A stretch of 33,542 bases of DNA, from contig CAJBVG010000182.1 of the NCBI GenBank assembly GCA_903958995.1, positions 1 through 33,542 on the forward strand. The letters run 5' to 3'. Shown here in pieces: positions 1 through 33,542 of this stretch. Source of the stretch: an uncultured bacterium. GTDB taxonomy: Bacteria > Bacteroidota > Bacteroidia > Sphingobacteriales > Sphingobacteriaceae. The translations under genes were made by a program, and so were the position numbers. Every line of letters begins with the position of its first letter. Position 1 is the stretch's first letter. Under the pieces are notes generated by a model, which worked only from the letters and a program-made list of their open reading frames with translations, was not told where the DNA came from and searched no databases.

Positions 1-81
1 TAAATCGCGTCGGAGCTAAAATTCAGAGTAGGAATGTGCAAAACTATCGACGCGATAAATCGCGTCGGAGCTAAAATTCAG
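1..81. repeat. REP-like palindromic elements on the left flank of the RAYT gene: one copy truncated by the window edge (1-16) and one full copy (46-71), each followed by TAAAATTCAG
   Basis: ATCGACGCGATAAATCGCGTCGGAGC at 46-71 is the exact reverse complement of the core GCTCCGACGCGATTTATCGCGTCGAT repeated at 725-840. The core is a palindrome with 9-bp arms (CGACGCGAT / ATCGCGTCG). Copies are ~55 nt apart. Confidence 0.85.
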
Positions 82-625
82 GACCTTTTTGGCTCCAGGT
101 TTTAATATTGTTTTGAATATATTTTGAAATTTTAATCTTAGAGATATTGTCTCTTACAATGATATCGTGAAAGTTTTTGCTCCAGTAGAAATACTTATTA
201 GTTTTTCTGATTTCAAATGTTGTTCTACCTTTAAACCACCTGATTACTTTTGAAAGATTATTTGTAAACATCAGATTTTTTAGGCCTGCAATACCTCCAT
301 TTTTATTGAATTCTAAAACATCCATTTTTAGATTTAAATAATTCGGTTTTTTTATTTCAATTAAACCATGTATGTGATTAGGCATTACTACAAATTCATG
401 TAGTACGATAAAAGGAAATTGAATGGGGATTAAATGCCATATTTCATTTACTTTTATCCCCGAGGTAGTCAAAATCATTTTCCCATCTTTTATTTCTCCA
501 AAATAATGCAATTTCAACTCTGTGTTTATTGTGATAAAATAAAAACCAGCGTTTGTGTAATTCCACCATTTAGCCCTCCTCAGTCTTTTACTAATTCTTA
601 ATAGATACTTACTAAAATAATCCAT
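71..625 (-). CDS. REP-associated tyrosine transposase (RAYT; IS200/IS605-like Y1 transposase family)
   Basis: 184-aa ORF with HUH motif (MPNHIHGLIE) and a C-terminal catalytic-Tyr context (SKYIQNNIKTW). Its size is typical of Y1 transposases. It is flanked by inverted palindromic REPs. The last ~10 nt of the CDS (TAAAATTCAG on the + strand) are part of the repeated unit. Confidence 0.85.
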   Translation of the reverse strand: MDYFSKYLLRISKRLRRAKWWNYTNAGFYFITINTELKLHYFGEIKDGKMILTTSGIKVNEIWHLIPIQFPFIVLHEFVVMPNHIHGLIEIKKPNYLNLKMDVLEFNKNGGIAGLKNLMFTNNLSKVIRWFKGRTTFEIRKTNKYFYWSKNFHDIIVRDNISKIKISKYIQNNIKTWSQKGPEF

Positions 626-724
626 CTCTCACCAATCCTCCCTTTAAAAAACAATTGTAATGTTCTTTTTAAGAATATCAAAGTCGAAATGCTAGTACTT
701 AACAAAATAATTCACTTATCAACT

Positions 725-840
725 GCTCCGACGCGATTTATCGCGTCGATAGTAAGGTCTGCATTGTGCTCCGACGCGATTTATCGCGTCGATAGTAAGG
801 TCTGCATTGTGCTCCGACGCGATTTATCGCGTCGATAGTA
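725..840. repeat. Tandem REP array, 43-nt unit x 2.7 (units start at 725, 768, 811)
   Basis: The unit GCTCCGACGCGATTTATCGCgtcgatagtaaggtctgcattgt repeats identically. Each unit carries the 9-bp-arm palindrome and is inverted relative to the copies at 1-71. Confidence 0.95.
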
Positions 841-946
841 ACCATGGCTGAAACAAATTGGATTTTCTTTGGAGGGGGGATTTTCAACGATCTCCTAACC
901 ATTCAGCTCAGATTAAGCAAGCATCTACGAACAGGCTTATTTTCTT

Positions 947-976
947 GTCGAAGCGAGGACGCTTCGACGAACGGTT
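947..976. repeat. GC-rich REP-like hairpin, family B (GTCGAAGCG-AGGA-CGCTTCGAC + GAACGGTT tail)
   Basis: Perfect 9-bp stem with a 4-nt loop, 5 nt 3' of the ftsB-like stop codon. Related copies lie at 28152-28276. Confidence 0.8.
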
Positions 977-981
977 ACCAG

Positions 982-1269
982 TTACCTCACAATCACATAA
1001 ACATCCTCATTGTCCTTCTTCATGAGGTATTTCTCGCGGGCAAATTTTTCGAGGAGAAGTTGGTTGGTATTTAGTTCGATTATATCCTTGTTTAGTTTCT
1101 GGATATCTACAATGTAGTATTCTCTATTTTGACGAAGAGAATTGAGTTTAGATATGTGCTGGTATTGTGTGAAGATATCGTTTCTATCAAATAGCAACAT
1201 CCATACTAGAAAAGCTAGTAAGCTCATGTAATATTTGTTTTTAAAAAATCGAAGAATTCGTTGCCACAT
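982..1269 (-). CDS. ftsB: FtsB/DivIC-type septum formation initiator
   Basis: Short N-terminus, one TM helix (SLLAFLVWMLLF), a coiled-coil segment and a conserved tail EKFAREKYLMKKDNEDVYVI. Start placed at the first ATG (MWQRIL); the tracked ORF start at 1293 is TTG and runs into a terminator hairpin. Confidence 0.75.
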   Translation of the reverse strand: MWQRILRFFKNKYYMSLLAFLVWMLLFDRNDIFTQYQHISKLNSLRQNREYYIVDIQKLNKDIIELNTNQLLLEKFAREKYLMKKDNEDVYVIVR

Positions 1270-1282
1270 CTTTCTTAAAATT

Positions 1283-1314
1283 AAAAAAGGCAAATGACCG
1301 CTTGATCATCTGCC
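1283..1314 (-). terminator. Intrinsic terminator-like hairpin plus U-tract
   Basis: On the minus strand: GGCAGATGA-ucaagcgg-TCATTTGCC followed by TTTTTT (9-bp stem with one G-U). It lies 168 nt downstream of the 1482 stop and only 13 nt upstream of the ftsB-like ATG. Confidence 0.55.
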
Positions 1315-1481
1315 TTAATTTTTAACCACAAGCGGGTTTCATGTTTTATGTTTCTAATACAAAGAAATATAATATTGAGGATATTCAATTTTATAATTTT
1401 CCACATATTAACATCAAATGTACTGAAAATTAAACTACTAATGCAAATATTTTTAATTGCTTGAATTTTACAACACGAAAA

Positions 1482-3566
1482 TTAATATGATCCATGGTAC
1501 TTTCTAAGCAGCCATTCTATTGATAAAAATGAAATGAATAAAAAGAAAATCCACTTCAAACTAATCAATTCATCTGTTTTATTTTCTTCGTAAGAAACCG
1601 TTTTGTAATCATTATTTTTTAATAATTCATCTGCCAATAAATCTAAGTCTCTTGGCTTGAAAGCCTTTGCTCCACTCAGTTTCGATAACATGCGTAATGC
1701 ATTAAAATCAGCAGTAGTATTCATCTCCTCCAGATTATTTTTCACGATGCTAAACTTCCCTTTAACCTCATACTTCTTGTTTCCTAAACTTGTTTCTGCA
1801 CTATAATTATACTCTCCTGATTCAATCGTTTCAACTTCTAGTTCGTAAGATTTTTCTGTTCGAGAAAAGACAAAATCGAATGATTTATTTTGCTCATCCT
1901 TTAGTGTTAATTTCACTTCCGGAGTGTTGATAAGTTCGTAACTGTCGTTGTATAATTCCGAAACAAAGTGAATTTTATCACCATGTTCGAAGGTAAACGA
2001 TGGCAAACTCACTCTGAATTTTCGCTTATCATCTTTCGTTGATAAGTACTGTACAATCTTCGATAGCAGTTCATCAAATAAAATGGCATTCCCTTTTATC
2101 CTCATGTTTTCCATTCTCCATTTCCATAATCCTTCTGCTGGCATCACTGCATACTTTCTGCTGCCACTAATTCCAAAACTCAATAAAGATTGATCTGTAG
2201 TTACCGCTCCTATTTTCTGAACAAATAAATTCTGTAATACATTCGATGGTTTATAGGTTCCGAAACATGCACTCAATGGAGGTAATTCATTAATAAAACT
2301 CCCCCATTCATTCGACAATACGAATCCTGTGAAATCTTCTTTTAATACCGGAAGCACTTCATTAGAGGATGCTCTTGAATTTGCGATTTTCAATCCATAG
2401 TCATATCGATTAAACAAATCGATATACGATTGATTGCCCAAAATTACCCATGATGGAATATTTTGTTTTTCGATATATGAAAACAGATTATTCATATTGG
2501 TAAATGAACTCGGCAATTGATGCAAAATCAATAACTGATATTTCGGCAATTGGTCATATTGCAGTTCATCTGCTAGAATCAAATCAACCTGATAATTTTC
2601 GTTATGTTCAATAGATGACTTTATTGCCGCTAAATCGGGATGCGGTGCCGCAGCTATCAATGCAATCTGCTGCTTATTCTCTAGCACTTCAATATAAAAA
2701 TCGAAAGTGTTGTTCTTAACATTTGTTTCTCCTGTTAGTACTTCCGCTTTCACCCTATATTTCTGTATCCCGGGTTCATTAGCATTCAACACTGCAGAAA
2801 ATCTTAAATCTTGCTCATTCGCATTTATTTTCTGATTGTTAGTCCAGATGGTTTTGTTTTTATGCTCGATACGAAGCTTCGCAATTTTACCTTTCAAATC
2901 GAATGCATTTAAACGCATCTCCACCATGAAATCGTTTTTCATATACACAATGTCATTATGAATAACATTTACGATCCTGAGGTCTCTTGTGGGTGTAGAG
3001 TCGCCCATTAGTACCGTATATATGGGGCTTTGGATTTGCTTTATGAATGAAGCTGGTTCCGGACCAGTATTATGTAACCCATCACTCGCAATAATTATTG
3101 CTGCTAAATTTCTATTGCGATACGCATTAATCGATTCTTGCAATACCAGAGATAGATTGGATTTGCGATCGGAGAAATCAATTTCTTTGTTTTCATTTAA
3201 TGATGCGCCGAAACTTATATCCCTAACTTCAAATTTCGAAGATAATTTATCGATAAACTTTTGACGAGCAGTTTTATAATCGTTTTGGTAAAATGATTTT
3301 TGATTATTGAGAAGAATGGATTGAGAATTGTCTTGTGCGAAAAGAATAATTGGCTTTTCGAGGGTATGTTGTTTCCGAGTAATTAAAGGTGAAAACAAAA
3401 ACATAGCTAATAAAAAAACTGTTAAGCCTCTCAGTATTGCTAATGTTGTTCGTGTTTTTTTAGTGAACTTGGTTTCTGAACGGTATAGAAAATACGAATA
3501 TCCTACAGATAGCAATATACATGCTAAGATCCATAGAAGAGAGTATTCTTGAAACTGAAAGCTCAT
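1482..3566 (-). CDS. Large membrane protein with an N-terminal double-TM segment and a C-terminal TM anchor (BatA/aerotolerance-operon-like architecture); function unknown
   Basis: 694-aa uninterrupted ORF. N-terminus SLLWILACILLSVGYSYFLY...LRGLTVFLLAMFLFSPLI; C-terminus LKWIFFLFISFLSIEWLLRK. It starts 3 nt after the upstream stop. Confidence 0.7.
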   Translation of the reverse strand: MSFQFQEYSLLWILACILLSVGYSYFLYRSETKFTKKTRTTLAILRGLTVFLLAMFLFSPLITRKQHTLEKPIILFAQDNSQSILLNNQKSFYQNDYKTARQKFIDKLSSKFEVRDISFGASLNENKEIDFSDRKSNLSLVLQESINAYRNRNLAAIIIASDGLHNTGPEPASFIKQIQSPIYTVLMGDSTPTRDLRIVNVIHNDIVYMKNDFMVEMRLNAFDLKGKIAKLRIEHKNKTIWTNNQKINANEQDLRFSAVLNANEPGIQKYRVKAEVLTGETNVKNNTFDFYIEVLENKQQIALIAAAPHPDLAAIKSSIEHNENYQVDLILADELQYDQLPKYQLLILHQLPSSFTNMNNLFSYIEKQNIPSWVILGNQSYIDLFNRYDYGLKIANSRASSNEVLPVLKEDFTGFVLSNEWGSFINELPPLSACFGTYKPSNVLQNLFVQKIGAVTTDQSLLSFGISGSRKYAVMPAEGLWKWRMENMRIKGNAILFDELLSKIVQYLSTKDDKRKFRVSLPSFTFEHGDKIHFVSELYNDSYELINTPEVKLTLKDEQNKSFDFVFSRTEKSYELEVETIESGEYNYSAETSLGNKKYEVKGKFSIVKNNLEEMNTTADFNALRMLSKLSGAKAFKPRDLDLLADELLKNNDYKTVSYEENKTDELISLKWIFFLFISFLSIEWLLRKYHGSY

Positions 3567-3569
3567 TGA

Positions 3570-4292
3570 TTATTCGATTTCAAACGATGCATTAACCACT
3601 GCAGTCACTTCTTTCTGAATTGAAGACACATCATTCATTCCATAATCACTCACCATGTTTGAATTTATAGGAGTAATTTGCAAAACACCCATGCGCGCAT
3701 TTCGCATTGGCCCTAAAGTAGAGTTTGTTGCTATTGCTATTTTCTGCGCTCTATTCATCGCATCTTTAGCAGCTTCCGATTGAATTTCGATTTTTATTTC
3801 TGCAAGTTGTGTATAATAGAACTCTGGGTTGAATACCTGGAACTCTAATCCTTTCGCATATAAACTAGAAATGTCTAATGAAATCTCTTTAATCAAATCC
3901 ACATTATCCGATTCTATTTTAAAATTTTGCGTAGCATTATATCCAATAATACCACCTTGATTTCCATTGATGAATTGATATTGTGGGTAAATATTGATGG
4001 TTTCAAATGCAACCTCTTTGCCTTCAAATCCTTTTGTTTTCAGGTATTCTAGCAAGCCTGGTTTTTGTGAGTCGATTTTTCCAGCCGTTGCTTTCTGAGA
4101 AATTTCTGTTGCACTTAAAGCACCTCTCAAAATTCCCAAATCTGCTTTAATTTCTTTTTTTGCAGAGCCCGTTACGGTAATGGTTTGGTTTTCTCTTTTA
4201 ATCGATTTCCAATTCATTGAAAAAACGAATACCGAAACTAATAACGATAATCCTATAATACCCGAAGGAATGATAAAGCGATTGTTTTGCAT
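3570..4292 (-). CDS. SIMPL-domain (DUF541) periplasmic/membrane protein
   Basis: 240 aa with an N-terminal TM/signal anchor, then ITVTGSAKKEIKADLGILRGALSA, typical of the SIMPL family. Confidence 0.75.
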   Translation of the reverse strand: MQNNRFIIPSGIIGLSLLVSVFVFSMNWKSIKRENQTITVTGSAKKEIKADLGILRGALSATEISQKATAGKIDSQKPGLLEYLKTKGFEGKEVAFETINIYPQYQFINGNQGGIIGYNATQNFKIESDNVDLIKEISLDISSLYAKGLEFQVFNPEFYYTQLAEIKIEIQSEAAKDAMNRAQKIAIATNSTLGPMRNARMGVLQITPINSNMVSDYGMNDVSSIQKEVTAVVNASFEIE

Positions 4293-4304
4293 ATTTCTTT
4301 ACGA

Positions 4305-5051
4305 TTAGGTTAACATTCCACCACAAACAGAAATTACTTGTCCGTTTACATAAGCTCCCATATCGGATGCTAAGAACAAAGCAACATTGGCTACATCTTC
4401 TGTTTCACCCATGCGTTGCAATGGTATCATTTTACTCCAACCTGCTACAACATCTTGCGGCAAGGCGTCTGTCATTTCTGTACGGATAAATCCTGGTGCA
4501 ATAGCATTGCTTCTAATGTTTCTAGATCCTAATTCTTTTGCAATTGATTTGGTAAACCCAAGTATACCTGCTTTCGAAGCTGCATAATTTGCTTGCCCTG
4601 CATTGCCTTGTAAACCTACAATTGAACTCATATTGATGAACACACCTGAACGTTGTTTCATCATTGGTTTCGATGCGGCTTTTGTTACGTTGAAAATTGA
4701 TTTCAAGTTGGTATTGATTACATCATCCCATTGCTCTTCACTCATTCTCATCAACAAACCATCTTTCGTAATTCCTGCATTATTCACAACAATATCAATT
4801 GTACCAAAGTCGGCAACGATTGAATTGATTAACTCTTCTGCTGCAGCAAAATTCGATGCATCCGAACGATAGCCTTTTACTTTAGTTCCTGCTGCCGATA
4901 ATTCTTGCTCTAACGCAACACCTTTCTCTACTGATGATAAGTAGGTGAATGCAATATTAGCTCCATGTGCAGCAAATACTTCTGCAATCTTTTTACCTAT
5001 ACCTTTTGATGCTCCTGTAATGAGCGCTGTTTTTCCTTGTAGTAATTTCAT
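4305..5051 (-). CDS. fabG: 3-oxoacyl-[ACP] reductase (SDR family)
   Basis: TGASKGIGK cofactor motif, NNAG, and catalytic YAASK. Start set at MKLLQGK (ATG 5051); the upstream ORF extension reads through a repeat array. Confidence 0.93.
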   Translation of the reverse strand: MKLLQGKTALITGASKGIGKKIAEVFAAHGANIAFTYLSSVEKGVALEQELSAAGTKVKGYRSDASNFAAAEELINSIVADFGTIDIVVNNAGITKDGLLMRMSEEQWDDVINTNLKSIFNVTKAASKPMMKQRSGVFINMSSIVGLQGNAGQANYAASKAGILGFTKSIAKELGSRNIRSNAIAPGFIRTEMTDALPQDVVAGWSKMIPLQRMGETEDVANVALFLASDMGAYVNGQVISVCGGMLT

Positions 5052-5084
5052 GATGGCGTTGTTTATTATACGAAAATACACTTT

Positions 5085-5148
5085 TTTGCGAATTAGCGAA
5101 CTAGCGAAATGACGAATTTGCAAATTAGCGAACTAGCGAAACGTCGAA
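5085..5148. repeat. 8-nt periodic array, NNNGCGAA x 8
   Basis: tttgcgaa|ttagcgaa|ctagcgaa|atgacgaa|tttgcaaa|ttagcgaa|ctagcgaa|acgtcgaa. It contains a 19-nt direct repeat (5091-5109 = 5123-5141). The same word family recurs at 14729-14795. Confidence 0.9.
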
Positions 5149-5154
5149 GGGTAA

Positions 5155-5184
5155 AATAAAAAAAGCCCCGAGTTTCCTCGAGGC
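5155..5184 (-). terminator. Rho-independent terminator of sucD
   Basis: On the minus strand: GCCTCGAG-gaaa-CTCGGGGC (8 bp with one G-U) followed by a run of about 10 U. Confidence 0.8.
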
Positions 5185-5197
5185 CGTATAATTTCAC

Positions 5198-5299
5198 ATT
5201 AACGTATTAATATTAACATATTAACCCATTAACATATTAACACATTAACATATTAACACATTAACATATTAACACATTAACATATTAACACATTAAATC
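5198..5299. repeat. 8-nt tandem array ATTAACAY (about 13 units; 16-nt higher-order alternation ATTAACAT/ATTAACAC)
   Basis: Units read directly from 5198. The final unit, attaaatc, contains the sucD stop codon (5293-5295). Confidence 0.95.
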
Positions 5300-6177
5300 A
5301 GTCCCGCTTTTTTCAATTCTGCTTGCATAGCTACTCCAATCTGAGCTGGAGATTCTACTACGTGGATTCCGCATTCTGCCATAATTTTCATTTTAGCAGC
5401 AGCTGTATCATCAGCACCACCAACAATCGCACCTGCATGGCCCATTCTTCTTCCTGCCGGAGCAGTTTGACCAGCGATGAAACCAACTACTGGTTTAGTA
5501 CCATGGTCTCTAATCCATAGTGCTGCTTCTGCTTCCATACCACCACCAATTTCACCAATCATAATGATACCATCCGTTTCTGGATCGTTCATTAATAATT
5601 CAACAGCTTCTTTAGTTGTTGTTCCAATGATTGGGTCACCACCAATACCAATTGCAGTTGATTGACCTAATCCTAAACGTGAGATTTGATCTACCGCTTC
5701 GTAAGTTAAGGTTCCCGATTTAGAAACGATACCCACTCTTCCTGGTTTGAAAATGAAACCTGGCATGATACCAACTTTCGCTTCACCTGCCGTCATTACC
5801 CCTGGGCAATTCGGACCAATTAAACGACAATCTTTATCACTGATATATTCTTTCACAGCAATCATATCTTTTGTAGGGATACCTTCTGTAATGCAAATAA
5901 TAACTTTAATACCTGCTTCAGCAGCTTCCATAATGGCATCTGCAGCAAATGCAGGAGGTACAAAAATAATAGATACGTTAGCCGCAGTTTTTGCTACTGC
6001 ATCAGCAACCGTATTAAATACCGGACGATCTAAATGAACCGTTCCACCTTTACCTGGAGTTACACCACCTACTACATTCGTTCCATACTCAATCATCTGA
6101 CCAGCATGAAAAGAACCTTCACTACCTGTAAATCCTTGTACAATTACTTTTGAATCTTTATTTACTAATACGCTCAT
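5293..6177 (-). CDS. sucD: Succinyl-CoA synthetase alpha subunit
   Basis: [24 protein letters not shown]...GGVTPGKGG...GHAGAI is canonical SucD. Start set at ATG 6177; the ORF extension to 6294 reads through a repeat array. Confidence 0.95.
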
Positions 6178-6226
6178 TTTTATAATATTTTGATGTTGCG
6201 AAATTACGCTATTTGTTCGGAAAAAC

Positions 6227-6314
6227 AAATGCGTAAATGTGCAGATGCGAAAATGCGTAGATTCATTAATTTGCACATTTACGCATTTGCACATTTACGC
6301 ATCTGCACATTTTC
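6227..6314. repeat. Inverted pair of 8-nt tandem arrays (AAATGYGY x 4, spacer, then the reverse-complement word RCRCATTT x 4-5)
   Basis: aaatgcgt|aaatgtgc|agatgcga|aaatgcgt|agattcat|taatttgc|acatttac|gcatttgc|acatttac|gcatctgc|acattttc, in a single 8-nt phase throughout. It occupies the divergent sucD/truA spacer. Confidence 0.9.
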
Positions 6315-6315
6315 A

Positions 6316-6323
6316 TATCTTTG
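6316..6323 (+). promoter_or_regulatory. Candidate Bacteroidota -7 promoter box (TAnnTTTG) for truA
   Basis: TATCTTTG ends 4 nt before the truA ATG (6328), which implies a leaderless or near-leaderless transcript. Confidence 0.4.
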
Positions 6324-6327
6324 TAAA

Positions 6328-7068
6328 ATGCGTTACTTCCTACAACTCTCTTACAATGGCACAAACTACCATGGTTGGCAATTACAGCCCAACGCGGTTA
6401 CGGTGCAAGAGGTTTTAGATAAGGCACTTAGCTTGTTGTGTGGGCATCCGGTTTTTACGCTGGGTTGCGGACGAACAGATGCAGGTGTGCATGCGAGTGA
6501 TTTTTTTGCTCATTTTGATACGGACTTCCCAATCAAAGAAGAACTCATTACTAACCTTAATGGCATTTTACCTAAAGATATCGCCGCGAAGCGTTTCATC
6601 CCTGTAGCCGATGAAGCTCATGCTCGTTTTGATGCCACCAGCAGAAGTTATGAGTACCACATGCATTTTAAGAAGAACCCGTTTAAGGACGACTTGAGTT
6701 ATTATTTCAATTATCGTAATAAACCTTCGGTGGAGTTAATGAATGAAGGGGCGAAAATCATTTTAGAATATGATGACTTTGCTTGTTTCAGCAAAGCCAA
6801 TGCCGACCATTTTACTACTCTATGTACCATTACCGAAGCCTATTGGGAAGTAAACGCCGATGAAAGTATCACCTTCCATATTTCTGCCAATCGTTTTTTA
6901 CGCAATATGGTTCGTGCAATTGTAGGTACTTTATTGGATTATGGGATTGGTAAAATCAATGCCGACGATCTTCGCCAGATTATTTTAAATAAAAATCGCA
7001 GTCTTGCCGGAACAAGTGTACCCGGAAATGGGTTATACTTAACAAAGATTAGTTACCCTTACTTATAA
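6328..7068 (+). CDS. truA: tRNA pseudouridine(38-40) synthase
   Basis: MRYFLQLSYNGTNYHGWQ...GCGRTDAGVHA (catalytic Asp motif). Confidence 0.93.
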   Translation: MRYFLQLSYNGTNYHGWQLQPNAVTVQEVLDKALSLLCGHPVFTLGCGRTDAGVHASDFFAHFDTDFPIKEELITNLNGILPKDIAAKRFIPVADEAHARFDATSRSYEYHMHFKKNPFKDDLSYYFNYRNKPSVELMNEGAKIILEYDDFACFSKANADHFTTLCTITEAYWEVNADESITFHISANRFLRNMVRAIVGTLLDYGIGKINADDLRQIILNKNRSLAGTSVPGNGLYLTKISYPYL

Positions 7069-7081
7069 GACCCCGATTGGA

Positions 7082-8830
7082 ATGAGCAGTGTTAGCGGAA
7101 AAGCAATAGATACCAAAATTTTACGTCGTATTTACCAATACCTACAACCGTACAAAAAAGTTTTTTGGATGAGTGTTGGATTAACGGTACTACTTGCTAT
7201 TGTTGCTCCTATTCGTCCCTACCTTATTCAATACACCATCGATAATTTCATTTTAGCCGATAATGCCAATGGCTTATTTACTATGGTGATGATTATGTTT
7301 GGATTACTTGCTTTTCAAACCATCATTCAATATTACCATACGGTACTTACCAATTGGCTAGGGCAGTCGGCCATACTCGATTTGCGTAAGTTGGTGTTCT
7401 CGCATTTATTAAGTTTACGTTTAAAATATTTTGACAATACTCCCATCGGGACTTTAGTAACTCGTGCGGTTTCTGATTTAGAAACTATTGCTGATGTGTT
7501 TTCGGAAGGTCTAATTGTTATCATAGGCGACATCCTTCAAATAGTAGTAATTGTTGGGGTGATGATGTATATCGATTGGCGTTTAACCTTAATTAGTTTA
7601 GCGACAATTCCTTTTCTACTAATTGCTACTTATATTTTTAAAGAGCGTACTAAAAAAGCGTTTCAAGATGTGCGTATTGAAGTGGCTAAACTGAATACTT
7701 TTTTGCAAGAGCACATTAGTGGCATGCGTATCATCCAACTTTTCGTTCGCGAAAAAGCAGAGATGGAAAAATTCAAAAACATTAATCGCCGTCACCGAAT
7801 TGCACACATAAAATCGGTTTGGTATTACTCTATATTTTTCCCTGTAGTAGAATTAATGTCGGCTACGAGTATAGGTTTACTAGTATGGTACGGTTCTAAG
7901 GAAGTGCTTGATGGTAGTTTGAGTTTAGGGGTTATTGTTTCCTTTATTATGTACATCAACATGCTATTTCGCCCTATTCGCGAACTCGCAGATAAGTTCA
8001 ATACTTTACAAATGGGTATGGTAAGTTCGGAGCGAATTTTTAGTGTGTTAGATACACAAGAACAAACTCCTAATCATGGAACAATTACTGATGTTCCAGT
8101 GCAAGGTAAAATTACATTCGACAAGGTTCGCTTTGCATATACTGAAGATCATTATGTATTGAAAAATATTTCCTTCGAATTACAGGCGGGTAAAACCCTT
8201 GCTATTGTTGGGGCTACAGGGGCTGGGAAATCTTCGATCATCAATTTACTGAATCGCTTTTATGAAATTAACGAGGGTGAAATTCGTGTAGATGATGTAG
8301 ATATTAAAAAATATGAACTCTCTTTTTTGCGTTCTAAAATTGCCACCGTTTTGCAAGATGTGTTTTTATTCTCGGATACCATTGCCGAAAATATTCGTTT
8401 AAAAAACACCGATATTTCTATTGATAAAATTATTGAAGCAGCAAAAGAAGTAGGTGCACATGATTTCATTATGAACCTCCCAGGAGGCTATGATTATAAT
8501 GTGATGGAACGAGGCGCAACGCTCTCTGTAGGGCAAGCGCAATTAATTTCTTTCATCAGAGCTTTAGTATTCAACCCAAGTATTTTGGTACTCGACGAAG
8601 CCACCTCTTCAGTAGATACCGAAAGTGAATTGCTCATTCAATCGGCTATACAAAAATTAATGCAAGGACGTACTTCTATTGTTATTGCACATCGATTATC
8701 TACTATACAAAACGCAGATCAGATTATGGTGCTAGACCACGGGGAAATTGTGGAGATGGGGACGCATCAGGAGCTTCTTCATTTGAATGGTGCGTATAAG
8801 AGGCTGTATGAACTTCAATACCAGAATTAA
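7082..8830 (+). CDS. ABC exporter, fused permease/ATPase (MsbA/lipid-exporter-like)
   Basis: Six-TM N-terminal half, Walker A GATGAGKSS, signature LSVGQAQ, Walker B ILVLDEATS. Confidence 0.92.
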   Translation: MSSVSGKAIDTKILRRIYQYLQPYKKVFWMSVGLTVLLAIVAPIRPYLIQYTIDNFILADNANGLFTMVMIMFGLLAFQTIIQYYHTVLTNWLGQSAILDLRKLVFSHLLSLRLKYFDNTPIGTLVTRAVSDLETIADVFSEGLIVIIGDILQIVVIVGVMMYIDWRLTLISLATIPFLLIATYIFKERTKKAFQDVRIEVAKLNTFLQEHISGMRIIQLFVREKAEMEKFKNINRRHRIAHIKSVWYYSIFFPVVELMSATSIGLLVWYGSKEVLDGSLSLGVIVSFIMYINMLFRPIRELADKFNTLQMGMVSSERIFSVLDTQEQTPNHGTITDVPVQGKITFDKVRFAYTEDHYVLKNISFELQAGKTLAIVGATGAGKSSIINLLNRFYEINEGEIRVDDVDIKKYELSFLRSKIATVLQDVFLFSDTIAENIRLKNTDISIDKIIEAAKEVGAHDFIMNLPGGYDYNVMERGATLSVGQAQLISFIRALVFNPSILVLDEATSSVDTESELLIQSAIQKLMQGRTSIVIAHRLSTIQNADQIMVLDHGEIVEMGTHQELLHLNGAYKRLYELQYQN

Positions 8831-8865
8831 TTCTAAATTCTAAATTCTAAGTTCTAAATTCTAAG
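8831..8865. repeat. 7-nt tandem array TTCTAAR x 5
   Basis: ttctaaa|ttctaaa|ttctaag|ttctaaa|ttctaag begins on the base after the ABC-exporter stop codon. Confidence 0.95.
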
Positions 8866-8870
8866 TTGAA

Positions 8871-9205
8871 CCTTAACTTCGCTGCGCTACGTTCGGGGAC
8901 CAATCATTTTACATTTCATAGCAGACTTGCAAAACCCCATCTCCCGATATCTATCGGGATTCGCTACGCTACCCTGCGTGGCGCAGACAGGGTTCGGGGA
9001 CCAATCATTTATCATCAGACTTGCAAAACCCCTCAACTTCGCTGCGCTACGTTCGGGGACCAATCATTTTATTCATTTATTTAAAAGTAGAAAGGGGATA
9101 TTTGAACTATGTTCAAATATCCCCTTTCTACTTTTATTTTATTTTTTTCTGAAGCTATATATAATTTATCGGTCCCCGAACGTAGCGTAGCGAAGTTGAG
9201 GGGCG
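8871..9205. repeat. Composite of GC-rich dispersed-repeat modules (direct copies plus one inverted copy), MITE-like
   Basis: AACTTCGCTGCGCTACGTTCGGGGACCAATCATTTT occurs at 8875-8910 and 9035-9070. CAGACTTGCAAAACCCC occurs at 8922-8938 and 9017-9033. There is a partial GGTTCGGGGACCAATCATTT at 8991-9010. The inverted copy at 9171-9203 matches 9029-9061 at 32/33 positions. Confidence 0.85.
9083..9146. terminator. Bidirectional terminator: perfect 25-bp stem with a 3-nt loop, followed by a T-rich tail
   Basis: AAAAGTAGAAAGGGGATATTTGAAC-tat-GTTCAAATATCCCCTTTCTACTTTT (9083-9135), then ATTTTATTTTTTT. It lies between convergent genes. Confidence 0.8.
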
Positions 9206-9210
9206 GTTAA

Positions 9211-10377
9211 TTATAGCACCAGTTTCTTCATCACCACTTCTTCCCCATTCATAATTTGAATGATGTGGATTCCGCTAGAAAGGTTGTTGGTATTGATGTT
9301 TACCGATTGGTATCCTTCTACTAAGTTTACTTGTTGTGAAGCGATTGTTCTTCCGCTTAAATCTGTTACACGAATTGAAGTAGATGTTGCTGATGGTGAA
9401 TAAATATTCAAATCGATATTACCTGCTTCTGTATTTGAATTAACCGAAGTTAAAGACAATTTACCAGTCATGTTTACTGCAACTGGTGCAAACGTTTCCG
9501 AAGCTCCGTTGAAATCTACTTGTGTTAAACGGTAGTAAGATGTACCTTTTAAAGGAGTAGCATCTACTACATTGTATGAATTAATTTCTCTGCTATTTCC
9601 AGCACCTTTTACTTCCGATACTAATTCAAAATTTTCTCCATCTGCCGAACGCTCGATGATAAATTTATCATTGTTAATTTCTGTAGCCGTTACCCAATTC
9701 AATTTTACTTTCTCTGAGATTTCATCTGCAGTGAATTTTATAAGGGAGATTGGAAGTGTACCACTCCAAGTAATTGAAATATCATCTAATGCTATTCCAT
9801 CTCTACTTCCAGATCCTGAAATTTCAGTGTAATTCCATCTTAAGTAAACTGTACTTGAACTATTATCTATAGCTGAAATATCTATATTGCTATAATTTGT
9901 AGATGTTCCTTCAGCTATTATTCCAGATTCATATGTGCCACCTGCAACAGCTGTAAATCCAGATGTTGCAGATGTTGTGCTATACTCCAAATTAAAGGAA
10001 TTACTTCTGCCTTGTTCTCTAACTTTTGTAACATTATAACTAATTTTAAAACTTGTTCCTAAAAAAGTATGACCAATTGCAAGAACAATTGAGCTTGGAA
10101 CGAAAGCTGAACCGCTACCTAACAATCCTATATTGCTTGTAAAATTGTAATTTCCCCCAGTTGTACTGGATGAAGTCCCTGTTGCCATAGTACCATCAAA
10201 AGTCGAAGCTTGATTATAAGAACCCCAACCAGTCGGATATGTTGTGCCAGCAGCTCCAGGAGTAGTATTAAAATTTTGAGAGTATGGAGAACTTATAGGC
10301 AATGTTAATGTTGTTTGAGCATTTACCCAACCTACAGTTGCGGTTATAATCGTTAATAGTGTAAAAATTTTCTTCAT
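9211..10377 (-). CDS. Secreted T9SS substrate: jelly-roll/MAM-like N-domain, FN3-like domain, Por_Secre_tail C-terminal domain
   Basis: Signal peptide MKKIFTLLTIITATVGWVNAQ. FN3-like module (KLNWVTATEINNDKFIIERSADGENFE...YYRLTQVDFNG). T9SS C-terminal domain (IRVTDLSGRTI...GIHIIQIMNGEEVVMKKLVL). Start set at ATG 10377. Confidence 0.85.
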   Translation of the reverse strand: MKKIFTLLTIITATVGWVNAQTTLTLPISSPYSQNFNTTPGAAGTTYPTGWGSYNQASTFDGTMATGTSSSTTGGNYNFTSNIGLLGSGSAFVPSSIVLAIGHTFLGTSFKISYNVTKVREQGRSNSFNLEYSTTSATSGFTAVAGGTYESGIIAEGTSTNYSNIDISAIDNSSSTVYLRWNYTEISGSGSRDGIALDDISITWSGTLPISLIKFTADEISEKVKLNWVTATEINNDKFIIERSADGENFELVSEVKGAGNSREINSYNVVDATPLKGTSYYRLTQVDFNGASETFAPVAVNMTGKLSLTSVNSNTEAGNIDLNIYSPSATSTSIRVTDLSGRTIASQQVNLVEGYQSVNINTNNLSSGIHIIQIMNGEEVVMKKLVL

Positions 10378-10423
10378 ATGGGTATTTTTTAGAGAGATTA
10401 CATTTAGTTTAAAAATCAATATA

Positions 10424-10431
10424 CAAATATA
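10424..10431 (-). promoter_or_regulatory. Candidate -7 box (TATATTTG on the minus strand)
   Basis: Matches TAnnTTTG, 46 nt upstream of ATG 10377. Confidence 0.3.
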
Positions 10432-10487
10432 AAGTCCTGAAATGCAAGGGGTGTTAGGAAAATGTTAATAAAATGTGAAAATATACA

Positions 10488-10528
10488 TCCCGATAGCTAT
10501 CGGGAGCGTAAATCCCGCATAAGCGGGA
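10488..10528. repeat. Two GC-rich mini-palindromes (TCCCGATAGCTATCGGGA; TCCCGC-ataa-GCGGGA)
   Basis: The first (10488-10505) is a near-identical copy of TCCCGATATCTATCGGGA at 8942-8959. Confidence 0.8.
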
Positions 10529-10534
10529 CAAGTA

Positions 10535-10601
10535 GTGCAGATGCGAAGATGTGCAGATGTGCAAATTGAATCTGCACATTTGCATATTTACGCATTTGCA
10601 C
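10535..10601. repeat. Inverted pair of 8-nt tandem arrays (GYGMARAT x 4, tga, ATYTRCRY x 4)
   Basis: gtgcagat|gcgaagat|gtgcagat|gtgcaaat|tga|atctgcac|atttgcat|atttacgc|atttgcac. Same word family as 6227-6314. It ends 6 nt before the stop of the 10608 gene. Confidence 0.9.
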
Positions 10602-10607
10602 ATCTAT

Positions 10608-11093
10608 TTAGCGTAGGCGATCGGCCGATTTCACCAATTCTTCGTCCTTTTTGATGGCTCTGGCGGCTAGGGCGGTTAAAACAACGGCAATACTTGGGAA
10701 TACCACGGCCAAGCCGGTTACAATGTTCATTACTCCTTCGGCATTTACCGTTTTATAGGCAGAAGTAAGCATGGTAGTAATTAATGCGAAAATGAGCATA
10801 ATCATTACTCGTGCTAAGCGTAATTGCTTTTTGCGGTTATTAAATTGAAATACGGTAACCAATAAGCCTAAACCAATGGCTAAAGTCATTACACTTTTGG
10901 CATAATTAGGTTTCGCTAATACATATTCGTTAGTGGTTGCTTCTTTTTCAAATCGACCTTGAATAGTCAATTTTACTTCTTTAATGGTAGCATCCGGTTG
11001 TTTCTCCACGAAAGTATAAATCGGAAAGAAATACATCATCGCTAAAGCTACCGATGCGAGGAATAAGTAGATGGTTTGGATTCTTTGAATCAT
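10608..11093 (-). CDS. DUF4293-like integral membrane protein
   Basis: 161 aa, starting MIQRIQTIYLFLASVALAMMYFFPIY, with four predicted TM helices. Confidence 0.7.
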   Translation of the reverse strand: MIQRIQTIYLFLASVALAMMYFFPIYTFVEKQPDATIKEVKLTIQGRFEKEATTNEYVLAKPNYAKSVMTLAIGLGLLVTVFQFNNRKKQLRLARVMIMLIFALITTMLTSAYKTVNAEGVMNIVTGLAVVFPSIAVVLTALAARAIKKDEELVKSADRLR

Positions 11094-11096
11094 CTT

Positions 11097-11187
11097 GAGT
11101 TATGAGTTATGAATTGTGAGTTGTGAGTTGAATTATGAATTGTAAATTTTAACTCACAACTCATAATTCACAATTTACAATTAGTAT
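11097..11187. repeat. 7-nt phase-locked array (13 units) with inverted arms (GAGTTRT... / ...CTCAYAA)
   Basis: gagttat|gagttat|gaattgt|gagttgt|gagttga|attatga|attgtaa|attttaa|ctcacaa|ctcataa|ttcacaa|tttacaa|ttagtat. It fills the whole spacer between the start at 11093 and the eno stop at 11188. Confidence 0.95.
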
Positions 11188-12477
<1,290 letters not shown>

Positions 12478-12482
12478 CTAGC

Positions 12483-12610
12483 TAAATTTTAAATTGTAAA
12501 TTTTAAATTGTAATTTATTGTATTAACATATTAATCTAAGTTGTAAGTTATTTCATTAACATATTATCCTATTAACATATTAACATATTATCCTATTAAC
12601 ATATTATCCA
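12483..12610. repeat. Compound array: TAAATTK x 5 (7 nt), AAGTTRT x 2, then ATTAACAT/ATTATCCT x 7 (8 nt)
   Basis: 7-nt units run from 12483 to 12517. There is an ATTAACAT|ATTAATCT pair at 12522-12537. 8-nt units run from 12555 to 12610, and the last unit contains the carA stop (12604-12606). Confidence 0.9.
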
Positions 12611-13701
12611 AGCAAACGAACGAAGTCATCAAATAAGTAACGTGAATCATGTGGGCCTGGAGATGATTCTGGGTGATACTGTACCGAGAATGCTTTCTTG
12701 CCTTTAACACGAATTCCTTCAATACTTTGATCGTTCAAATTCACGTGAGTGATTTCCACTTTATCCGATGCATGAACATCTTCTGGGATAACGCCAAAGC
12801 CGTGATTTTGTGATGTAATCTCGCAATGATTTTGAATAATATTTTTTACCGGGTGGTTTAATCCGCGGTGACCGTTAAACATTTTATGTGTGCGGATGTC
12901 GTTTGCTAAAGCCAATAATTGGTGACCTAAACAAATGCCGAATAAAGGTTGATCATCTGCCAACACTTGTTTTACTGTTTCAATAGCGTAAGGCATTGCC
13001 GATGGATCGCCAGGACCGTTAGAAATGAAGTATCCATTCGGTTTCCAAGCTTTCATTTCTTCGTAAGTAGTTTTCGCTGGGAATACTTTTACAAATACAT
13101 CGCGTTCTGCGAAACATCTTAATATATTTTTCTTTACCCCTAAGTCTAATACAGCAACACGGTAGGTTGCATTTTCATCACCAAAAAAGTAAGGTTCTTT
13201 TGTACTTACTTCCGATGATAATTCTAAACCATCCATAGATGGTACAGAAGCTAATCTTTTCTTCAACTCTTCTACATCTAAAATTTCAGAAGAGATGATG
13301 GCATTCATCGCACCTTTATCGCGAATGTGGCGAACCAATTGGCGAGTATCGATATCGGAGATACCTACGATATTATCATTTAAAAAATAATCTTGAATAG
13401 ATTCATCGGCCATTTTGCGAGAATAGTTCATGTTGAAATTCTTACAAACCAAACCGGCAATTTTTATGCTATCCGATTCTACTTCTTCATGGCTAATTCC
13501 ATAATTCCCGATGTGGGCATTGGTGGTCACCATAATTTGTCCGAAGTAAGAAGGGTCAGTAAAAATCTCTTGGTAGCCTGTCATTCCGGTGTTAAAACAG
13601 ATCTCGCCAGTAGTGGTTCCAATTTTACCTGCCGATTTACCGTGAAATACGGTTCCGTCTATTAAAACTAATACTGCTGGGATCTTTGCAATTTCTGCCA
13701 T
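12604..13701 (-). CDS. carA: Carbamoyl-phosphate synthase small (glutaminase) subunit
   Basis: The GICLGHQ active-site Cys motif and the HPE(S) motif, with full-length similarity to CarA. Confidence 0.95.
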   Translation of the reverse strand: MAEIAKIPAVLVLIDGTVFHGKSAGKIGTTTGEICFNTGMTGYQEIFTDPSYFGQIMVTTNAHIGNYGISHEEVESDSIKIAGLVCKNFNMNYSRKMADESIQDYFLNDNIVGISDIDTRQLVRHIRDKGAMNAIISSEILDVEELKKRLASVPSMDGLELSSEVSTKEPYFFGDENATYRVAVLDLGVKKNILRCFAERDVFVKVFPAKTTYEEMKAWKPNGYFISNGPGDPSAMPYAIETVKQVLADDQPLFGICLGHQLLALANDIRTHKMFNGHRGLNHPVKNIIQNHCEITSQNHGFGVIPEDVHASDKVEITHVNLNDQSIEGIRVKGKKAFSVQYHPESSPGPHDSRYLFDDFVRLLG

Positions 13702-13721
13702 TTTTAATTCTTTTTAAGCAT

Positions 13722-13750
13722 AAAAAAAGCCTTGTAAACTAATACAAAGC
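13722..13750 (-). promoter_or_regulatory. Terminator-like hairpin plus U7 in the carA 5' leader (candidate attenuator)
   Basis: On the minus strand: GCTTTGTA-ttagtt-TACAAGGC followed by TTTTTTT, ending 20 nt before the carA ATG. The stem pairs better on the minus strand (G-U) than on the plus strand (C-A mismatch). No upstream minus-strand gene exists for it to terminate, because panB is divergent. Confidence 0.4.
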
Positions 13751-13912
13751 CTCAGGATTCATTGAAAACGAGCATTTTTGAAGAGAATTCTTCTCAACCC
13801 TTGTAACAAAGATTGTATTGATGTACATTTTCATTGCTTGCAAAGGTAAGAAAAATCAGAGAATCGTGTAAGCATTTTTTGAAAGATTGAAAATTTAGTG
13901 GACTTTTGTAAC

Positions 13913-14728
13913 ATGTCAGTACACAAAGAAGTAAAAAGAGTGACCACGCATGTGATTCAGGAAATGAAAAACAGTGGGGAAAAAATCGCGATGCTTACCG
14001 CATACGATTATTCTACAGCCCTAATTTTAGATGAAGCAGGGATTGATATTTTACTTGTAGGCGATTCGGCCTCGAATGTGATGGCTGGACATGAAACCAC
14101 CCTTCCTATTACACTTGATCAAATGATTTACCATGCCGCTTCGGTAGTGCGTGGTGTGAGTAGAGCATTGGTGGTGGTTGATTTACCTTTCGGTTCTTAC
14201 CAAGGAAATTCTAAAGAAGCATTACAGTCCTCTATTCGTATTATGAAAGAATCGGGCGGACATGCCGTGAAATTAGAAGGTGGCGCAGAAGTGCGTGAAT
14301 CAGTAGAACGTATTATTTCAGCTGGTGTACCAGTAATGGGACATTTGGGTTTAACTCCACAATCTATCTATAAATTCGGAACCTATACCGTTCGTGCTAA
14401 AGAAGAAGCAGAAGCTAATAAACTTATTGAAGATGCATTAGTGCTTCAAGAAGCTGGTTGTTTTGCTTTAGTACTCGAAAAGATTCCAGCAGAATTAGCG
14501 AAGAAAGTTACCGAGCAATTAAGCATCCCTGTAATAGGTATTGGCGCAGGCCCTCATGTAGATGGACAAGTACTTGTAGTAAATGATTTACTTGGCATTA
14601 CAAAAGGTTTCAAACCTCGTTTCTTACGTCAGTATTTGAATTTATACGAAGCAATTAATGGCGCCGTGAAATCGTATATCGGTGATGTGAAGTCGAAGGA
14701 TTTTCCGAATGAGAAAGAACAGTATTAA
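13913..14728 (+). CDS. panB: 3-methyl-2-oxobutanoate hydroxymethyltransferase
   Basis: [10 protein letters not shown]...LVGDS...VKLEGG motifs. Start set at the first ATG (13913); the tracked ORF begins at an upstream GTG. Confidence 0.93.
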
Positions 14729-14795
14729 TCGAATTTGCGAATTTGCGAACTTGCAAATTTGCGAAGGGTCGAATTGTAGAAGGGTCGAATTGTAG
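14729..14795. repeat. 8-nt phase-locked array exactly filling the stop-to-stop spacer of a convergent gene pair
   Basis: tcgaattt|gcgaattt|gcgaactt|gcaaattt|gcgaaggg|tcgaattg|tagaaggg|tcgaattg|tag. It includes a 16-nt duplication and belongs to the NNNGCGAA family seen at 5085-5148. Confidence 0.95.
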
Positions 14796-16844
14796 TTAAT
14801 TAGAATTTTGACTGATTCTTATCTTTATCACTTCTGAATTGTTAAGTTTCAAGAAATATAATCCATTCGGATAAGACTGAATATTAATTCTGGTAGTATT
14901 ATTTTCAATAGCAATATTTTGAAGTGCTCGGCCAGTTAAATCATATAGTTTTGCTTGGGTAGGTATGCCTGAGTTGTTCTTTATTGTGATAACATCACTT
15001 GCTGGATTGGGGAATATTGAAAAGGCAGATTGCTTTTCAGTATTTATCCCAAGATCATTAATTATGAAGATATTCATGCTGTCTACAGTCCTATTGCCTG
15101 CTGCATCTTCAGCCCAAACGGTTAGCCTATACTCGCCATCTACATAAAGTTTTGTATTGAAATTTTCACTTTCATCACTTAATGTAATCGTATCGTCGCC
15201 ATTGGAATTGGTAAGCACATGATAAAAAATACGATCGTTATAATTGCCTGTCGACATACAAGTTGCATCTCTTGCATACATCGTATTAATAATGTCCTGT
15301 ATATAAGGTCCACTAAAATAGGTGTCGTTAAACATATTGAAATTGAAAGACTCTTTTGCGTAAAGTATAGAGTCTGGCTTACTTGCTGTCGAAATTTTAA
15401 AGCCAGTTTTATGAACATCCACTTGCCAAAAGGTATTGATTTGGTCATACACTTTTGAAACAATATCTACTTTACCAAACACCACATCGCCTGGAAAATA
15501 ATCCTTAGTTAATTCATCTCTAAACGCAAATTTGAAACCAGGAAGAACTTCTTCAAAAACAGGAGCTGTAGTATCTACAAAATTCTCCATGTAGTATAAT
15601 GGGTTATCGAAAGTCCACCAGGAACCGTTCCATTGTGAACCCGCATCAACTATACGAGCAAAATGACAATGAACAAAACCCGTTACGGGGAAATCGACTA
15701 ATTGCCCAATCACTTCCCCTTCTAGAACGGAATCACCAACCCCAACGGGAATAAGGTTTGCATCGAGGTGTGCATACAAATAACCTTGAGAAGAATCGGA
15801 TGTATTTTGATTTGCAATGGCTATTCTCCAATGGTATGCACCACTCGTGGTGAGTATTGCTTTAATAAAACCTTTTTTTACGGAATGAACATTTTGCAGA
15901 TTTACGCCAAACAAATCTACCCCTGGATGCAAATAAGTATCTCCTTGAGAATACTCTTGAATTTCGTTGTATGAATTACCGATTGCTTGATAACTCGAAT
16001 CATTTGTAAAATCAACTGGATTCAAAAAAGATTCGTTATCGAGTGTATTAAACTTTTCGTTTTTATGCTTTATAGATTTTGCTTGAGCTGCAATAATTCT
16101 AGGATAGCTTACACTCTGTAATGTGTTCCAATCTGAAAAGGTACGAGTACTTATTAAGTTGAATATGTATTCTGTATTACTTGATTCCTTTTCAGAAATA
16201 TAAAACACATCGTTCATTTTCTTCACTTCAAAAATGGATTTCGATGAATTGTAAATTTCTTTAATCTCATTTTTAGCTAAAGCATATATTTTATTTTTAG
16301 CAATGAAATAAGGAGTATTATTTTTTTGAATAACATCGACTACTAATGAAGACGAATGCTCGCTAAGACCATTGGAATGCATCGTATTATCAACCGTATT
16401 CACATAAGACAAGGTTCCATTATTATGCACCACAAATAAAGCTGAAGCAGGATAAGCTTGTTCTTCAAAAGAACTTAAATTTAAAACAACCACTACTCCC
16501 CTATTATAAAATGCTGCGAAATTTTTATCCTCCGATAATTTAATATTTATAGTTTGATTGTATTTTTTATGAAATACTTCTTTCCCATTTTCAGTATATC
16601 CATAAAGTTGAGAAATACCATTCTCATAATTTCCATCTACACTTAAAAACCCATTTGCTGTTTCAAACAATGCATTGCCTTTAAATTTTTTATATTGAAA
16701 ATCTATTTCAAATGCATTATTAACCATACCTACAGCATAGTCGAAATTCGATTCTGGAAGCACAATATGCCCAGCTTTATTAAGCTTTTGAGCAGAAAGC
16801 AGAAGAGGGAATATGCAACAGAATAAGGCTACTAATTTTTTCAT
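14796..16844 (-). CDS. Secreted M23/LytM-family metallopeptidase-domain protein with a T9SS C-terminal domain
   Basis: Signal peptide MKKLVALFCCIFPLLLSAQ. The HxxxD motif (LHPGVD) and HxH motif (VHCHF) are in M23 order. C-terminal domain FSIFPNPASDVITIKN...GLYFLKLNNSEVIKIRI. Confidence 0.75.
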   Translation of the reverse strand: MKKLVALFCCIFPLLLSAQKLNKAGHIVLPESNFDYAVGMVNNAFEIDFQYKKFKGNALFETANGFLSVDGNYENGISQLYGYTENGKEVFHKKYNQTINIKLSEDKNFAAFYNRGVVVVLNLSSFEEQAYPASALFVVHNNGTLSYVNTVDNTMHSNGLSEHSSSLVVDVIQKNNTPYFIAKNKIYALAKNEIKEIYNSSKSIFEVKKMNDVFYISEKESSNTEYIFNLISTRTFSDWNTLQSVSYPRIIAAQAKSIKHKNEKFNTLDNESFLNPVDFTNDSSYQAIGNSYNEIQEYSQGDTYLHPGVDLFGVNLQNVHSVKKGFIKAILTTSGAYHWRIAIANQNTSDSSQGYLYAHLDANLIPVGVGDSVLEGEVIGQLVDFPVTGFVHCHFARIVDAGSQWNGSWWTFDNPLYYMENFVDTTAPVFEEVLPGFKFAFRDELTKDYFPGDVVFGKVDIVSKVYDQINTFWQVDVHKTGFKISTASKPDSILYAKESFNFNMFNDTYFSGPYIQDIINTMYARDATCMSTGNYNDRIFYHVLTNSNGDDTITLSDESENFNTKLYVDGEYRLTVWAEDAAGNRTVDSMNIFIINDLGINTEKQSAFSIFPNPASDVITIKNNSGIPTQAKLYDLTGRALQNIAIENNTTRINIQSYPNGLYFLKLNNSEVIKIRISQNSN

Positions 16845-16863
16845 TCTTCAAGATAATATAAAA

Positions 16864-17010
16864 AATTAGGAATTAGGAATTAGGAATTAGGAATTTGCAC
16901 TATAGAAAAAGGACTATGGACATCGGACAAGGGACAATGGACAAAGTAAGATATCCAGTCACCAGTCACTAGTCACCAGTTACCGCTAAATAGTCACCAG
17001 TCACCATAAA
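16864..17010. repeat. 21-unit heptamer array in a single phase with drifting words (AATTAGG x 4, then ACWNNGG x 5, then CCAGTCA-type x 7)
   Basis: I read the units one by one from 16864 to 17010 without any phase slip. Confidence 0.95.
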
Positions 17011-17022
17011 TTTGTACATTTG
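17007..17022 (+). promoter_or_regulatory. Two adjacent TAnnTTTG boxes (TAAATTTG, TACATTTG) upstream of the RluA-family gene
   Basis: The second box ends 4 nt before ATG 17027, the same geometry as at truA. Confidence 0.4.
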
Positions 17023-17026
17023 CGCT

Positions 17027-17692
17027 ATGAACATATTCTACGAGGATAATCACCTCATTGCTATAAACAAACCAGCGGGTACTCTTGTGCAGGTGGATAA
17101 TACTGGAGATACATCTTTAGAGATTTTGGTAAAGGATTACATCAAGGTACAATACAACAAACCGGGTGAAGTGTTTTTAGGGGTAATACATCGCATCGAT
17201 CGTCCCGTTAGTGGATTGGTATTGATGGCGAGAACGAGTAAAGCTTTAGAGCGTGTTAACAAATCGTTTAAAGATCGTGAAGTTCAGAAAACCTATTTAG
17301 CAGTAGTTAGAAATAAACCTGCGTTAGAAGAAGGCACACTTGTTCATTGGTTAACAAGAGATACAGTGAAAGGCGTTACCAAAGCACATAACAAAGAAGT
17401 CAACGGTTCCCAACGTGCCGAACTTAGCTATAAATTATTGTCGGAAATAAATGGTTTTTATCTATTAGAAATAAAACCGATAACAGGAAGAACGCATCAA
17501 ATTCGCGTACAACTTTCTAGCATGAATTGCCCCATTGTAGGTGATAATAAATATGGATATCCTAGAGCCAATAAAGATCGTAGCATTTGCTTGCATTCTT
17601 ACAAACTAGCTTTCAACCATCCCGTTACCAAAGAACGCATGGAACTACAAGCGGATTTACCGGAAGATGCTTTTTGGCAGAAATTTAGGTAA
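17027..17692 (+). CDS. RluA-family pseudouridine synthase (no S4 domain)
   Basis: The HRIDRPVSGLVL catalytic-Asp motif and ...GRTHQIRVQL. Start set at the first ATG (17027); the tracked ORF begins at TTG. Confidence 0.9.
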   Translation: MNIFYEDNHLIAINKPAGTLVQVDNTGDTSLEILVKDYIKVQYNKPGEVFLGVIHRIDRPVSGLVLMARTSKALERVNKSFKDREVQKTYLAVVRNKPALEEGTLVHWLTRDTVKGVTKAHNKEVNGSQRAELSYKLLSEINGFYLLEIKPITGRTHQIRVQLSSMNCPIVGDNKYGYPRANKDRSICLHSYKLAFNHPVTKERMELQADLPEDAFWQKFR

Positions 17693-17765
17693 CTGGTGAC
17701 TGGTAGCTGGTAACTGGTAACTGATAAACAAATATTTCGAGTTACGAACTACGAGTTACGAGGTA
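17693..17765. repeat. 7-nt phase-locked array exactly filling a stop-to-stop spacer (CTGGTRA x 5, then TTACGAG-type x 4)
   Basis: ctggtga|ctggtag|ctggtaa|ctggtaa|ctgataa|acaaata|tttcgag|ttacgaa|ctacgag|ttacgag|gta. The first words are the reverse complement of the array upstream of the same gene. Confidence 0.95.
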
Positions 17766-18965
17766 CTACTGAGAGAATTCCGTACTCAACTTAAACCTCA
17801 CAATTCTACCATTCCCTGTATCGCAGATGTATAATGTGCTTCCGAAATAGGCAACAGCAGTTGGTCTGCGGAATTGTTTCGGACCAGAACCTGTACCACC
17901 AAATGAAACGTTAATATTTTTCTTTGATGAATAGCCTGCTGGTGGTGGAACTCCTTCTAAACCGGTTAAGGTAAATAAGTACACCGAATCTTTTGTAGCA
18001 TCGGTTACGAAAATATAATTACTTCCATCGCCTGCAATAGTTATCCCTCTTGGTTCTGTAAACTTATTTGGAGTGTACATAAATCCATCTGCTTTTGTGG
18101 TGTCTTGTCCGGCTAAGCTAGTATTTAATGAATATGATGAACCAAATTCTGAAGAAACAAAGCTGATGTATTGAGTTTTTATTGATGTACTACTCGATAA
18201 AGAAGTGAAAAGAAAATCGCCTCCTTGTTTTACAATATTACTTTGTGGTGCTTTCGCTAAAGTTGAAATGGCAAATGGTGATTTAAAATAATCGGAAATC
18301 AATCCTTGCTCTGTGCTTACACTTACGTTACTTACGAACTTATCGTTTTGGTTAAATACTAAAACTGAATTATCAGGACCGCCAATTTGCGATGAGCTGT
18401 TCGATGGACCAGAACGTGTGATGTAATAACTATTATCGGCCATCATGCTGATTCCATTGATGTGTACAGCAGAATCGGAAGTGGTGAACGATGTTTTAAA
18501 ATAGAAAGGATGAACAACTGTTTTTGAGATGATCGCATTGTTTAATCCGTAACCATTACTCGTAATTAATTTTAAACGATACAAGGCATCGAGTGTATAA
18601 TTCTTACCATTGATGACAGTATCTTTTGTCCCAAGTACTAATAATTCCAAGCTTCTATCCATGGCAATGGCTTTTGCATTTGGAATGCTCTTCTCTCCTA
18701 CTTTTCTGCCCGACTGATCGAATGAAATAACTTTACCTGCATTCTTATCGGCAATGTAAATTAACTCGTCATAACCAATCGTAATGTCGACTGGTGAAGC
18801 AGTAATTTTAATATCAGGAAGAATTGGTACGAATGCGATTGGTTTTTCATCGTAGTTTGGAACGTCGATGAAACCTAAATTAGTTTTATCACCAAATGGT
18901 TTTTCACAAGAGGATAATACACTTGATAGAATAACTAATCCGAATAAATATTTTCTAATCATCAT
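17766..18965 (-). CDS. Lipoprotein with C-terminal NHL-like beta-propeller repeats
   Basis: Lipobox LSSVLSSC. Repeats PRGITIAGDGSNYIFVTDATKDSVYLF and RPTAVAYFGSTLYICDTGNGRIVRF. The start lies 1 nt from the upstream stop codon. Confidence 0.75.
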   Translation of the reverse strand: MMIRKYLFGLVILSSVLSSCEKPFGDKTNLGFIDVPNYDEKPIAFVPILPDIKITASPVDITIGYDELIYIADKNAGKVISFDQSGRKVGEKSIPNAKAIAMDRSLELLVLGTKDTVINGKNYTLDALYRLKLITSNGYGLNNAIISKTVVHPFYFKTSFTTSDSAVHINGISMMADNSYYITRSGPSNSSSQIGGPDNSVLVFNQNDKFVSNVSVSTEQGLISDYFKSPFAISTLAKAPQSNIVKQGGDFLFTSLSSSTSIKTQYISFVSSEFGSSYSLNTSLAGQDTTKADGFMYTPNKFTEPRGITIAGDGSNYIFVTDATKDSVYLFTLTGLEGVPPPAGYSSKKNINVSFGGTGSGPKQFRRPTAVAYFGSTLYICDTGNGRIVRFKLSTEFSQ

Positions 18966-18966
18966 C

Positions 18967-19968
18967 TTATCTTGCTTCTTTATTTAATGAAAACTGTAAT
19001 CCTATTTGTTGCGCGAATCCTAAGTAAGGATGAGGATCTGCAGCGTAATCAATTCTTAAGGGGTGGCGACCAGCACGTGTGCGTAACCCTAATCCAAAGG
19101 TTGGCATCGTAGCATCATTCACACCAATTTTATACCCGGCTCTAACCGAAAATATATTCATCCAAGCGTACTCAACACCTAAGCGTATATTTTCTGAGTT
19201 ATCATTCGGGTGATGAAGTTCTGCAGCAACAAGAATACTATTGCGTGCATCTTTATAAGGCACCATCGACAAACCCATTTTAAATAAGGTTGGTGCTGCG
19301 TAATTATTAATGTCGGGATTGTTACTACTAAACGTGGTGAGTGATTTTGTTACTCCATCAATTTTTGTATTCACTCCGAAATTATTCACGAATACGGCGA
19401 AGCGTAAATCTTTAAAATCTGTTTTATATAAAAATCCTAAATCAACTACACCAGAGTGAACCGTGTATTGATCAATACCTTCGTAAACATATTTTAAACT
19501 TACTCCGTAGCTAAAATAATCAGATAATATTTTTGCATAACTCGCGCCAATGGCTAAGTTTTGAGTGTAGAAATATTGACCAGTACCACCTGGTTGAAAT
19601 TCTGTACGCACTTCCATAGCATCCGAACGAAACGATTGCATACTTAAACTCCAAACACTGTATTTTTTTGTAGGGATAATAGCGCTGATGTATGCATTCT
19701 GCATATCAGAAAAATACAATGTATTCGACAATGCAAAAGTTAATTGCTTTACATCAACCATTGTTGCGGGGTTGTTACTCGCCGAAAAACCATCTCCAGG
19801 TGTTGCTACTCCCGTACCGGCCATTGCCGTTAAACGAGGACTATTACTTAGCTTCAAAAAAGTAAACGCTGCTGTACCTGCACGCTGCCCACCCAAATTC
19901 GGAATCAACTGCGCATTTGCAACACCAGCACCAAGCAATATTAAAATCGTTACTATATATCTTTTCAT
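18967..19968 (-). CDS. PorV/PorQ-family outer-membrane beta-barrel (T9SS-associated, FadL-like)
   Basis: Signal peptide MKRYIVTILILLGAGVANAQ, then GGQRAGTAAFTFLKLSNSPRLTAMAGTGVA...SNNPATM, which matches my recollection of the family N-terminal signature. Alternating beta-strand pattern with an aromatic-rich C-terminus. Start set at ATG 19968. Confidence 0.7.
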   Translation of the reverse strand: MKRYIVTILILLGAGVANAQLIPNLGGQRAGTAAFTFLKLSNSPRLTAMAGTGVATPGDGFSASNNPATMVDVKQLTFALSNTLYFSDMQNAYISAIIPTKKYSVWSLSMQSFRSDAMEVRTEFQPGGTGQYFYTQNLAIGASYAKILSDYFSYGVSLKYVYEGIDQYTVHSGVVDLGFLYKTDFKDLRFAVFVNNFGVNTKIDGVTKSLTTFSSNNPDINNYAAPTLFKMGLSMVPYKDARNSILVAAELHHPNDNSENIRLGVEYAWMNIFSVRAGYKIGVNDATMPTFGLGLRTRAGRHPLRIDYAADPHPYLGFAQQIGLQFSLNKEAR

Positions 19969-19981
19969 TAAAATAGATTGT

Positions 19982-20098
19982 TGTATTAAGTACAATGTAT
20001 TATGTATTATGTATTATTATTTTTCATTGTACATTGTACTTAATACATTGTACAGAACATTAACATATTATCCCATTAACATATTAACATATTAATTA
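19982..20098. repeat. Compound array: 7-nt words (TGTATTA x 4 / ACATTGT x 3, partly inverted), then 8-nt ATTAACAT/ATTATCCC x 5
   Basis: 7-nt units run from 19982 to 20058 and 8-nt units from 20059 to 20098. The last unit, attaatta, contains the stop codon of the 20096 gene. GTACAATGTATTA (19990-20002) pairs with TAATACATTGTAC (20041-20053). Confidence 0.9.
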
Positions 20099-22906
20099 AA
20101 ACTGCCACGTTAACCCCAACATCATTTGTCTCGGTGTTAAATACCTCGCCGGATTAAATGGAGGTGCTCCATTATCTTGTGGATCCGGATAGTTTGGATC
20201 ACGGTATCCATTTGGTAATTGATCACCTAACTCATATGCTTTCCCGGTAACAGGATTAATAATAGCTGCATTTTTATTGTTAAATAAATTCTTCACTTCG
20301 AAACTAACACTAAGCGCTTGTCCTCTTTTTATTGGGAAGTCGCGTGTGATTCTGAAATCTGTATTCCACCATGCACTACCAATTTCAGAGAACGGATTTT
20401 TATCATCCGGTTCATAAATTGGGCGACCTGTTGGAGCAGTCCCATTTTGATAATACGGAGTGTAACGTAATCCTGATTTATACGTTGAGGTAAAGAATAC
20501 TCTGAAATTATTTAAACTACGACCGGCAATTTTAAATGAAGTGTCGGGTTTGAAAATTACTAATAATTTTAAATCTAATGGGCGATCCCAAGCTAAGTAC
20601 TGCTCTACTGTTGGCGATACTTGTCCGGTTTGCAAAATTTGCAATTGCGATTCTTGTGCAGAGTTTGATTTTCCTGTAGCAATTTGGTAAGCCGCACTGA
20701 AGGTTGCTGATAAATATTTTTTAATTCTTCTGTTCAAGGTTACTTCAAATCCACGGATACGAGCGTAATCTTGGTTGATGCTAAAGTTCTTTTCTACGAA
20801 ACGACCTGTTTGATCTTTCACTACAATTTTACGACTTACGATGTAATCGAATTTATCATTATAAAAAGCAGTTGCTGTTACGGCAAAGTTCGAAGTGATT
20901 TGTGTTTTAATACCTACTTCATAAGAAACCGTTACTTCAGGATTCAAATCAGGATTACCTAAATTCGATAAGAACGATCTGTTTTGATATACTGGATCTA
21001 AACCAGCGTACACAAAACGAGGGTGAGGCAAACGACTTAAATGTCCGTAGTTGAAGTACAATACATTGTTATCTGATACAGGGAATGAAACTCTAAGTTT
21101 AGGTAATAATCTAAATTTAAAACGTCGTCCAAAAATATCGGATGAATTACTTAAGTAGCTTTCGCGAATGGCAGCAATTACTGGAGCATTAGGGTCGGCA
21201 ACTGCATTATCAACAAACTTTCCAGGAGCCCAATAGTTTAAACGCAATCCAAGGTTTAAGATAATTCCTTTGTAGCGCATTTCATCTTGAACGTAAATAC
21301 CACCTGTTGCAGGATTCACTTTCCAAATGTCGTTACTCTGACCAATACTGCTTGAAGCTGTTGTTGTAGAATCGTTGATAATAATTGGAGCACCAATCCA
21401 AGGACGAGTAACATCTACCCATTGGTATTCTTGTTCCTTATGTTCTATACCGAATGAAATAAAGTTAGCTTTATTCGGAGTGTAATTGAATTTTACTTTG
21501 AAAGTATTTTCAATAGCATAGTGATCATGCCATAAAGTAGAAACCCCACCGTTGTTGTATAAACCCGGACCAGGATTCACAAAGATGACAGAGTCGCCAG
21601 CATTGTAAATGGTAACAGGATCAGATACGATTGATTGTGGATCGTAAATTTGATCGATGGTAGAAGGTCTGAACGGACGACCATTAGCATCTGCTCTTAA
21701 GTTGGTGAATAAACGAGCGAAGGAAACATCCATCGATAATTTATTGCTAAACAAATTTAAATATTGAATGATGGTTAAGTTTGATTTATGAGTATACGTA
21801 GTCGCGTTATTCATGTTCAAACTAAACAGGTATTGGTAACCTGGAGTTACTACAGCGTTGTTACCAATAATTTGTAATGAACGAGTATTTTGATTGATGT
21901 TTAAAGAAGCTTGATTAGAGATAGAAATTTTCTTACCTGGTTTAATGTTGTAAGTAACCTTCATGGTGTTCGACCATTTGTTATCTTCACGAGGAGCCCA
22001 AATAGAATCGTTGCTAGGTAATAATGTAGAATGTAATTGTTTTGCAGGAGTTTTGAAAAACTCATCGGTGAGTTCCATATTCACACTCGTAAAGAATGTT
22101 AGTTTTTTATTGGTGTATGGAATCGGACCACTAACAGAAAGACTAAGCATATCGGTATTCCATTGCGATTTATCGTTGAAGCCTAAGTTATCTCTGTAGT
22201 ACGAACCACCGAAACGATAGCGATCAGAACCTTCGCGAATACGTGTTAATACAACACCTGAAGTGCCTTCACCATATTCTGCTCCAACACCACCAGTAAT
22301 TACTTCAATGTCGTTGATGGCGTTCGCAGCAATCTCTACACCGAAACCTGTACCCGCCAATGGATCTTGTGCGTTAATACCATCCACTAAATATTGTGTT
22401 TCATAAACACGACCACCACGAATTTGTAAACCATCAGGGTTTTGAGAAACACCTGCTTGGTTAGCAACAATAGACTGAACGTCTTTCACGCTCATGTCTT
22501 TGATATCTTCTGAACTAACTTTAGTACTTGATTTACCAGATTCTAAATCGACGATGGTACGTTGACCAAGAACTTCAACCACACCAATCTCGGTGCTCAC
22601 TTCAGTCATTTGTAAATTCAATGTTGTTACAGCCCCTGATGTAACTTTTACGCCGTTGTATATAATTTCTTTATACCCTAAGTACACTACTTTTAACGAG
22701 TAGTCACCAGGTTTAATATTATTCAACGTGAAATTTCCACTTAAATCTGTAGGTGCTGCGAAATAAGTACCAACAACGGTAACCGTAGCACCAATAATGG
22801 TTTCCTTGGTTTTCTTATCGGTGATCTTACCTTTAATGCTTCCTGTTTGTGCGAAAGCAGAAAGTGTAAAAAGAAGAATCGATAGTGATAGTAAAAGTTT
22901 TTTCAT
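20096..22906 (-). CDS. TonB-dependent-receptor-like outer-membrane protein with an N-terminal CarboxypepD_reg domain
   Basis: Signal peptide, then GSIKGKITDKKTKETIIGATVTV...GNFTLNNIKPGDYSLKVVYLGY (CarboxypepD_reg), a plug region (...GLQIRGGR...VDGI...), a long barrel and a terminal ...LGLTWQF. Confidence 0.88.
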   Translation of the reverse strand: MKKLLLSLSILLFTLSAFAQTGSIKGKITDKKTKETIIGATVTVVGTYFAAPTDLSGNFTLNNIKPGDYSLKVVYLGYKEIIYNGVKVTSGAVTTLNLQMTEVSTEIGVVEVLGQRTIVDLESGKSSTKVSSEDIKDMSVKDVQSIVANQAGVSQNPDGLQIRGGRVYETQYLVDGINAQDPLAGTGFGVEIAANAINDIEVITGGVGAEYGEGTSGVVLTRIREGSDRYRFGGSYYRDNLGFNDKSQWNTDMLSLSVSGPIPYTNKKLTFFTSVNMELTDEFFKTPAKQLHSTLLPSNDSIWAPREDNKWSNTMKVTYNIKPGKKISISNQASLNINQNTRSLQIIGNNAVVTPGYQYLFSLNMNNATTYTHKSNLTIIQYLNLFSNKLSMDVSFARLFTNLRADANGRPFRPSTIDQIYDPQSIVSDPVTIYNAGDSVIFVNPGPGLYNNGGVSTLWHDHYAIENTFKVKFNYTPNKANFISFGIEHKEQEYQWVDVTRPWIGAPIIINDSTTTASSSIGQSNDIWKVNPATGGIYVQDEMRYKGIILNLGLRLNYWAPGKFVDNAVADPNAPVIAAIRESYLSNSSDIFGRRFKFRLLPKLRVSFPVSDNNVLYFNYGHLSRLPHPRFVYAGLDPVYQNRSFLSNLGNPDLNPEVTVSYEVGIKTQITSNFAVTATAFYNDKFDYIVSRKIVVKDQTGRFVEKNFSINQDYARIRGFEVTLNRRIKKYLSATFSAAYQIATGKSNSAQESQLQILQTGQVSPTVEQYLAWDRPLDLKLLVIFKPDTSFKIAGRSLNNFRVFFTSTYKSGLRYTPYYQNGTAPTGRPIYEPDDKNPFSEIGSAWWNTDFRITRDFPIKRGQALSVSFEVKNLFNNKNAAIINPVTGKAYELGDQLPNGYRDPNYPDPQDNGAPPFNPARYLTPRQMMLGLTWQF

Positions 22907-22924
22907 TTAAATTTTATTAATTCA

Positions 22925-22988
22925 TCTCTGTGTCTCTGTGCCTCTGTGATTAGGAATACTTAAACACAGAGACACAATGACACAGTTT
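22925..22988. repeat. Inverted pair of 8-nt arrays (YCTCTGTG x 3, 16-nt spacer, CACARNNN x 3)
   Basis: tctctgtg|tctctgtg|cctctgtg|attaggaatacttaaa|cacagaga|cacaatga|cacagttt. The spacer is exactly two units long, so phase is kept. TGTGTCTCTGTG pairs with CACAGAGACACA. Confidence 0.9.
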
Positions 22989-22993
22989 GAAAT

Positions 22994-23365
22994 TCAATTA
23001 ATACATCTTGTTATTCCATCTTTTAATAATGGGACATTAAAATTAATTAACAAACCAATTTTTTTATTTGATAATTTCAAATAGGACAAAAGCTGTGCTT
23101 TGTGAACAGGTAAAACTAATTCAACAGCTTTTAATTCTATTAATACTTGCTCATTGACAAGCACATCAATAAAAAAACATTTTTCTAATTCAACTCCTTT
23201 GTAAACAACCTTTACTGGAGCATTCTCTCTACATTCAAATCCTTTAAGTCTCAACTCTTGAATCAAACATTTTTGATATACTGATTCTAAAAGTCCAGGT
23301 CCTAAATTTTTATGAACCTCAAAACTTGCTGACACTACAGCTTTTGTAATTTCATTATAATCCAT
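22994..23365 (-). CDS. GxxExxY protein (PD-(D/E)XK-like small protein family)
   Basis: 123 aa with the eponymous motif GPGLLESVY, followed by the ...DVLVNEQVLIELKAV... core. Confidence 0.85.
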   Translation of the reverse strand: MDYNEITKAVVSASFEVHKNLGPGLLESVYQKCLIQELRLKGFECRENAPVKVVYKGVELEKCFFIDVLVNEQVLIELKAVELVLPVHKAQLLSYLKLSNKKIGLLINFNVPLLKDGITRCIN

Positions 23366-23423
23366 CTCACTAATCCTTTCTATTTAATATTATAATCTAC
23401 AATATATCATTCATCTTAACTCA

Positions 23424-23471
23424 CCGGTCCCTGAGCCCTGCCCGCGCAGGCGGGGGAGCCGAAGGGCCCGG
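23424..23471. repeat. GC-rich hairpin (family C) carrying an internal 18-nt GC mini-hairpin
   Basis: CCGGTCCCTGAGC[CCTGCCCGCGCAGGCGGG]GGAGCCGAAGGGCCCGG. Without the bracketed part it matches GGTCCCTGAGCGGAGCCGAAGGGACC at 25970-25995. It ends 2 nt from the stop codon at 23474. Confidence 0.85.
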
Positions 23472-23473
23472 TA

Positions 23474-24991
23474 CTACCATCCGAATTCCCCTAGCAACAC
23501 CTTCTCAAAAAACTTCCTCAACTCATCTTGTTGTCCATTTGCATCGGCATCGCCTTGAAGTTTATATAAGTCGGAGCTGAAAAATATTTGATTGGTTTGG
23601 CTATTTACGTTTAATGTTTTGGCACAAAGCACTCTAGTATTCGTTACCCCATTAGCACGTTTTACTTGCCCGCGATATACCACAAATGCACTCGACTTAG
23701 GGAAGAATGGATCGATGGCATCAGAGAAAGTACTTACTTTCAATGTAGGGTAACCTACTGCATTTACAGCATCAGGAACAACTAATGAATCTAGAGGTAA
23801 GGAAGCTTTTTGGTTTGCTGCAAAAAAAGTTTGGAAACTATCTGCAGGTGTAAATTGAAATAGTGATGATGTTTTCGGGAAAGGACCAGCAGTAGAACCT
23901 TGTGCGTTATTATCAAAGTCACTTGTAATTAAAAGCTTCCCTCCGTTATTTAAATAATCTTGAAAAGTAGTTGAGCCTTCTTCGAATAACATCCCTCCTG
24001 CTGTTGCAGAACGAGAGTTATCTGAGTACATAAATACTTTATCGTATAAACCTAAAGTTAACAAGAAAGTTGGTTTCCATAATTTTGGAATGTATGCTTT
24101 ATTCTGACGATAGAAATCGTAATAATCATATGCACCATAAGCGGCAGACAATGCAGATGCATAAACCACATCAGCATTTGGAGTAGTAGAAATATTAAAA
24201 GCATCGAGTACTAATAAGTCTGATGTTTTTCTACGAAGTACAAATGGGTTTAATGAATCCATCTCACTTTCGGTACCTGATAAGTCTTTCGCTTTAATAT
24301 AAATTATATTGGAAGCACCAACGACTAAGCCTGTAATTTTTCTATTTAAATTAATTGAGCTACTACCTGCATAAACCGAAGCATTTGTTAATCCATTTAC
24401 TTCTGGTTGATCAGGAACGATACTAGCAAATGAAAAGTTTTTAGAAATAGCGAACCAAGCACCATTATTTATTTTGATATAAACAGAATCTAATGTTCCT
24501 ATTCCATCTAAATCGTTTGCAGTCCAAAGTAGTGAGAACACTGAATAAACCGAATCGCCTTTGATTAAATTATCATCTAAAGAAATAGTGGGCGCTGTAT
24601 TTTTAATTGGAATTTTTAGGTACGCTGGTGTTTTATCTTTATTGCCTTCGTTGTCGATTGCACGAACATAAAAATTGATATCTGTAGTATCACTTCCATT
24701 ATTGATGCTGAAGCGAAAAACAGAATCTTGATTTTCGGTATAAGTCCAGTTAATATTATCAAAAGAAATTTCGTATCCAGTGATGTACCCATCTTTATCA
24801 TCACCAGACCATTTCATATCGACAATTGCATTTAATCGATCGGTACCTGAGCGATTAATACTCGATAAATATAGATTGGTAACTGGTTCGGAATTGGGTT
24901 TTAATTGACCTTCTTTTTCACAAGAAAGCAATACAAAGGAAAGTAGAACACAAAATAGCATTCTAGAGAAAGTTGTAGCCGTTTTTATCAT
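23474..24991 (-). CDS. Predicted lipoprotein with two N-terminal Ig/FN3-like modules; function unknown
   Basis: Lipobox VLLSC. Repeated module W(S/T)xxDxDGxxxxxxxxI(S/K)xxNxxW. I recognise no catalytic motif. Confidence 0.6.
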   Translation of the reverse strand: MIKTATTFSRMLFCVLLSFVLLSCEKEGQLKPNSEPVTNLYLSSINRSGTDRLNAIVDMKWSGDDKDGYITGYEISFDNINWTYTENQDSVFRFSINNGSDTTDINFYVRAIDNEGNKDKTPAYLKIPIKNTAPTISLDDNLIKGDSVYSVFSLLWTANDLDGIGTLDSVYIKINNGAWFAISKNFSFASIVPDQPEVNGLTNASVYAGSSSINLNRKITGLVVGASNIIYIKAKDLSGTESEMDSLNPFVLRRKTSDLLVLDAFNISTTPNADVVYASALSAAYGAYDYYDFYRQNKAYIPKLWKPTFLLTLGLYDKVFMYSDNSRSATAGGMLFEEGSTTFQDYLNNGGKLLITSDFDNNAQGSTAGPFPKTSSLFQFTPADSFQTFFAANQKASLPLDSLVVPDAVNAVGYPTLKVSTFSDAIDPFFPKSSAFVVYRGQVKRANGVTNTRVLCAKTLNVNSQTNQIFFSSDLYKLQGDADANGQQDELRKFFEKVLLGEFGW

Positions 24992-24997
24992 AAAAAT

Positions 24998-25021
24998 AAA
25001 TCAAGCTAAAATACTTGATTT
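24998..25021 (-). terminator. Weak AT-rich hairpin plus U-rich tail between the two lipoprotein genes
   Basis: AAATCAAG-8 nt-CTTGATTT, followed on the minus strand by ATTTTTAT. It ends 6 nt before ATG 24991. Confidence 0.3.
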
Positions 25022-25060
25022 TTATGGAGAAAAGAAAAAAATAAGCATTTAAAAAGACGA

Positions 25061-25906
25061 TTATCTCATGCTAAAATTATAGCCCTGAGTAAGCCCAAAT
25101 GAAGCATTTTTGAAATAGAAAAATGATGGTTCGAAATTTGGATTTAATCCGAGTTCAAATGTCCCTGAATTTGGACGAATAAGTGAAGTAGCATAATGCC
25201 TACTAAAATACAAAGGCAAATCGGGTAAAATATCTAAAAGGGTAGTTTGATTAGGGTTTTTAAGCAATAAAATAAAGGGTAATAGTTCGTTAGAATGGTA
25301 TAAATTATTAAAAAACTGCCCATATTGATATTCAACGGTTGAAGTACTATCCGAACAGTTACCCAAATCTAAACCCGAGCAAAAAAAAGCTGACTCAATA
25401 ATTCCACCAATTTCACCTGTTTCTCTAACCAAATACCTTCGCTCTATACTTTTTAAATTAACTGAATCATAATTAAAAATTAACGCAAACGGATCATTTA
25501 CTCGGTAATACTTTAGGGTTGAAACTAACTTAACATTAGAAGGAGGAATTATCTTATACTCTATTTCAATATTTTCTAAACCAACAGACTCTTCATCCAA
25601 TAATGAAGTTATATTTCCAGCAATATCATAAATTGGAAAGTACTTTTTTATAGAGTTGCTTTTTTCGTAGTTTATTAGAATGGACTTCCAAGCATAAACA
25701 TTTGAAATCTCCAGATTAAAATCGAAAGATGTTTCTTTAGATTCTGTGTCTGTATAATATAAAGTTGCAAGTCGGTATCCGAATTTAACGGTGTCCTTTG
25801 GTGGATTGATATAGGTTGCGATACCATTGCTACTTTCTCGCTCGCAAGAAGAAAATAGAAACAAGAGACTTGAAAAAAGAGATATGTAATAAGAGATCTT
25901 CTTCAT
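25061..25906 (-). CDS. Predicted lipoprotein, function unknown
   Basis: 281 aa with lipobox LFLFSSC. I recognise no family. Confidence 0.6.
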   Translation of the reverse strand: MKKISYYISLFSSLLFLFSSCERESSNGIATYINPPKDTVKFGYRLATLYYTDTESKETSFDFNLEISNVYAWKSILINYEKSNSIKKYFPIYDIAGNITSLLDEESVGLENIEIEYKIIPPSNVKLVSTLKYYRVNDPFALIFNYDSVNLKSIERRYLVRETGEIGGIIESAFFCSGLDLGNCSDSTSTVEYQYGQFFNNLYHSNELLPFILLLKNPNQTTLLDILPDLPLYFSRHYATSLIRPNSGTFELGLNPNFEPSFFYFKNASFGLTQGYNFSMR

Positions 25907-25917
25907 AAGTTAAATAT

Positions 25918-25951
25918 AAAAAAAGCCGCGAATTTCTCCGCGGCTTTTTTT
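25918..25951. terminator. Symmetric (bidirectional-type) intrinsic terminator
   Basis: A7-GCCGCG-aatttctc-CGCGGC-T7. On the minus strand it terminates the 26001-28112 transcript. Confidence 0.8.
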
Positions 25952-25969
25952 ATATACTATTTTAATGAC

Positions 25970-25995
25970 GGTCCCTGAGCGGAGCCGAAGGGACC
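25970..25995. repeat. GC-rich hairpin, family C (GGTCCCT-gagcggagccga-AGGGACC)
   Basis: 7-bp stem, 5 nt 3' of the stop at 26001. Related to 23424-23471. Confidence 0.8.
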
Positions 25996-26000
25996 TATTA

Positions 26001-28112
26001 CTATTTCGTCACTACAAAACGTCCATTATTCAACACACCTGCAGAAGCAGAAGAAATGCTGTAAATGTATGTTCCTTGTGATAAAGAAGAGATATCAATT
26101 TTAACTGTTCCTGTAGTTTCAGTTAATGTTGTAGTATTTACAACACGACCGAAAATATCATAAACAGTAAGCATTAAATCTGCAGAATTAACTGGCATGA
26201 TGTAATCTAAGTTCAAATTAGTAGTTGCAGGGTTTGGATAAACAACTGCTTTACCTTTATTAACGAATGATGATGTAATACCTAAAGCGGTATAAGTATC
26301 AAAATCATTATTGTTTCTTGGTAATAATTTCAAGTTACTGAATGAGTAAGTCATGATACCAGTTAACGAATTCATGCGATCACCTTTTTTAACAACGATG
26401 ATATCGATACCTGCATTTGGTGTCCATGAGCTATCATTCACATAAGAAACATTTAATGAAGAGAATGAAGTACTAGTTTGACGACCAGCAATGACACGGC
26501 AACCAGCACCAGCATCAGTAGTATCTTTTCCTACACGGTATTCAGCGAAATTACTTGGATCATCAGCATTTTGATTGATAATATATAAACCATTTGTTGG
26601 CATAAATTTAACAACCATACCTTCATAAGGCTCAGAACCTGTTGGGCTTTGGAAACGGAATGAATCTGCTTCAACTACTACTGGAGTAATTACACCTGAT
26701 CCATTTTTAGTAACTGAAGTAACACTTTCTAAACGTGTTAATCCGAAGTATTCTTTTACAGTACCAGTGATGGTAACTTTTTCGCCTGTTAATAATGTAG
26801 ATAAACCAGTTCCATTTGCTACGAAAATACCAGCATATGTACCTTGGTTTTCTTGTTGAATGTGAACATAACCTAAATCAGAAACTGAAGATGTAACCAC
26901 ACCAGTAACTGTTACTGCTTGATCAACAAATCCTGAGTTACCAGATTTGAATGGAGAATATTGAACATCATAAATAGTTAAACCATTATTTCTAACTACA
27001 TAGAATTTTGGATCTTCTGCAGGAACATTAGGAATACGACTAGTTAAATTTGCAGGAGATGCATCTTTAGCCATGATGTAATATTTCACTAAAGAACCAT
27101 CTGCTTGAGCAGCGATATTAGCTGTATATAAATTTCCATTTGCACTCATTGGAACAGCAATGTAACTATTGCTAGTTGCTCCAACAGCATAATATAATAC
27201 AGCAGTATCAACACCTTCTTGATCGGTGATGTTAGCTGAAATCATTACTGAGTTAGTGTTATTAGGCACAACGAAATTTCTTGTAATACCTGAAATTGAA
27301 GGTGCAGAAGCTCCCCAAACTACATCAGCAGGTTTAATAGGATGTAACTCATAACCTCTATTATTTTTAGAGTGTAATAAAACACCTTTGATAGAGTTGA
27401 TAAAGTCACCTACTACAGGAGGTACAAATGTTCCACCTGTTGCTGGTAAACGGAATGATGAGAAACGATCTGAAATATTCATTTTGTTTCCTGAAGCATC
27501 AATTACGTTGAAACTTACACGAGCACCATTAGAGAAATAATCAACTGAAGAAACTGTTAAATTACGTAGTTCTACATATTGACCTTCATACTGCTCACCA
27601 GTAGTAAGGATGTTATTTCTATTGATGTCGTTTAATTCTGCAGCAGTAACTAATTTTGCTTTAACAGTAATTCCACCACCTAATAATATAATAGGTGTAG
27701 CTGGATTTGTATTGTTAGGTACGAATTCAGTTTCACCTTGGAATTCTTCCACGTGACCAGTAATTTCTACAGAGTCACCTTCTACAAGTGATAAGATACC
27801 TGTACCACCATCACCCGGAGTTGTAGAACCTGGGAATGGTTGATAAACGTCAATTCCTGAGAAAGCCGAACCATCATTGGTTTGAATCCAAATTTGTTTA
27901 CCACCAACAATAGTAGATAAACCAGCATCCATAATTACAACACCACGAATACGAATAGTATCTGTAATGGCAAATGAAGACGCATCATTTCCTGCCGCTA
28001 AATCTTGTTGCGACACCGTTTGTACTTCTGTGATAGTTTTTAAAGGATATTGTGCATTTGCAGCAATAGCCATCACTAAGAAGCATGCTAATGAAAGTAA
28101 TTTTTTGTTCAT
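26001..28112 (-). CDS. Secreted T9SS substrate with duplicated OB-fold-like modules of the type found N-terminal to ExeM/NucH extracellular nucleases
   Basis: Signal peptide ...AIAANAQ. Module 1 is ITEVQ...IRIRGVVI...IWIQTNDG..SGIDVY...LVEGDSVEITGHVEEFQGETEF. Module 2 is IYDVQYS...VTVTGVVTS...VHIQQEN..AGIFVAN...LLTGEKVTITGTVKEYFGLTRL. T9SS tail VVYPNPATTNLNL...GTYIYSI. Confidence 0.65.
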   Translation of the reverse strand: MNKKLLSLACFLVMAIAANAQYPLKTITEVQTVSQQDLAAGNDASSFAITDTIRIRGVVIMDAGLSTIVGGKQIWIQTNDGSAFSGIDVYQPFPGSTTPGDGGTGILSLVEGDSVEITGHVEEFQGETEFVPNNTNPATPIILLGGGITVKAKLVTAAELNDINRNNILTTGEQYEGQYVELRNLTVSSVDYFSNGARVSFNVIDASGNKMNISDRFSSFRLPATGGTFVPPVVGDFINSIKGVLLHSKNNRGYELHPIKPADVVWGASAPSISGITRNFVVPNNTNSVMISANITDQEGVDTAVLYYAVGATSNSYIAVPMSANGNLYTANIAAQADGSLVKYYIMAKDASPANLTSRIPNVPAEDPKFYVVRNNGLTIYDVQYSPFKSGNSGFVDQAVTVTGVVTSSVSDLGYVHIQQENQGTYAGIFVANGTGLSTLLTGEKVTITGTVKEYFGLTRLESVTSVTKNGSGVITPVVVEADSFRFQSPTGSEPYEGMVVKFMPTNGLYIINQNADDPSNFAEYRVGKDTTDAGAGCRVIAGRQTSTSFSSLNVSYVNDSSWTPNAGIDIIVVKKGDRMNSLTGIMTYSFSNLKLLPRNNNDFDTYTALGITSSFVNKGKAVVYPNPATTNLNLDYIMPVNSADLMLTVYDIFGRVVNTTTLTETTGTVKIDISSLSQGTYIYSISSASAGVLNNGRFVVTK

Positions 28113-28151
28113 TTTATTTTTGTTTGTTTTTCTTTTGTTCGTTTTTTTTTC

Positions 28152-28276
28152 GTCGGAGTGTCCCTGTCTGCAACAGGCAGGCTCGCTTCGACATTAATCT
28201 TGTGTTCGTCGAAGCGTCCTCGCTTCGACATTAATTCATATAATCTGTCGGAGTGTCCTCACTCCGACGAACGGTT
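28152..28276. repeat. Cluster of three family-B REP-like hairpins
   Basis: The first is GTCGGAGTG..[CCTGTCTGCAACAGGCAGG]..CTCGCTTCGAC (28152-28192). The second is GTCGAAGCG-tcct-CGCTTCGAC (28208-28229, an inverted copy of 947-968). The third is GTCGGAGTG-tcct-CACTCCGAC + GAACGGTT (28247-28276). The first two are each followed by ATTAAT. Confidence 0.85.
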
Positions 28277-28284
28277 CAATAATT

Positions 28285-30399
28285 CTATTTTATTAAGGCA
28301 AATTTACCTTTGTATGTTTTTCCAGTTTTAGTATCCTTCACGGAGAACAAATAAGTTCCTCGTGCAATAATTTGATTGTCTTTTGATAATAAATCCCATG
28401 CGTGTTCTCCGCCTGAGAACTTTGTTTGTGTTGGGTCTGAGTACGTACTCATCCAACGAATATCATCTCCAGTATAAGATTCATTATGGGTAAATTCATC
28501 TACTAAATCTCCTGCTGATGAATAAATTTTCACTTGGCAGTTTGATGGTAAATTCGCGAAGTATATTTTTTTATCTTCTGGATTTTTACTCAACCCTTCC
28601 CAAGCCGCTACACCGTAGTATGGATTAGGATACACAAATGGGTCACCATTTTTAAAATCATCATTCGCAGGCATTCCTGGGAACACTCGTTTTAAACTTG
28701 GAGTGGTACTTGATTCTAATGATTGTAAATTATTGATAGCATCACCTTGATCAAATGAAGTAATGGCGATAGCATGTTGCCAACCGTTTTGAATATTTTC
28801 AAAAGTGTACTTGTAGAAATAATAAATGGTATCACCTTGTGAATCTAATTCGCCAAACGTTACTGAATCGGTAAGTTGTATCGCTCCAAAACTTGTATTA
28901 CTAAACAAGTTGTTATCGTTACGGTCAAATTCCGCTACCAGCTTTAACGACTTCACAATATCTTGTGTACCGGTAACATCAAAACCTACAGTTGTTTTAT
29001 ATAAACGATAACCTTCAAAATCTTTCTTCTTCGATATTGGATCTACAGATGATTCCGAATTTTTAGACCAATACAATTCAATTTTATTTTCTGACGCAAT
29101 TACTTTTGCACGTGGAATATTTGGTGGCGATGGCAATACAAAACGAGTAATTTTACCATCTTCATCTCTATCCTCTCCTGGATCTAAGATACCATTGAAG
29201 TTTGCGTCTTCTCCATTATATGCAGTTTGCGCAAACAATGAGTTTTGAACTAGTACTCCTTTTTGTACATCATTATCAGCCGAGTTTGGATTCCCATCTT
29301 CTACTTTTTTAGCACATACTAAGGAGAATGAAACATTGATACTTTCCCCTGGTGCTACACGTCTAAACGGACCAACCGACATTAAGTGTGAGCGGTTATT
29401 GGCTTGACGTAAGGTTGGACGAATAATCGTTTCCCAATCGGTACGAGAATTTAAACCTGCAGACATTTTACCATATTTCTGATTATCGTCGCCCGGAGAA
29501 AAATACAAGGGGTCGGCAGAATTTTGAAATTGCCAAGCATTATAATGAGCAAAGAAATTATTTCTAACTAAGGGATGAGCCAATCCATCTTTATCAATTG
29601 CTCCTAGGAATTTCAATCCAACATAACTTTCGGTAAATCCTAAGTCACCATTGGCATCTAACTCATAAGCGATGAATAAAGAATCTAAATATCCATTTCC
29701 ACCCTTATTGAAAAATGCTCCTCCACCGGGAGTAGTTACGTTTACATTTCTAACTACACCATCTTTCCAATACCCAACAAATACAGAGTCCCAAGTATTG
29801 GTGCTGTTATTGGTAATCACATAATTTAAGATAACGAAGTAATTCGCAAAGTTGAAATTATAATTATACGATTCGAAATGAACATCTGCACCTAATGGAA
29901 ATAAGTGATTGTTGATTTGAATATTTGTACCCGGTACGGTTGTGTTTTTATCTGTAAAGTCTGAAACAAAATCTTGATGCGAAATCGCACTTGTTTGATA
30001 TAATGGATTATCAATTAAACTTGAACGCTCTAGCATTTTTGAACCTAGATTAGCAGTGAACTCGAAGTTTTGCTTCCCTGTTGTATAACCACTAGCGTCA
30101 TCTATAGCACCAGTACTTACTGCTACTTGAGAACCATTGATGTATCCACCAATCCACAATCCTCCTTGAAATAAATGCTCAATTCCAGATCCTGCAGGAA
30201 ACTCACATGATGAATAATTCAAAACATTGTAAGAACCACGGAATGCATTTCCGATCATCCCTAAATTATTTATCGTCATTCGAATATTTCCAGCGGTTGT
30301 TTGCTTCTCTTCGAATGATGCTTGCGCTTTTACTTCCACTGTTTTCGTTACCGCGAACAATGATAGCATCAATGCAACAATATATTTTTTATTACTCAT
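28285..30399 (-). CDS. Large secreted protein of unknown function with an acidic Ca-binding-like loop and a T9SS/FlgD-Ig-like C-terminal domain
   Basis: Signal peptide ...VEVKAQ. Contains NGEDANFNGILDPGEDRDEDGKI. C-terminus FVYPNPYYG...VKIYSSAGDLV...GTYLFSVKD...GKFALIK. The start lies 1 nt from the upstream stop. Confidence 0.6.
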   Translation of the reverse strand: MSNKKYIVALMLSLFAVTKTVEVKAQASFEEKQTTAGNIRMTINNLGMIGNAFRGSYNVLNYSSCEFPAGSGIEHLFQGGLWIGGYINGSQVAVSTGAIDDASGYTTGKQNFEFTANLGSKMLERSSLIDNPLYQTSAISHQDFVSDFTDKNTTVPGTNIQINNHLFPLGADVHFESYNYNFNFANYFVILNYVITNNSTNTWDSVFVGYWKDGVVRNVNVTTPGGGAFFNKGGNGYLDSLFIAYELDANGDLGFTESYVGLKFLGAIDKDGLAHPLVRNNFFAHYNAWQFQNSADPLYFSPGDDNQKYGKMSAGLNSRTDWETIIRPTLRQANNRSHLMSVGPFRRVAPGESINVSFSLVCAKKVEDGNPNSADNDVQKGVLVQNSLFAQTAYNGEDANFNGILDPGEDRDEDGKITRFVLPSPPNIPRAKVIASENKIELYWSKNSESSVDPISKKKDFEGYRLYKTTVGFDVTGTQDIVKSLKLVAEFDRNDNNLFSNTSFGAIQLTDSVTFGELDSQGDTIYYFYKYTFENIQNGWQHAIAITSFDQGDAINNLQSLESSTTPSLKRVFPGMPANDDFKNGDPFVYPNPYYGVAAWEGLSKNPEDKKIYFANLPSNCQVKIYSSAGDLVDEFTHNESYTGDDIRWMSTYSDPTQTKFSGGEHAWDLLSKDNQIIARGTYLFSVKDTKTGKTYKGKFALIK

Positions 30400-30400
30400 G

Positions 30401-31696
30401 TTATTTCTTCAATAGTTTACGTTGTATTACCCAACCATTTTCATTACGGATTTTCAAGATATAAACTCCTTGATTCAAGTCGAATGGTAATGTATAATGC
30501 AAATCATTTTCTGTGAATAGATGATTAAATTTCAACAGACGTTTTGCATTAATATCGAATAATTCAAAACTGATATTTTTAGAAAGCAATGCTGCTGAAA
30601 CGTGTATGTTCAACTCATTACTAATTGGGTTTTGTAAATAAATTTGATTTTCGAAATTTTTCAACTCTTGTGAAACGCTTTGTGGTAAAGGTTTCTTCGG
30701 TGTAAACACAAAATCTGCGCGGATAGGAATGTGGTCCGACATGTTGTATAAAGCACCTAATACATCTGTTGGCACTGAAGTATTTGTTGGTGCGGCATTA
30801 ATCGCTAAATTAAAATGCTGCCCATCATTTCCAACTGGAATGTATGTACTTGGTAGTATTCTCATATTTGCCGAATCCGAAATTAATGATTTTGAACAAA
30901 GCATAATATCAAATCGATCATCCATACCTCCACTAGAAAATCCGCCTGTTTGTGTAGTATGGGTAGATTGAGTATGGATATTCGAATAAGCTGAATTATT
31001 ATTCCAAGTGCCTACCTTATTCAATGGATCTTTTAACTTATTTAAACTATCCGTGTTCGTGGTTAATTGATAAAACGCTGCTTCTGTATTGGTGTAAACG
31101 TTAAAATCGCCCATCACCATAATATTCTTGCTTTTGCCGAACGCATTAATGTAATTTACTATTTGAATAGCTTCATTACCTCGCGTTGCTTCATCACTAG
31201 ACGTATTCCCTGCTTTAAAGTGAAGAACAAGCACCGTAAAAAAAATAGTATCTCCAGTTTTCACACTATTAGAATCAACATACATGAAATTAAACCCAGT
31301 AATTTCTCGCTGAACTGTACTTACTGTATCCTGACTTAATAATTTTAATTTAGTAGAATTATAGAAAATCGTATTGGTTAATGATTTATCGACACCTGCC
31401 TTAGATAAGGCTCCTCTTCTCCATGAGGTAACTCCATTAATATTAAGTGCTCCAGTTAATACGTTTTGAGCATAATCTGCTGTAGCCGATAATTCATTTA
31501 CACCTATTACATCAGGCTGAACATAGGTTACAATTGTATTTAACAATGGGTTTTTAAAGCTTGGCTCTTTGCCGCTTTCCCCATAACGAAATAAGTTGTA
31601 TTGCATCACTCTCAAGGTATCTTGAGAAAACGCAGTTAACTGCATAAAAACAGTCAACAATACAAACACGAGCAATACTCTTTTCTTGTTCTCCAT
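30401..31696 (-). CDS. Secreted endonuclease/exonuclease/phosphatase (EEP) family enzyme with a T9SS C-terminal domain
   Basis: EEP motifs in the correct order: MQYNL, GVNE, MGDFN, DDRFD, SDHIP. C-terminal domain ...GVYILKIRNENGWVIQRKLLKK. Confidence 0.8.
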   Translation of the reverse strand: MENKKRVLLVFVLLTVFMQLTAFSQDTLRVMQYNLFRYGESGKEPSFKNPLLNTIVTYVQPDVIGVNELSATADYAQNVLTGALNINGVTSWRRGALSKAGVDKSLTNTIFYNSTKLKLLSQDTVSTVQREITGFNFMYVDSNSVKTGDTIFFTVLVLHFKAGNTSSDEATRGNEAIQIVNYINAFGKSKNIMVMGDFNVYTNTEAAFYQLTTNTDSLNKLKDPLNKVGTWNNNSAYSNIHTQSTHTTQTGGFSSGGMDDRFDIMLCSKSLISDSANMRILPSTYIPVGNDGQHFNLAINAAPTNTSVPTDVLGALYNMSDHIPIRADFVFTPKKPLPQSVSQELKNFENQIYLQNPISNELNIHVSAALLSKNISFELFDINAKRLLKFNHLFTENDLHYTLPFDLNQGVYILKIRNENGWVIQRKLLKK

Positions 31697-31716
31697 TATT
31701 TAGGTAAAATAGCTAA

Positions 31717-31724
31717 CAAATGTA
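31717..31724 (-). promoter_or_regulatory. Candidate -7 box (TACATTTG on the minus strand) for the EEP-led operon
   Basis: Matches TAnnTTTG, 20 nt upstream of ATG 31696. Confidence 0.35.
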
Positions 31725-31778
31725 AAAATATTATTCCGCTCCTTTATTAAGGAAATATTAACATTTTTAGGGAATTAA

Positions 31779-32000
31779 CTAAAATTTAGCACAAGGTATT
31801 GGGCGACGGTTGTATTTGGAATGCGAGCCAAATTTTAAGCCTCCGTTAAATTCGTAAATGACTGATATTTCGTGACTTCCAGAAGTTTTTTGGAATAATC
31901 CAGAAGTAGTTATATCATATGAATAGCCGATTCTTAATGGTTTATCTTCCAAAGCGTAACCTAAAAGGATTACAAAGGCATCGTTATTAACATTTTTCAA
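31779..32000 (-). pseudogene. C-terminal remnant of a PorP/SprF-family T9SS membrane protein
   Basis: The 73 codons end ...GYSYDITTSGL...SGSHEISVIYEF...RRPIPCAKF, which matches my recollection of the family C-terminus. There is no ATG (TTG only). The roughly 250 N-terminal residues are missing because the gpsA stop lies 20 nt upstream. Confidence 0.55.
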
Positions 32001-32019
32001 GGTGAAACTACTTATACAA

Positions 32020-33027
32020 CTAGGTAAGCTTTTCTGATAATAATTTCATTTCGATAAGCGGAGAGATATTTTCGTATAGAATTCCATATACCGTGCGGCA
32101 AATCGGAATATTAGCTTTTAATTGTTTGTTGATTTCATGAATACACTTCACCGCATAATAGCCTTCAGCAATCATGCCCATTTCAAACTGAGCCGACTTT
32201 ACCGAATACCCCTTACCAATCATATTTCCGAAGGTTCTATTCCTACTGAACTGGGAGTATGCTGTAACTAGGAGGTCTCCTAAATAGGCTGACTCTTTAA
32301 TATCTCTATTGATAGGATGTACAGCAGCTAAAAAGGCGTCCATTTCTCTGCTAGCATTGGAGATGAGTACAGCTTGAAAGTTATCACCATAGTGTAAGCC
32401 ATGGCAAATACCTGAAGCTATGGCATAAATATTTTTAAGCACTGCTGCGTATTCAGTTCCATAAATATCATCACTTGTAATGGTTTTTATGTAACGTGTA
32501 TTTAGCATACTCGCGAACGTTTCTGCATTTTCTTGATTCTCACAAGCAATAGTTAAGTAAGATAACTTTTCTAAGGCTACTTCTTCTGCGTGACAAGGAC
32601 CTGAAATGACTAAAATTTGATCAATTGGAACTTGGTATATTTCCCTGAAATAATCACCAATAATTAAGTTGTATTCAGGTACAATTCCTTTAATTGCCGA
32701 TACTATGTATTTCGATTTAAAAACTTCAGGATTTACCGCAGAGAGTGTTGTATGTAAAAACGCTGCAGGTACAGCAAATATTAGGCAATCCACCTCGTCT
32801 ATCACTTTGTTTAAATCAGAACTCACATGGTCTGGATTGATTTTTATTTCTGCAGAACGAAGGTAATTTAAATTATGCCCGTATTTACGAATATTGTCTA
32901 TCGCTAATTCATCACGCATCCACCAACGTACTTCATGTTTTGCATCACATAACATCTTTACAATTGCTGTAGCCCAACTCCCACCACCAATCACTGCTAC
33001 TCTAGAATTCGCGATTAACTTATCCAT
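32020..33027 (-). CDS. gpsA: NAD(P)H-dependent glycerol-3-phosphate dehydrogenase
   Basis: The VAVIGGGSWATA Rossmann motif, with full-length GpsA-like sequence. Confidence 0.92.
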   Translation of the reverse strand: MDKLIANSRVAVIGGGSWATAIVKMLCDAKHEVRWWMRDELAIDNIRKYGHNLNYLRSAEIKINPDHVSSDLNKVIDEVDCLIFAVPAAFLHTTLSAVNPEVFKSKYIVSAIKGIVPEYNLIIGDYFREIYQVPIDQILVISGPCHAEEVALEKLSYLTIACENQENAETFASMLNTRYIKTITSDDIYGTEYAAVLKNIYAIASGICHGLHYGDNFQAVLISNASREMDAFLAAVHPINRDIKESAYLGDLLVTAYSQFSRNRTFGNMIGKGYSVKSAQFEMGMIAEGYYAVKCIHEINKQLKANIPICRTVYGILYENISPLIEMKLLSEKLT

Positions 33028-33053
33028 GTCCTTTTGTTTAGTTGAACAAATAT

Positions 33054-33133
33054 ATAATAATATGTTAATGGGATAATATGTTAATGTGTTAATGGGATAA
33101 TATGTTAATGTGCCAATGAGCTAATGTGCTAAT
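33054..33133. repeat. 8-nt array NNNNTAAT x 10 (ATGTTAAT/GGGATAAT), the reverse complement of the ATTAACAT/ATTATCCC family
   Basis: ataataat|atgttaat|gggataat|atgttaat|gtgttaat|gggataat|atgttaat|gtgccaat|gagctaat|gtgctaat. Confidence 0.95.
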
Positions 33134-33258
33134 GCTTGATTTGGTGAAAAGGATGTTTAAATGGGATGATAGGCAAGTATTTAAGTATGATTTGAGTCAT
33201 AAACAAACCAATCACATTATTTTCAACTTTGTGTCATCAAACAAAACAATAACAAATT

Positions 33259-33542
33259 ATGAGAAAAATATTCACGCTAATTGCGATGTCCTTAGTGATT
33301 GCTTCTTGTGGAGGAAGCAGTAACCCAACTGAAGCCACAGAAAACGAATCAAACAATGAATCATCAGAAAATAAAGATGTTTCTGACTATGATCCAAAAC
33401 GTGGTGAAGGTAAATTTTCAAGTGTAGAATTGTCAGCAACTTTAGACCAAACAATGGCTACTGATGGTGAAGCCGTGTATGGTGTAAAATGTTCATCATG
33501 CCATAAAACTACAGCTGAAAAGCTAGTAGGACCAGGTTGGGA
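33259..33542 (+). CDS. c-type cytochrome lipoprotein (3' end beyond the window)
   Basis: Lipobox LVIASC and heme-binding motif CSSCH. The ORF is open to the window edge. Confidence 0.75.
   Translation, partial: MRKIFTLIAMSLVIASCGGSSNPTEATENESNNESSENKDVSDYDPKRGEGKFSSVELSATLDQTMATDGEAVYGVKCSSCHKTTAEKLVGPGW

Follow-up and report, generated by a model that had tools for sequence, protein, structure and literature searches.

Tandem arrays with periods of 7 and 8 nt fill many intergenic spacers of a freshwater Sphingobacteriales lineage and are oriented relative to the flanking genes

The window, by which we mean the whole 33,542-nt stretch of DNA analyzed, contains 13 spacers that a sequence-only reading had described as tandem arrays of 7- or 8-nt units. 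The first (5085 to 5148) is a period-8 array of the GCGAATTA/GCGAACTA family with a 32-nt superperiod, found by TRF and by self-comparison (lag 8 = 0.71). The sucD terminator lies on one side of it and a promoter-like box of the SDR gene on the other; on the SDR sense strand, C mildly exceeds G. Next to it, a period-8 array of word family A (5198 to 5299, ATTAACAT/ATTAACAC ×12.6, lag 8 = 0.80) reads TTAATGTG on the sucD sense strand, running from the sucD stop codon and finishing before the terminator at 5185-5164. The divergent sucD<>truA spacer holds an inverted period-8 pair (6227 to 6314, AAATGCGA/AAATGTGC versus CATTTACG/CATTTGCA) that forms a hairpin (ΔG −45.5, z −11); each arm is rich in C when read on the sense strand of its facing gene, and the right arm leads into a −7 box, TATCTTTG. 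Five AATTCTA units (8829 to 8865, period 7, lag 7 = 0.89) start inside the ABC-transporter stop codon, and an inverted period-8 pair, GTGCAGAT/TGCACATT (10535 to 10603), forms a hairpin immediately 3' of the DUF4293 stop codon (ΔG −31.1, z −7.4).

The entire enolase>DUF4293 spacer (11094 to 11187), from the enolase stop nearly up to the DUF4293 start, is an inverted period-7 array, TGAGTTG/TGAATTG versus CAACTCA/CATAACT (z −7.0); on the mRNA strand, a G/T-rich arm comes after the stop codon and a G-free arm leads up to the ATG. At 12483 to 12610, a period-7 TAAATTT/TAAATTG array adjoins the enolase ATG, period-8 family-A arrays include the carA stop codon, and a 33-nt block repeat is also present. 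Period-8 words, CGAATTTG and CGAAGGGT, take up the entire convergent panB><M23 spacer (14729 to 14795, lag 8 = 0.69). The divergent M23<>rluA spacer (16864 to 17010) carries AATTAGG ×4.6, GGACAAG-type units and CCAGTCA ×7, and ends at the rluA −7 boxes TAAATTTG/TACATTTG. Written in rows of 7, it shows 21 consecutive in-phase units, the length at which phase had been said to be kept, while the word drifts from AATTAGG through ACAAGGG to CCAGTCA. The convergent rluA><NHL spacer (17688 to 17766) combines GGTAACT/GGTGACT and CGAGTTA arrays of period 7 in an imperfect hairpin (z −4.0), of which the left array includes the stop codon of rluA and reproduces, in reverse complement, the word at 16955-17006. 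At 19982 to 20098, inverted period-7 TGTATTA/CATTGTA arms form a hairpin (z −6.8), and a period-8 family-A array adjoins the TonB-receptor stop codon. A further inverted period-8 hairpin (22925 to 22988, TCTCTGTG ×3 and CACAGAGA-type, ΔG −35.3, z −8.7) has a TonB-receptor start on one side and, on the other, a small GxxExxY/PD-(D/E)XK_3 gene (22994 to 23365, minus strand; TIGR04256, E = 2e-41). Upstream of gpsA, a family-A array (33054 to 33134, period 8, TAATGTGN ×9.6, lag 8 = 0.72) is C-rich on the gpsA sense strand and stops at the −7 box TATATTTG.

Self-comparison confirmed that these period-7/8 runs are real. Best self-match fell at lag 7 or 8 in 13/13 intervals (identity 0.54-0.89), and in no interval did the shuffled maximum attain the observed value (500 shuffles, maximum over lags 2-12; null mean 0.34-0.47; p<0.002 each). 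At lags 6 and 9, identity stayed at background level. TRF returned period-7/8 arrays at every one of these intervals, plus superperiods of 16, 24, 32 and 33 nt. In 3,543 nt of spacer it gave 12 period-7 and 12 period-8 rows covering 868 nt (24.5%), against 0.085 rows and 2.3 nt expected from 200 dinucleotide-preserving shuffles, so that the suspected enrichment holds for the window spacers. The 30 kb of coding DNA in the window gave zero period-7/8 rows, and no window spacer array had a period of 4, 5, 6, 9 or 10 by TRF. The statement that periods of 6 or 9 never occur is thus correct for the window; in relatives and across the phylum both appear at low frequency. Arrays of the window lineage had periods of 7 (48 arrays), 8 (27), 9 (2) and 6 (1). 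Arrays were present in 30/80 other Bacteroidota loci, where the non-coding ones had periods of 4 (5), 5 (1), 6 (8), 7 (63), 8 (29), 9 (11) and 10 (2), so that the class, with its peak at 7 and 8, extends across the phylum. Array words differ between lineages, and dozens of unrelated words are in use. Within the window, the same word families turn up in different spacers, which had escaped the sequence-only reading, and the words are also present in at least 120 metagenome contigs.

The arrays were said frequently to begin or end beside a start or stop codon, or to include the stop codon. We found four stop codons within array units (ABC transporter, 8828-8830; rluA, 17690-17692; carA, 12604-12606; sucD, 5293-5295), and in two spacers (14729-14795 and 17693-17765) the array spans from stop codon to stop codon. 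Moreover, composition follows the flanking gene: on its sense strand, post-stop arrays are C-poor, and those ahead of start codons or of their −7 promoter boxes G-poor. After stops, 45 arrays had G>C and 13 C>G; before starts, 42 had C>G and 9 G>C (Mann-Whitney p=1.6e-8; p=1.2e-5 without the window lineage), where genes in the comparison loci are simple ORF calls with approximate start positions. Array-free flanks showed skews of just −0.08 and +0.01, so that array skew is about 5x background. Within divergent spacers every arm conforms to the gene that it belongs to, so that an effect of the replication strand is excluded. Since the arrays track the flanking genes in this way, a selected component, one of the options raised earlier, is supported.

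Being G-poor, pre-start arrays are almost free of ATG, GTG and TTG; 65% of them lack NTG altogether when read in the sense direction, compared with 25% in the antisense direction. After genes, all three frames contain a stop in only 52% of arrays, versus 35% on the opposite strand. The proposed translational insulation is thus partly supported, the start-codon depletion before genes being clear. Bacteroidetes do not use Shine-Dalgarno pairing, tune initiation by mRNA structure, and under-represent AUG near their start codons (PMC6847099).

Inverted pairs make up about half of the arrays and form stem-loops of 25-35 bp (z = −4 to −11.6), mostly of one handedness; the sequence-only reading had not noted these hairpins. 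Sense-strand stems were not consistently more stable than antisense stems on folding, and hence show no G-U wobble pattern that would point to selection for pairing in RNA. As had been argued, terminators, CRISPRs and REPs do not explain the arrays: canonical hairpin-plus-T terminators lie separately at 5185-5164, 9086-9132 and 13753-13726, and no CRISPR, REP or Rfam family applies.

More than 10 independent assemblies (ENA, JGI, NCBI, Logan) contain the same arrays. Alignment of orthologous spacers between strains revealed variation in unit number, with differences of whole units (7, 8, 16, 24 and 33 nt) and gap lengths peaking at 7 and 16, with 8, 24, 33 and 64 as well. The array at 5198-5299 has 12 units in the window and 5, 4 or about 3 in conspecific assemblies; that at 8829-8865 has 5 in the window and 4 in comparison locus L101; and 5085-5148 shows a 16-nt unit-block polymorphism. 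Other assemblies carry alleles of 82, 94, 95 and 108 nt at 11094-11187, conspecific spacers at 12483-12610 measure 77, 93, 118 or 126 nt, and the 67-nt spacer at 14729-14795 measures 75 nt in other strains or is represented there by a 220-nt allele. Loci L096 and L097 have a different array hairpin in place of 10535-10603, and in L097 a REP-like hairpin is inserted into the array at 19982-20098. L097 has neither gene nor hairpin at the 22925-22988 site; a lone CACAGAGA stands there, compared with three units and an inverted arm in the window, indicating growth from a single local unit. Together, these comparisons show that whole spacer alleles are swapped between strains and that words drift by point mutation with phase retained. 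Whole-unit length polymorphism directly supports a slippage-type process, but for the "dedicated" character of the slippage or template-switch process suggested earlier, we found no evidence of an enzyme. A template-switch origin of the inverted arms is plausible, though we only infer it.

The architecture is not without precedent: the arrays belong to a known class, the heptanucleotide-dominated long simple sequence repeats (STRR/LSSR, TAACTGA repeats), which are published for cyanobacteria, Xanthomonas, Burkholderia, Beggiatoaceae and a few Bacteroidetes; a heptamer excess, the idea of polymerase slippage, length variation among relatives and inverted arrangements are all on record (PMC4679880, PMC4692102). 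Prokaryotic LSSR with 5-11-nt units were described by Mrazek et al. 2007, as reported in PMC4679880 and PMC4692102, and are also treated by Huang & Mrazek 2014 (PMC4060949). As outlined in these citing papers, LSSR share with our arrays head-to-tail short units, intergenic location, exclusion from genes, a predominance of heptanucleotides, slippage as the proposed mechanism and a sporadic phylogenetic distribution. They differ from the window, where 8-nt units match 7-nt units in frequency and the arrays are degenerate and multi-word rather than pure repeats, and extremely dense (24.5% of spacer DNA). Cyanobacterial STRR of Calothrix and Nostoc, in the account given in PMC4692102, likewise comprise several tandem intergenic heptamer words per genome, with a variability used in strain fingerprinting that resembles the variability here. 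Compared with STRR as so described, the window lineage is of another phylum, and octamers and inverted-pair hairpins are prominent in it. The cyanobacterial words are different from those of the window.

TAACTGA direct repeats occur in Beggiatoaceae, Cyanobacteria and five Bacteroidetes (MacGregor 2015, PMC4679880). They too are spacer heptamer arrays, mostly in one orientation just upstream of starts and reversed after a stop; other heptamer arrays share their spacers in Gramella, Aequorivita and Elizabethkingia, and contigs break within them (PMC4679880). Related words occur in the window (TAACTGG TAACTGA at 17711-17724), but it has no exact TAACTGA copies in tandem and uses many unrelated word families. 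Arrays of GGGAATC in Xanthomonas and GGGGA(T/C)T in Nostoc lie at conserved gene pairs, vary extensively in length and sequence among close relatives and are sometimes inverted, but they are G-rich and quadruplex-capable, whereas the window words are A/T-rich without G-runs (Rehm et al. 2015, PMC4692102). MacGregor 2015 tracked one word and gives no general strand-composition rule or stem-loop cassettes (PMC4679880), and the LSSR literature searched, with Mrazek 2007 represented by citing papers, holds no strand rule, hairpin handedness or small-ORF link. The class is here unusually dense, gene-oriented and frequently hairpin-folded, and the strand rule, the handedness and the bracketing of small genes by inverted arrays go beyond the literature searched.

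We regard these intervals as genuine short-unit minisatellites, expanded to about a quarter of intergenic DNA in a freshwater Sphingobacteriales lineage. Our preferred explanation, to which we give a probability of roughly 0.55, is that they arise by replication slippage and template switching, with transcript-level selection filtering which arrays persist. Slipped-strand mispairing would add and remove units, and intrastrand template switching would yield the inverted arms. Selection would then purge arrays oriented so as to place start codons or G-rich structure before a gene, which would matter in a phylum that initiates without Shine-Dalgarno pairing. The remaining arrays may be tolerated, possibly useful spacer modules giving a start-codon-free leader, and paired arms may provide a long inter-cistron stem, a putative site of RNA processing or stability. 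Several start-proximal arrays (truA, rluA, gpsA) have a −7 box downstream, and the 5085-5148 array sits downstream of a canonical terminator; such arrays may lie outside the 5' UTR, and the leader rationale is weaker there. Recurrence of words across spacers and contigs is likewise not predicted by purely local slippage.

Alternatively, the arrays could be neutral by-products of slippage-prone replication or repair, junk minisatellites in unconstrained sequence with no function or orientation-specific selection. Whole-unit polymorphism with fast turnover, lineage-specific words, the presence of arrays in every type of spacer (5', 3', convergent, divergent), and the constrained, conserved and array-free panB<>carA spacer all fit this idea. 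We nevertheless consider it unlikely, given the strong gene-relative skew, the dominance of one hairpin handedness, start-codon depletion on the sense strand only and the sharing of word families among spacers.

The hairpin arrays could also be arms or ORF-less remnants of selfish cassettes, which would drive array spread beyond local slippage alone. The model is the 23S rRNA IVS of Coxiella and Leptospira, in which an S23p ORF lies in the loop of a 28-bp stem that RNase III excises (PMC4990558). In relatives of the window, the same inverted arrays flank small S23p-family (PF05635/TIGR02436, a four-helix bundle) or GxxExxY (nuclease-fold) genes, the former occupying the very spacers where the window has hairpins without an ORF; in L089, for example, the arms of 6227-6314 flank an S23p-family gene. 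The layout, an S23p-family ORF in the loop of a long stem, agrees with the IVS (PMC4990558), but these cassettes lie between protein-coding genes, their stems consist of 7/8-nt word arrays, and RNase III excision is known for the IVS only. Complementary flanks (z>4) were found in 17/22 small-ORF cassettes versus 0/41 enolase controls, and in an unbiased set arrays occurred in 6/8 spacers adjoining such genes against 53/686 overall. Close relatives differ in the presence of PF05635 and GxxExxY genes, and a conspecific assembly lacks the 22994-23365 gene at the same site. However, the window itself has only ORF-less hairpins and this one GxxExxY gene, which is without complementary flanks. Arrays are far more numerous than cassettes (30/80 loci, a PF05635 gene in only 4), many are direct only, and the cassettes encode no transposase or recombinase. 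The arms use words of the spacer around them and not cassette-specific ones, so insertion into a pre-existing hairpin fits better than arm carriage, and we judge the cassette origin quite improbable.

Could the arrays serve in post-transcriptional regulation as binding platforms for a protein reading single-stranded nucleic acid (RNA or DNA) in steps of about 7 nt? Cold-shock OB-fold proteins and ribosomal protein S1 were proposed as binders of TAACTGA repeats, and a 7-8 nt period fits the footprint per OB-fold domain (PMC4679880); the arrays also adjoin start codons in an oriented manner. Dozens of unrelated words, the many arrays after stop codons and in convergent spacers, freely varying copy number between strains and a genomic context that links no candidate protein make this very unlikely. 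Finally, arrays do disturb short-read assembly, being frequent at contig ends and, in one scaffold, containing an N gap, but an assembly or sequencing artefact is for practical purposes refuted by identical arrays in the independent assemblies, which come from differing projects and assemblers and differ by orderly whole-unit changes.

REP/BIME elements, which have RAYT transposases, are intergenic, repeated and hairpin-forming like the arrays, but REPs have 20-40-nt GC-rich palindromic units in near-identical copies, whereas the arrays are A/T-rich tandem 7/8-mers of many words. The secreted-protein block at 23.4-31.8 kb, described as carrying GC-rich hairpins instead of arrays, indeed has GC-rich palindromes and no TRF 7/8 arrays, although one of its spacers (23366-23473) gives a weak lag-7 signal of 0.43. 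These GC-rich hairpins look genuinely REP-like, and at 71-625 the window has a RAYT-like gene.

The spacer DNA of the window carries degenerate tandem words of 7 or 8 nt, as the sequence-only reading had noticed in 13 intervals, and we confirm this observation. Tandem Repeats Finder (TRF) returned period-7 or period-8 rows at every one of the 13, together with superperiods of 16, 24, 32 and 33 nt, at copy numbers of 3 to 12.6. By lag analysis, the best self-match fell at lag 7 or 8 in 13 of 13 intervals (0.54–0.89), and the observed value was matched by 0 of 500 shuffles (p<0.002 for each interval). In the 3,543 nt of window spacer DNA scanned, 24 period-7/8 TRF rows were found (12 of each period) against 0.085 expected from dinucleotide-preserving shuffles; they cover 868 nt (24.5%) of it, and the 30 kb of window coding DNA gave no such row. 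Written in rows of seven, the array at 16864–17010 keeps 21 units in phase while its word drifts gradually, in agreement with the phase retention claimed earlier. Array units contain the stop codons of the ABC transporter, rluA, carA and sucD genes, and three spacers consist of array over their whole length. The 23.4–31.8 kb block indeed lacks period-7/8 arrays and has GC-rich palindromes instead. The claim that the short period is never 6 or 9 holds for the window, whose spacers are free of periods 4, 5, 6, 9 and 10, but not for the phylum, where a set of 80 loci contains 8 arrays of period 6 and 11 of period 9.

The window has a G+C content of about 36%. It codes for housekeeping genes (SDR, sucD, truA, an ABC exporter, enolase, carA, panB, rluA and gpsA), several type IX secretion-tail proteins and a TonB-dependent receptor, a content that assigns the window to Bacteroidota. 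Its gene order, and proteins about 80% identical to those of Pedobacter/Sphingobacteriaceae loci, point to a Sphingobacteriales-like host; no close genome was found among GTDB species representatives, the best enolase match being 80%. Matching metagenome contigs bear the project labels BUCK21 and MEHR18, which we take to be freshwater lake surveys. Protein look-ups provided the relatives for comparison, namely three syntenic loci (L089, about 91% nucleotide identity; L092, 79%; L094, 78%) and conspecific assemblies (L081–L088 and L096–L102).

Spacers of conspecific assemblies differ by whole units or blocks of 7, 8, 16, 24, 33 or 64 nt, the unit-number variation that the earlier reading had proposed to look for. 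Within the species, the panB><M23 spacer is 67 or 75 nt long and the carA>enolase spacer 77, 93, 118 or 126 nt. The array after sucD (5198–5299), which belongs to a recurring period-8 word family (family A), has 12, 5, 4 or about 3 units, and an AATTCTA array has 5 or 4. The enolase>DUF4293 hairpin has a form of 94 nt and one of 108 nt, which is longer by one unit in the arm and one in the loop. In one assembly, a single CACAGAGA unit corresponds to the three units and inverted arm of the window, which shows that an array grew from a local seed or decayed to one. Strains with flanks at least 95% identical may carry wholly different spacer alleles, a pattern consistent with recombination, and GC-rich REP-like hairpins are inserted into arrays in L097 and L089. 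Across the relatives, almost every orthologous spacer holds an array, often with a different word and copy number.

Heptanucleotide-biased tandem repeats of bacteria have been noted since 1990 and 2007, the oldest example being the cyanobacterial STRRs. To our knowledge, neither the preference for 7 nt nor the function of such repeats has an accepted explanation. Heptanucleotides are cited as the most abundant long simple sequence repeats in many prokaryotes, and polymerase slippage as the proposed cause (Mrazek 2007, as cited in PMC4679880 and PMC4692102). TAACTGA repeats, mostly located just upstream of starts, occur in Beggiatoaceae, cyanobacteria and five Bacteroidetes, and other heptamers share spacers with them (PMC4679880). 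Heptamers of Xanthomonas and Nostoc vary in length among relatives and sometimes form inverted repeats (PMC4692102). As heptanucleotide repeats have thus been described in other bacteria, the window arrays belong to a known kind: TRF and lag analysis give at least three head-to-tail copies of a unit within 5–11 nt, the arrays are over-represented and concentrated between genes (24 versus 0.085; 0 in coding DNA), they vary among strains by whole units, and heptanucleotides are the commonest, with 7 and 8 nt standing at 12 versus 12 in the window itself. The likeness to cyanobacterial STRRs sensu stricto is one of kind only, the host being a member of Bacteroidota and the words different. The window has no tandem TAACTGATAACTGA of the TAACTGA direct repeats; the nearest sequence is TAACTGG-TAACTGA at 17711, with related TGACTGG words. 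We found no literature on heptamer or octamer arrays in Bacteroidota beyond MacGregor 2015 (PMC4679880). Relative to the searchable literature, the 8-nt period on a par with 7 nt in the window, the array density, the general strand rule with hairpin handedness, and the small-gene cassettes appear to be new.

To place the arrays in the phylum, we used 80 enolase loci across Bacteroidota (1.31 Mb). Their non-coding arrays have periods of 4 (n=5), 5 (1), 6 (8), 7 (63), 8 (29), 9 (11) and 10 nt (2), indicating that the preference for 7–8 nt is phylum-wide and that the lineage-specific part is density, at 18.6–53.5 array bases per kb in the window lineage versus a mean of 2.6. Periods 7 and 8 number 48 versus 27 in the window lineage and 63 versus 29 in other Bacteroidota, where 6 and 9 together reach 19. 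Arrays, inverted pairs among them, are present in 30 of the 80 loci, and the carriers include Lentimicrobiaceae, Cyclobacteriaceae, Spirosoma, Mucilaginibacter and Pedobacter. A metagenome scan with one word, TTAATRTG in three copies and no control word alongside, matched at least 120 contigs; these TTAATGTG/TTAATATG tandem arrays (L103–L222) come from varied environments and range from 17 to 59% G+C. In many of these contigs the stop of the upstream ORF is the TAA of the first array unit.

About half of the window arrays form inverted pairs, which had gone unnoticed in the sequence-only reading: 6227–6312, 10535–10603, 11096–11182, 17688–17766, 19982–20054 and 22925–22988. They fold into imperfect stems of 25–35 bp with loops of 8–21 nt, and their stability greatly exceeds that of shuffled sequence (z −4 to −11.6). 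The set of words shared across window spacers is limited. ATTAACAT recurs in four spacers; TGCG/TGCACAT, GCGAA...CGAAGGGT and TGAGTTG/TAAATTG recur in two each, and CCAGTCA flanks rluA, pointing one way before the gene and the other way after it.

A strand rule emerged from arrays lying no more than 40 nt from either end of a gene, pooled over the window, the three relatives and the 80 loci. On the sense strand of the adjoining gene, stop-adjacent arrays have G>C in 45 versus 13 cases and start-adjacent arrays have C>G in 42 versus 9. The skew differs between the two sides (Mann-Whitney p=1.6e-8; p=1.2e-5 without the window lineage), and in array-free flanks it is only −0.08 and +0.01. Most compact inverted pairs share one handedness: the 5' arm is G/T-rich and the 3' arm A/C-rich in 33, against 10 of the opposite order. 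A replication-strand cause was ruled out, since each arm in divergent spacers follows its own gene. On the sense strand, 65% of start-proximal arrays contain no ATG, GTG or TTG, versus 25% on the other strand. Translational insulation, one of the functions suggested earlier, is only partly borne out: the depletion ahead of genes is clear, but after genes three-frame stops are only modestly enriched (52% versus 35%). Bacteroidetes do not use Shine-Dalgarno sequences, mRNA structure tunes their initiation, and AUG is under-represented near their starts (PMC6847099); the strand rule and the depletion of start codons fit this mode of initiation. Folding energies of the stems showed no consistent bias between sense and antisense, so RNA-level selection on the stems lacks that support, and some start-proximal arrays sit upstream of the −7 box. 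On these two grounds, selection on the arrays at the transcript level is plausible but not proven.

Our best reading, to which we give a probability of roughly 0.55, is that the arrays are slippage or template-switch minisatellites whose persistence is filtered by selection on their orientation, in a phylum that initiates translation without Shine-Dalgarno sequences. Slippage and template switching would generate the arrays, orientation-specific selection would decide which of them persist, and paired arms may act as intercistronic stems. The sequence-only reading had proposed such a process or a selected function, and its interpretation is partly supported. Whole-unit variation, the orientation rule and the failure of terminators, CRISPRs and REPs as explanations speak for that interpretation; on the other side, the kind of repeat is already known and selection is not proven. 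That the arrays are purely neutral repeats we consider unlikely.

A further reading takes the arrays as arms or remnants of cassettes like the 23S rRNA intervening sequence (IVS). In the relatives, small S23p genes (PF05635/TIGR02436, four-helix bundles, labelled '23S rRNA IVS protein') occupy the same spacers as the ORF-less hairpins of the window, each bracketed by inverted 7/8-nt arrays of one word family: L089 13637–13996 and 17133–17468, L092 11611–11865, L094 13332–13694 and L096 11203–11562. Further S23p genes bracketed by inverted arrays are in L018, L047, L068, L077, L104, L133, L137, L162 and L180. All of these genes lie in spacers of housekeeping genes. The same layout occurs in unrelated metagenome contigs (S23p genes and one GxxExxY gene) and in 4 of the 80 enolase loci, and we found no description in the searchable literature of S23p or GxxExxY genes flanked by repeats. 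Scored by local alignment, the flanks are complementary (z>4) in 17 of 22 small-gene cassettes versus 0 of 41 controls, and in an unbiased set arrays are present in 6 of 8 spacers adjoining S23p or GxxExxY genes versus 53 of 686 overall. Close relatives differ in whether a given site holds such a gene; the window's GxxExxY / PD-(D/E)XK_3 gene (22994–23365, minus strand) is missing at the same site in conspecific L097 (250–400).

The 23S rRNA IVS has a long stem with an S23p ORF in the loop and is excised by RNase III (PMC4990558). The cassettes of relatives and metagenomes likewise have a long stem of complementary termini (the window hairpins have stems of 25–35 bp), and those of the relatives hold an S23p-family ORF in the loop. 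Unlike the IVS, the window has no S23p-family ORF, and the cassettes all lie between protein-coding genes and not in a 23S rRNA helix. Because arrays far outnumber the small genes and the arms are built from words of the local spacer, we read the S23p/GxxExxY cassettes as probable insertions into, or losses from, pre-existing hairpins and not as the source of all arrays, and an origin of the arrays as cassette arms or remnants is rather improbable. We give equally little credence to a bolder version, in which the arrays would be working arms of widespread, undescribed IVS-like stem-loop cassettes in Bacteroidota (perhaps also cyanobacteria) with long RNA or DNA stems; S23p (Avd-like) and GxxExxY nuclease-fold genes would insert into the loops or be excised from them, ORF-less hairpins would be non-autonomous derivatives or landing pads, and a strand-specific generating process, not selection alone, would set the handedness and the 7–8-nt period. 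Protein-binding platforms, another function named earlier, are a very unlikely account of the arrays. An artefact is practically negligible, since identical sequences are present in independent ENA, JGI, NCBI and Logan assemblies.

Several observations accompany the small genes. A number of S23p genes share an upstream AAAGGGGAAnnGTG-ATG motif that resembles a Shine-Dalgarno sequence, unusual for the phylum. Inverted GCAAAGGT arrays stand on either side of the GxxExxY homologue at L150 810–1187. The perfect palindrome CTGCATATATGCAG precedes a GxxExxY gene in one contig (L150 1223) and an S23p gene in an unrelated one (L162 1452), each time by about 35 nt; the 2.2 Mb of DNA fetched contain no other exact copy, and variants occur in L089 (about 13553), L094 and L096. 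It was rejected as a candidate SOS operator because it differs from the SOS boxes published for Bacteroidetes, GGA-N5-TCC and CTAA-N5-TTAG. ORF 8927–9190, considered as a degraded S23p gene, had no Pfam hit.

The window lineage offers unusually rich natural material for the study of heptanucleotide-type repeats, with array in about a quarter of its spacer DNA, dozens of word families and unit polymorphism across public metagenomes. The strand rule, the hairpin handedness and the embedding of S23p/GxxExxY genes offer testable handles for telling junk from RNA-level spacer modules and from parts of mobile cassettes. On the practical side, the arrays define stop codons of neighbouring genes, and they lead to breaks and false joins in assemblies of short reads. 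Gaps in scaffolds and the ends of contigs are often found at arrays (contig ends in L118, L128, L143, L145 and L169), and L081 has an N gap within the enolase>DUF4293 spacer, with two alternative hairpin alleles joined in one scaffold.

That terminators, CRISPRs and REPs are insufficient explanations, as stated earlier, was upheld for each. No array hairpin was called as an intrinsic terminator, and canonical hairpin-plus-T terminators occupy other positions in the same spacers, for example 5185–5164 and 9086–9132. Behind sucD the order is stop codon, array, terminator (5185–5164), array, promoter-like box and SDR. A Bacteroidetes-type −7 box (TAnnTTTG) lies between array and ATG at truA, rluA and gpsA; the array reaches the ATG at enolase, DUF4293, the PorV-like gene and the TonB receptor, as expected of intercistronic spacers. 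CRISPRs have 23–50-nt repeats with unique spacers of similar length, usually beside cas genes, whereas the array units are 7–8 nt and contiguous, and window ORFs contain no cas domains. REP/BIME elements are imperfect GC-rich palindromes of 20–40 nt in many near-identical copies, whereas the arrays are A/T-rich tandem 7/8-mers of many words; the separate GC-rich palindromes of the window, unlike the arrays, fit that family. The whole window gave no Rfam match at the gathering threshold.

Between the convergent T9SS-tail gene and ABC exporter, a perfect palindrome of 20 bp with a T-run on each flank (9086–9132) resembles an intrinsic terminator that would act in both directions. The divergent panB<>carA spacer (13702–13897) is array-free, conserved in relatives down to about 78% nucleotide identity and without an Rfam match; a terminator-like hairpin just upstream of carA (13753–13726, minus strand) suggests a leader or attenuator.

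REP-like or MITE-like families of GC-rich palindromes lie at 23420–23473, 25965–26000, 28150–28275, 946–975, 8866–9210 and 10470–10510, for example GGTCCCTGAGCG..AGCCGAAGGGACC, CGTCGGAGTG..CACTCCGACG, GTCGAAGCG..CGCTTCGAC, TCCCGATAGCTATCGGGA and CCCCTCAACTTCGC..GGGGACC; strains differ in which of them they carry. ORF 71–625 (minus strand) encodes a Y1 transposase domain of the IS200-like kind (Pfam E=3e-6) and weakly matches the NCBIfam model for REP-associated tyrosine transposases. It is adjoined by a perfect 43-bp tandem repeat (2.7 copies, 724–841) whose unit contains the palindrome CGACGCGATTTATCGCGTCG, a layout that resembles a REP/RAYT locus. At 28101–28153, a T-rich imperfect 15-nt repeat (TTTTTTGTTCGTTTT, 3.3 copies), of another kind than the 7/8-nt arrays, covers the beginning of the gene for the 703-aa secreted protein as well as the bases just before it.

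Follow-up and report, generated by a model that had tools for sequence, protein, structure and literature searches.

The ATTAACAY arrays in the window, that is, the whole 33,542-nt stretch of DNA analyzed here, are probably a dispersed octanucleotide satellite that arose by slippage, spread by copying from locus to locus, and is largely tolerated under a selective filter. In our best reading they represent one of several recurrent 7/8-nt SSR families in the non-essential intergenic DNA of a Sphingobacteriales-like lineage, for which the nearest named SucD proteins were those of Solitalea and Pedobacter. The arrays belong to the known long-unit SSR and heptamer-repeat class of cyanobacteria, Xanthomonas and Beggiatoaceae and are not a new system. 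The census covered the 33.5-kb window and related loci; in a single scan of the genome_contigs collection, the closest enolase reached only 80% identity.

The window contained 29 ATTAACAY matches compared with 6.61 ± 2.74 expected from 100 dinucleotide-preserving shuffles, the largest of which gave 14. Analysis with TRF placed arrays of period 8 (4.6-12.6 copies) at the four sites named in an earlier sequence-only reading. The sucD array (about 5198..5296, minus strand; 12.6 copies, about 12 octamer units) displayed the ATTAACAT/ATTAACAC alternation proposed in that reading, with a 90% match when read as a 16-mer; on the sense (minus) strand ATGTTAAT alternated with GTGTTAAT, and the 16-nt higher-order period with its 90% match extended over about 5195-5296. 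This array occupied the space from the sucD stop codon (5293-5295, within the terminal unit) to a canonical intrinsic terminator identified by a terminator scan (5164..5185, minus strand; GGCCTCGAGGAAACTCGGGGCT followed by a T-run), which lay outside and downstream of the array. The carA array (12555..12606, minus strand; 6.5 copies of ATTAACAT/ATTATCCT) had a 24-nt higher-order period with a 100% match, ATTAACAT ATTATCCT ATTAACAT; the carA stop codon (12604-12606) was the TAA of its last unit, and an isolated 1.9-unit copy of the same repeat was found at 12522-12536. The TonB-dependent receptor array (20059..20095, minus strand; 4.6 copies, one ATTATCCC unit) was a single copy of a 32-nt module, in sense ATGTTAAT ATGTTAAT GGGATAAT ATGTTAAT, and adjoined the receptor stop codon (20096-20098). 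The ATTATCCY-type variant expected at the carA and receptor arrays was thus present, as ATTATCCT and ATTATCCC units, and the proposed contact with stop codons also held, since those of sucD, carA and the receptor gene were located inside a terminal, partly degenerate unit (TAA) or adjoined the array.

The fourth array, near 33,058, was in reverse-complement orientation and upstream of gpsA, as claimed. It extended from about 33054 to 33134 on the plus strand, 26 nt before the gpsA start in the spacer that separates gpsA from a divergent cytochrome c gene, and comprised 9.6 copies of ATGTTAAT/GGGATAAT with GTGTTAAT units, which shaded into GTGCCAAT/GAGCTAAT/GTGCTAAT. Its inner end touched TATATTTG (33047..33054, minus strand), a match to the Bacteroidetes -7 promoter consensus TAnnTTTG (PMC6847099) and, judged by its sequence, a putative promoter element. 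A motif check of the window found TAnnTTTG beside arrays and never within ATTAACAY units. All ATTAACAY-family units of this genome shared an invariant ATTA...C/TAAT part. The arrays were not assembly artefacts, as the same structure was present in independent ENA, NCBI, JGI and Logan assemblies.

Treating the ATTAACAY family as a stand-alone feature proved too narrow, because at least six recurrent unit families were identified in the same genome. TRF reported 23 array segments of period 7 or 8 in the window, of which the four ATTAACAY arrays were a minority; an automatic non-overlapping count gave 21 (10 of period 7, 11 of period 8, other periods near zero). Of the 20 intergenic gaps that measured 40 nt or more, 12 carried arrays of 7- or 8-nt units, many of them different, and these arrays made up 25.8% of the intergenic DNA of the window. 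Of 936 array bases, 907 were intergenic and 29 lay in coding sequence.

Several of these arrays filled their spacers or ended against neighboring features. Upstream of the SDR gene, a GCGAATTA/GCGAACTA/GCGAAACG octamer array of a different unit family (5085..5148) had a 32-nt higher-order period, and its unit CGAATTAG was also present on an unrelated contig. The divergent sucD/truA spacer, where gene starts were corrected using the gene calls of relatives, carried AAATGCGA and CATTTACG/ATTTGCAC octamer arrays (6227..6312), and an (AATTCTA)5 heptamer array (8829..8864) began inside the stop codon of an ABC transporter gene. Inverted pairs were identified directly 3' of the DUF4293 stop codon (octamers, GTGCAGAT ... 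TGCACATT, 10535..10603; fold z -5.73) and over the whole eno-DUF4293 spacer (heptamers, TGAGTTG ... AACTCAC, 11096..11182; fold z -5.93). A TAAATTG/TAAATTT heptamer array (12483..12513) reached as far as the eno start codon and took up what was left of the carA-eno spacer, and CGAATTTG and CGAAGGGT octamer arrays spanned the whole convergent panB/M23-T9SS spacer (14730..14795). A divergent spacer at 16864..17006 contained AATTAGG, GGACAAG and CCAGTCA heptamer arrays, the last of which ended against a TAAATTTG box, while GGTAACT and CGAGTTA heptamer arrays filled a convergent spacer (17688..17766) as an imperfect inverted pair (fold z -4.37). The rest of the receptor spacer was taken up by TGTATTA and CATTGTA heptamer arrays (19982..20054) that formed a second hairpin. 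Finally, (TCTCTGTG)3 and an inverted CACAGAGA-type partner (22925..22985; fold z -7.60) were located between the PD-(D/E)XK gene and the receptor gene.

The sequence-only reading had taken the shared ATTATCCY variant as an argument against independent slippage at each locus, and this is supported by the likeness of non-orthologous arrays and by the exact recurrence of the 32-nt module. The module was found at 8 independent loci (nine were listed, one of them the ortholog of the window in L127), compared with a chance expectation of about 1e-13. Non-orthologous arrays of the window differed from each other by 0.29-0.78 mismatches per unit, whereas the window arrays differed from their orthologs in L215, L214 and L208 by 2.53-2.83 mismatches per unit; these within- and between-species distances rest on few loci. 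As the window arrays are closer to each other than to their orthologs, they appear to have been homogenized between loci. Such homogenization is not universal, since the two arrays compared in the L208/L215 genome were unlike (3.42). The arrays thus combine a 16- or 24-nt higher-order period of diverged monomers with a within-genome likeness greater than that between orthologs (few loci), as in satellites.

We compared orthologous loci in strains at 97-99.9% identity and in species at about 91%, 95%, 93% and 90%. The unit number of the gpsA array was identical in five strains (97-99.9% identity), unit number was likewise unchanged in L001, and the receptor array was conserved unit by unit in L127 (about 91% identity). 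In the same relative, the TGTATTA array beside the receptor gene carried a 9-nt insert of extra TGTATTA sequence, and the spacer at 17693-17765 was wholly replaced by other arrays. The carA-eno spacer showed one 33-nt block indel between two close strains, and in L208 a homologous (AATTTAC)4 occupied the place of the TAAATTG/TAAATTT array. After sucD, where the window has 11-12 ATGTTAAT-type units, L206 had GTGTGCTC-type arrays before the orthologous terminator hairpin, L208 had a single TAATGCGTTAAT and L210-L212 had none. In the eno-DUF4293 spacer, L206 and L208 kept an inverted array pair built from other units. An array was present at the gpsA site across four species despite a changed upstream neighbor, and the -7 box upstream of gpsA was conserved in all four; in L213, L214 and L215 the units had drifted to ATCAGCAT and ACTAGCAT/AATCACAC, with loss of TTAA. 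The persistence of the gpsA-site array and of the eno-DUF4293 inverted pair could reflect selection for presence or structure.

Array density was 0.69/kb in the window compared with 0.114/kb in 80 Bacteroidota enolase loci, and it dropped with distance from the window (0.63, 0.57, 0.57, 0.24 and 0.05 per kb). Period 7 accounted for 68 and period 8 for 31 of the 171 arrays at the enolase loci, where inverted array pairs recurred; the excess of 7/8-nt arrays was restricted to these two periods and patchy across Bacteroidota, with Pedobacter and Spirosoma species among the array-rich members. The vocabulary of other units was common to other contigs (88 matches compared with 39.9 ± 9.1 for shuffled units). 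A metagenome scan identified ATTAACAY-type arrays at at least 120 loci, with 3 to 39 units per array; some matches were giant-virus MAG contigs. The reported association with gene ends extended to this set, in which none of 119 deduplicated arrays was intragenic and ORFs entering an array in either orientation usually stopped at its first in-frame TAA, as judged from crude ORF calls on contigs of many different source organisms. ATTAACAY was rejected as a globally special unit. In the viral_contigs collection, composition-matched control octamers gave 29, at least 120 and at least 119 loci compared with 17 for ATTAACAY, the control octamer ATACATAY being a poor control owing to its internal 4-nt period. 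As control octamers were equally or more frequent, the wide occurrence of ATTAACAY says little.

As RNA, the arrays in the AUGUUAAU sense were predicted to form G·U-rich hairpins. One alternative is that they are functional RNA elements with a REP-like role: (AUGUUAAU)n hairpins in 3' UTRs would protect the mRNA end or aid termination, the GGGAUAAU variant unit would set the loop, and inverted pairs elsewhere would serve the same job. We consider this unlikely. The sucD array folded at -34.2 kcal/mol (z -9.9) as sense RNA compared with -1.8 kcal/mol (z -0.3) as antisense, and the receptor module gave a 14-bp stem with an AUGGGA loop supplied by the variant unit (-8.6 kcal/mol). DNA folding was weak: the ATGTTAAT strand reached -1.5 kcal/mol (z -0.13) in the module and -9.2 (z -4.7) in the sucD array, and the opposite strand -1.0 (z +0.14) and -4.2 (z -2.05), respectively; a DNA hairpin or cruciform was accordingly rejected. 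Inverted-pair spacers folded with z -4 to -7.6, and three species retained such a pair, built from different units in each. The window arrays located behind genes, three in number, were all in sense orientation, L210 carried a sense array behind one stop codon and an inverted copy ahead of the following start codon, and arrays near 3' ends showed a trend to sense (29:18, P = 0.14). However, between co-directional genes 22 arrays were sense and 25 antisense (P = 0.77; 27:27 in a first pass), which lends no support to an obligatory RNA hairpin. Folding of the small modules was weak, at -8.6 to -9.6 kcal/mol with z near -2, neither carA nor gpsA lay in a region of significant structure (z -0.77 and -1.31; z +0.07 for 33050-33140), and a scan of the whole window against Rfam 15 at gathering thresholds gave no match. 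The sucD array has its own canonical terminator behind it, and classical terminators were present elsewhere in the window. Arrays were also located in promoter regions and directly before start codons, there in the non-folding orientation: next to start codons 6 were sense and 23 antisense (P = 0.0023), and it was only at this position that the hairpin- and AUG-bearing orientation was avoided. This bias fits the reported need of the Bacteroidetes initiation region for little structure and few AUGs.

The balanced orientation between co-directional genes is what a double-stranded site predicts, and the sequence-only reading had raised the TTAA core as a possible protein target. On this view the arrays would be multimeric DNA sites for a lineage-specific protein, such as a nucleoid-associated protein or a regulator, that recognizes the ATTA/TTAA octamer. 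The invariant ATTA...C/TAAT part, the limited and recurrent unit vocabulary and the position of the gpsA array directly upstream of a -7 box conserved in four species are consistent with this idea, which we nevertheless regard as improbable. Orthologous gpsA arrays lacked TTAA and differed at about 2.5 of 8 positions, yet the array persisted; at least six unrelated unit families behaved alike, which would call for many proteins; the flanking genes had no common function; no candidate protein emerged; and control octamers were equally common. We rejected the idea that a protein or transposase targets the TTAA core because orthologous arrays lack TTAA, and the absence of visible TIRs and the equal frequency of control octamers point the same way. 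Stop codons in register with the unit TAA and the same 32-nt module at unrelated loci would also be expected if the arrays were traces or cargo of a TTAA/TAAT-targeting mobile element that inserts at stop codons, perhaps via the IS200-like Y1 transposase gene at 71-625 of the window. We hold this origin to be very improbable. No terminal inverted repeats (read by eye in the printed flanks), fixed length or adjacent transposase were seen; with 3 to 39 units per array and orthologs without TTAA, the arrays do not resemble MITEs or TTAA elements. Unit drift and in-place replacement of arrays were seen at orthologous sites. The Y1 gene is bordered by GC-rich palindromes that are quite unlike the arrays, and the arrays lack DNA hairpins of the Y1-transposase type; a TTAA target duplication would be indistinguishable from the repeat itself. 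Least credible is a role as contingency (phase-variation) repeats, in which a change in copy number would turn expression of the neighboring genes on or off. Tandem repeats did lie beside gene ends and promoters, and the 33-nt block indel in the carA-eno spacer is a length change between close strains. Phase variation was rejected because unit number was invariant across strains (five strains at gpsA, L001, and the 91%-identity L127 at the receptor); in addition, the neighbors were housekeeping genes (sucD, carA, eno and gpsA) and most arrays were downstream of genes. The arrays are not hypermutable switches.

Three further identities were also set aside. TTATCCC resembled the DnaA box TTATCCACA by eye at only the first 6 of 9 positions (TTATCC), GC skew was monotonic across the window, and the unit was carried by dozens of loci. 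The arrays are not themselves intrinsic terminators, as their stems consist of A-U and G-U pairs without a U-run and the terminator lies outside (5185-5164). Finally, the units were contiguous and had no spacers, which is unlike a CRISPR array.

A more active process is also conceivable, but we give it little credence: templated copying or gene conversion would seed and homogenize a library of units that are used as strand-dependent RNA modules. Under such a scheme the AUGUUAAU sense would yield G·U hairpins bridging spacers or capping 3' ends, and the AUUAACAU sense would provide an unstructured, SD-free leader, so that gene ends and starts would be built from modules. If true, the long-unexplained heptamer and octamer repeats of bacteria would gain both a role and a means of spread.

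The class to which we assign the arrays has been described in several lineages. LSSR5-11 are long SSRs with 5-11-nt units (Mrazek et al. 2007, as summarized in PMC4679880 and PMC4692102), and many bacteria have more heptamer repeats than SSRs of any other class, with an origin by polymerase slippage proposed. Heptamer repeats are intergenic, near ORF ends, sometimes paired in inverted orientation, and present in some Bacteroidetes. Across the 33.5 kb and related loci, our arrays were head-to-tail 7/8-nt tandems confined to non-coding DNA, with periods 7 and 8 dominant. As summarized, LSSR5-11 are likewise head-to-tail repeats of 7-8-nt units that are intergenic, occur as many arrays in non-pathogens, peak at 7 nt and have been ascribed to polymerase slippage and not to a particular role in the cell. 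Here, in contrast, octamers were as common as heptamers and arrays reached 26% of intergenic DNA; Bacteroidota are not among the ten genomes richest in 5-11-nt repeats named in the summary, and a higher-order module and inter-locus homogenization are not part of the description given there. The GGGAATC and GGGGA(C/T)T heptamers of Xanthomonas and Nostoc (PMC4692102), and the cyanobacterial STRR, are also unit families dispersed intergenically. The Xanthomonas/Nostoc arrays lie 0-50 bp from ORF ends, in Xanthomonas often as inverted pairs, at sites conserved among relatives while length and sequence vary (PMC4692102). They differ in being G-rich 7-mers capable of forming G-quadruplexes, whereas the unit here is an AT-rich 8-mer without G-runs in another phylum, where several unrelated unit families coexist. 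STRR have heptanucleotide units of set sequences and are found in heterocystous cyanobacteria; the present unit, 8 nt long, AT-rich and hosted by Bacteroidota, is not a member.

The TAACTGA repeats of Beggiatoaceae, Cyanobacteria and a few Bacteroidetes (PMC4679880) are similarly intergenic and patchy, with stop codons in the unit, some directly after stops and many directly before starts. They mostly have 2-6 copies in a single orientation a few nt upstream of starts, for which a translational regulator was suggested (PMC4679880); the arrays here were longer, lay on both sides of genes and had no overall orientation preference. The 16-/24-nt higher-order period, the genome-specific variant shared across loci and the greater difference between orthologs than between paralogs recall the 'library' model of eukaryotic satellites, except that these arrays span 30-100 bp between the genes of a compact bacterial genome. 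Dispersed satellite families are rare in prokaryotes according to the survey 'Satellites in the prokaryote world' (PMC6749651). REP/BIME sequences with RAYT are also short, abundant intergenic repeats, often at 3' ends and capable of forming RNA stem-loops. REPs, however, are imperfect DNA palindromes of fixed length, whereas ATTAACAY arrays are direct tandems of variable number (3-39 units) with weak DNA folds and G·U pairing on one RNA strand. A RAYT-like gene with flanking palindromes was observed in the same window.

We favor a model in which the arrays would arise from short proto-repeats and vary in length through replication slippage, with 7-8 nt as the favored size. Loops of this size escape MutS-type mismatch repair, and a polymerase-footprint reason for the favored unit size has been proposed in the literature. 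Unit variants recur among loci and were probably copied by short-patch recombination or gene conversion; through such copying the arrays of one genome would evolve in concert and share the ATTATCCY/GGGATAAT module. The recombination step and the mismatch-repair argument are ones that we infer. The pattern of array ends suggests that arrays expand until they meet something selected, be it the end of a coding region, the stem of a terminator or a -7 promoter box, so that they abut or supply TAA stop codons. Selection would act as a filter only, and the bias at start codons may reflect the removal of the leader-side orientation that carries AUG and G·U hairpins. Several observations run contrary to this model. 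The stability of the arrays in five strains and in a 91% relative exceeds what a freely slipping repeat suggests, and the predicted sense-strand fold (z -9.9), with the variant unit as the module loop, is striking. The lasting gpsA-site array and eno-DUF4293 inverted pair, and the unlike arrays of the L208/L215 genome, also count against it. Nothing in the data calls for a dedicated sequence-specific function.

Intergenic heptamer and octamer repeats (STRR, LSSR5-11, and those of Xanthomonas/Nostoc and Beggiatoa) have been recorded in bacteria for decades without agreement on their origin and function. Our evidence does not require a new mechanism; what is new are the details, namely the 32-nt module at 8 loci, inter-locus homogenization, stable copy number and loss of TTAA in orthologs. 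Array density in this lineage is unusually high, at a quarter of the intergenic DNA, and a comparative series of strains and species is at hand, some of them on contigs of 2.8-3.2 Mb. This series reveals replacement, drift and persistence of arrays at orthologous sites, together with a module across loci and an orientation filter at start codons. Taken together, these features make the lineage a good system for measuring the birth, spread and filtering of repeats.

Tandem Repeats Finder (TRF) located ATTAACAY arrays at four sites in the window: 5198-5296 (period 8, 12.6 copies), 12555-12606 (6.5 copies, also called at a 24-nt period with 100% match), 20059-20095 (4.6 copies) and, in reverse complement, 33058-33134 (9.6 copies). 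Read as a 16-mer, the array at 5198-5296 gave a 90% match and consisted of alternating ATTAACAT and ATTAACAC. The sequence-only reading had reported arrays of this octamer at four loci, and both the recurrence and the coordinates were borne out, with 29 ATTAACAY matches in the window compared with 6.6±2.7 in shuffled sequences (highest shuffle, 14). Pfam analysis identified the neighbouring genes as sucD, carA, a TonB-dependent receptor gene and gpsA. Three arrays were said to abut or include stop codons; these stops indeed lie within the terminal unit or flush against it. The same arrays were unchanged in independent assemblies and are therefore not artefacts.

The same TRF run revealed dozens more period-7 and period-8 arrays with units unrelated to ATTAACAY, including GCGAATTA, AAATGCGA, AATTCTA, GTGCAGAT, TGAGTTG, TAAATTG, CGAATTTG, AATTAGG, CCAGTCA, GGTAACT, TGTATTA and TCTCTGTG. 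Using gene starts corrected from relatives, 7/8-nt arrays were present in 12 of the 20 window spacers of at least 40 nt and made up 25.8% of intergenic DNA, while 29 of 936 array bases were coding. Inspection of all intergenic gaps revealed several spacers composed of arrays from coding end to coding end, with inverted pairs frequent. The sucD array separates the stop codon from a canonical terminator, the gpsA array and the CCAGTCA array each run up to a TAnnTTTG box, and open reading frames entering arrays in either orientation usually end at the first in-frame TAA. The arrays thus fill any DNA between real signals. TAnnTTTG, the Bacteroidetes -7 promoter motif, was itself scarce in the window (30 matches versus 46.9±6.7 in shuffles, with none of 100 shuffles below 30), a scarcity that fits avoidance of spurious intragenic promoters. 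An RluA-type pseudouridine synthase gene (17012-17692) is bracketed by an inverted repeat of array units, with the CCAGTCA array upstream (16955-17006) and the reverse-complement form, CTGGTGA/CTGGTAA, immediately after the gene (17693-17727); this same unit, as TGGTAAC/GGTAACT, occurs three times in the relative L206. A T-rich tract of ~50 nt showing weak 15-nt periodicity (TTTTTTGTTCGTTTT) was found at 28101-28153, at the 5' end of a T9SS-tail gene (26001-28112).

A metagenome scan for three ATTAACAY units, with a variant unit permitted, returned at least 120 matches. Among the matches listed, variant-bearing arrays oriented as ATGTTAAT shared one recurring module, ATGTTAAT ATGTTAAT GGGATAAT ATGTTAAT; the stop codon often coincided with the start of the module, which often continued into arrays of other units also present in the window. 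The exact 32-mer was found at nine listed loci, or eight independent sites without L127, the ortholog of the window. Window units other than ATTAACAT gave 88 matches on the other contigs listed, compared with 39.9±9.1 for shuffled units, and the exact matches clustered on contigs of 31-37% GC; the lineage therefore has a limited unit vocabulary that its loci share. In the viral collection, three ATTAACAY units matched 17 loci (many from giant-virus MAGs), compared with 29, at least 120 and at least 119 loci for composition-matched control octamers. ATTAACAY is thus not special in general, and since control octamers are as common or commoner, the large metagenome match count is no evidence of a dedicated system. 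AT-rich octamer arrays (ATTAACAY, AATTCAAY, TAACTAAY, ATACATAY) were common in these IMG/VR loci (L217-L461), many on contigs labelled giant-virus MAGs. Viral L218 and metagenomic L152 (both 14761 nt) matched at identical coordinates, and viral L227 and metagenomic L130 are both 202258 nt.

Related genomes carried arrays at orthologous sites, either identical, drifted or replaced. The gpsA array had an equal unit number in five strains (97-99.9% identity), the sole difference in L001 was a block indel of 33 nt at another place in the carA-eno spacer, and the receptor array was identical unit for unit in L127 (~91% identity). The convergent spacer at 17693-17765 (73 nt) was wholly replaced in L127 by ATTTGAAC-type arrays and a REP-like hairpin, with the flanking genes aligning normally. 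Syntenic loci with SucD identities of 95%, 95%, 93% and 90% were compared. At the 3' end of sucD, the 11-12 units of the window correspond to GTGTGCTC-type and TCTAAAA arrays preceding the same terminator in L206, to a lone TAATGCGTTAAT in L208 and to no array in more distant species. The L208 carA-eno spacer combined a homologous AATTTAC array with diverged octamers (TAGATAAT, TAGCCAAT, GTGCCAAT, TAGCTAAT), and the eno-DUF4293 spacer contained an inverted array pair in 3 of 3 array-rich species, with different units in each. Along the species series, array density went from 0.63 per kb down to 0.05. Four species have an octamer array next to a conserved TATATTTG...CAACTAAAC motif upstream of gpsA, including where the gene further upstream differs; the units are ATTAACAY, ATCAGCAT or ACTAGCAT/AATCACAC. 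Non-orthologous arrays within the window's genome differed by 0.29-0.78 mismatches per unit, compared with 2.5-2.8 between window arrays and their orthologs in 88-89% species, which supports the earlier proposal of copying between loci. Taken together, these sequence comparisons indicate concerted evolution. In the 93% relative L210 (7185-7340), a stop codon is followed immediately by a GTGTTAAT-type array, and an inverted ATTAACAC-type copy lies immediately 5' of the ATG of the following gene; pairing between these two arrays could span the entire spacer.

The best-supported account has four parts: slippage would give rise to arrays and their turnover, unit variants would be copied from locus to locus, arrays would expand as far as selected boundaries, and selection would filter their orientation beside start codons. 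The suggestion that the TTAA core is a protein or transposase target was not supported, as TTAA is dispensable in orthologous arrays and those upstream of gpsA persist with other units. Another explanation is that the arrays are functional RNA hairpins. RNA in the ATGTTAAT sense self-pairs through G·U wobble, with the module forming a 14-bp stem whose loop falls at the border of the variant unit; the sucD array RNA folded at -34.2 kcal/mol (z -9.9) compared with -1.8 (z -0.3) for the opposite strand, and DNA folding of the arrays was weak. This strand-specific fold, the stable copy number and the long persistence of arrays at some sites count against pure neutrality, and the hairpin reading is therefore retained, as an unlikely one. 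A required hairpin would predict the sense orientation between co-directional genes, but among 119 deduplicated arrays from the matches listed, 22 were sense and 25 antisense, so the requirement was not borne out.

None of these 119 arrays was intragenic, and sense arrays, which are both hairpin-forming and AUG-bearing, were avoided at start codons (6:23, P = 0.0023); at 3' ends there was only a trend (29 sense:18 antisense, P = 0.14). The start-codon avoidance fits the account of Bacteroidetes initiation in PMC6847099: the mRNAs lack Shine-Dalgarno sequences, secondary structure around the start codon tunes initiation, and one section of the paper deals with a shortage of other AUG trinucleotides there.

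GC-rich REP-like hairpins form a second repeat system with no relation to the arrays. They occupy spacers of the AT-rich window at 946-981, 8870-9210, 23430-23473, 25975-26000 and 28150-28284 (for example CTTCGCTGCGCTACGTTCGGGGACCAATCATTT, with three copies in direct and one in inverted orientation, GGTCCCTGAGC...GAAGGGACC and GTCGAAGCG...CGCTTCGAC), and similar elements occur in L206 and L208 spacers. An IS200-like Y1 transposase domain is encoded at 71-625 (minus strand), and copies of the palindrome CTCCGACGCGATTTATCGCGTCGAT lie on either side of this gene, among them a 43-nt unit in 2.7 copies at 724-841; the arrangement of 1-981 resembles a REP-associated tyrosine transposase (RAYT) with REP elements. 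Between gpsA and the T9SS-tail genes, the related loci L213-L216 carry genes for a 1500-1700-aa PKD/CHU_C protein and PorP/SprF, the window has a 323-nt spacer alone (31697-32019), and strain L203 retains a 73-aa PorP/SprF fragment; the loss from the window looks like a recent deletion. The window has a small PD-(D/E)XK_3 gene (22994-23365). In relatives, small 23S_rRNA_IVP/bAvd-like genes occupy intergenic positions that differ by species (L206: 6236-6490, 15517-15885; L208: 6890-7252, 15194-15559), so such genes are apparently gained and lost while their neighbours are conserved. The partial gene at the window's right end (33259-33542) encodes a cytochrome c. Because this gene heads a nitrous-oxide reductase cluster in the related contig L202 (1-9769; nosZ-type propeller, NosL, NosD, ABC components), the lineage probably reduces N2O.

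Type IX secretion (T9SS) C-terminal sorting domains and the TonB-dependent receptor identify the host as a member of the Bacteroidota. The closest named SucD proteins are from Solitalea (88-89%) and Pedobacter (87-88%), and no close relative's genome was found among reference species. Background array density was 0.114/kb across 80 Bacteroidota enolase loci (1.3 Mb), compared with 0.69/kb in the window; periods 7 (68/171) and 8 (31/171) were dominant in this background, and a similar excess with inverted pairs was found in scattered taxa (a Lentimicrobiaceae MAG, Sphingobacteriales MAGs, Spirosoma, Pedobacter chinensis and Mucilaginibacter). Heptanucleotide SSRs are the commonest class in many bacterial genomes, with polymerase slippage suggested as their origin, according to the passages of PMC4679880 and PMC4692102 that summarise Mrazek 2007. 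TAACTGA heptamers are described from Beggiatoaceae, cyanobacteria and five Bacteroidetes (PMC4679880). In Xanthomonas and Nostoc, GGGAATC-type heptamers occupy intergenic sites near ORF ends, sometimes in inverted-repeat pairs, and keep the same flanking genes in related species while varying in length and sequence (PMC4692102). The window arrays are like these heptamers, and both belong to an already described kind of repeat; the ATTAACAY arrays are real and form a lineage-specific member of the intergenic long-unit SSRs, a known class.

Follow-up and report, generated by a model that had tools for sequence, protein, structure and literature searches.

Several intergenic gaps in this Bacteroidota DNA are filled by what we call mirror arrays: an array of a 7- or 8-base word standing back-to-back with an array of the reverse complement of that word. 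At orthologous spacers of related species the layout is kept while the words, and even the period, are replaced, and this is new relative to the arrays known so far. Mirror arrays are a special form, a subset, of the wider intergenic short-word arrays, which occupy unconstrained DNA of this lineage and belong to a known class (long simple sequence repeats, or heptamer arrays). Below, the window means the whole stretch of 33,542 nucleotides that was analysed; numbers with the letter L denote loci and contigs compared with it.

Results

Layout of the arrays in the window

The preliminary description of this DNA had singled out four spacers in which n units of a word are followed by n units of its reverse complement. 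All four are mirror arrays (Table 1); they are not four special cases, being one form of an array phenomenon that is genome-wide. Read directly from the letters, positions 10535-10601 hold 4 + 4 octamers around a 3-nt centre, as had been said: GTGCAGAT GCGAAGAT GTGCAGAT GTGCAAAT, then TGA, then ATCTGCAC ATTTGCAT ATTTACGC ATTTGCAC. The spacer at 6227-6314 belongs to the same word family, GTGCAAAT recurring at both places, with about 4.5 + 5.5 units where about 4 + 5 had been given. Heptamers make up the third one, 7 TGAGTTR/TGAATTG followed by approximately 5 AACTCAC/AATTCAC, and we place it at 11096-11185 (formerly 11097-11187). The fourth, 22925-22988, consists of 3 copies of TCTCTGTG, a 16-nt spacer and then CACAGAGA CACAATGA CACAG, in agreement with the earlier reading. 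Tandem Repeats Finder reports each arm of the four spacers as a separate array of period 7 or 8. The equality of the two arms has to be abandoned: copy numbers are usually unequal (4 + 10 in L104, 7 + 5 at 11096, 9 + 5 in L097).

Table 1. Mirror arrays and neighbouring features of the window (arms are named by their reading on the + strand)
Feature	Positions	Strand	Description
Array 1, G-rich arm	10535-10566		4 octamers GTGCAGAT/GCGAAGAT/GTGCAAAT
Array 1, centre	10567-10569		3 nt
Array 1, C-rich arm	10570-10601		4 octamers ATCTGCAC/ATTTGCAT/ATTTACGC; end 6 nt from the DUF4293 stop
DUF4293 stop codon	10608-10610
Terminator hairpin of canonical type, REP-like	10488-10505	-	TCCCGATAGCTATCGGGA then TGTATATTTT; 30 nt downstream of array 1 on the coding strand
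Array 2, G-rich arm	6227-6262		ATGCGTAA ATGTGCAG ATGCGAAA ATGCGTAG; divergent sucD/truA spacer
Array 2, C-rich arm	6269-6314		ATTTGCAC ATTTACGC x2, ATCTGCAC; ends at the truA -7 box
truA -7 box, conserved	6316-6323		TATCTTTG
Array 3, G-rich arm	11096-11144		7 heptamers TGAGTTA/TGAATTG/TGAGTTG
Array 3, C-rich arm	11151-11185		AACTCAC AACTCAT AATTCAC AATTTAC; end 2 nt from the enolase stop; copy number polymorphic between strains
Array 4, first arm	22925-22948		3 octamers TCTCTGTG
Array 4, second arm	22965-22988		CACAGAGA CACAATGA CACAG after a 16-nt loop; 5 nt from the PDDEXK_3 stop codon
Fifth mirror array	19982-20054		TGTATTA/GTACAAT heptamers and complement; from the TonB receptor stop to the PorV start
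Weak sixth case	17688-17766		Convergent spacer; GGTAACT/GGTGACT array, then CGAGTTA array, 78% complementary
CCAGTCA array	16955-17006		Upstream of rluA; reverse complement of the 17688-17727 array downstream of rluA
TAAATTG array	12483-12513		Upstream of enolase; reverse complement of the AATTTAC units 11165-11185 downstream of enolase

On the coding (-) strand, 10535-10566 is the C-rich arm and lies distal to the DUF4293 stop codon, and 11096-11144 is the G-poor arm, reaching to 2 nt from the DUF4293 start codon. The fifth array (fold z -5.2) was absent from the preliminary list. Two pairs of arms have a whole gene between them: rluA has CCAGTCA units before it and TGACTGG units after it (16955-17006 and 17688-17727), and enolase has CAATTTA units before and TAAATTG-type units after (12483-12513 and 11151-11185).

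Arrays of 7- or 8-nt words occur in nearly every spacer of the window; Tandem Repeats Finder gives 3-12.6 copies with period 7 or 8 in each arm and in most spacers. The word ATGTTAAT is found at four sites, with arrays after the stop codons of sucD, carA and the TonB receptor; TAACTGG/TAACTGA units follow rluA; further arrays are built of GCGAATTA, CGAATTTG, AATTCTA, AATTAGG, CCAGTCA, GGTAACT and CGAGTTA. In eight related loci the arrays account for 14.2% of the bases between genes but 0.30% of those in coding sequence, and about a third of the array-bearing co-directional spacers are mirror arrays. Head-to-tail repetition, intergenic bias and copy-number change between strains are all found here, as in long simple sequence repeats (5-11-nt units). 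The gene caller extends open reading frames into the arrays; truA, for example, is called from TTG 6190.

Among species representatives the best match of the window enolase is Pedobacter quisquiliarum, at most 80% identical; the organism is also present in metagenome assemblies, and the window encodes tail domains of type IX secretion.

Folding

The suggestion that the four spacers can form long imperfect hairpins is borne out, since they fold far better than shuffled controls both as RNA and as DNA. The RNA minimum free energy is -26 to -45.5 kcal/mol (z -5.2 to -9.1 over both strands), with 0 of 200 shuffles as good; under DNA parameters z lies between -5.0 and -6.2. For four spacers of the window whose arrays are not palindromic, z is +0.07 to +0.77; it is therefore the inverted arrangement, not low complexity, that gives the fold. 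The direct ATGTTAAT array at 5195-5296 also folds strongly (z -8.4); its word can pair with itself when G.U pairs are counted, which explains this. The predicted stems are imperfect, AT-rich and 20-35 bp long, a length that would be compatible with an RNase III processing stem.

A sign of selection at the RNA level was sought by comparing sense and antisense folding energies and G.U with A.C mismatches, and no bias was seen in either: the sense strand folds better in 10 cases and the antisense strand in 7. The advantage of the antisense strand amounts to 5-12 kcal/mol at 10535 and 11096. The whole window gave 0 Rfam matches at the gathering score.

Terminators, promoters and transposon-associated hairpins

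That these spacers are not classical intrinsic terminators had been proposed, and rightly: the terminator scan flags none of the four, and no arm is followed by a T-run. What it does flag are canonical GC stems with a T-run at 10505-10488, 5185-5164 (after the sucD array), 9086-9132 (both strands) and 13753-13726, the first three in the same spacers as arrays. We consider it very unlikely that the arrays are unusual intrinsic or bidirectional terminators working without a U-tract. Like a terminator, they place a stem-loop, long and stable, directly after a stop codon, and array 1 stands at the end of a probable carA-eno-DUF4293 unit; but the stems are AT-rich and imperfect instead of GC-rich, and mostly the next start follows directly (13 of 18 adjoin it), which is not an end-of-unit position. 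Ordinary inverted repeats favour convergent spacers, where they are commonest (46 of 143), whereas mirror arrays are co-directional, the next gene having no strict TAnnTTTG box, and two of them lie in divergent spacers.

This strict Bacteroidetes -7 box stands upstream of carA, the T9SS gene and truA; the same search found none upstream of enolase, DUF4293 or the TonB receptor. To judge from the sequence, carA, eno and DUF4293 are probably transcribed together, in which case array 3 is internal to the unit and array 1 belongs to the 3' untranslated region. A sigma-70 promoter scan returned 66 sites against 66.5 expected; it is uninformative for Bacteroidota, and the TAnnTTTG search was used instead.

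An IS200-like transposase gene (Y1_Tnp, RAYT-like) lies at 71-625 with its own flanking hairpins. A 43-nt x2.7 repeat at 724-841, which looked CRISPR-like, is in fact a set of tandem REP hairpins beside this gene. We find it highly improbable that the mirror arrays are REP/REPIN-type elements moved by the transposase, or else arrays of protein-binding sites (on DNA or RNA) in both orientations. Such an origin would agree with the presence of the RAYT-like gene and with the recurrence of word families (GTGCAAAT at 6227 and 10535, ATGTTAAT at its four sites). However, the RAYT gene is flanked by a different, GC-rich hairpin family (CGACGCGATTTATCGCGTCG), unlike the arrays; words differ between spacers and between orthologous spacers, changing at a given spacer even between close relatives; periods switch between 7 and 8; and there is no match to an Rfam family. 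Pairs of arrays share words in 7.3% of cases within genomes and 5.2% between them, which is no higher in any convincing way, and we dropped intragenomic spread as an explanation of word sharing. With regard to MITEs, the window holds no near-identical copies, and the array borders coincide with stop and start codons, in DNA whose tandem repeats could mask a target-site duplication.

Polarity, position and composition

In the 5' to 3' direction, whichever strand is read, G exceeds C in the first arm of 19 arrays and C exceeds G in one, with two ties; for ordinary intergenic inverted repeats the ratio is 56:34. Eighteen of the 21 intergenic mirror arrays lie between co-directional genes, and 13 of these 18 are within about 25 nt of both the stop codon and the next start codon. 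Two are in divergent spacers (6227 in the window and 14942 in L101), and a convergent case is also present.

The two arms differ in composition when read on the sense strand. G makes up 26% and C 10% of the stop-proximal arm, where ATG/GTG/TTG triplets number 11.1 and stop triplets 8.4 per 100 nt; in the start-proximal arm the shares are 9% G, 25% C and 38% A, and there are 1.0 start-like triplets per 100 nt. Stop-proximal arrays are often in phase with the stop codon (TAACTGG, TAATGTGT, TAAATTG, TAGCTCG). In the folded spacer of L024 (11680-11749) the stop UAA pairs with the start UUG, and the pairing partner of the stop codon in L186 and L101 is the sequence immediately preceding AUG.

Orthologous spacers in relatives

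Syntenic loci of relatives were obtained from protein homologues at 63-89% identity. A contig scan with enolase led to a nearest species 80% identical, with too little synteny; a scan of metagenome contigs with DUF4293 gave 3 close loci. Enolase identity orders the loci as ((window,(L097,L098)),L101),L185, with (L186,L188) as the outgroup.

The enolase-DUF4293 spacer carries a word array and its complement in all compared loci except L188, where there is no array and 10 nt separate the genes. The words are AATTGTG / CACAATT in the window, AATTGTA / TACAATT in L101, TCCTTAG / CTAAGGA in L097 and GTACTGA / TCAGTAC in L186. Three loci have in addition a 23S_rRNA_IVP gene: it stands between the arms in L184 (AATTGTR / ACAATTC) and L185 (AATTATG / CATAATT), and just downstream of a compact mirror array in L098 (AATTATG / CATAATT), with more C-rich arrays beyond. 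L097 and L098 have 98% enolase identity but unrelated spacers; the replacement is thus wholesale and not gradual.

After DUF4293 the period itself differs, with octamers in the window and the heptamers TAGCTCG / CGAGCTA in L101. The divergent truA-sucD spacer has GTGCAAAT / ATTTGCAC in the window, TGGTGAC / GTCACCA in L101 and direct arrays only in L098, and its promoter-proximal flanks are conserved in these three loci and in L097. The CGAAGATC array of L097 was considered as a further mirror array and set aside as ambiguous, because its word contains the palindrome TTCGAA. L101 has 3 mirror arrays in 20 kb, exactly in the 3 spacers that carry them in the window; with about 7 comparable spacers the chance of this coincidence is approximately 1/35.

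Neighbouring spacers of one genome can share a word family: the AATTGTA type is found on both sides of enolase in the window and in L101, and the AATTATG type is common to neighbouring spacers in L098 and L185. This points to exchange between nearby arrays.

Close strains

The 10535 spacer is unchanged in 8 of 8 contigs encoding an identical DUF4293 protein, the 22925 spacer in 7 contigs (4 of them about 2.7% different from the window) and the 6227 spacer in one contig at 99.1% identity. Three of the four spacers thus show no difference between strains whose remaining sequence diverges by 0.1-2.7%, and so are not hypervariable on the timescale of close strains. Substitutions are absent from these three among near-identical strains; distant relatives carry replaced words.

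The spacer 11096-11185 has two alleles among strains. The longer one has an extra AATTGTG in one arm (+7 nt) and an extra AAAATTT in the loop (+7 nt), with the other arm unchanged, and its predicted fold is the more stable (-37.8 vs -26.4 kcal/mol). For the ATGTTAAT array that follows sucD we count 12 units in the window and about 17 in the 99%-identical contig L089. L104, at 98% protein identity, carries 4 + ~10 units in the array behind DUF4293, and some of the unit variants differ; the small GC hairpin TCCCGATAGCTATCGGGA lies inside one arm of that array, and after array 1 in the window. Slippage by whole units is thus backed by the strain polymorphisms.

L081 has an extra mirror module, interrupted by a scaffold gap of 10 N. 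It is our sole candidate for a strand switch and could be a misassembly; the strain comparisons caught no strand-switch event directly. Metagenome assemblies break or gap at arrays, as L081 illustrates.

Correspondence of the two arms

The preliminary description had also supposed that the two arms evolve in concert. At the level of words this stands: in relatives both arms carry a new, mutually complementary word. At the level of units it finds no support, because permuting the unit order of one arm gives a complementarity equal to that observed (18 arrays, Fisher combined p = 0.43), and the sole length polymorphism among near-identical strains affects one arm and the loop, not both arms. As there is neither a mirrored unit order nor a sense-strand bias, the arms correspond by word family and not base by base.

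Occurrence in other Bacteroidota

A detector of inverted repeats with both arms periodic found 12 mirror arrays in 152 kb of the clade (79 per Mb) and, in 146 other Bacteroidota loci totalling 2.14 Mb, another 10 (4.7 per Mb). Two Spirosoma genomes hold 6 of these 10. In both of them, Spirosoma telluris HMF3257 and S. oryzae DSM 28354, arrays occupy the gaps within the co-directional cluster eno-ftsB-ptp-gpmI, and the words at the same spacers (eno-ftsB, ptp-gpmI) are unrelated between the two species; the pattern of a kept layout with replaced words has therefore been seen twice independently.

Discussion

How the arrays may arise

We propose that slippage and strand-switch copying make the arrays and that a translational filter fixes their polarity; our confidence in this account is evenly balanced between its being right and wrong. 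Replication slippage would add or remove whole units, in each arm independently. The second arm would come from strand-switch (fold-back) copying of an existing array or from exchange between nearby arrays, and either route would leave the arms sharing a word but not a unit order. Whole arrays would be replaced quickly.

The filter, as we infer it from composition and from the published rules of translation in Bacteroidia, would let a single polarity survive. In Bacteroidia translation starts without Shine-Dalgarno pairing, unstructured and A-rich initiation regions are favoured, and AUG is depleted near starts (PMC6847099); for this reason a G- and ATG-rich array beside a start codon should do harm, and its G-poor complement should be harmless. 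The arm adjoining the downstream start would then have to be G-poor, A/C-rich and devoid of ATG/GTG/TTG, with the G/T-rich, stop-rich complement placed beside the upstream stop codon. Most copies lie inside co-directional, probably co-transcribed clusters and would be transcribed as imperfect stems of 20-35 bp joining stop and start. As an account of polarity the filter is confined to arrays with a start codon beside them; why stop-proximal arms are G/T-rich falls outside it.

Replication-fork strand switching, in which one arm of an inverted repeat is copied from the other or inverted duplications arise by a switch between leading and lagging strands, is a familiar process, and template-switch mutagenesis at quasipalindromes was reportedly studied by Ripley and by Lovett and co-workers. 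What has been reported of template switching concerns isolated events at short quasipalindromes, or else large copy-number variants; it is not known as a steady source of tandem-periodic palindromes, and here it is a candidate mechanism.

A selected RNA stem?

The recurrence of mirror arrays at the same spacers in several species could instead reflect selection for the hairpin. On such a reading the arrays would be selected RNA stems inside operons: a terminating ribosome would melt the base of the stem and free the start region (translational coupling), or the stem would be a site of RNase III processing or a barrier to decay. We regard this, the main rival account, as rather unlikely, and a function as an mRNA stem as a candidate only. 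Much of the geometry agrees with it. The arms begin at or beside the stop codon and end at or beside the start codon, which are brought together in L024 and, by pairing just before AUG, in L186 and L101; the 10-nt enolase-DUF4293 gap of the outgroup L188 fits an ancestrally coupled pair; the layout persists with replaced words in two distant lineages; the longer population variant at 11096-11185 is the more stable one; and coupling through ribosome-assisted unfolding is established in E. coli (PMC4538824). However, such an RNA role is not applicable to the divergent and convergent mirror arrays, G.U pairs are not in excess over A.C mismatches on the sense strand (nor is that strand clearly favoured, at 10 to 7), and the order of units shows no optimisation for pairing. 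In a phylum that relies on unstructured leaders (PMC6847099), a stable stem covering the initiation region should moreover inhibit translation, and coupling would be better served by simply deleting the spacer.

A possible link with selfish cassettes

The 23S_rRNA_IVP genes suggest another origin. In the 23S rRNA intervening sequence a long stem carries a gene for a PF05635 protein (IVP) in its loop. L184, L185 and L098 show a similar geometry with array arms, the known element being in rRNA and ours between protein-coding genes. The mirror arrays might accordingly be footprints or landing pads of small selfish cassettes (23S_rRNA_IVP, a four-helix-bundle protein, and PDDEXK_3), with the cassette between a G-rich and a C-rich arm and the empty array a remnant or an attractor of insertions; we think this quite unlikely. 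In its favour, IVP genes lie between AATTRTG and CAYAATT arms in L184 and L185 (in L098 just past the compact array), and a second IVP gene in L098 (18918-19286) has (GGTAGCT)x13 upstream and (AGCTACC)x11 downstream; the end of the PDDEXK_3 gene is 5 nt from array 4. The IVPs of the enolase-DUF4293 spacers are orthologous (64-72% identity) and the L098 copy is truncated, which makes loss of the IVP in the lineage of the window plausible. Against it, the words are specific to each site, which leaves no recognition sequence in common; neither IVP nor PDDEXK_3 proteins are known as recombinases; the Spirosoma arrays separate housekeeping genes without any such cassette; in L186 the mirror array uses another word and an IVP gene is absent; and the housekeeping genes enolase and rluA are likewise flanked by inverted arrays.

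The two preceding ideas can be combined into a sequence-free, selected RNA device of Shine-Dalgarno-less Bacteroidota, with stop and start at the foot of one stem, serving coupling or RNase III processing, rebuilt from new words on decay and doubling as a docking stem for the selfish IVP gene. We hold this combined version to be unlikely. Slippage with strand switching and a translational filter remains the account that we prefer.

Relation to known systems

Heptamer arrays of the TAACTGA type near start codons occur in Beggiatoaceae, cyanobacteria and five Bacteroidetes, with slippage as the proposed cause, and MacGregor records one inverted pair among 170 array sets (PMC4679880). The STRR heptamers of cyanobacteria belong to this class too, and the function of heptamer arrays in Nostoc is still speculative. 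The long simple sequence repeats of Mrazek et al. 2007, as summarised in PMC4679880, resemble mirror arrays in having tandem 7-8-nt units, in being almost exclusively intergenic and often adjoining start or stop codons, and in varying in copy number. In that summary they are direct arrays; here there are reverse-complement pairs with a fixed polarity and with positional persistence across species.

REP, BIME and REPIN elements with RAYT are likewise intergenic hairpins, often inside operons and in alternating orientation. REPs are a conserved family copied by an enzyme, whereas mirror arrays consist of site-specific, fast-changing, AT-rich words with a tandem period. Our full-text literature searches returned no description of paired, polar, hairpin-forming (palindromic) tandem arrays.

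Conclusions

For decades, arrays of heptamers and octamers between genes have been on record in cyanobacteria, Beggiatoaceae and some Bacteroidetes, and they have no accepted explanation. The reverse-complement pairing, the near-invariant polarity, the co-directional placement and the persistence despite sequence replacement make the problem testable now, and experiments are feasible because two cultured Spirosoma species carry arrays between housekeeping genes. On the practical side, the arrays mislead gene callers and break metagenome assemblies. If they are purely mutational, they report an unusual, lineage-specific regime of slippage and strand switching; if selection maintains them, they would constitute an operon element defined by structure only, in a phylum whose translation starts without Shine-Dalgarno pairing.

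Word arrays and the terminator

The octamer ATGTTAAT recurs in the window (table). Three stop codons are each followed by such an array, in phase with TAA, and one divergent spacer holds the array inverted. The array after sucD is 12 units long in the window and about 17 units long in a strain that is 99% identical; this direct array has a strong RNA fold (z -8.4), which comes from G.U pairs that let the word pair with itself.

The strain-level scaffold L081 carries at about 790-950 an additional complete mirror module, i.e., a word run followed by a run of the reverse complement, (AATTGTA)x4 / (ATTTACA)x4. This module adjoins the window-type one, with a stretch of 10 N between them, and represents either the outer arm units newly copied in inverted orientation or an artefact of the assembly.

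The mirror arrays contrast with the perfect 26-bp inverted repeat between convergent genes, which has a loop of 3 nt, is flanked by T-runs on either side and is a textbook bidirectional terminator.

Gene starts

The TAnnTTTG box is kept in the orthologues of L097, L098 and L101 (syntenic loci of related species), and the truA ATG is only 12 nt past its start; this distance suggests a leaderless or near-leaderless truA mRNA. Gene callers put the truA start at TTG 6190, within the array (292 vs 246 aa).

A T-rich tract of 50 nt (TTTTTTGTTCGTTTT x3.3) lies directly 5' (+ strand) of 28112, the start-codon end of the - strand gene for a 703-aa protein, and overlaps this end by about 12 nt. Read on the coding strand, it is an A-rich leader.

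Small hairpins and the Y1 transposase gene

Small GC-rich hairpins of at least three families occur in the AT-rich spacers of the window (table); the first family is found in L097 and L101 too. The TCCCGATAGCTATCGGGA hairpin appears mobile, since it lies inside a mirror-array arm in the close relative L104 (98% protein identity) and beyond the array in the window.

The Y1 transposase gene has inverted copies of the CGACGCGATTTATCGCGTCG hairpin on both sides, one downstream and three upstream, the latter within a perfect tandem (43 nt x2.7). The gene with its flanking hairpins looks like a RAYT with its own REP elements.

Features discussed in the text (window unless a locus is named)
Feature	Position	Strand	Detail
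IS200-like Y1 transposase	71-625	-	184 aa; PF01797, E 3e-6
CGACGCGATTTATCGCGTCG hairpins	48-67; 724-841
GGTCCCTGAGC..GCCGAAGGGAC hairpins	23426-23468, 25970-25994
TCGTCGAAGCG..CGCTTCGACA hairpins	945-970, 28184-28230
TCCCGATAGCTATCGGGA hairpins	10488-10505, 8942-8959, 10513-10528
ATGTTAAT arrays	5198-5296, 12555-12606, 20059-20095, 33058-33134		coding-strand reading
TAnnTTTG box	6316-6330 (box at 6316-6323)
Inverted repeat	9082-9136
T-rich tract	28101-28153
Heptamer arrays	16955-17006; 17688-17727		inverted
rluA	17012-17692
rluA, L101	1892-2557
23S_rRNA_IVP, L184	1244-1606		PF05635
23S_rRNA_IVP, L185	9568-9930		PF05635
23S_rRNA_IVP, L098	9637-9891; 18918-19286		PF05635
23S_rRNA_IVP, L101	11957-12319		PF05635

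Genes between arrays

Inverted heptamer arrays stand on both sides of rluA in the window; the rluA of L101 is without arrays and is oriented opposite to its neighbours. This fits a possible inversion or relocation via the arrays.

In L184, L185, L098 and L101, all syntenic loci of related species, 23S_rRNA_IVP genes have a G-rich array on one side and the complementary, C-rich one on the other; the L098 copy in the enolase-DUF4293 spacer is N-terminally truncated. The geometry is similar to that of the 23S rRNA intervening-sequence stems, where the IVP ORF is in the loop.

Follow-up and report, generated by a model that had tools for sequence, protein, structure and literature searches.

Why should the spacer between two divergent genes be filled with seven-nucleotide units whose sequence changes along the way, and does the period itself carry meaning? 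The spacer in question, 182 bases long, lies in a window of 33,542 nucleotides from an uncultured member of the Sphingobacteriaceae, between a minus-strand gene (14796-16844) for an M23-like peptidase that bears a T9SS sorting tail and a plus-strand gene (ATG at 17027) for a pseudouridine synthase of the RluA type, both assigned with Pfam. An earlier note on this DNA read the whole spacer as a single 7-nt lattice of 21 heptamers in one unbroken phase, and took it as a sign either of new words born in situ by mutation and local duplication or of a constraint on the 7-nt spacing. We consider it probable, if far from certain, that the feature consists of three adjacent heptanucleotide arrays of the short-satellite type known as LSSR or STRR, placed between back-to-back promoters of the Bacteroidota type. 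The spacer represents a known repeat class at unusual density and is not a special 7-nt code.

The 21 heptamers and their words are there letter for letter between 16864 and 17010. They occupy only 147 of the 182 bases, however, and TRF divides them into three separate arrays (16864-16895, 16925-16944 and 16955-17006, with 4.6, 2.9 and 7.4 copies, respectively), so that a single lattice spanning the whole spacer does not hold. The periodicity is strong throughout: self-identity at lag 7 amounts to 0.63 across the spacer against 0.28±0.033 in 2000 dinucleotide shuffles (shuffle maximum 0.39; z = 10.8), and each third is periodic by itself (z = 7.4, 5.3 and 6.6). Array 1, (AATTAGG)4.6 at 16864..16895, is made of perfect copies (100% matches in TRF). 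It is followed by AATTTGCAC (16892..16900), comprising unit 5 and the start of unit 6, which belongs to the 8-mer family ATTTGCAC as one isolated word; according to TRF the same family builds arrays at 6227-6312 and 10535-10603. Array 2 (16899..16954), running ACTATAG ... ACAAGGG ACAATGG ACAAAGT AAGATAT with the consensus A-C-A-A-N-G-G, is a decayed heptamer array recognised by its lag-7 identity (0.59, z = 5.3), of which TRF picks up only 16925-16944, in the rotation GGACAAG. Array 3 (16955..17010) holds imperfect copies of CCAGTCA ((CCAGTCA)7.4, 71% matches in TRF).

Only part of the unbroken phase withstands a rotation test. Arrays 1 and 2 agree in position 1 (A) and positions 6-7 (GG), with rotation 0 the best by a narrow margin (3.57 vs 3.14). 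Between arrays 2 and 3, on the other hand, the in-phase rotation (1.82) is beaten by two others (2.73 and 2.67), and the junction units are identical at one of seven positions; these two arrays merely abut, without a common register. The phase looks unbroken because indels comprise whole units and the arrays directly adjoin each other, and it is no sign of a selected 7-nt lattice.

Both ends of the spacer carry promoter-like sequence. At the M23 gene, the start codon (ATG 16844-16842) and promoter-proximal segment (16842..16863, minus strand, delimited by sequence and Pfam) include the -7-like box TTATCTTG (plus-strand CAAGATAA, 16849-16856), 4 nt ahead of the ATG. A promoter role of TTATCTTG is suggested by the Bacteroidota TAnnTTTG consensus; the segment is kept in the related L005 and in strain contigs, and L001 has a similar arrangement, TTACCTTG-N4-ATG. 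On the RluA side, a motif scan identified an 8-nt tandem box pair, TAAATTTG and TACATTTG, then CGCT and the ATG (17007..17026, plus strand). The earlier note had the lattice end in two TAnnTTTG boxes, and both are present (17007-17014 and 17015-17022), but as an 8-nt pair they break the 7-nt lattice. The second box is probably the -7 promoter element of RluA, and transcription would start at or next to the ATG. Each of the two promoters would thus have its -7 box 4 nt from the start codon, and the RluA-proximal arrays may amount to dispensable filler upstream of a near-leaderless promoter. Individual TAnnTTTG-type matches do sit at real gene starts; in the window as a whole neither the motif (30 vs 47 expected) nor TAnnTTTG-N4-ATG (23 vs 21 expected) is enriched. 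Scans for sigma-70 promoters and terminators across 16700-17900 returned nothing beyond shuffle expectation, which was to be expected of a Bacteroidota genome, and no Rfam family reached its gathering score anywhere in the window. The idea that the 8-mer arrays are themselves tandem -7 boxes was discarded, as only the TGCACATT family is box-like and four 8-mer words match TAnnTTTG at 5/6 positions where 3.0 were expected from shuffled words.

Heptanucleotide arrays have been on record in bacteria since the STRR reports and the LSSR survey of 2007. In many bacteria the intergenic DNA is enriched in heptameric SSRs, which differ between close relatives in length and sequence, and several different heptamer arrays can share one spacer in some Bacteroidetes (PMC4679880; PMC4692102). 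The LSSRs are long simple sequence repeats with units of 5-11 nt, among them heptanucleotides (Mrázek et al. 2007, via the summaries in PMC4679880 and PMC4692102). As portrayed in those summaries they resemble the target in several respects: the 7-nt units are arranged head to tail, the arrays are longer than chance, nearly always intergenic, scattered and built from many words, and their length and sequence vary between close relatives, with slippage as the proposed generator. The surveys, as far as these summaries go, leave out the window lineage, an uncultured freshwater group of Sphingobacteriales, and the lineage departs from the LSSRs described there in that octamers are almost as common as heptamers, array density is extreme, abutting arrays fill whole spacers, and retained arrays are conserved like regulatory DNA.

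The same features recur across the lineage. In 115 kb from the loci of six related genomes there are 40 period-7 and 23 period-8 arrays, all but two of which (61/63) are intergenic at a coding density of ~87%; this amounts to ~0.55 arrays per kb. Other Bacteroidota loci (1.16 Mb), among which period 7 again leads, have arrays at about one seventh of this density. Within the window arrays cover 992 of 3478 intergenic nucleotides (~29%), and 12-13 of the 20 spacers contain 7/8-nt arrays, among them convergent spacers and spacers beside housekeeping genes (enolase, carA, panB, truA). At least 22 heptamer and at least 16 octamer words are in use, and the same spacers retain arrays from species to species although the words differ. 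Head-to-tail units of 5-11 nt beyond chance (by TRF and lag 7), many dispersed and predominantly intergenic arrays, and copy number and sequence that vary among close relatives (-7/-14 nt; arrays replaced or absent) are what defines LSSRs and STRRs, and all are found here. Array spacers also break short-read assemblies.

Narrower assignments fare less well. In cyanobacteria (Calothrix, Nostoc, Anabaena) the STRRs are likewise intergenic tandem heptanucleotides with several word families per genome. STRR1-3 of Calothrix use the words CCCCAGT, TTGGTCA and CAACAGT. None of the three occurs in the word list of the clade's arrays, whose relatives are Sphingobacteriales, and the target is not a cyanobacterial STRR in the strict sense. 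A further likeness is that Nostoc heptamer repeats often lie <100 nt from promoters or start codons, and deletion of the array upstream of Nostoc recO altered the response to regulators, not basal promoter activity (bioRxiv 10.1101/2022.06.06.494920); this result would be compatible with arrays that are modulatory and not essential. The TAACTGA direct repeats known from Beggiatoaceae, Cyanobacteria and a few Bacteroidetes (MacGregor 2015, PMC4679880) are alike in that they are intergenic and that a specific heptamer recurs in distant phyla. Multi-heptamer-array spacers in Gramella and Aequorivita have shorter, repeat-free counterparts in close relatives, much as the window compares with L002 (PMC4679880). 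In 'Maribeggiatoa', however, one dominant word stands in forward orientation a few nucleotides upstream of start codons (PMC4679880), whereas dozens of words occur in the target lineage, whatever the type of spacer, and the target arrays are found further upstream than the -7 boxes of the promoters. TAACTGG/TAACTGA units are confined to an array at 17693-17727, downstream of the RluA stop codon, and the target arrays are built from other words, which places them outside the TAACTGA family. They are not a CRISPR array either, since 7-nt units directly adjoin where repeats of 24-48 nt would be separated by unique spacers.

How do such arrays change? Strains with an identical RluA protein differ in the spacer by indels of -7 and -14 nt only, and these are the only indels across 3-6.6 kb of 97-99.9% identical DNA. 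L084 and L087 have three AATTAGG units where the window, L082, L083, L085, L086 and L005 have four, and a 14-nt (2-unit) deletion in CCAGTCA is found in L083 and in run X4. Whole-unit gain and loss between strains is the signature of slipped-strand mispairing. Substitutions occur as well, with strain-level SNPs in array 2 of L083 and L087. Across the clade, array words are closer to each other than composition-matched random words, with a mean nearest-word distance of 1.27 against 1.59±0.13 for heptamers and 1.125 against 2.17±0.17 for octamers; the words form a network joined by single substitutions. Local duplication and mutation, the two ingredients that the earlier note proposed for the in-situ birth of words, are thereby supported. 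What does not follow is a common origin of the three words in one register, as arrays 2 and 3 are out of register and the right-hand part of the spacer has been exchanged as a block.

Unit numbers that differ between near-identical strains next to a gene for a predicted T9SS-secreted peptidase, a class typical of phase-variable genes, raise the thought of a contingency switch, in which a change in the number of units would adjust expression of the M23/T9SS cargo or of RluA, or turn it on and off; both -7 boxes have arrays immediately upstream. In host-adapted pathogens, SSR contingency loci have units of 1-5 nt, located between promoter elements or inside ORFs, where they switch expression. 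The target shares with them the slippage-made unit-number polymorphism near promoters, but its units measure 7-8 nt, the arrays lie upstream of the boxes (16849-16856 and 17015-17022), neither between promoter elements nor within an ORF, and they occur genome-wide, including at housekeeping genes. Because the arrays are periodic, the 21-28 nt nearest the promoter stay the same when a unit is lost, and similar arrays in convergent and housekeeping-gene spacers argue against a gene-specific switch. The placement is thus not that of phase-variable promoter SSRs, and we regard a switch as very unlikely.

The orthologous spacers of the relatives, all Sphingobacteriales MAGs, reveal a second mode of change. 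L005 retains (AATTAGG)4 and then switches to 8-mers; the breakpoint between the haplotypes is AATTTGCAC, after which L005 reads ATTTACGC ATATGCAC ATCTGCAC and so on where the window reads TATAGAAAAAGG. L081 combines window-like flanks (97-99% identity) with the L005-like 8-mer spacer, so that both carry an 8-nt array at the position of arrays 2-3. The L001 spacer is made of unrelated 8/16- and 14-nt arrays, and that of L002 is 37 nt long and free of repeats; array 2 is absent from the spacers of all four. What the window, L001, L005, L081 and L002 all keep is the box-N4-ATG ahead of RluA, and everything further upstream differs. Common ancestry of the window's middle array and the L001 14-mers was considered and rejected, as local alignment recovers no more than the 20 nt that precede the ATG (score 25 vs a shuffle maximum of 22). 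Orthologous spacers are thus either near-identical or replaced outright, and the swap of the right-hand part as a block between lineages (L005, L081) indicates that array cassettes are replaced whole by recombination. Unrelated, non-periodic spacers with no trace of unit gain or loss were to count against the note's reading: the L002 spacer is of the non-periodic kind, but gain and loss of units are observed.

Block replacement could also mean that the arrays are mobile cassettes, MITE-like or borne on promoters, that insert or convert as units and leave the spacer an imported mosaic and not the product of growth in situ. The 8-mer array upstream of truA, together with its TATCTTTG-N4-ATG, is ~85-90% identical to the region upstream of RluA in L005 and L081; the L081 spacer has been imported into a window-like background; orthologous spacers follow the all-or-nothing pattern just described; and identical words occur at many loci in many genomes. 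Yet flanking sequence varies among the other copies of (AATTAGG)n (agreement of the loose-end consensus 0.49-0.60), and the spacer has neither terminal inverted repeats nor target-site duplications, which sets it apart from MITEs. The sole transposase seen is Y1/IS200-like: the Y1_Tnp gene at 71-625 lies between CGACGCGATTTATCGCGTCG palindromes, GC-rich and of the REP/REPIN type, and not between arrays of the present kind, while the target arrays are AT-rich direct repeats without a significant fold and thus no REP/REPIN mobilised by a RAYT. The unit-level indels show dynamics in situ, and ordinary homologous recombination anchored in the flanking genes explains replacement equally well. Mobility of this kind seems improbable to us; the arrays change by unit slippage and cassette replacement.

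The same comparison bears on the constraint on spacing. In a stronger form of this idea the gap-free 7-nt period itself is selected, as a lattice for a protein that takes one unit per 7 (or 8) nt, be it a ribbon-helix-helix regulator or a single-strand-binding OB-fold/cold-shock protein; bound there, it would insulate the divergent promoters or regulate them jointly. A precedent is the RHH protein ω/ParB of pSM19035, which reads WATCACW heptads and requires at least four contiguous, gap-free units, direct or inverted (PMC9499535). Like the target, these heptads consist of 7-bp units without gaps, direct as well as inverted, ahead of promoters; unlike the target lineage, with its many words and 8-nt arrays interchangeable with 7-nt ones, they follow one consensus word (PMC9499535). 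An ω/ParB-type operator does not match arrays with at least 22 heptamer words, among which WATCACW is not used, and the plasmid heptads are best taken as an analogy for such a lattice and not as the family of the target. For TAACTGA repeats, binding of one CspB-type protein per heptamer has been discussed (PMC4679880). A lattice would also account for periods that are nearly always 7 and 8 regardless of the word, for the persistence of arrays at the same spacers across species despite word change, and for retained arrays as conserved as regulatory DNA. It is difficult to reconcile with the variety of words (at least 22 heptamers and 16 octamers), which no single sequence-specific binder fits, with the loss of register across arrays 2-3 and its interruption by the 8-nt box pair, and with orthologous spacers that have 8-nt arrays (L005, L081) or no array (L002). 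With an 8-nt array in L005 and L081, 8/16- and 14-nt arrays in L001 and none in L002, all behind a conserved -7 box, a constraint on the 7-nt spacing is not upheld for this spacer, and selection of the period itself is in our judgement doubtful at best.

One part of the spacer stands out by its conservation. Between 16845 and 16900 the window and L005 differ by 1 mismatch in 56 nt (98.2% identical), against 38 mismatches in the adjacent 200 nt of M23 coding sequence and 82.9% identity at third codon positions; the pattern resembles that of the non-array regulatory spacers at 13702-13897 and 24992-25060. With 98% conservation relative to a species whose third codon positions are 83% identical, the (AATTAGG)4 block is probably functional. 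This argues for purifying selection on the M23-proximal block, which probably serves as upstream promoter or operator DNA of the M23/T9SS-cargo gene. AATTAGG copy number is 3 or 4 within the species, yet 4 in both species. Conservation of retained arrays at 98-99% sits uneasily with 'filler'. It could alternatively reflect recent recombination between lineages confined to spacers, and L081 shows that such exchange occurs.

Slippage does not explain why the periods are almost exclusively 7 and 8, nor why identical words recur, (AATTAGG)n being found at other loci and in contigs of 33-68% GC; a literature search by sequence for the AATTAGG array found no paper. A bolder view is that in this lineage, and perhaps far beyond it, the 7/8-nt arrays are actively maintained modular cis-elements and not slippage debris. 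We hold this to be unlikely, although it is compatible with the reuse of (AATTAGG)n across contigs of such different GC content, with retained arrays conserved as strongly as genuine regulatory spacers, and with promoter-upstream arrays and gene-end hairpins whose arms change words together. If true, the period would have to be read or produced by some factor, be it a protein whose footprint spans 7-8 nt or an activity dedicated to making repeats.

The hairpins in question are found elsewhere in the genome. In the convergent spacer between RluA and an NHL gene (17688..17766, TRF), (CTGGTRA)5, the reverse complement of the array-3 word family, and (CGAGTTA)4 pair into a hairpin (fold z -4.6), and other haplotypes keep the hairpin with new words (L002 z -6.5, L084 z -5.6). 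Between two co-directional genes, an inverted pair of TGAGTTG and AACTCAC arrays (11094..11187) folds with z -6.3; the spacer is 97.9% identical to that of L005 (fold z -10), while the L003 counterpart has both arms in another word (z -6.7). Fold z at stop-adjacent inverted arrays ranges from -4.6 to -10, and the pairing survives word changes. At gene 3' ends the same building blocks, arranged as inverted arrays, would thus form terminator- or processing-site-like hairpins. Confinement of hairpins to stop-adjacent spacers is a trend (clusters with mean fold z < -3: 0/3 divergent vs 11/38 tandem or convergent), to which three divergent cases are no test. Other spacers illustrate the range of forms. 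The divergent sucD/truA spacer (6227..6327; TRF, alignment) has inverted 8-mer arrays, whose right arm with TATCTTTG-N4-ATG is the module also seen upstream of RluA in L005 and L081. The convergent panB/M23 spacer (14729..14795, TRF) consists wholly of 8-mers (CGAATTTG and related words), replaced in L005 by TATGCTAG/TATGCTGA 8-mers and in L081 and L084 by a ATGTTAAT array with a terminator hairpin. The spacer that separates a TonB-dependent receptor gene from porV (19982..20095, TRF) has heptamer arrays of TGTATTA and CATTGTA ahead of a ATTAACAT octamer array; save for a 9-nt insertion the spacer is 99% identical to L005, and ATTAACAT arrays recur at 5195-5296, 12555-12606 and 33058-33134.

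The inverted relation between array 3 and the array behind RluA raises a last alternative at the RNA level: in a read-through transcript, array 3 could pair with its inverted complement (17693-17727) and bracket the RluA ORF, similar to an rRNA intervening sequence cut by RNase III, or the arrays could belong to a long 5' UTR or a small RNA. RluA does lie between inverted copies of one word family, PF05635 '23S rRNA intervening sequence protein' genes of L003 and L004 are flanked by inverted heptamer arrays, and metatranscriptome contigs cover some array spacers. These metatranscriptomes contain only scraps of the genome, including two contigs across other array spacers, of unknown direction and with DNA carry-over possible, and they cover the target spacer hardly at all. 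The conserved -7 box downstream of array 3 would have the RluA transcript begin after it, the flanking inverted pair is missing in L005, L081, L001 and L002, and the target arrays, like their L005 and L001 counterparts, are unstructured (fold z +0.8 to -1.3). Such a role appears highly improbable. RluA is inverted in L003; inversion by way of flanking inverted arrays is unsupported, as there are no arrays around RluA in that genome.

For annotation, the lesson is that array spacers are not to be taken as gene-specific regulatory codes. The lineage is nonetheless a favourable natural system for asking why the period is seven and whether the arrays act. That some arrays are conserved and others replaced, and that arrays build hairpins, leads to concrete testable hypotheses. 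Near-identical strains display whole-unit indels and cassette swaps at one well-defined divergent promoter pair, sister lineages supply natural 'array-free' and '8-mer' forms of the RluA/M23 promoter spacer, and many public lake metagenomes contain the organism in abundance.

Between the minus-strand gene for an M23/T9SS-cargo protein (14796-16844) and the plus-strand RluA-type gene, whose ATG is at 17027 (both assigned with Pfam), lies a divergent spacer that is periodic far beyond chance: self-identity at a lag of 7 is 0.63 over the 167 nt examined in this gap, against 0.28 ± 0.033 (maximum 0.39) in 2000 dinucleotide shuffles, and the three thirds of the lattice, taken separately, are all periodic (z = 7.4, 5.3 and 6.6). 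The 21 heptamers of the earlier note (16864-17010) were reproduced exactly. Its description of the whole spacer as a single 7-nt lattice ending in two TAnnTTTG boxes did not survive: the heptamers cover 147 of 182 spacer bases, the two boxes (17007-17014 and 17015-17022) are spaced 8 nt apart, and Tandem Repeats Finder resolves three arrays, not one, namely (AATTAGG)4.6 at 16864-16895 (array 1, 100% matches), GGACAAG x2.9 at 16925-16944 (array 2, the part that is still recognisable in a decayed array at about 16899-16954) and (CCAGTCA)7.4 at 16955-17006 (array 3, 71% matches). Unit 5 and the start of unit 6 together form AATTTGCAC, one word from a family of 8-mers which also occurs as arrays at 6227-6312 and 10535-10603 of the window. 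As the phase of an array is arbitrary, phase between arrays of different words is meaningful only if the words are alike in that register. The supposed unbroken phase holds, narrowly, for arrays 1 and 2, which agree in an initial A and a final GG (positions 1 and 6-7) and for which rotation 0 is the best of seven (3.57 versus 3.14), but not for arrays 2 and 3, where other rotations score higher (2.73 and 2.67, against 1.82 for rotation 0) and one position in seven agrees between the junction units; here one array just follows the other. The lattice is thus three abutting satellite arrays of differing age, and phase continues across them because their indels are whole units.

Direct evidence that the arrays gain and lose entire units comes from closely related strains. 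A search of public assemblies for the exact RluA protein yielded seven contigs (L081-L087), 97-99.9% identical to the window. The spacer is the same as that of the window in L082, L085 and L086; AATTAGG occurs three times rather than four in L084 and L087 (-7 nt), and in L083 two of the CCAGTCA units are missing (-14 nt), a deletion that is also found in lake metagenome run X4. These are the only indels across the 3-6.6 kb aligned, and such whole-unit change is as expected from slipped-strand mispairing.

Entire arrays are also exchanged between lineages. Among 80 loci retrieved with the RluA protein from species-representative genomes, the nearest relatives are freshwater Sphingobacteriales MAGs (RluA amino acid identity 98% for L005, 93% for L001, 92% for L002, 85% for L003 and 83% for L004). 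In L081 (GCA_021739865.1), whose RluA protein is identical and whose flanks resemble those of the window, the place of about 16811-17019 is taken by a 97-nt spacer with an 8-mer array, TGCACATN, and a differing -7 box, TATCTTTG. L005, collinear with the window over 9209-28050 and some 91% identical to it, retains (AATTAGG)4-AATTTGCAC and then changes to the same 8-mer array as L081. The L001 spacer has wholly different arrays (TTGAACAA 8/16-mers and GACGTAATACGTTG 14-mers) and can be aligned with the window only over the 20 nt that directly precede the ATG, and that of L002 is 37 nt long and repeat-free. A constraint on the 7-nt spacing itself, which the earlier note had offered as an alternative, is contradicted by these orthologues, since arrays of 8 nt (L005, L081) or no arrays at all (L002) mean that the period is not maintained. 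A TAnnTTTG-like box lies 4 nt before the RluA ATG in L081, L005, L001 and L002; as it is kept while the arrays differ, the RluA-adjacent arrays are not needed for the RluA promoter. Further array spacers behave like the RluA spacer: at 14729-14795 the window has TTTGCGAA 8-mers, L005 TATGCTAG 8-mers, and L081 and L084 a ATGTTAAT array plus a terminator hairpin, and at 12478-12603 the words differ in each of five relatives. The RluA/NHL-repeat region is also a rearrangement hotspot: the RluA gene of L003 (10001-10666; window 17027-17692) is inverted in place relative to its M23 and NHL-repeat neighbours, and in L001 and L004 RluA is separated from the NHL-repeat gene by insertions of 2.7-3.6 kb.

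Nearly all window spacers that lack other conserved content are filled by period-7/8 arrays of many words (for example ATTAACAT, TTTGCGAA, TGCACATT, TCTCTGTG, AATTCTA, TGAGTTG, TAAATTG, CGAGTTA, TGTATTA and CATTGTA), which occupy 992 of 3478 intergenic bases (29%). In the window and L001-L005 (115 kb) the arrays are almost exclusively of period 7 (40) or 8 (23), with five of period 9 and two of period 6; 61 of these 63 period-7/8 arrays are intergenic at a coding density of about 87%. Other Bacteroidota loci (L006-L080, 1158 kb) have about seven-fold fewer arrays per kb (67, 28, 17 and 15 of periods 7, 8, 9 and 6), period 7 being the commonest there too. Compared over all rotations and both strands with composition-matched random words, the 7-mer words have a mean nearest-neighbour Hamming distance of 1.27 (random 1.59 ± 0.13; 0 of 300 shuffles as low) and the 8-mer words one of 1.125 (random 2.17 ± 0.17). 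This closeness supports the origin of new words by mutation and subsequent amplification, as a property of the whole class and not of the target spacer specifically; the earlier note's idea of mutation plus duplication is right for the class and for the unit-level dynamics, but not in the form of words drifting inside one lattice. The ATTAACAT octamer arrays start at the stop codon, or no more than 3 nt from it, in four different genes (5195-5296, 12555-12606, 20059-20095 and L081 634-680), and the mRNA strand reads AUGUUAAU in 4 of 4, an orientation bias that is not significant alone. Heptamer and octamer words are combined in a 33-nt higher-order repeat of 1.9 copies at 12504-12566. A metatranscriptome contig (run X27) across carA and its downstream gene has a single 33-nt copy, skipping 12521-12553, so higher-order units are polymorphic too; the spacer appears to be transcribed. 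One spacer of 323 nt (31697-32019) has neither arrays nor an ORF of at least 100 aa.

The AATTAGG word is not private to the source lineage. An exact search for three units found at least 120 metagenome contigs, and the 80 loci examined (L092-L171) range in GC content from 33 to 68%. With the telomere-like contig L093 left out, all 85 arrays lie outside ORFs of at least 70 residues, 15 of the 85 having an inverted partner within 150 nt, and the contigs hold a further 114 period-7 arrays versus 22 of period 8 in 446 kb; the same array words recur across phyla. Arrays of at least three units often begin a few nt after a stop codon. A literature search found no paper mentioning an AATTAGG array.

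The target feature has the defining characters of long simple sequence repeats (LSSR), a class with units of 5-11 nt in which heptanucleotides are described as most abundant and polymerase slippage as the proposed generator (Mrázek et al. 2007, summarised in PMC4679880 and PMC4692102), and it also matches the cyanobacterial STRR heptamers. It resembles the TAACTGA repeats (MacGregor 2015) yet lacks the defining characters of that family, as it does those of contingency loci, MITEs, REPs and CRISPRs. Spacers with several different heptamer arrays, short and repeat-free in close relatives, are reported for Gramella and Aequorivita (MacGregor 2015, PMC4679880). Deletion of the heptamer array upstream of Nostoc recO is reported to leave basal promoter activity the same and to alter regulator responses (bioRxiv 10.1101/2022.06.06.494920), and ω/ParB of pSM19035 is described as reading gap-free heptads of one consensus word (PMC9499535). 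The source lineage is a good place to address questions on the whole repeat class. An element of another kind lies at the edge of the window, where an IS200-like transposase gene (Y1_Tnp, 71-625, minus strand) stands between inverted copies of the GC-rich palindrome CGACGCGATTTATCGCGTCG (1-70 and 724-841), one side being a perfect 43-nt x2.7 tandem array; the whole has the appearance of a RAYT and its REP elements. Further GC-rich palindromes fill the spacers at 8831-9210, 10490-10530, 23425-23473, 25960-26000 and 28150-28284.

The Bacteroidota -7 consensus is published and is the basis for placing transcription starts here. The RluA box TACATTTG (17015-17022, plus strand) is followed by 4 nt and the ATG, and truA has the same geometry (box 6316-6323, ATG 6328); the minus-strand genes starting at 25906 and 10419 have box-N4-start with one mismatch (25904-25918 and 10417-10431), and M23 has TTATCTTG-AAGA-ATG with two mismatches (16842-16856, minus strand). 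Judged from this consensus and the 4-nt distance, transcription would start at or beside the start codons, an indication that the source organism often makes leaderless or nearly leaderless mRNAs. In every 5' case the arrays reach the upstream edge of the -7 box; owing to this periodicity the proximal 21-28 nt stay the same when a unit is lost, which argues against classical phase variation via promoter spacing. The approximately 60 nt upstream of truA consist of an 8-mer array, CACATTTTCA, TATCTTTG, N4 and ATG, are invariant in four strain contigs and are about 85-90% identical to the RluA upstream regions of L005 and L081, so array-plus-promoter modules are common to unrelated genes; the likeness may reflect ectopic conversion, convergence or co-regulation. 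The module lies at 6262-6330 in the window, 8340-8408 in L005 and 2945-3003 in L081, and the genes that carry it are two unrelated pseudouridine synthase genes.

No significant fold was found in the target arrays or their L005 and L001 counterparts (z +0.8 to -1.3). Many stop-adjacent spacers consist of an array and its inverted complement, which fold as long hairpins: 11094-11187 (z -6.3; L005 copy -10; L003 -6.7 with another word in both arms), 10525-10607 (z -6.4), 22907-22993 (z -8.0) and, downstream of RluA, 17693-17765 (z -4.6; L002 -6.5 and L084 -5.6 with other words). As hairpins are kept with different words, the arms switch words together and pairing is preserved. Strong hairpins occur in 12 of 45 array clusters and in 0 of 3 divergent spacers, the latter too few to serve as a test. 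In L003 (20063-20428) and L004 (630-992), small PF05635 genes ('23S rRNA intervening sequence protein', a four-helix-bundle family) lie between inverted heptamer arrays, a layout like the stem-plus-loop-ORF of rRNA intervening sequences; the corresponding window spacers are gene-free. A PDDEXK_3 gene (22994-23365), absent from L005, adjoins an inverted 8-mer hairpin.

Where array spacers have been retained, their conservation between the window and L005 far exceeds that of third codon positions (82.9% identical). Identity is 98.2% for the M23-proximal promoter segment with (AATTAGG)4 (16845-16900), 97.9% for the inverted heptamer arrays at 11094-11187 and 99% for the TGTATTA, CATTGTA and ATTAACAT arrays at 19996-20095. 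Mismatch maps show that conservation ends at gene boundaries, with 38 mismatches in the first 200 nt of the M23 coding sequence versus one in the 56 nt of 16845-16900. Non-array regulatory spacers follow the same pattern (13702-13897, 99%; 24992-25060, 100%). Purifying selection on the retained array spacers is the simplest reading of these identities. Alternatively, recombination limited to spacers between the window and L005 lineages could have produced them, and such recombination does occur, as L081 demonstrates. The array-free divergent carA/panB spacer (13702-13897) has the very same length, 196 nt, in all five relatives. No Rfam family matches it, and it probably serves as a conserved leader or regulatory region or encodes an undescribed RNA.
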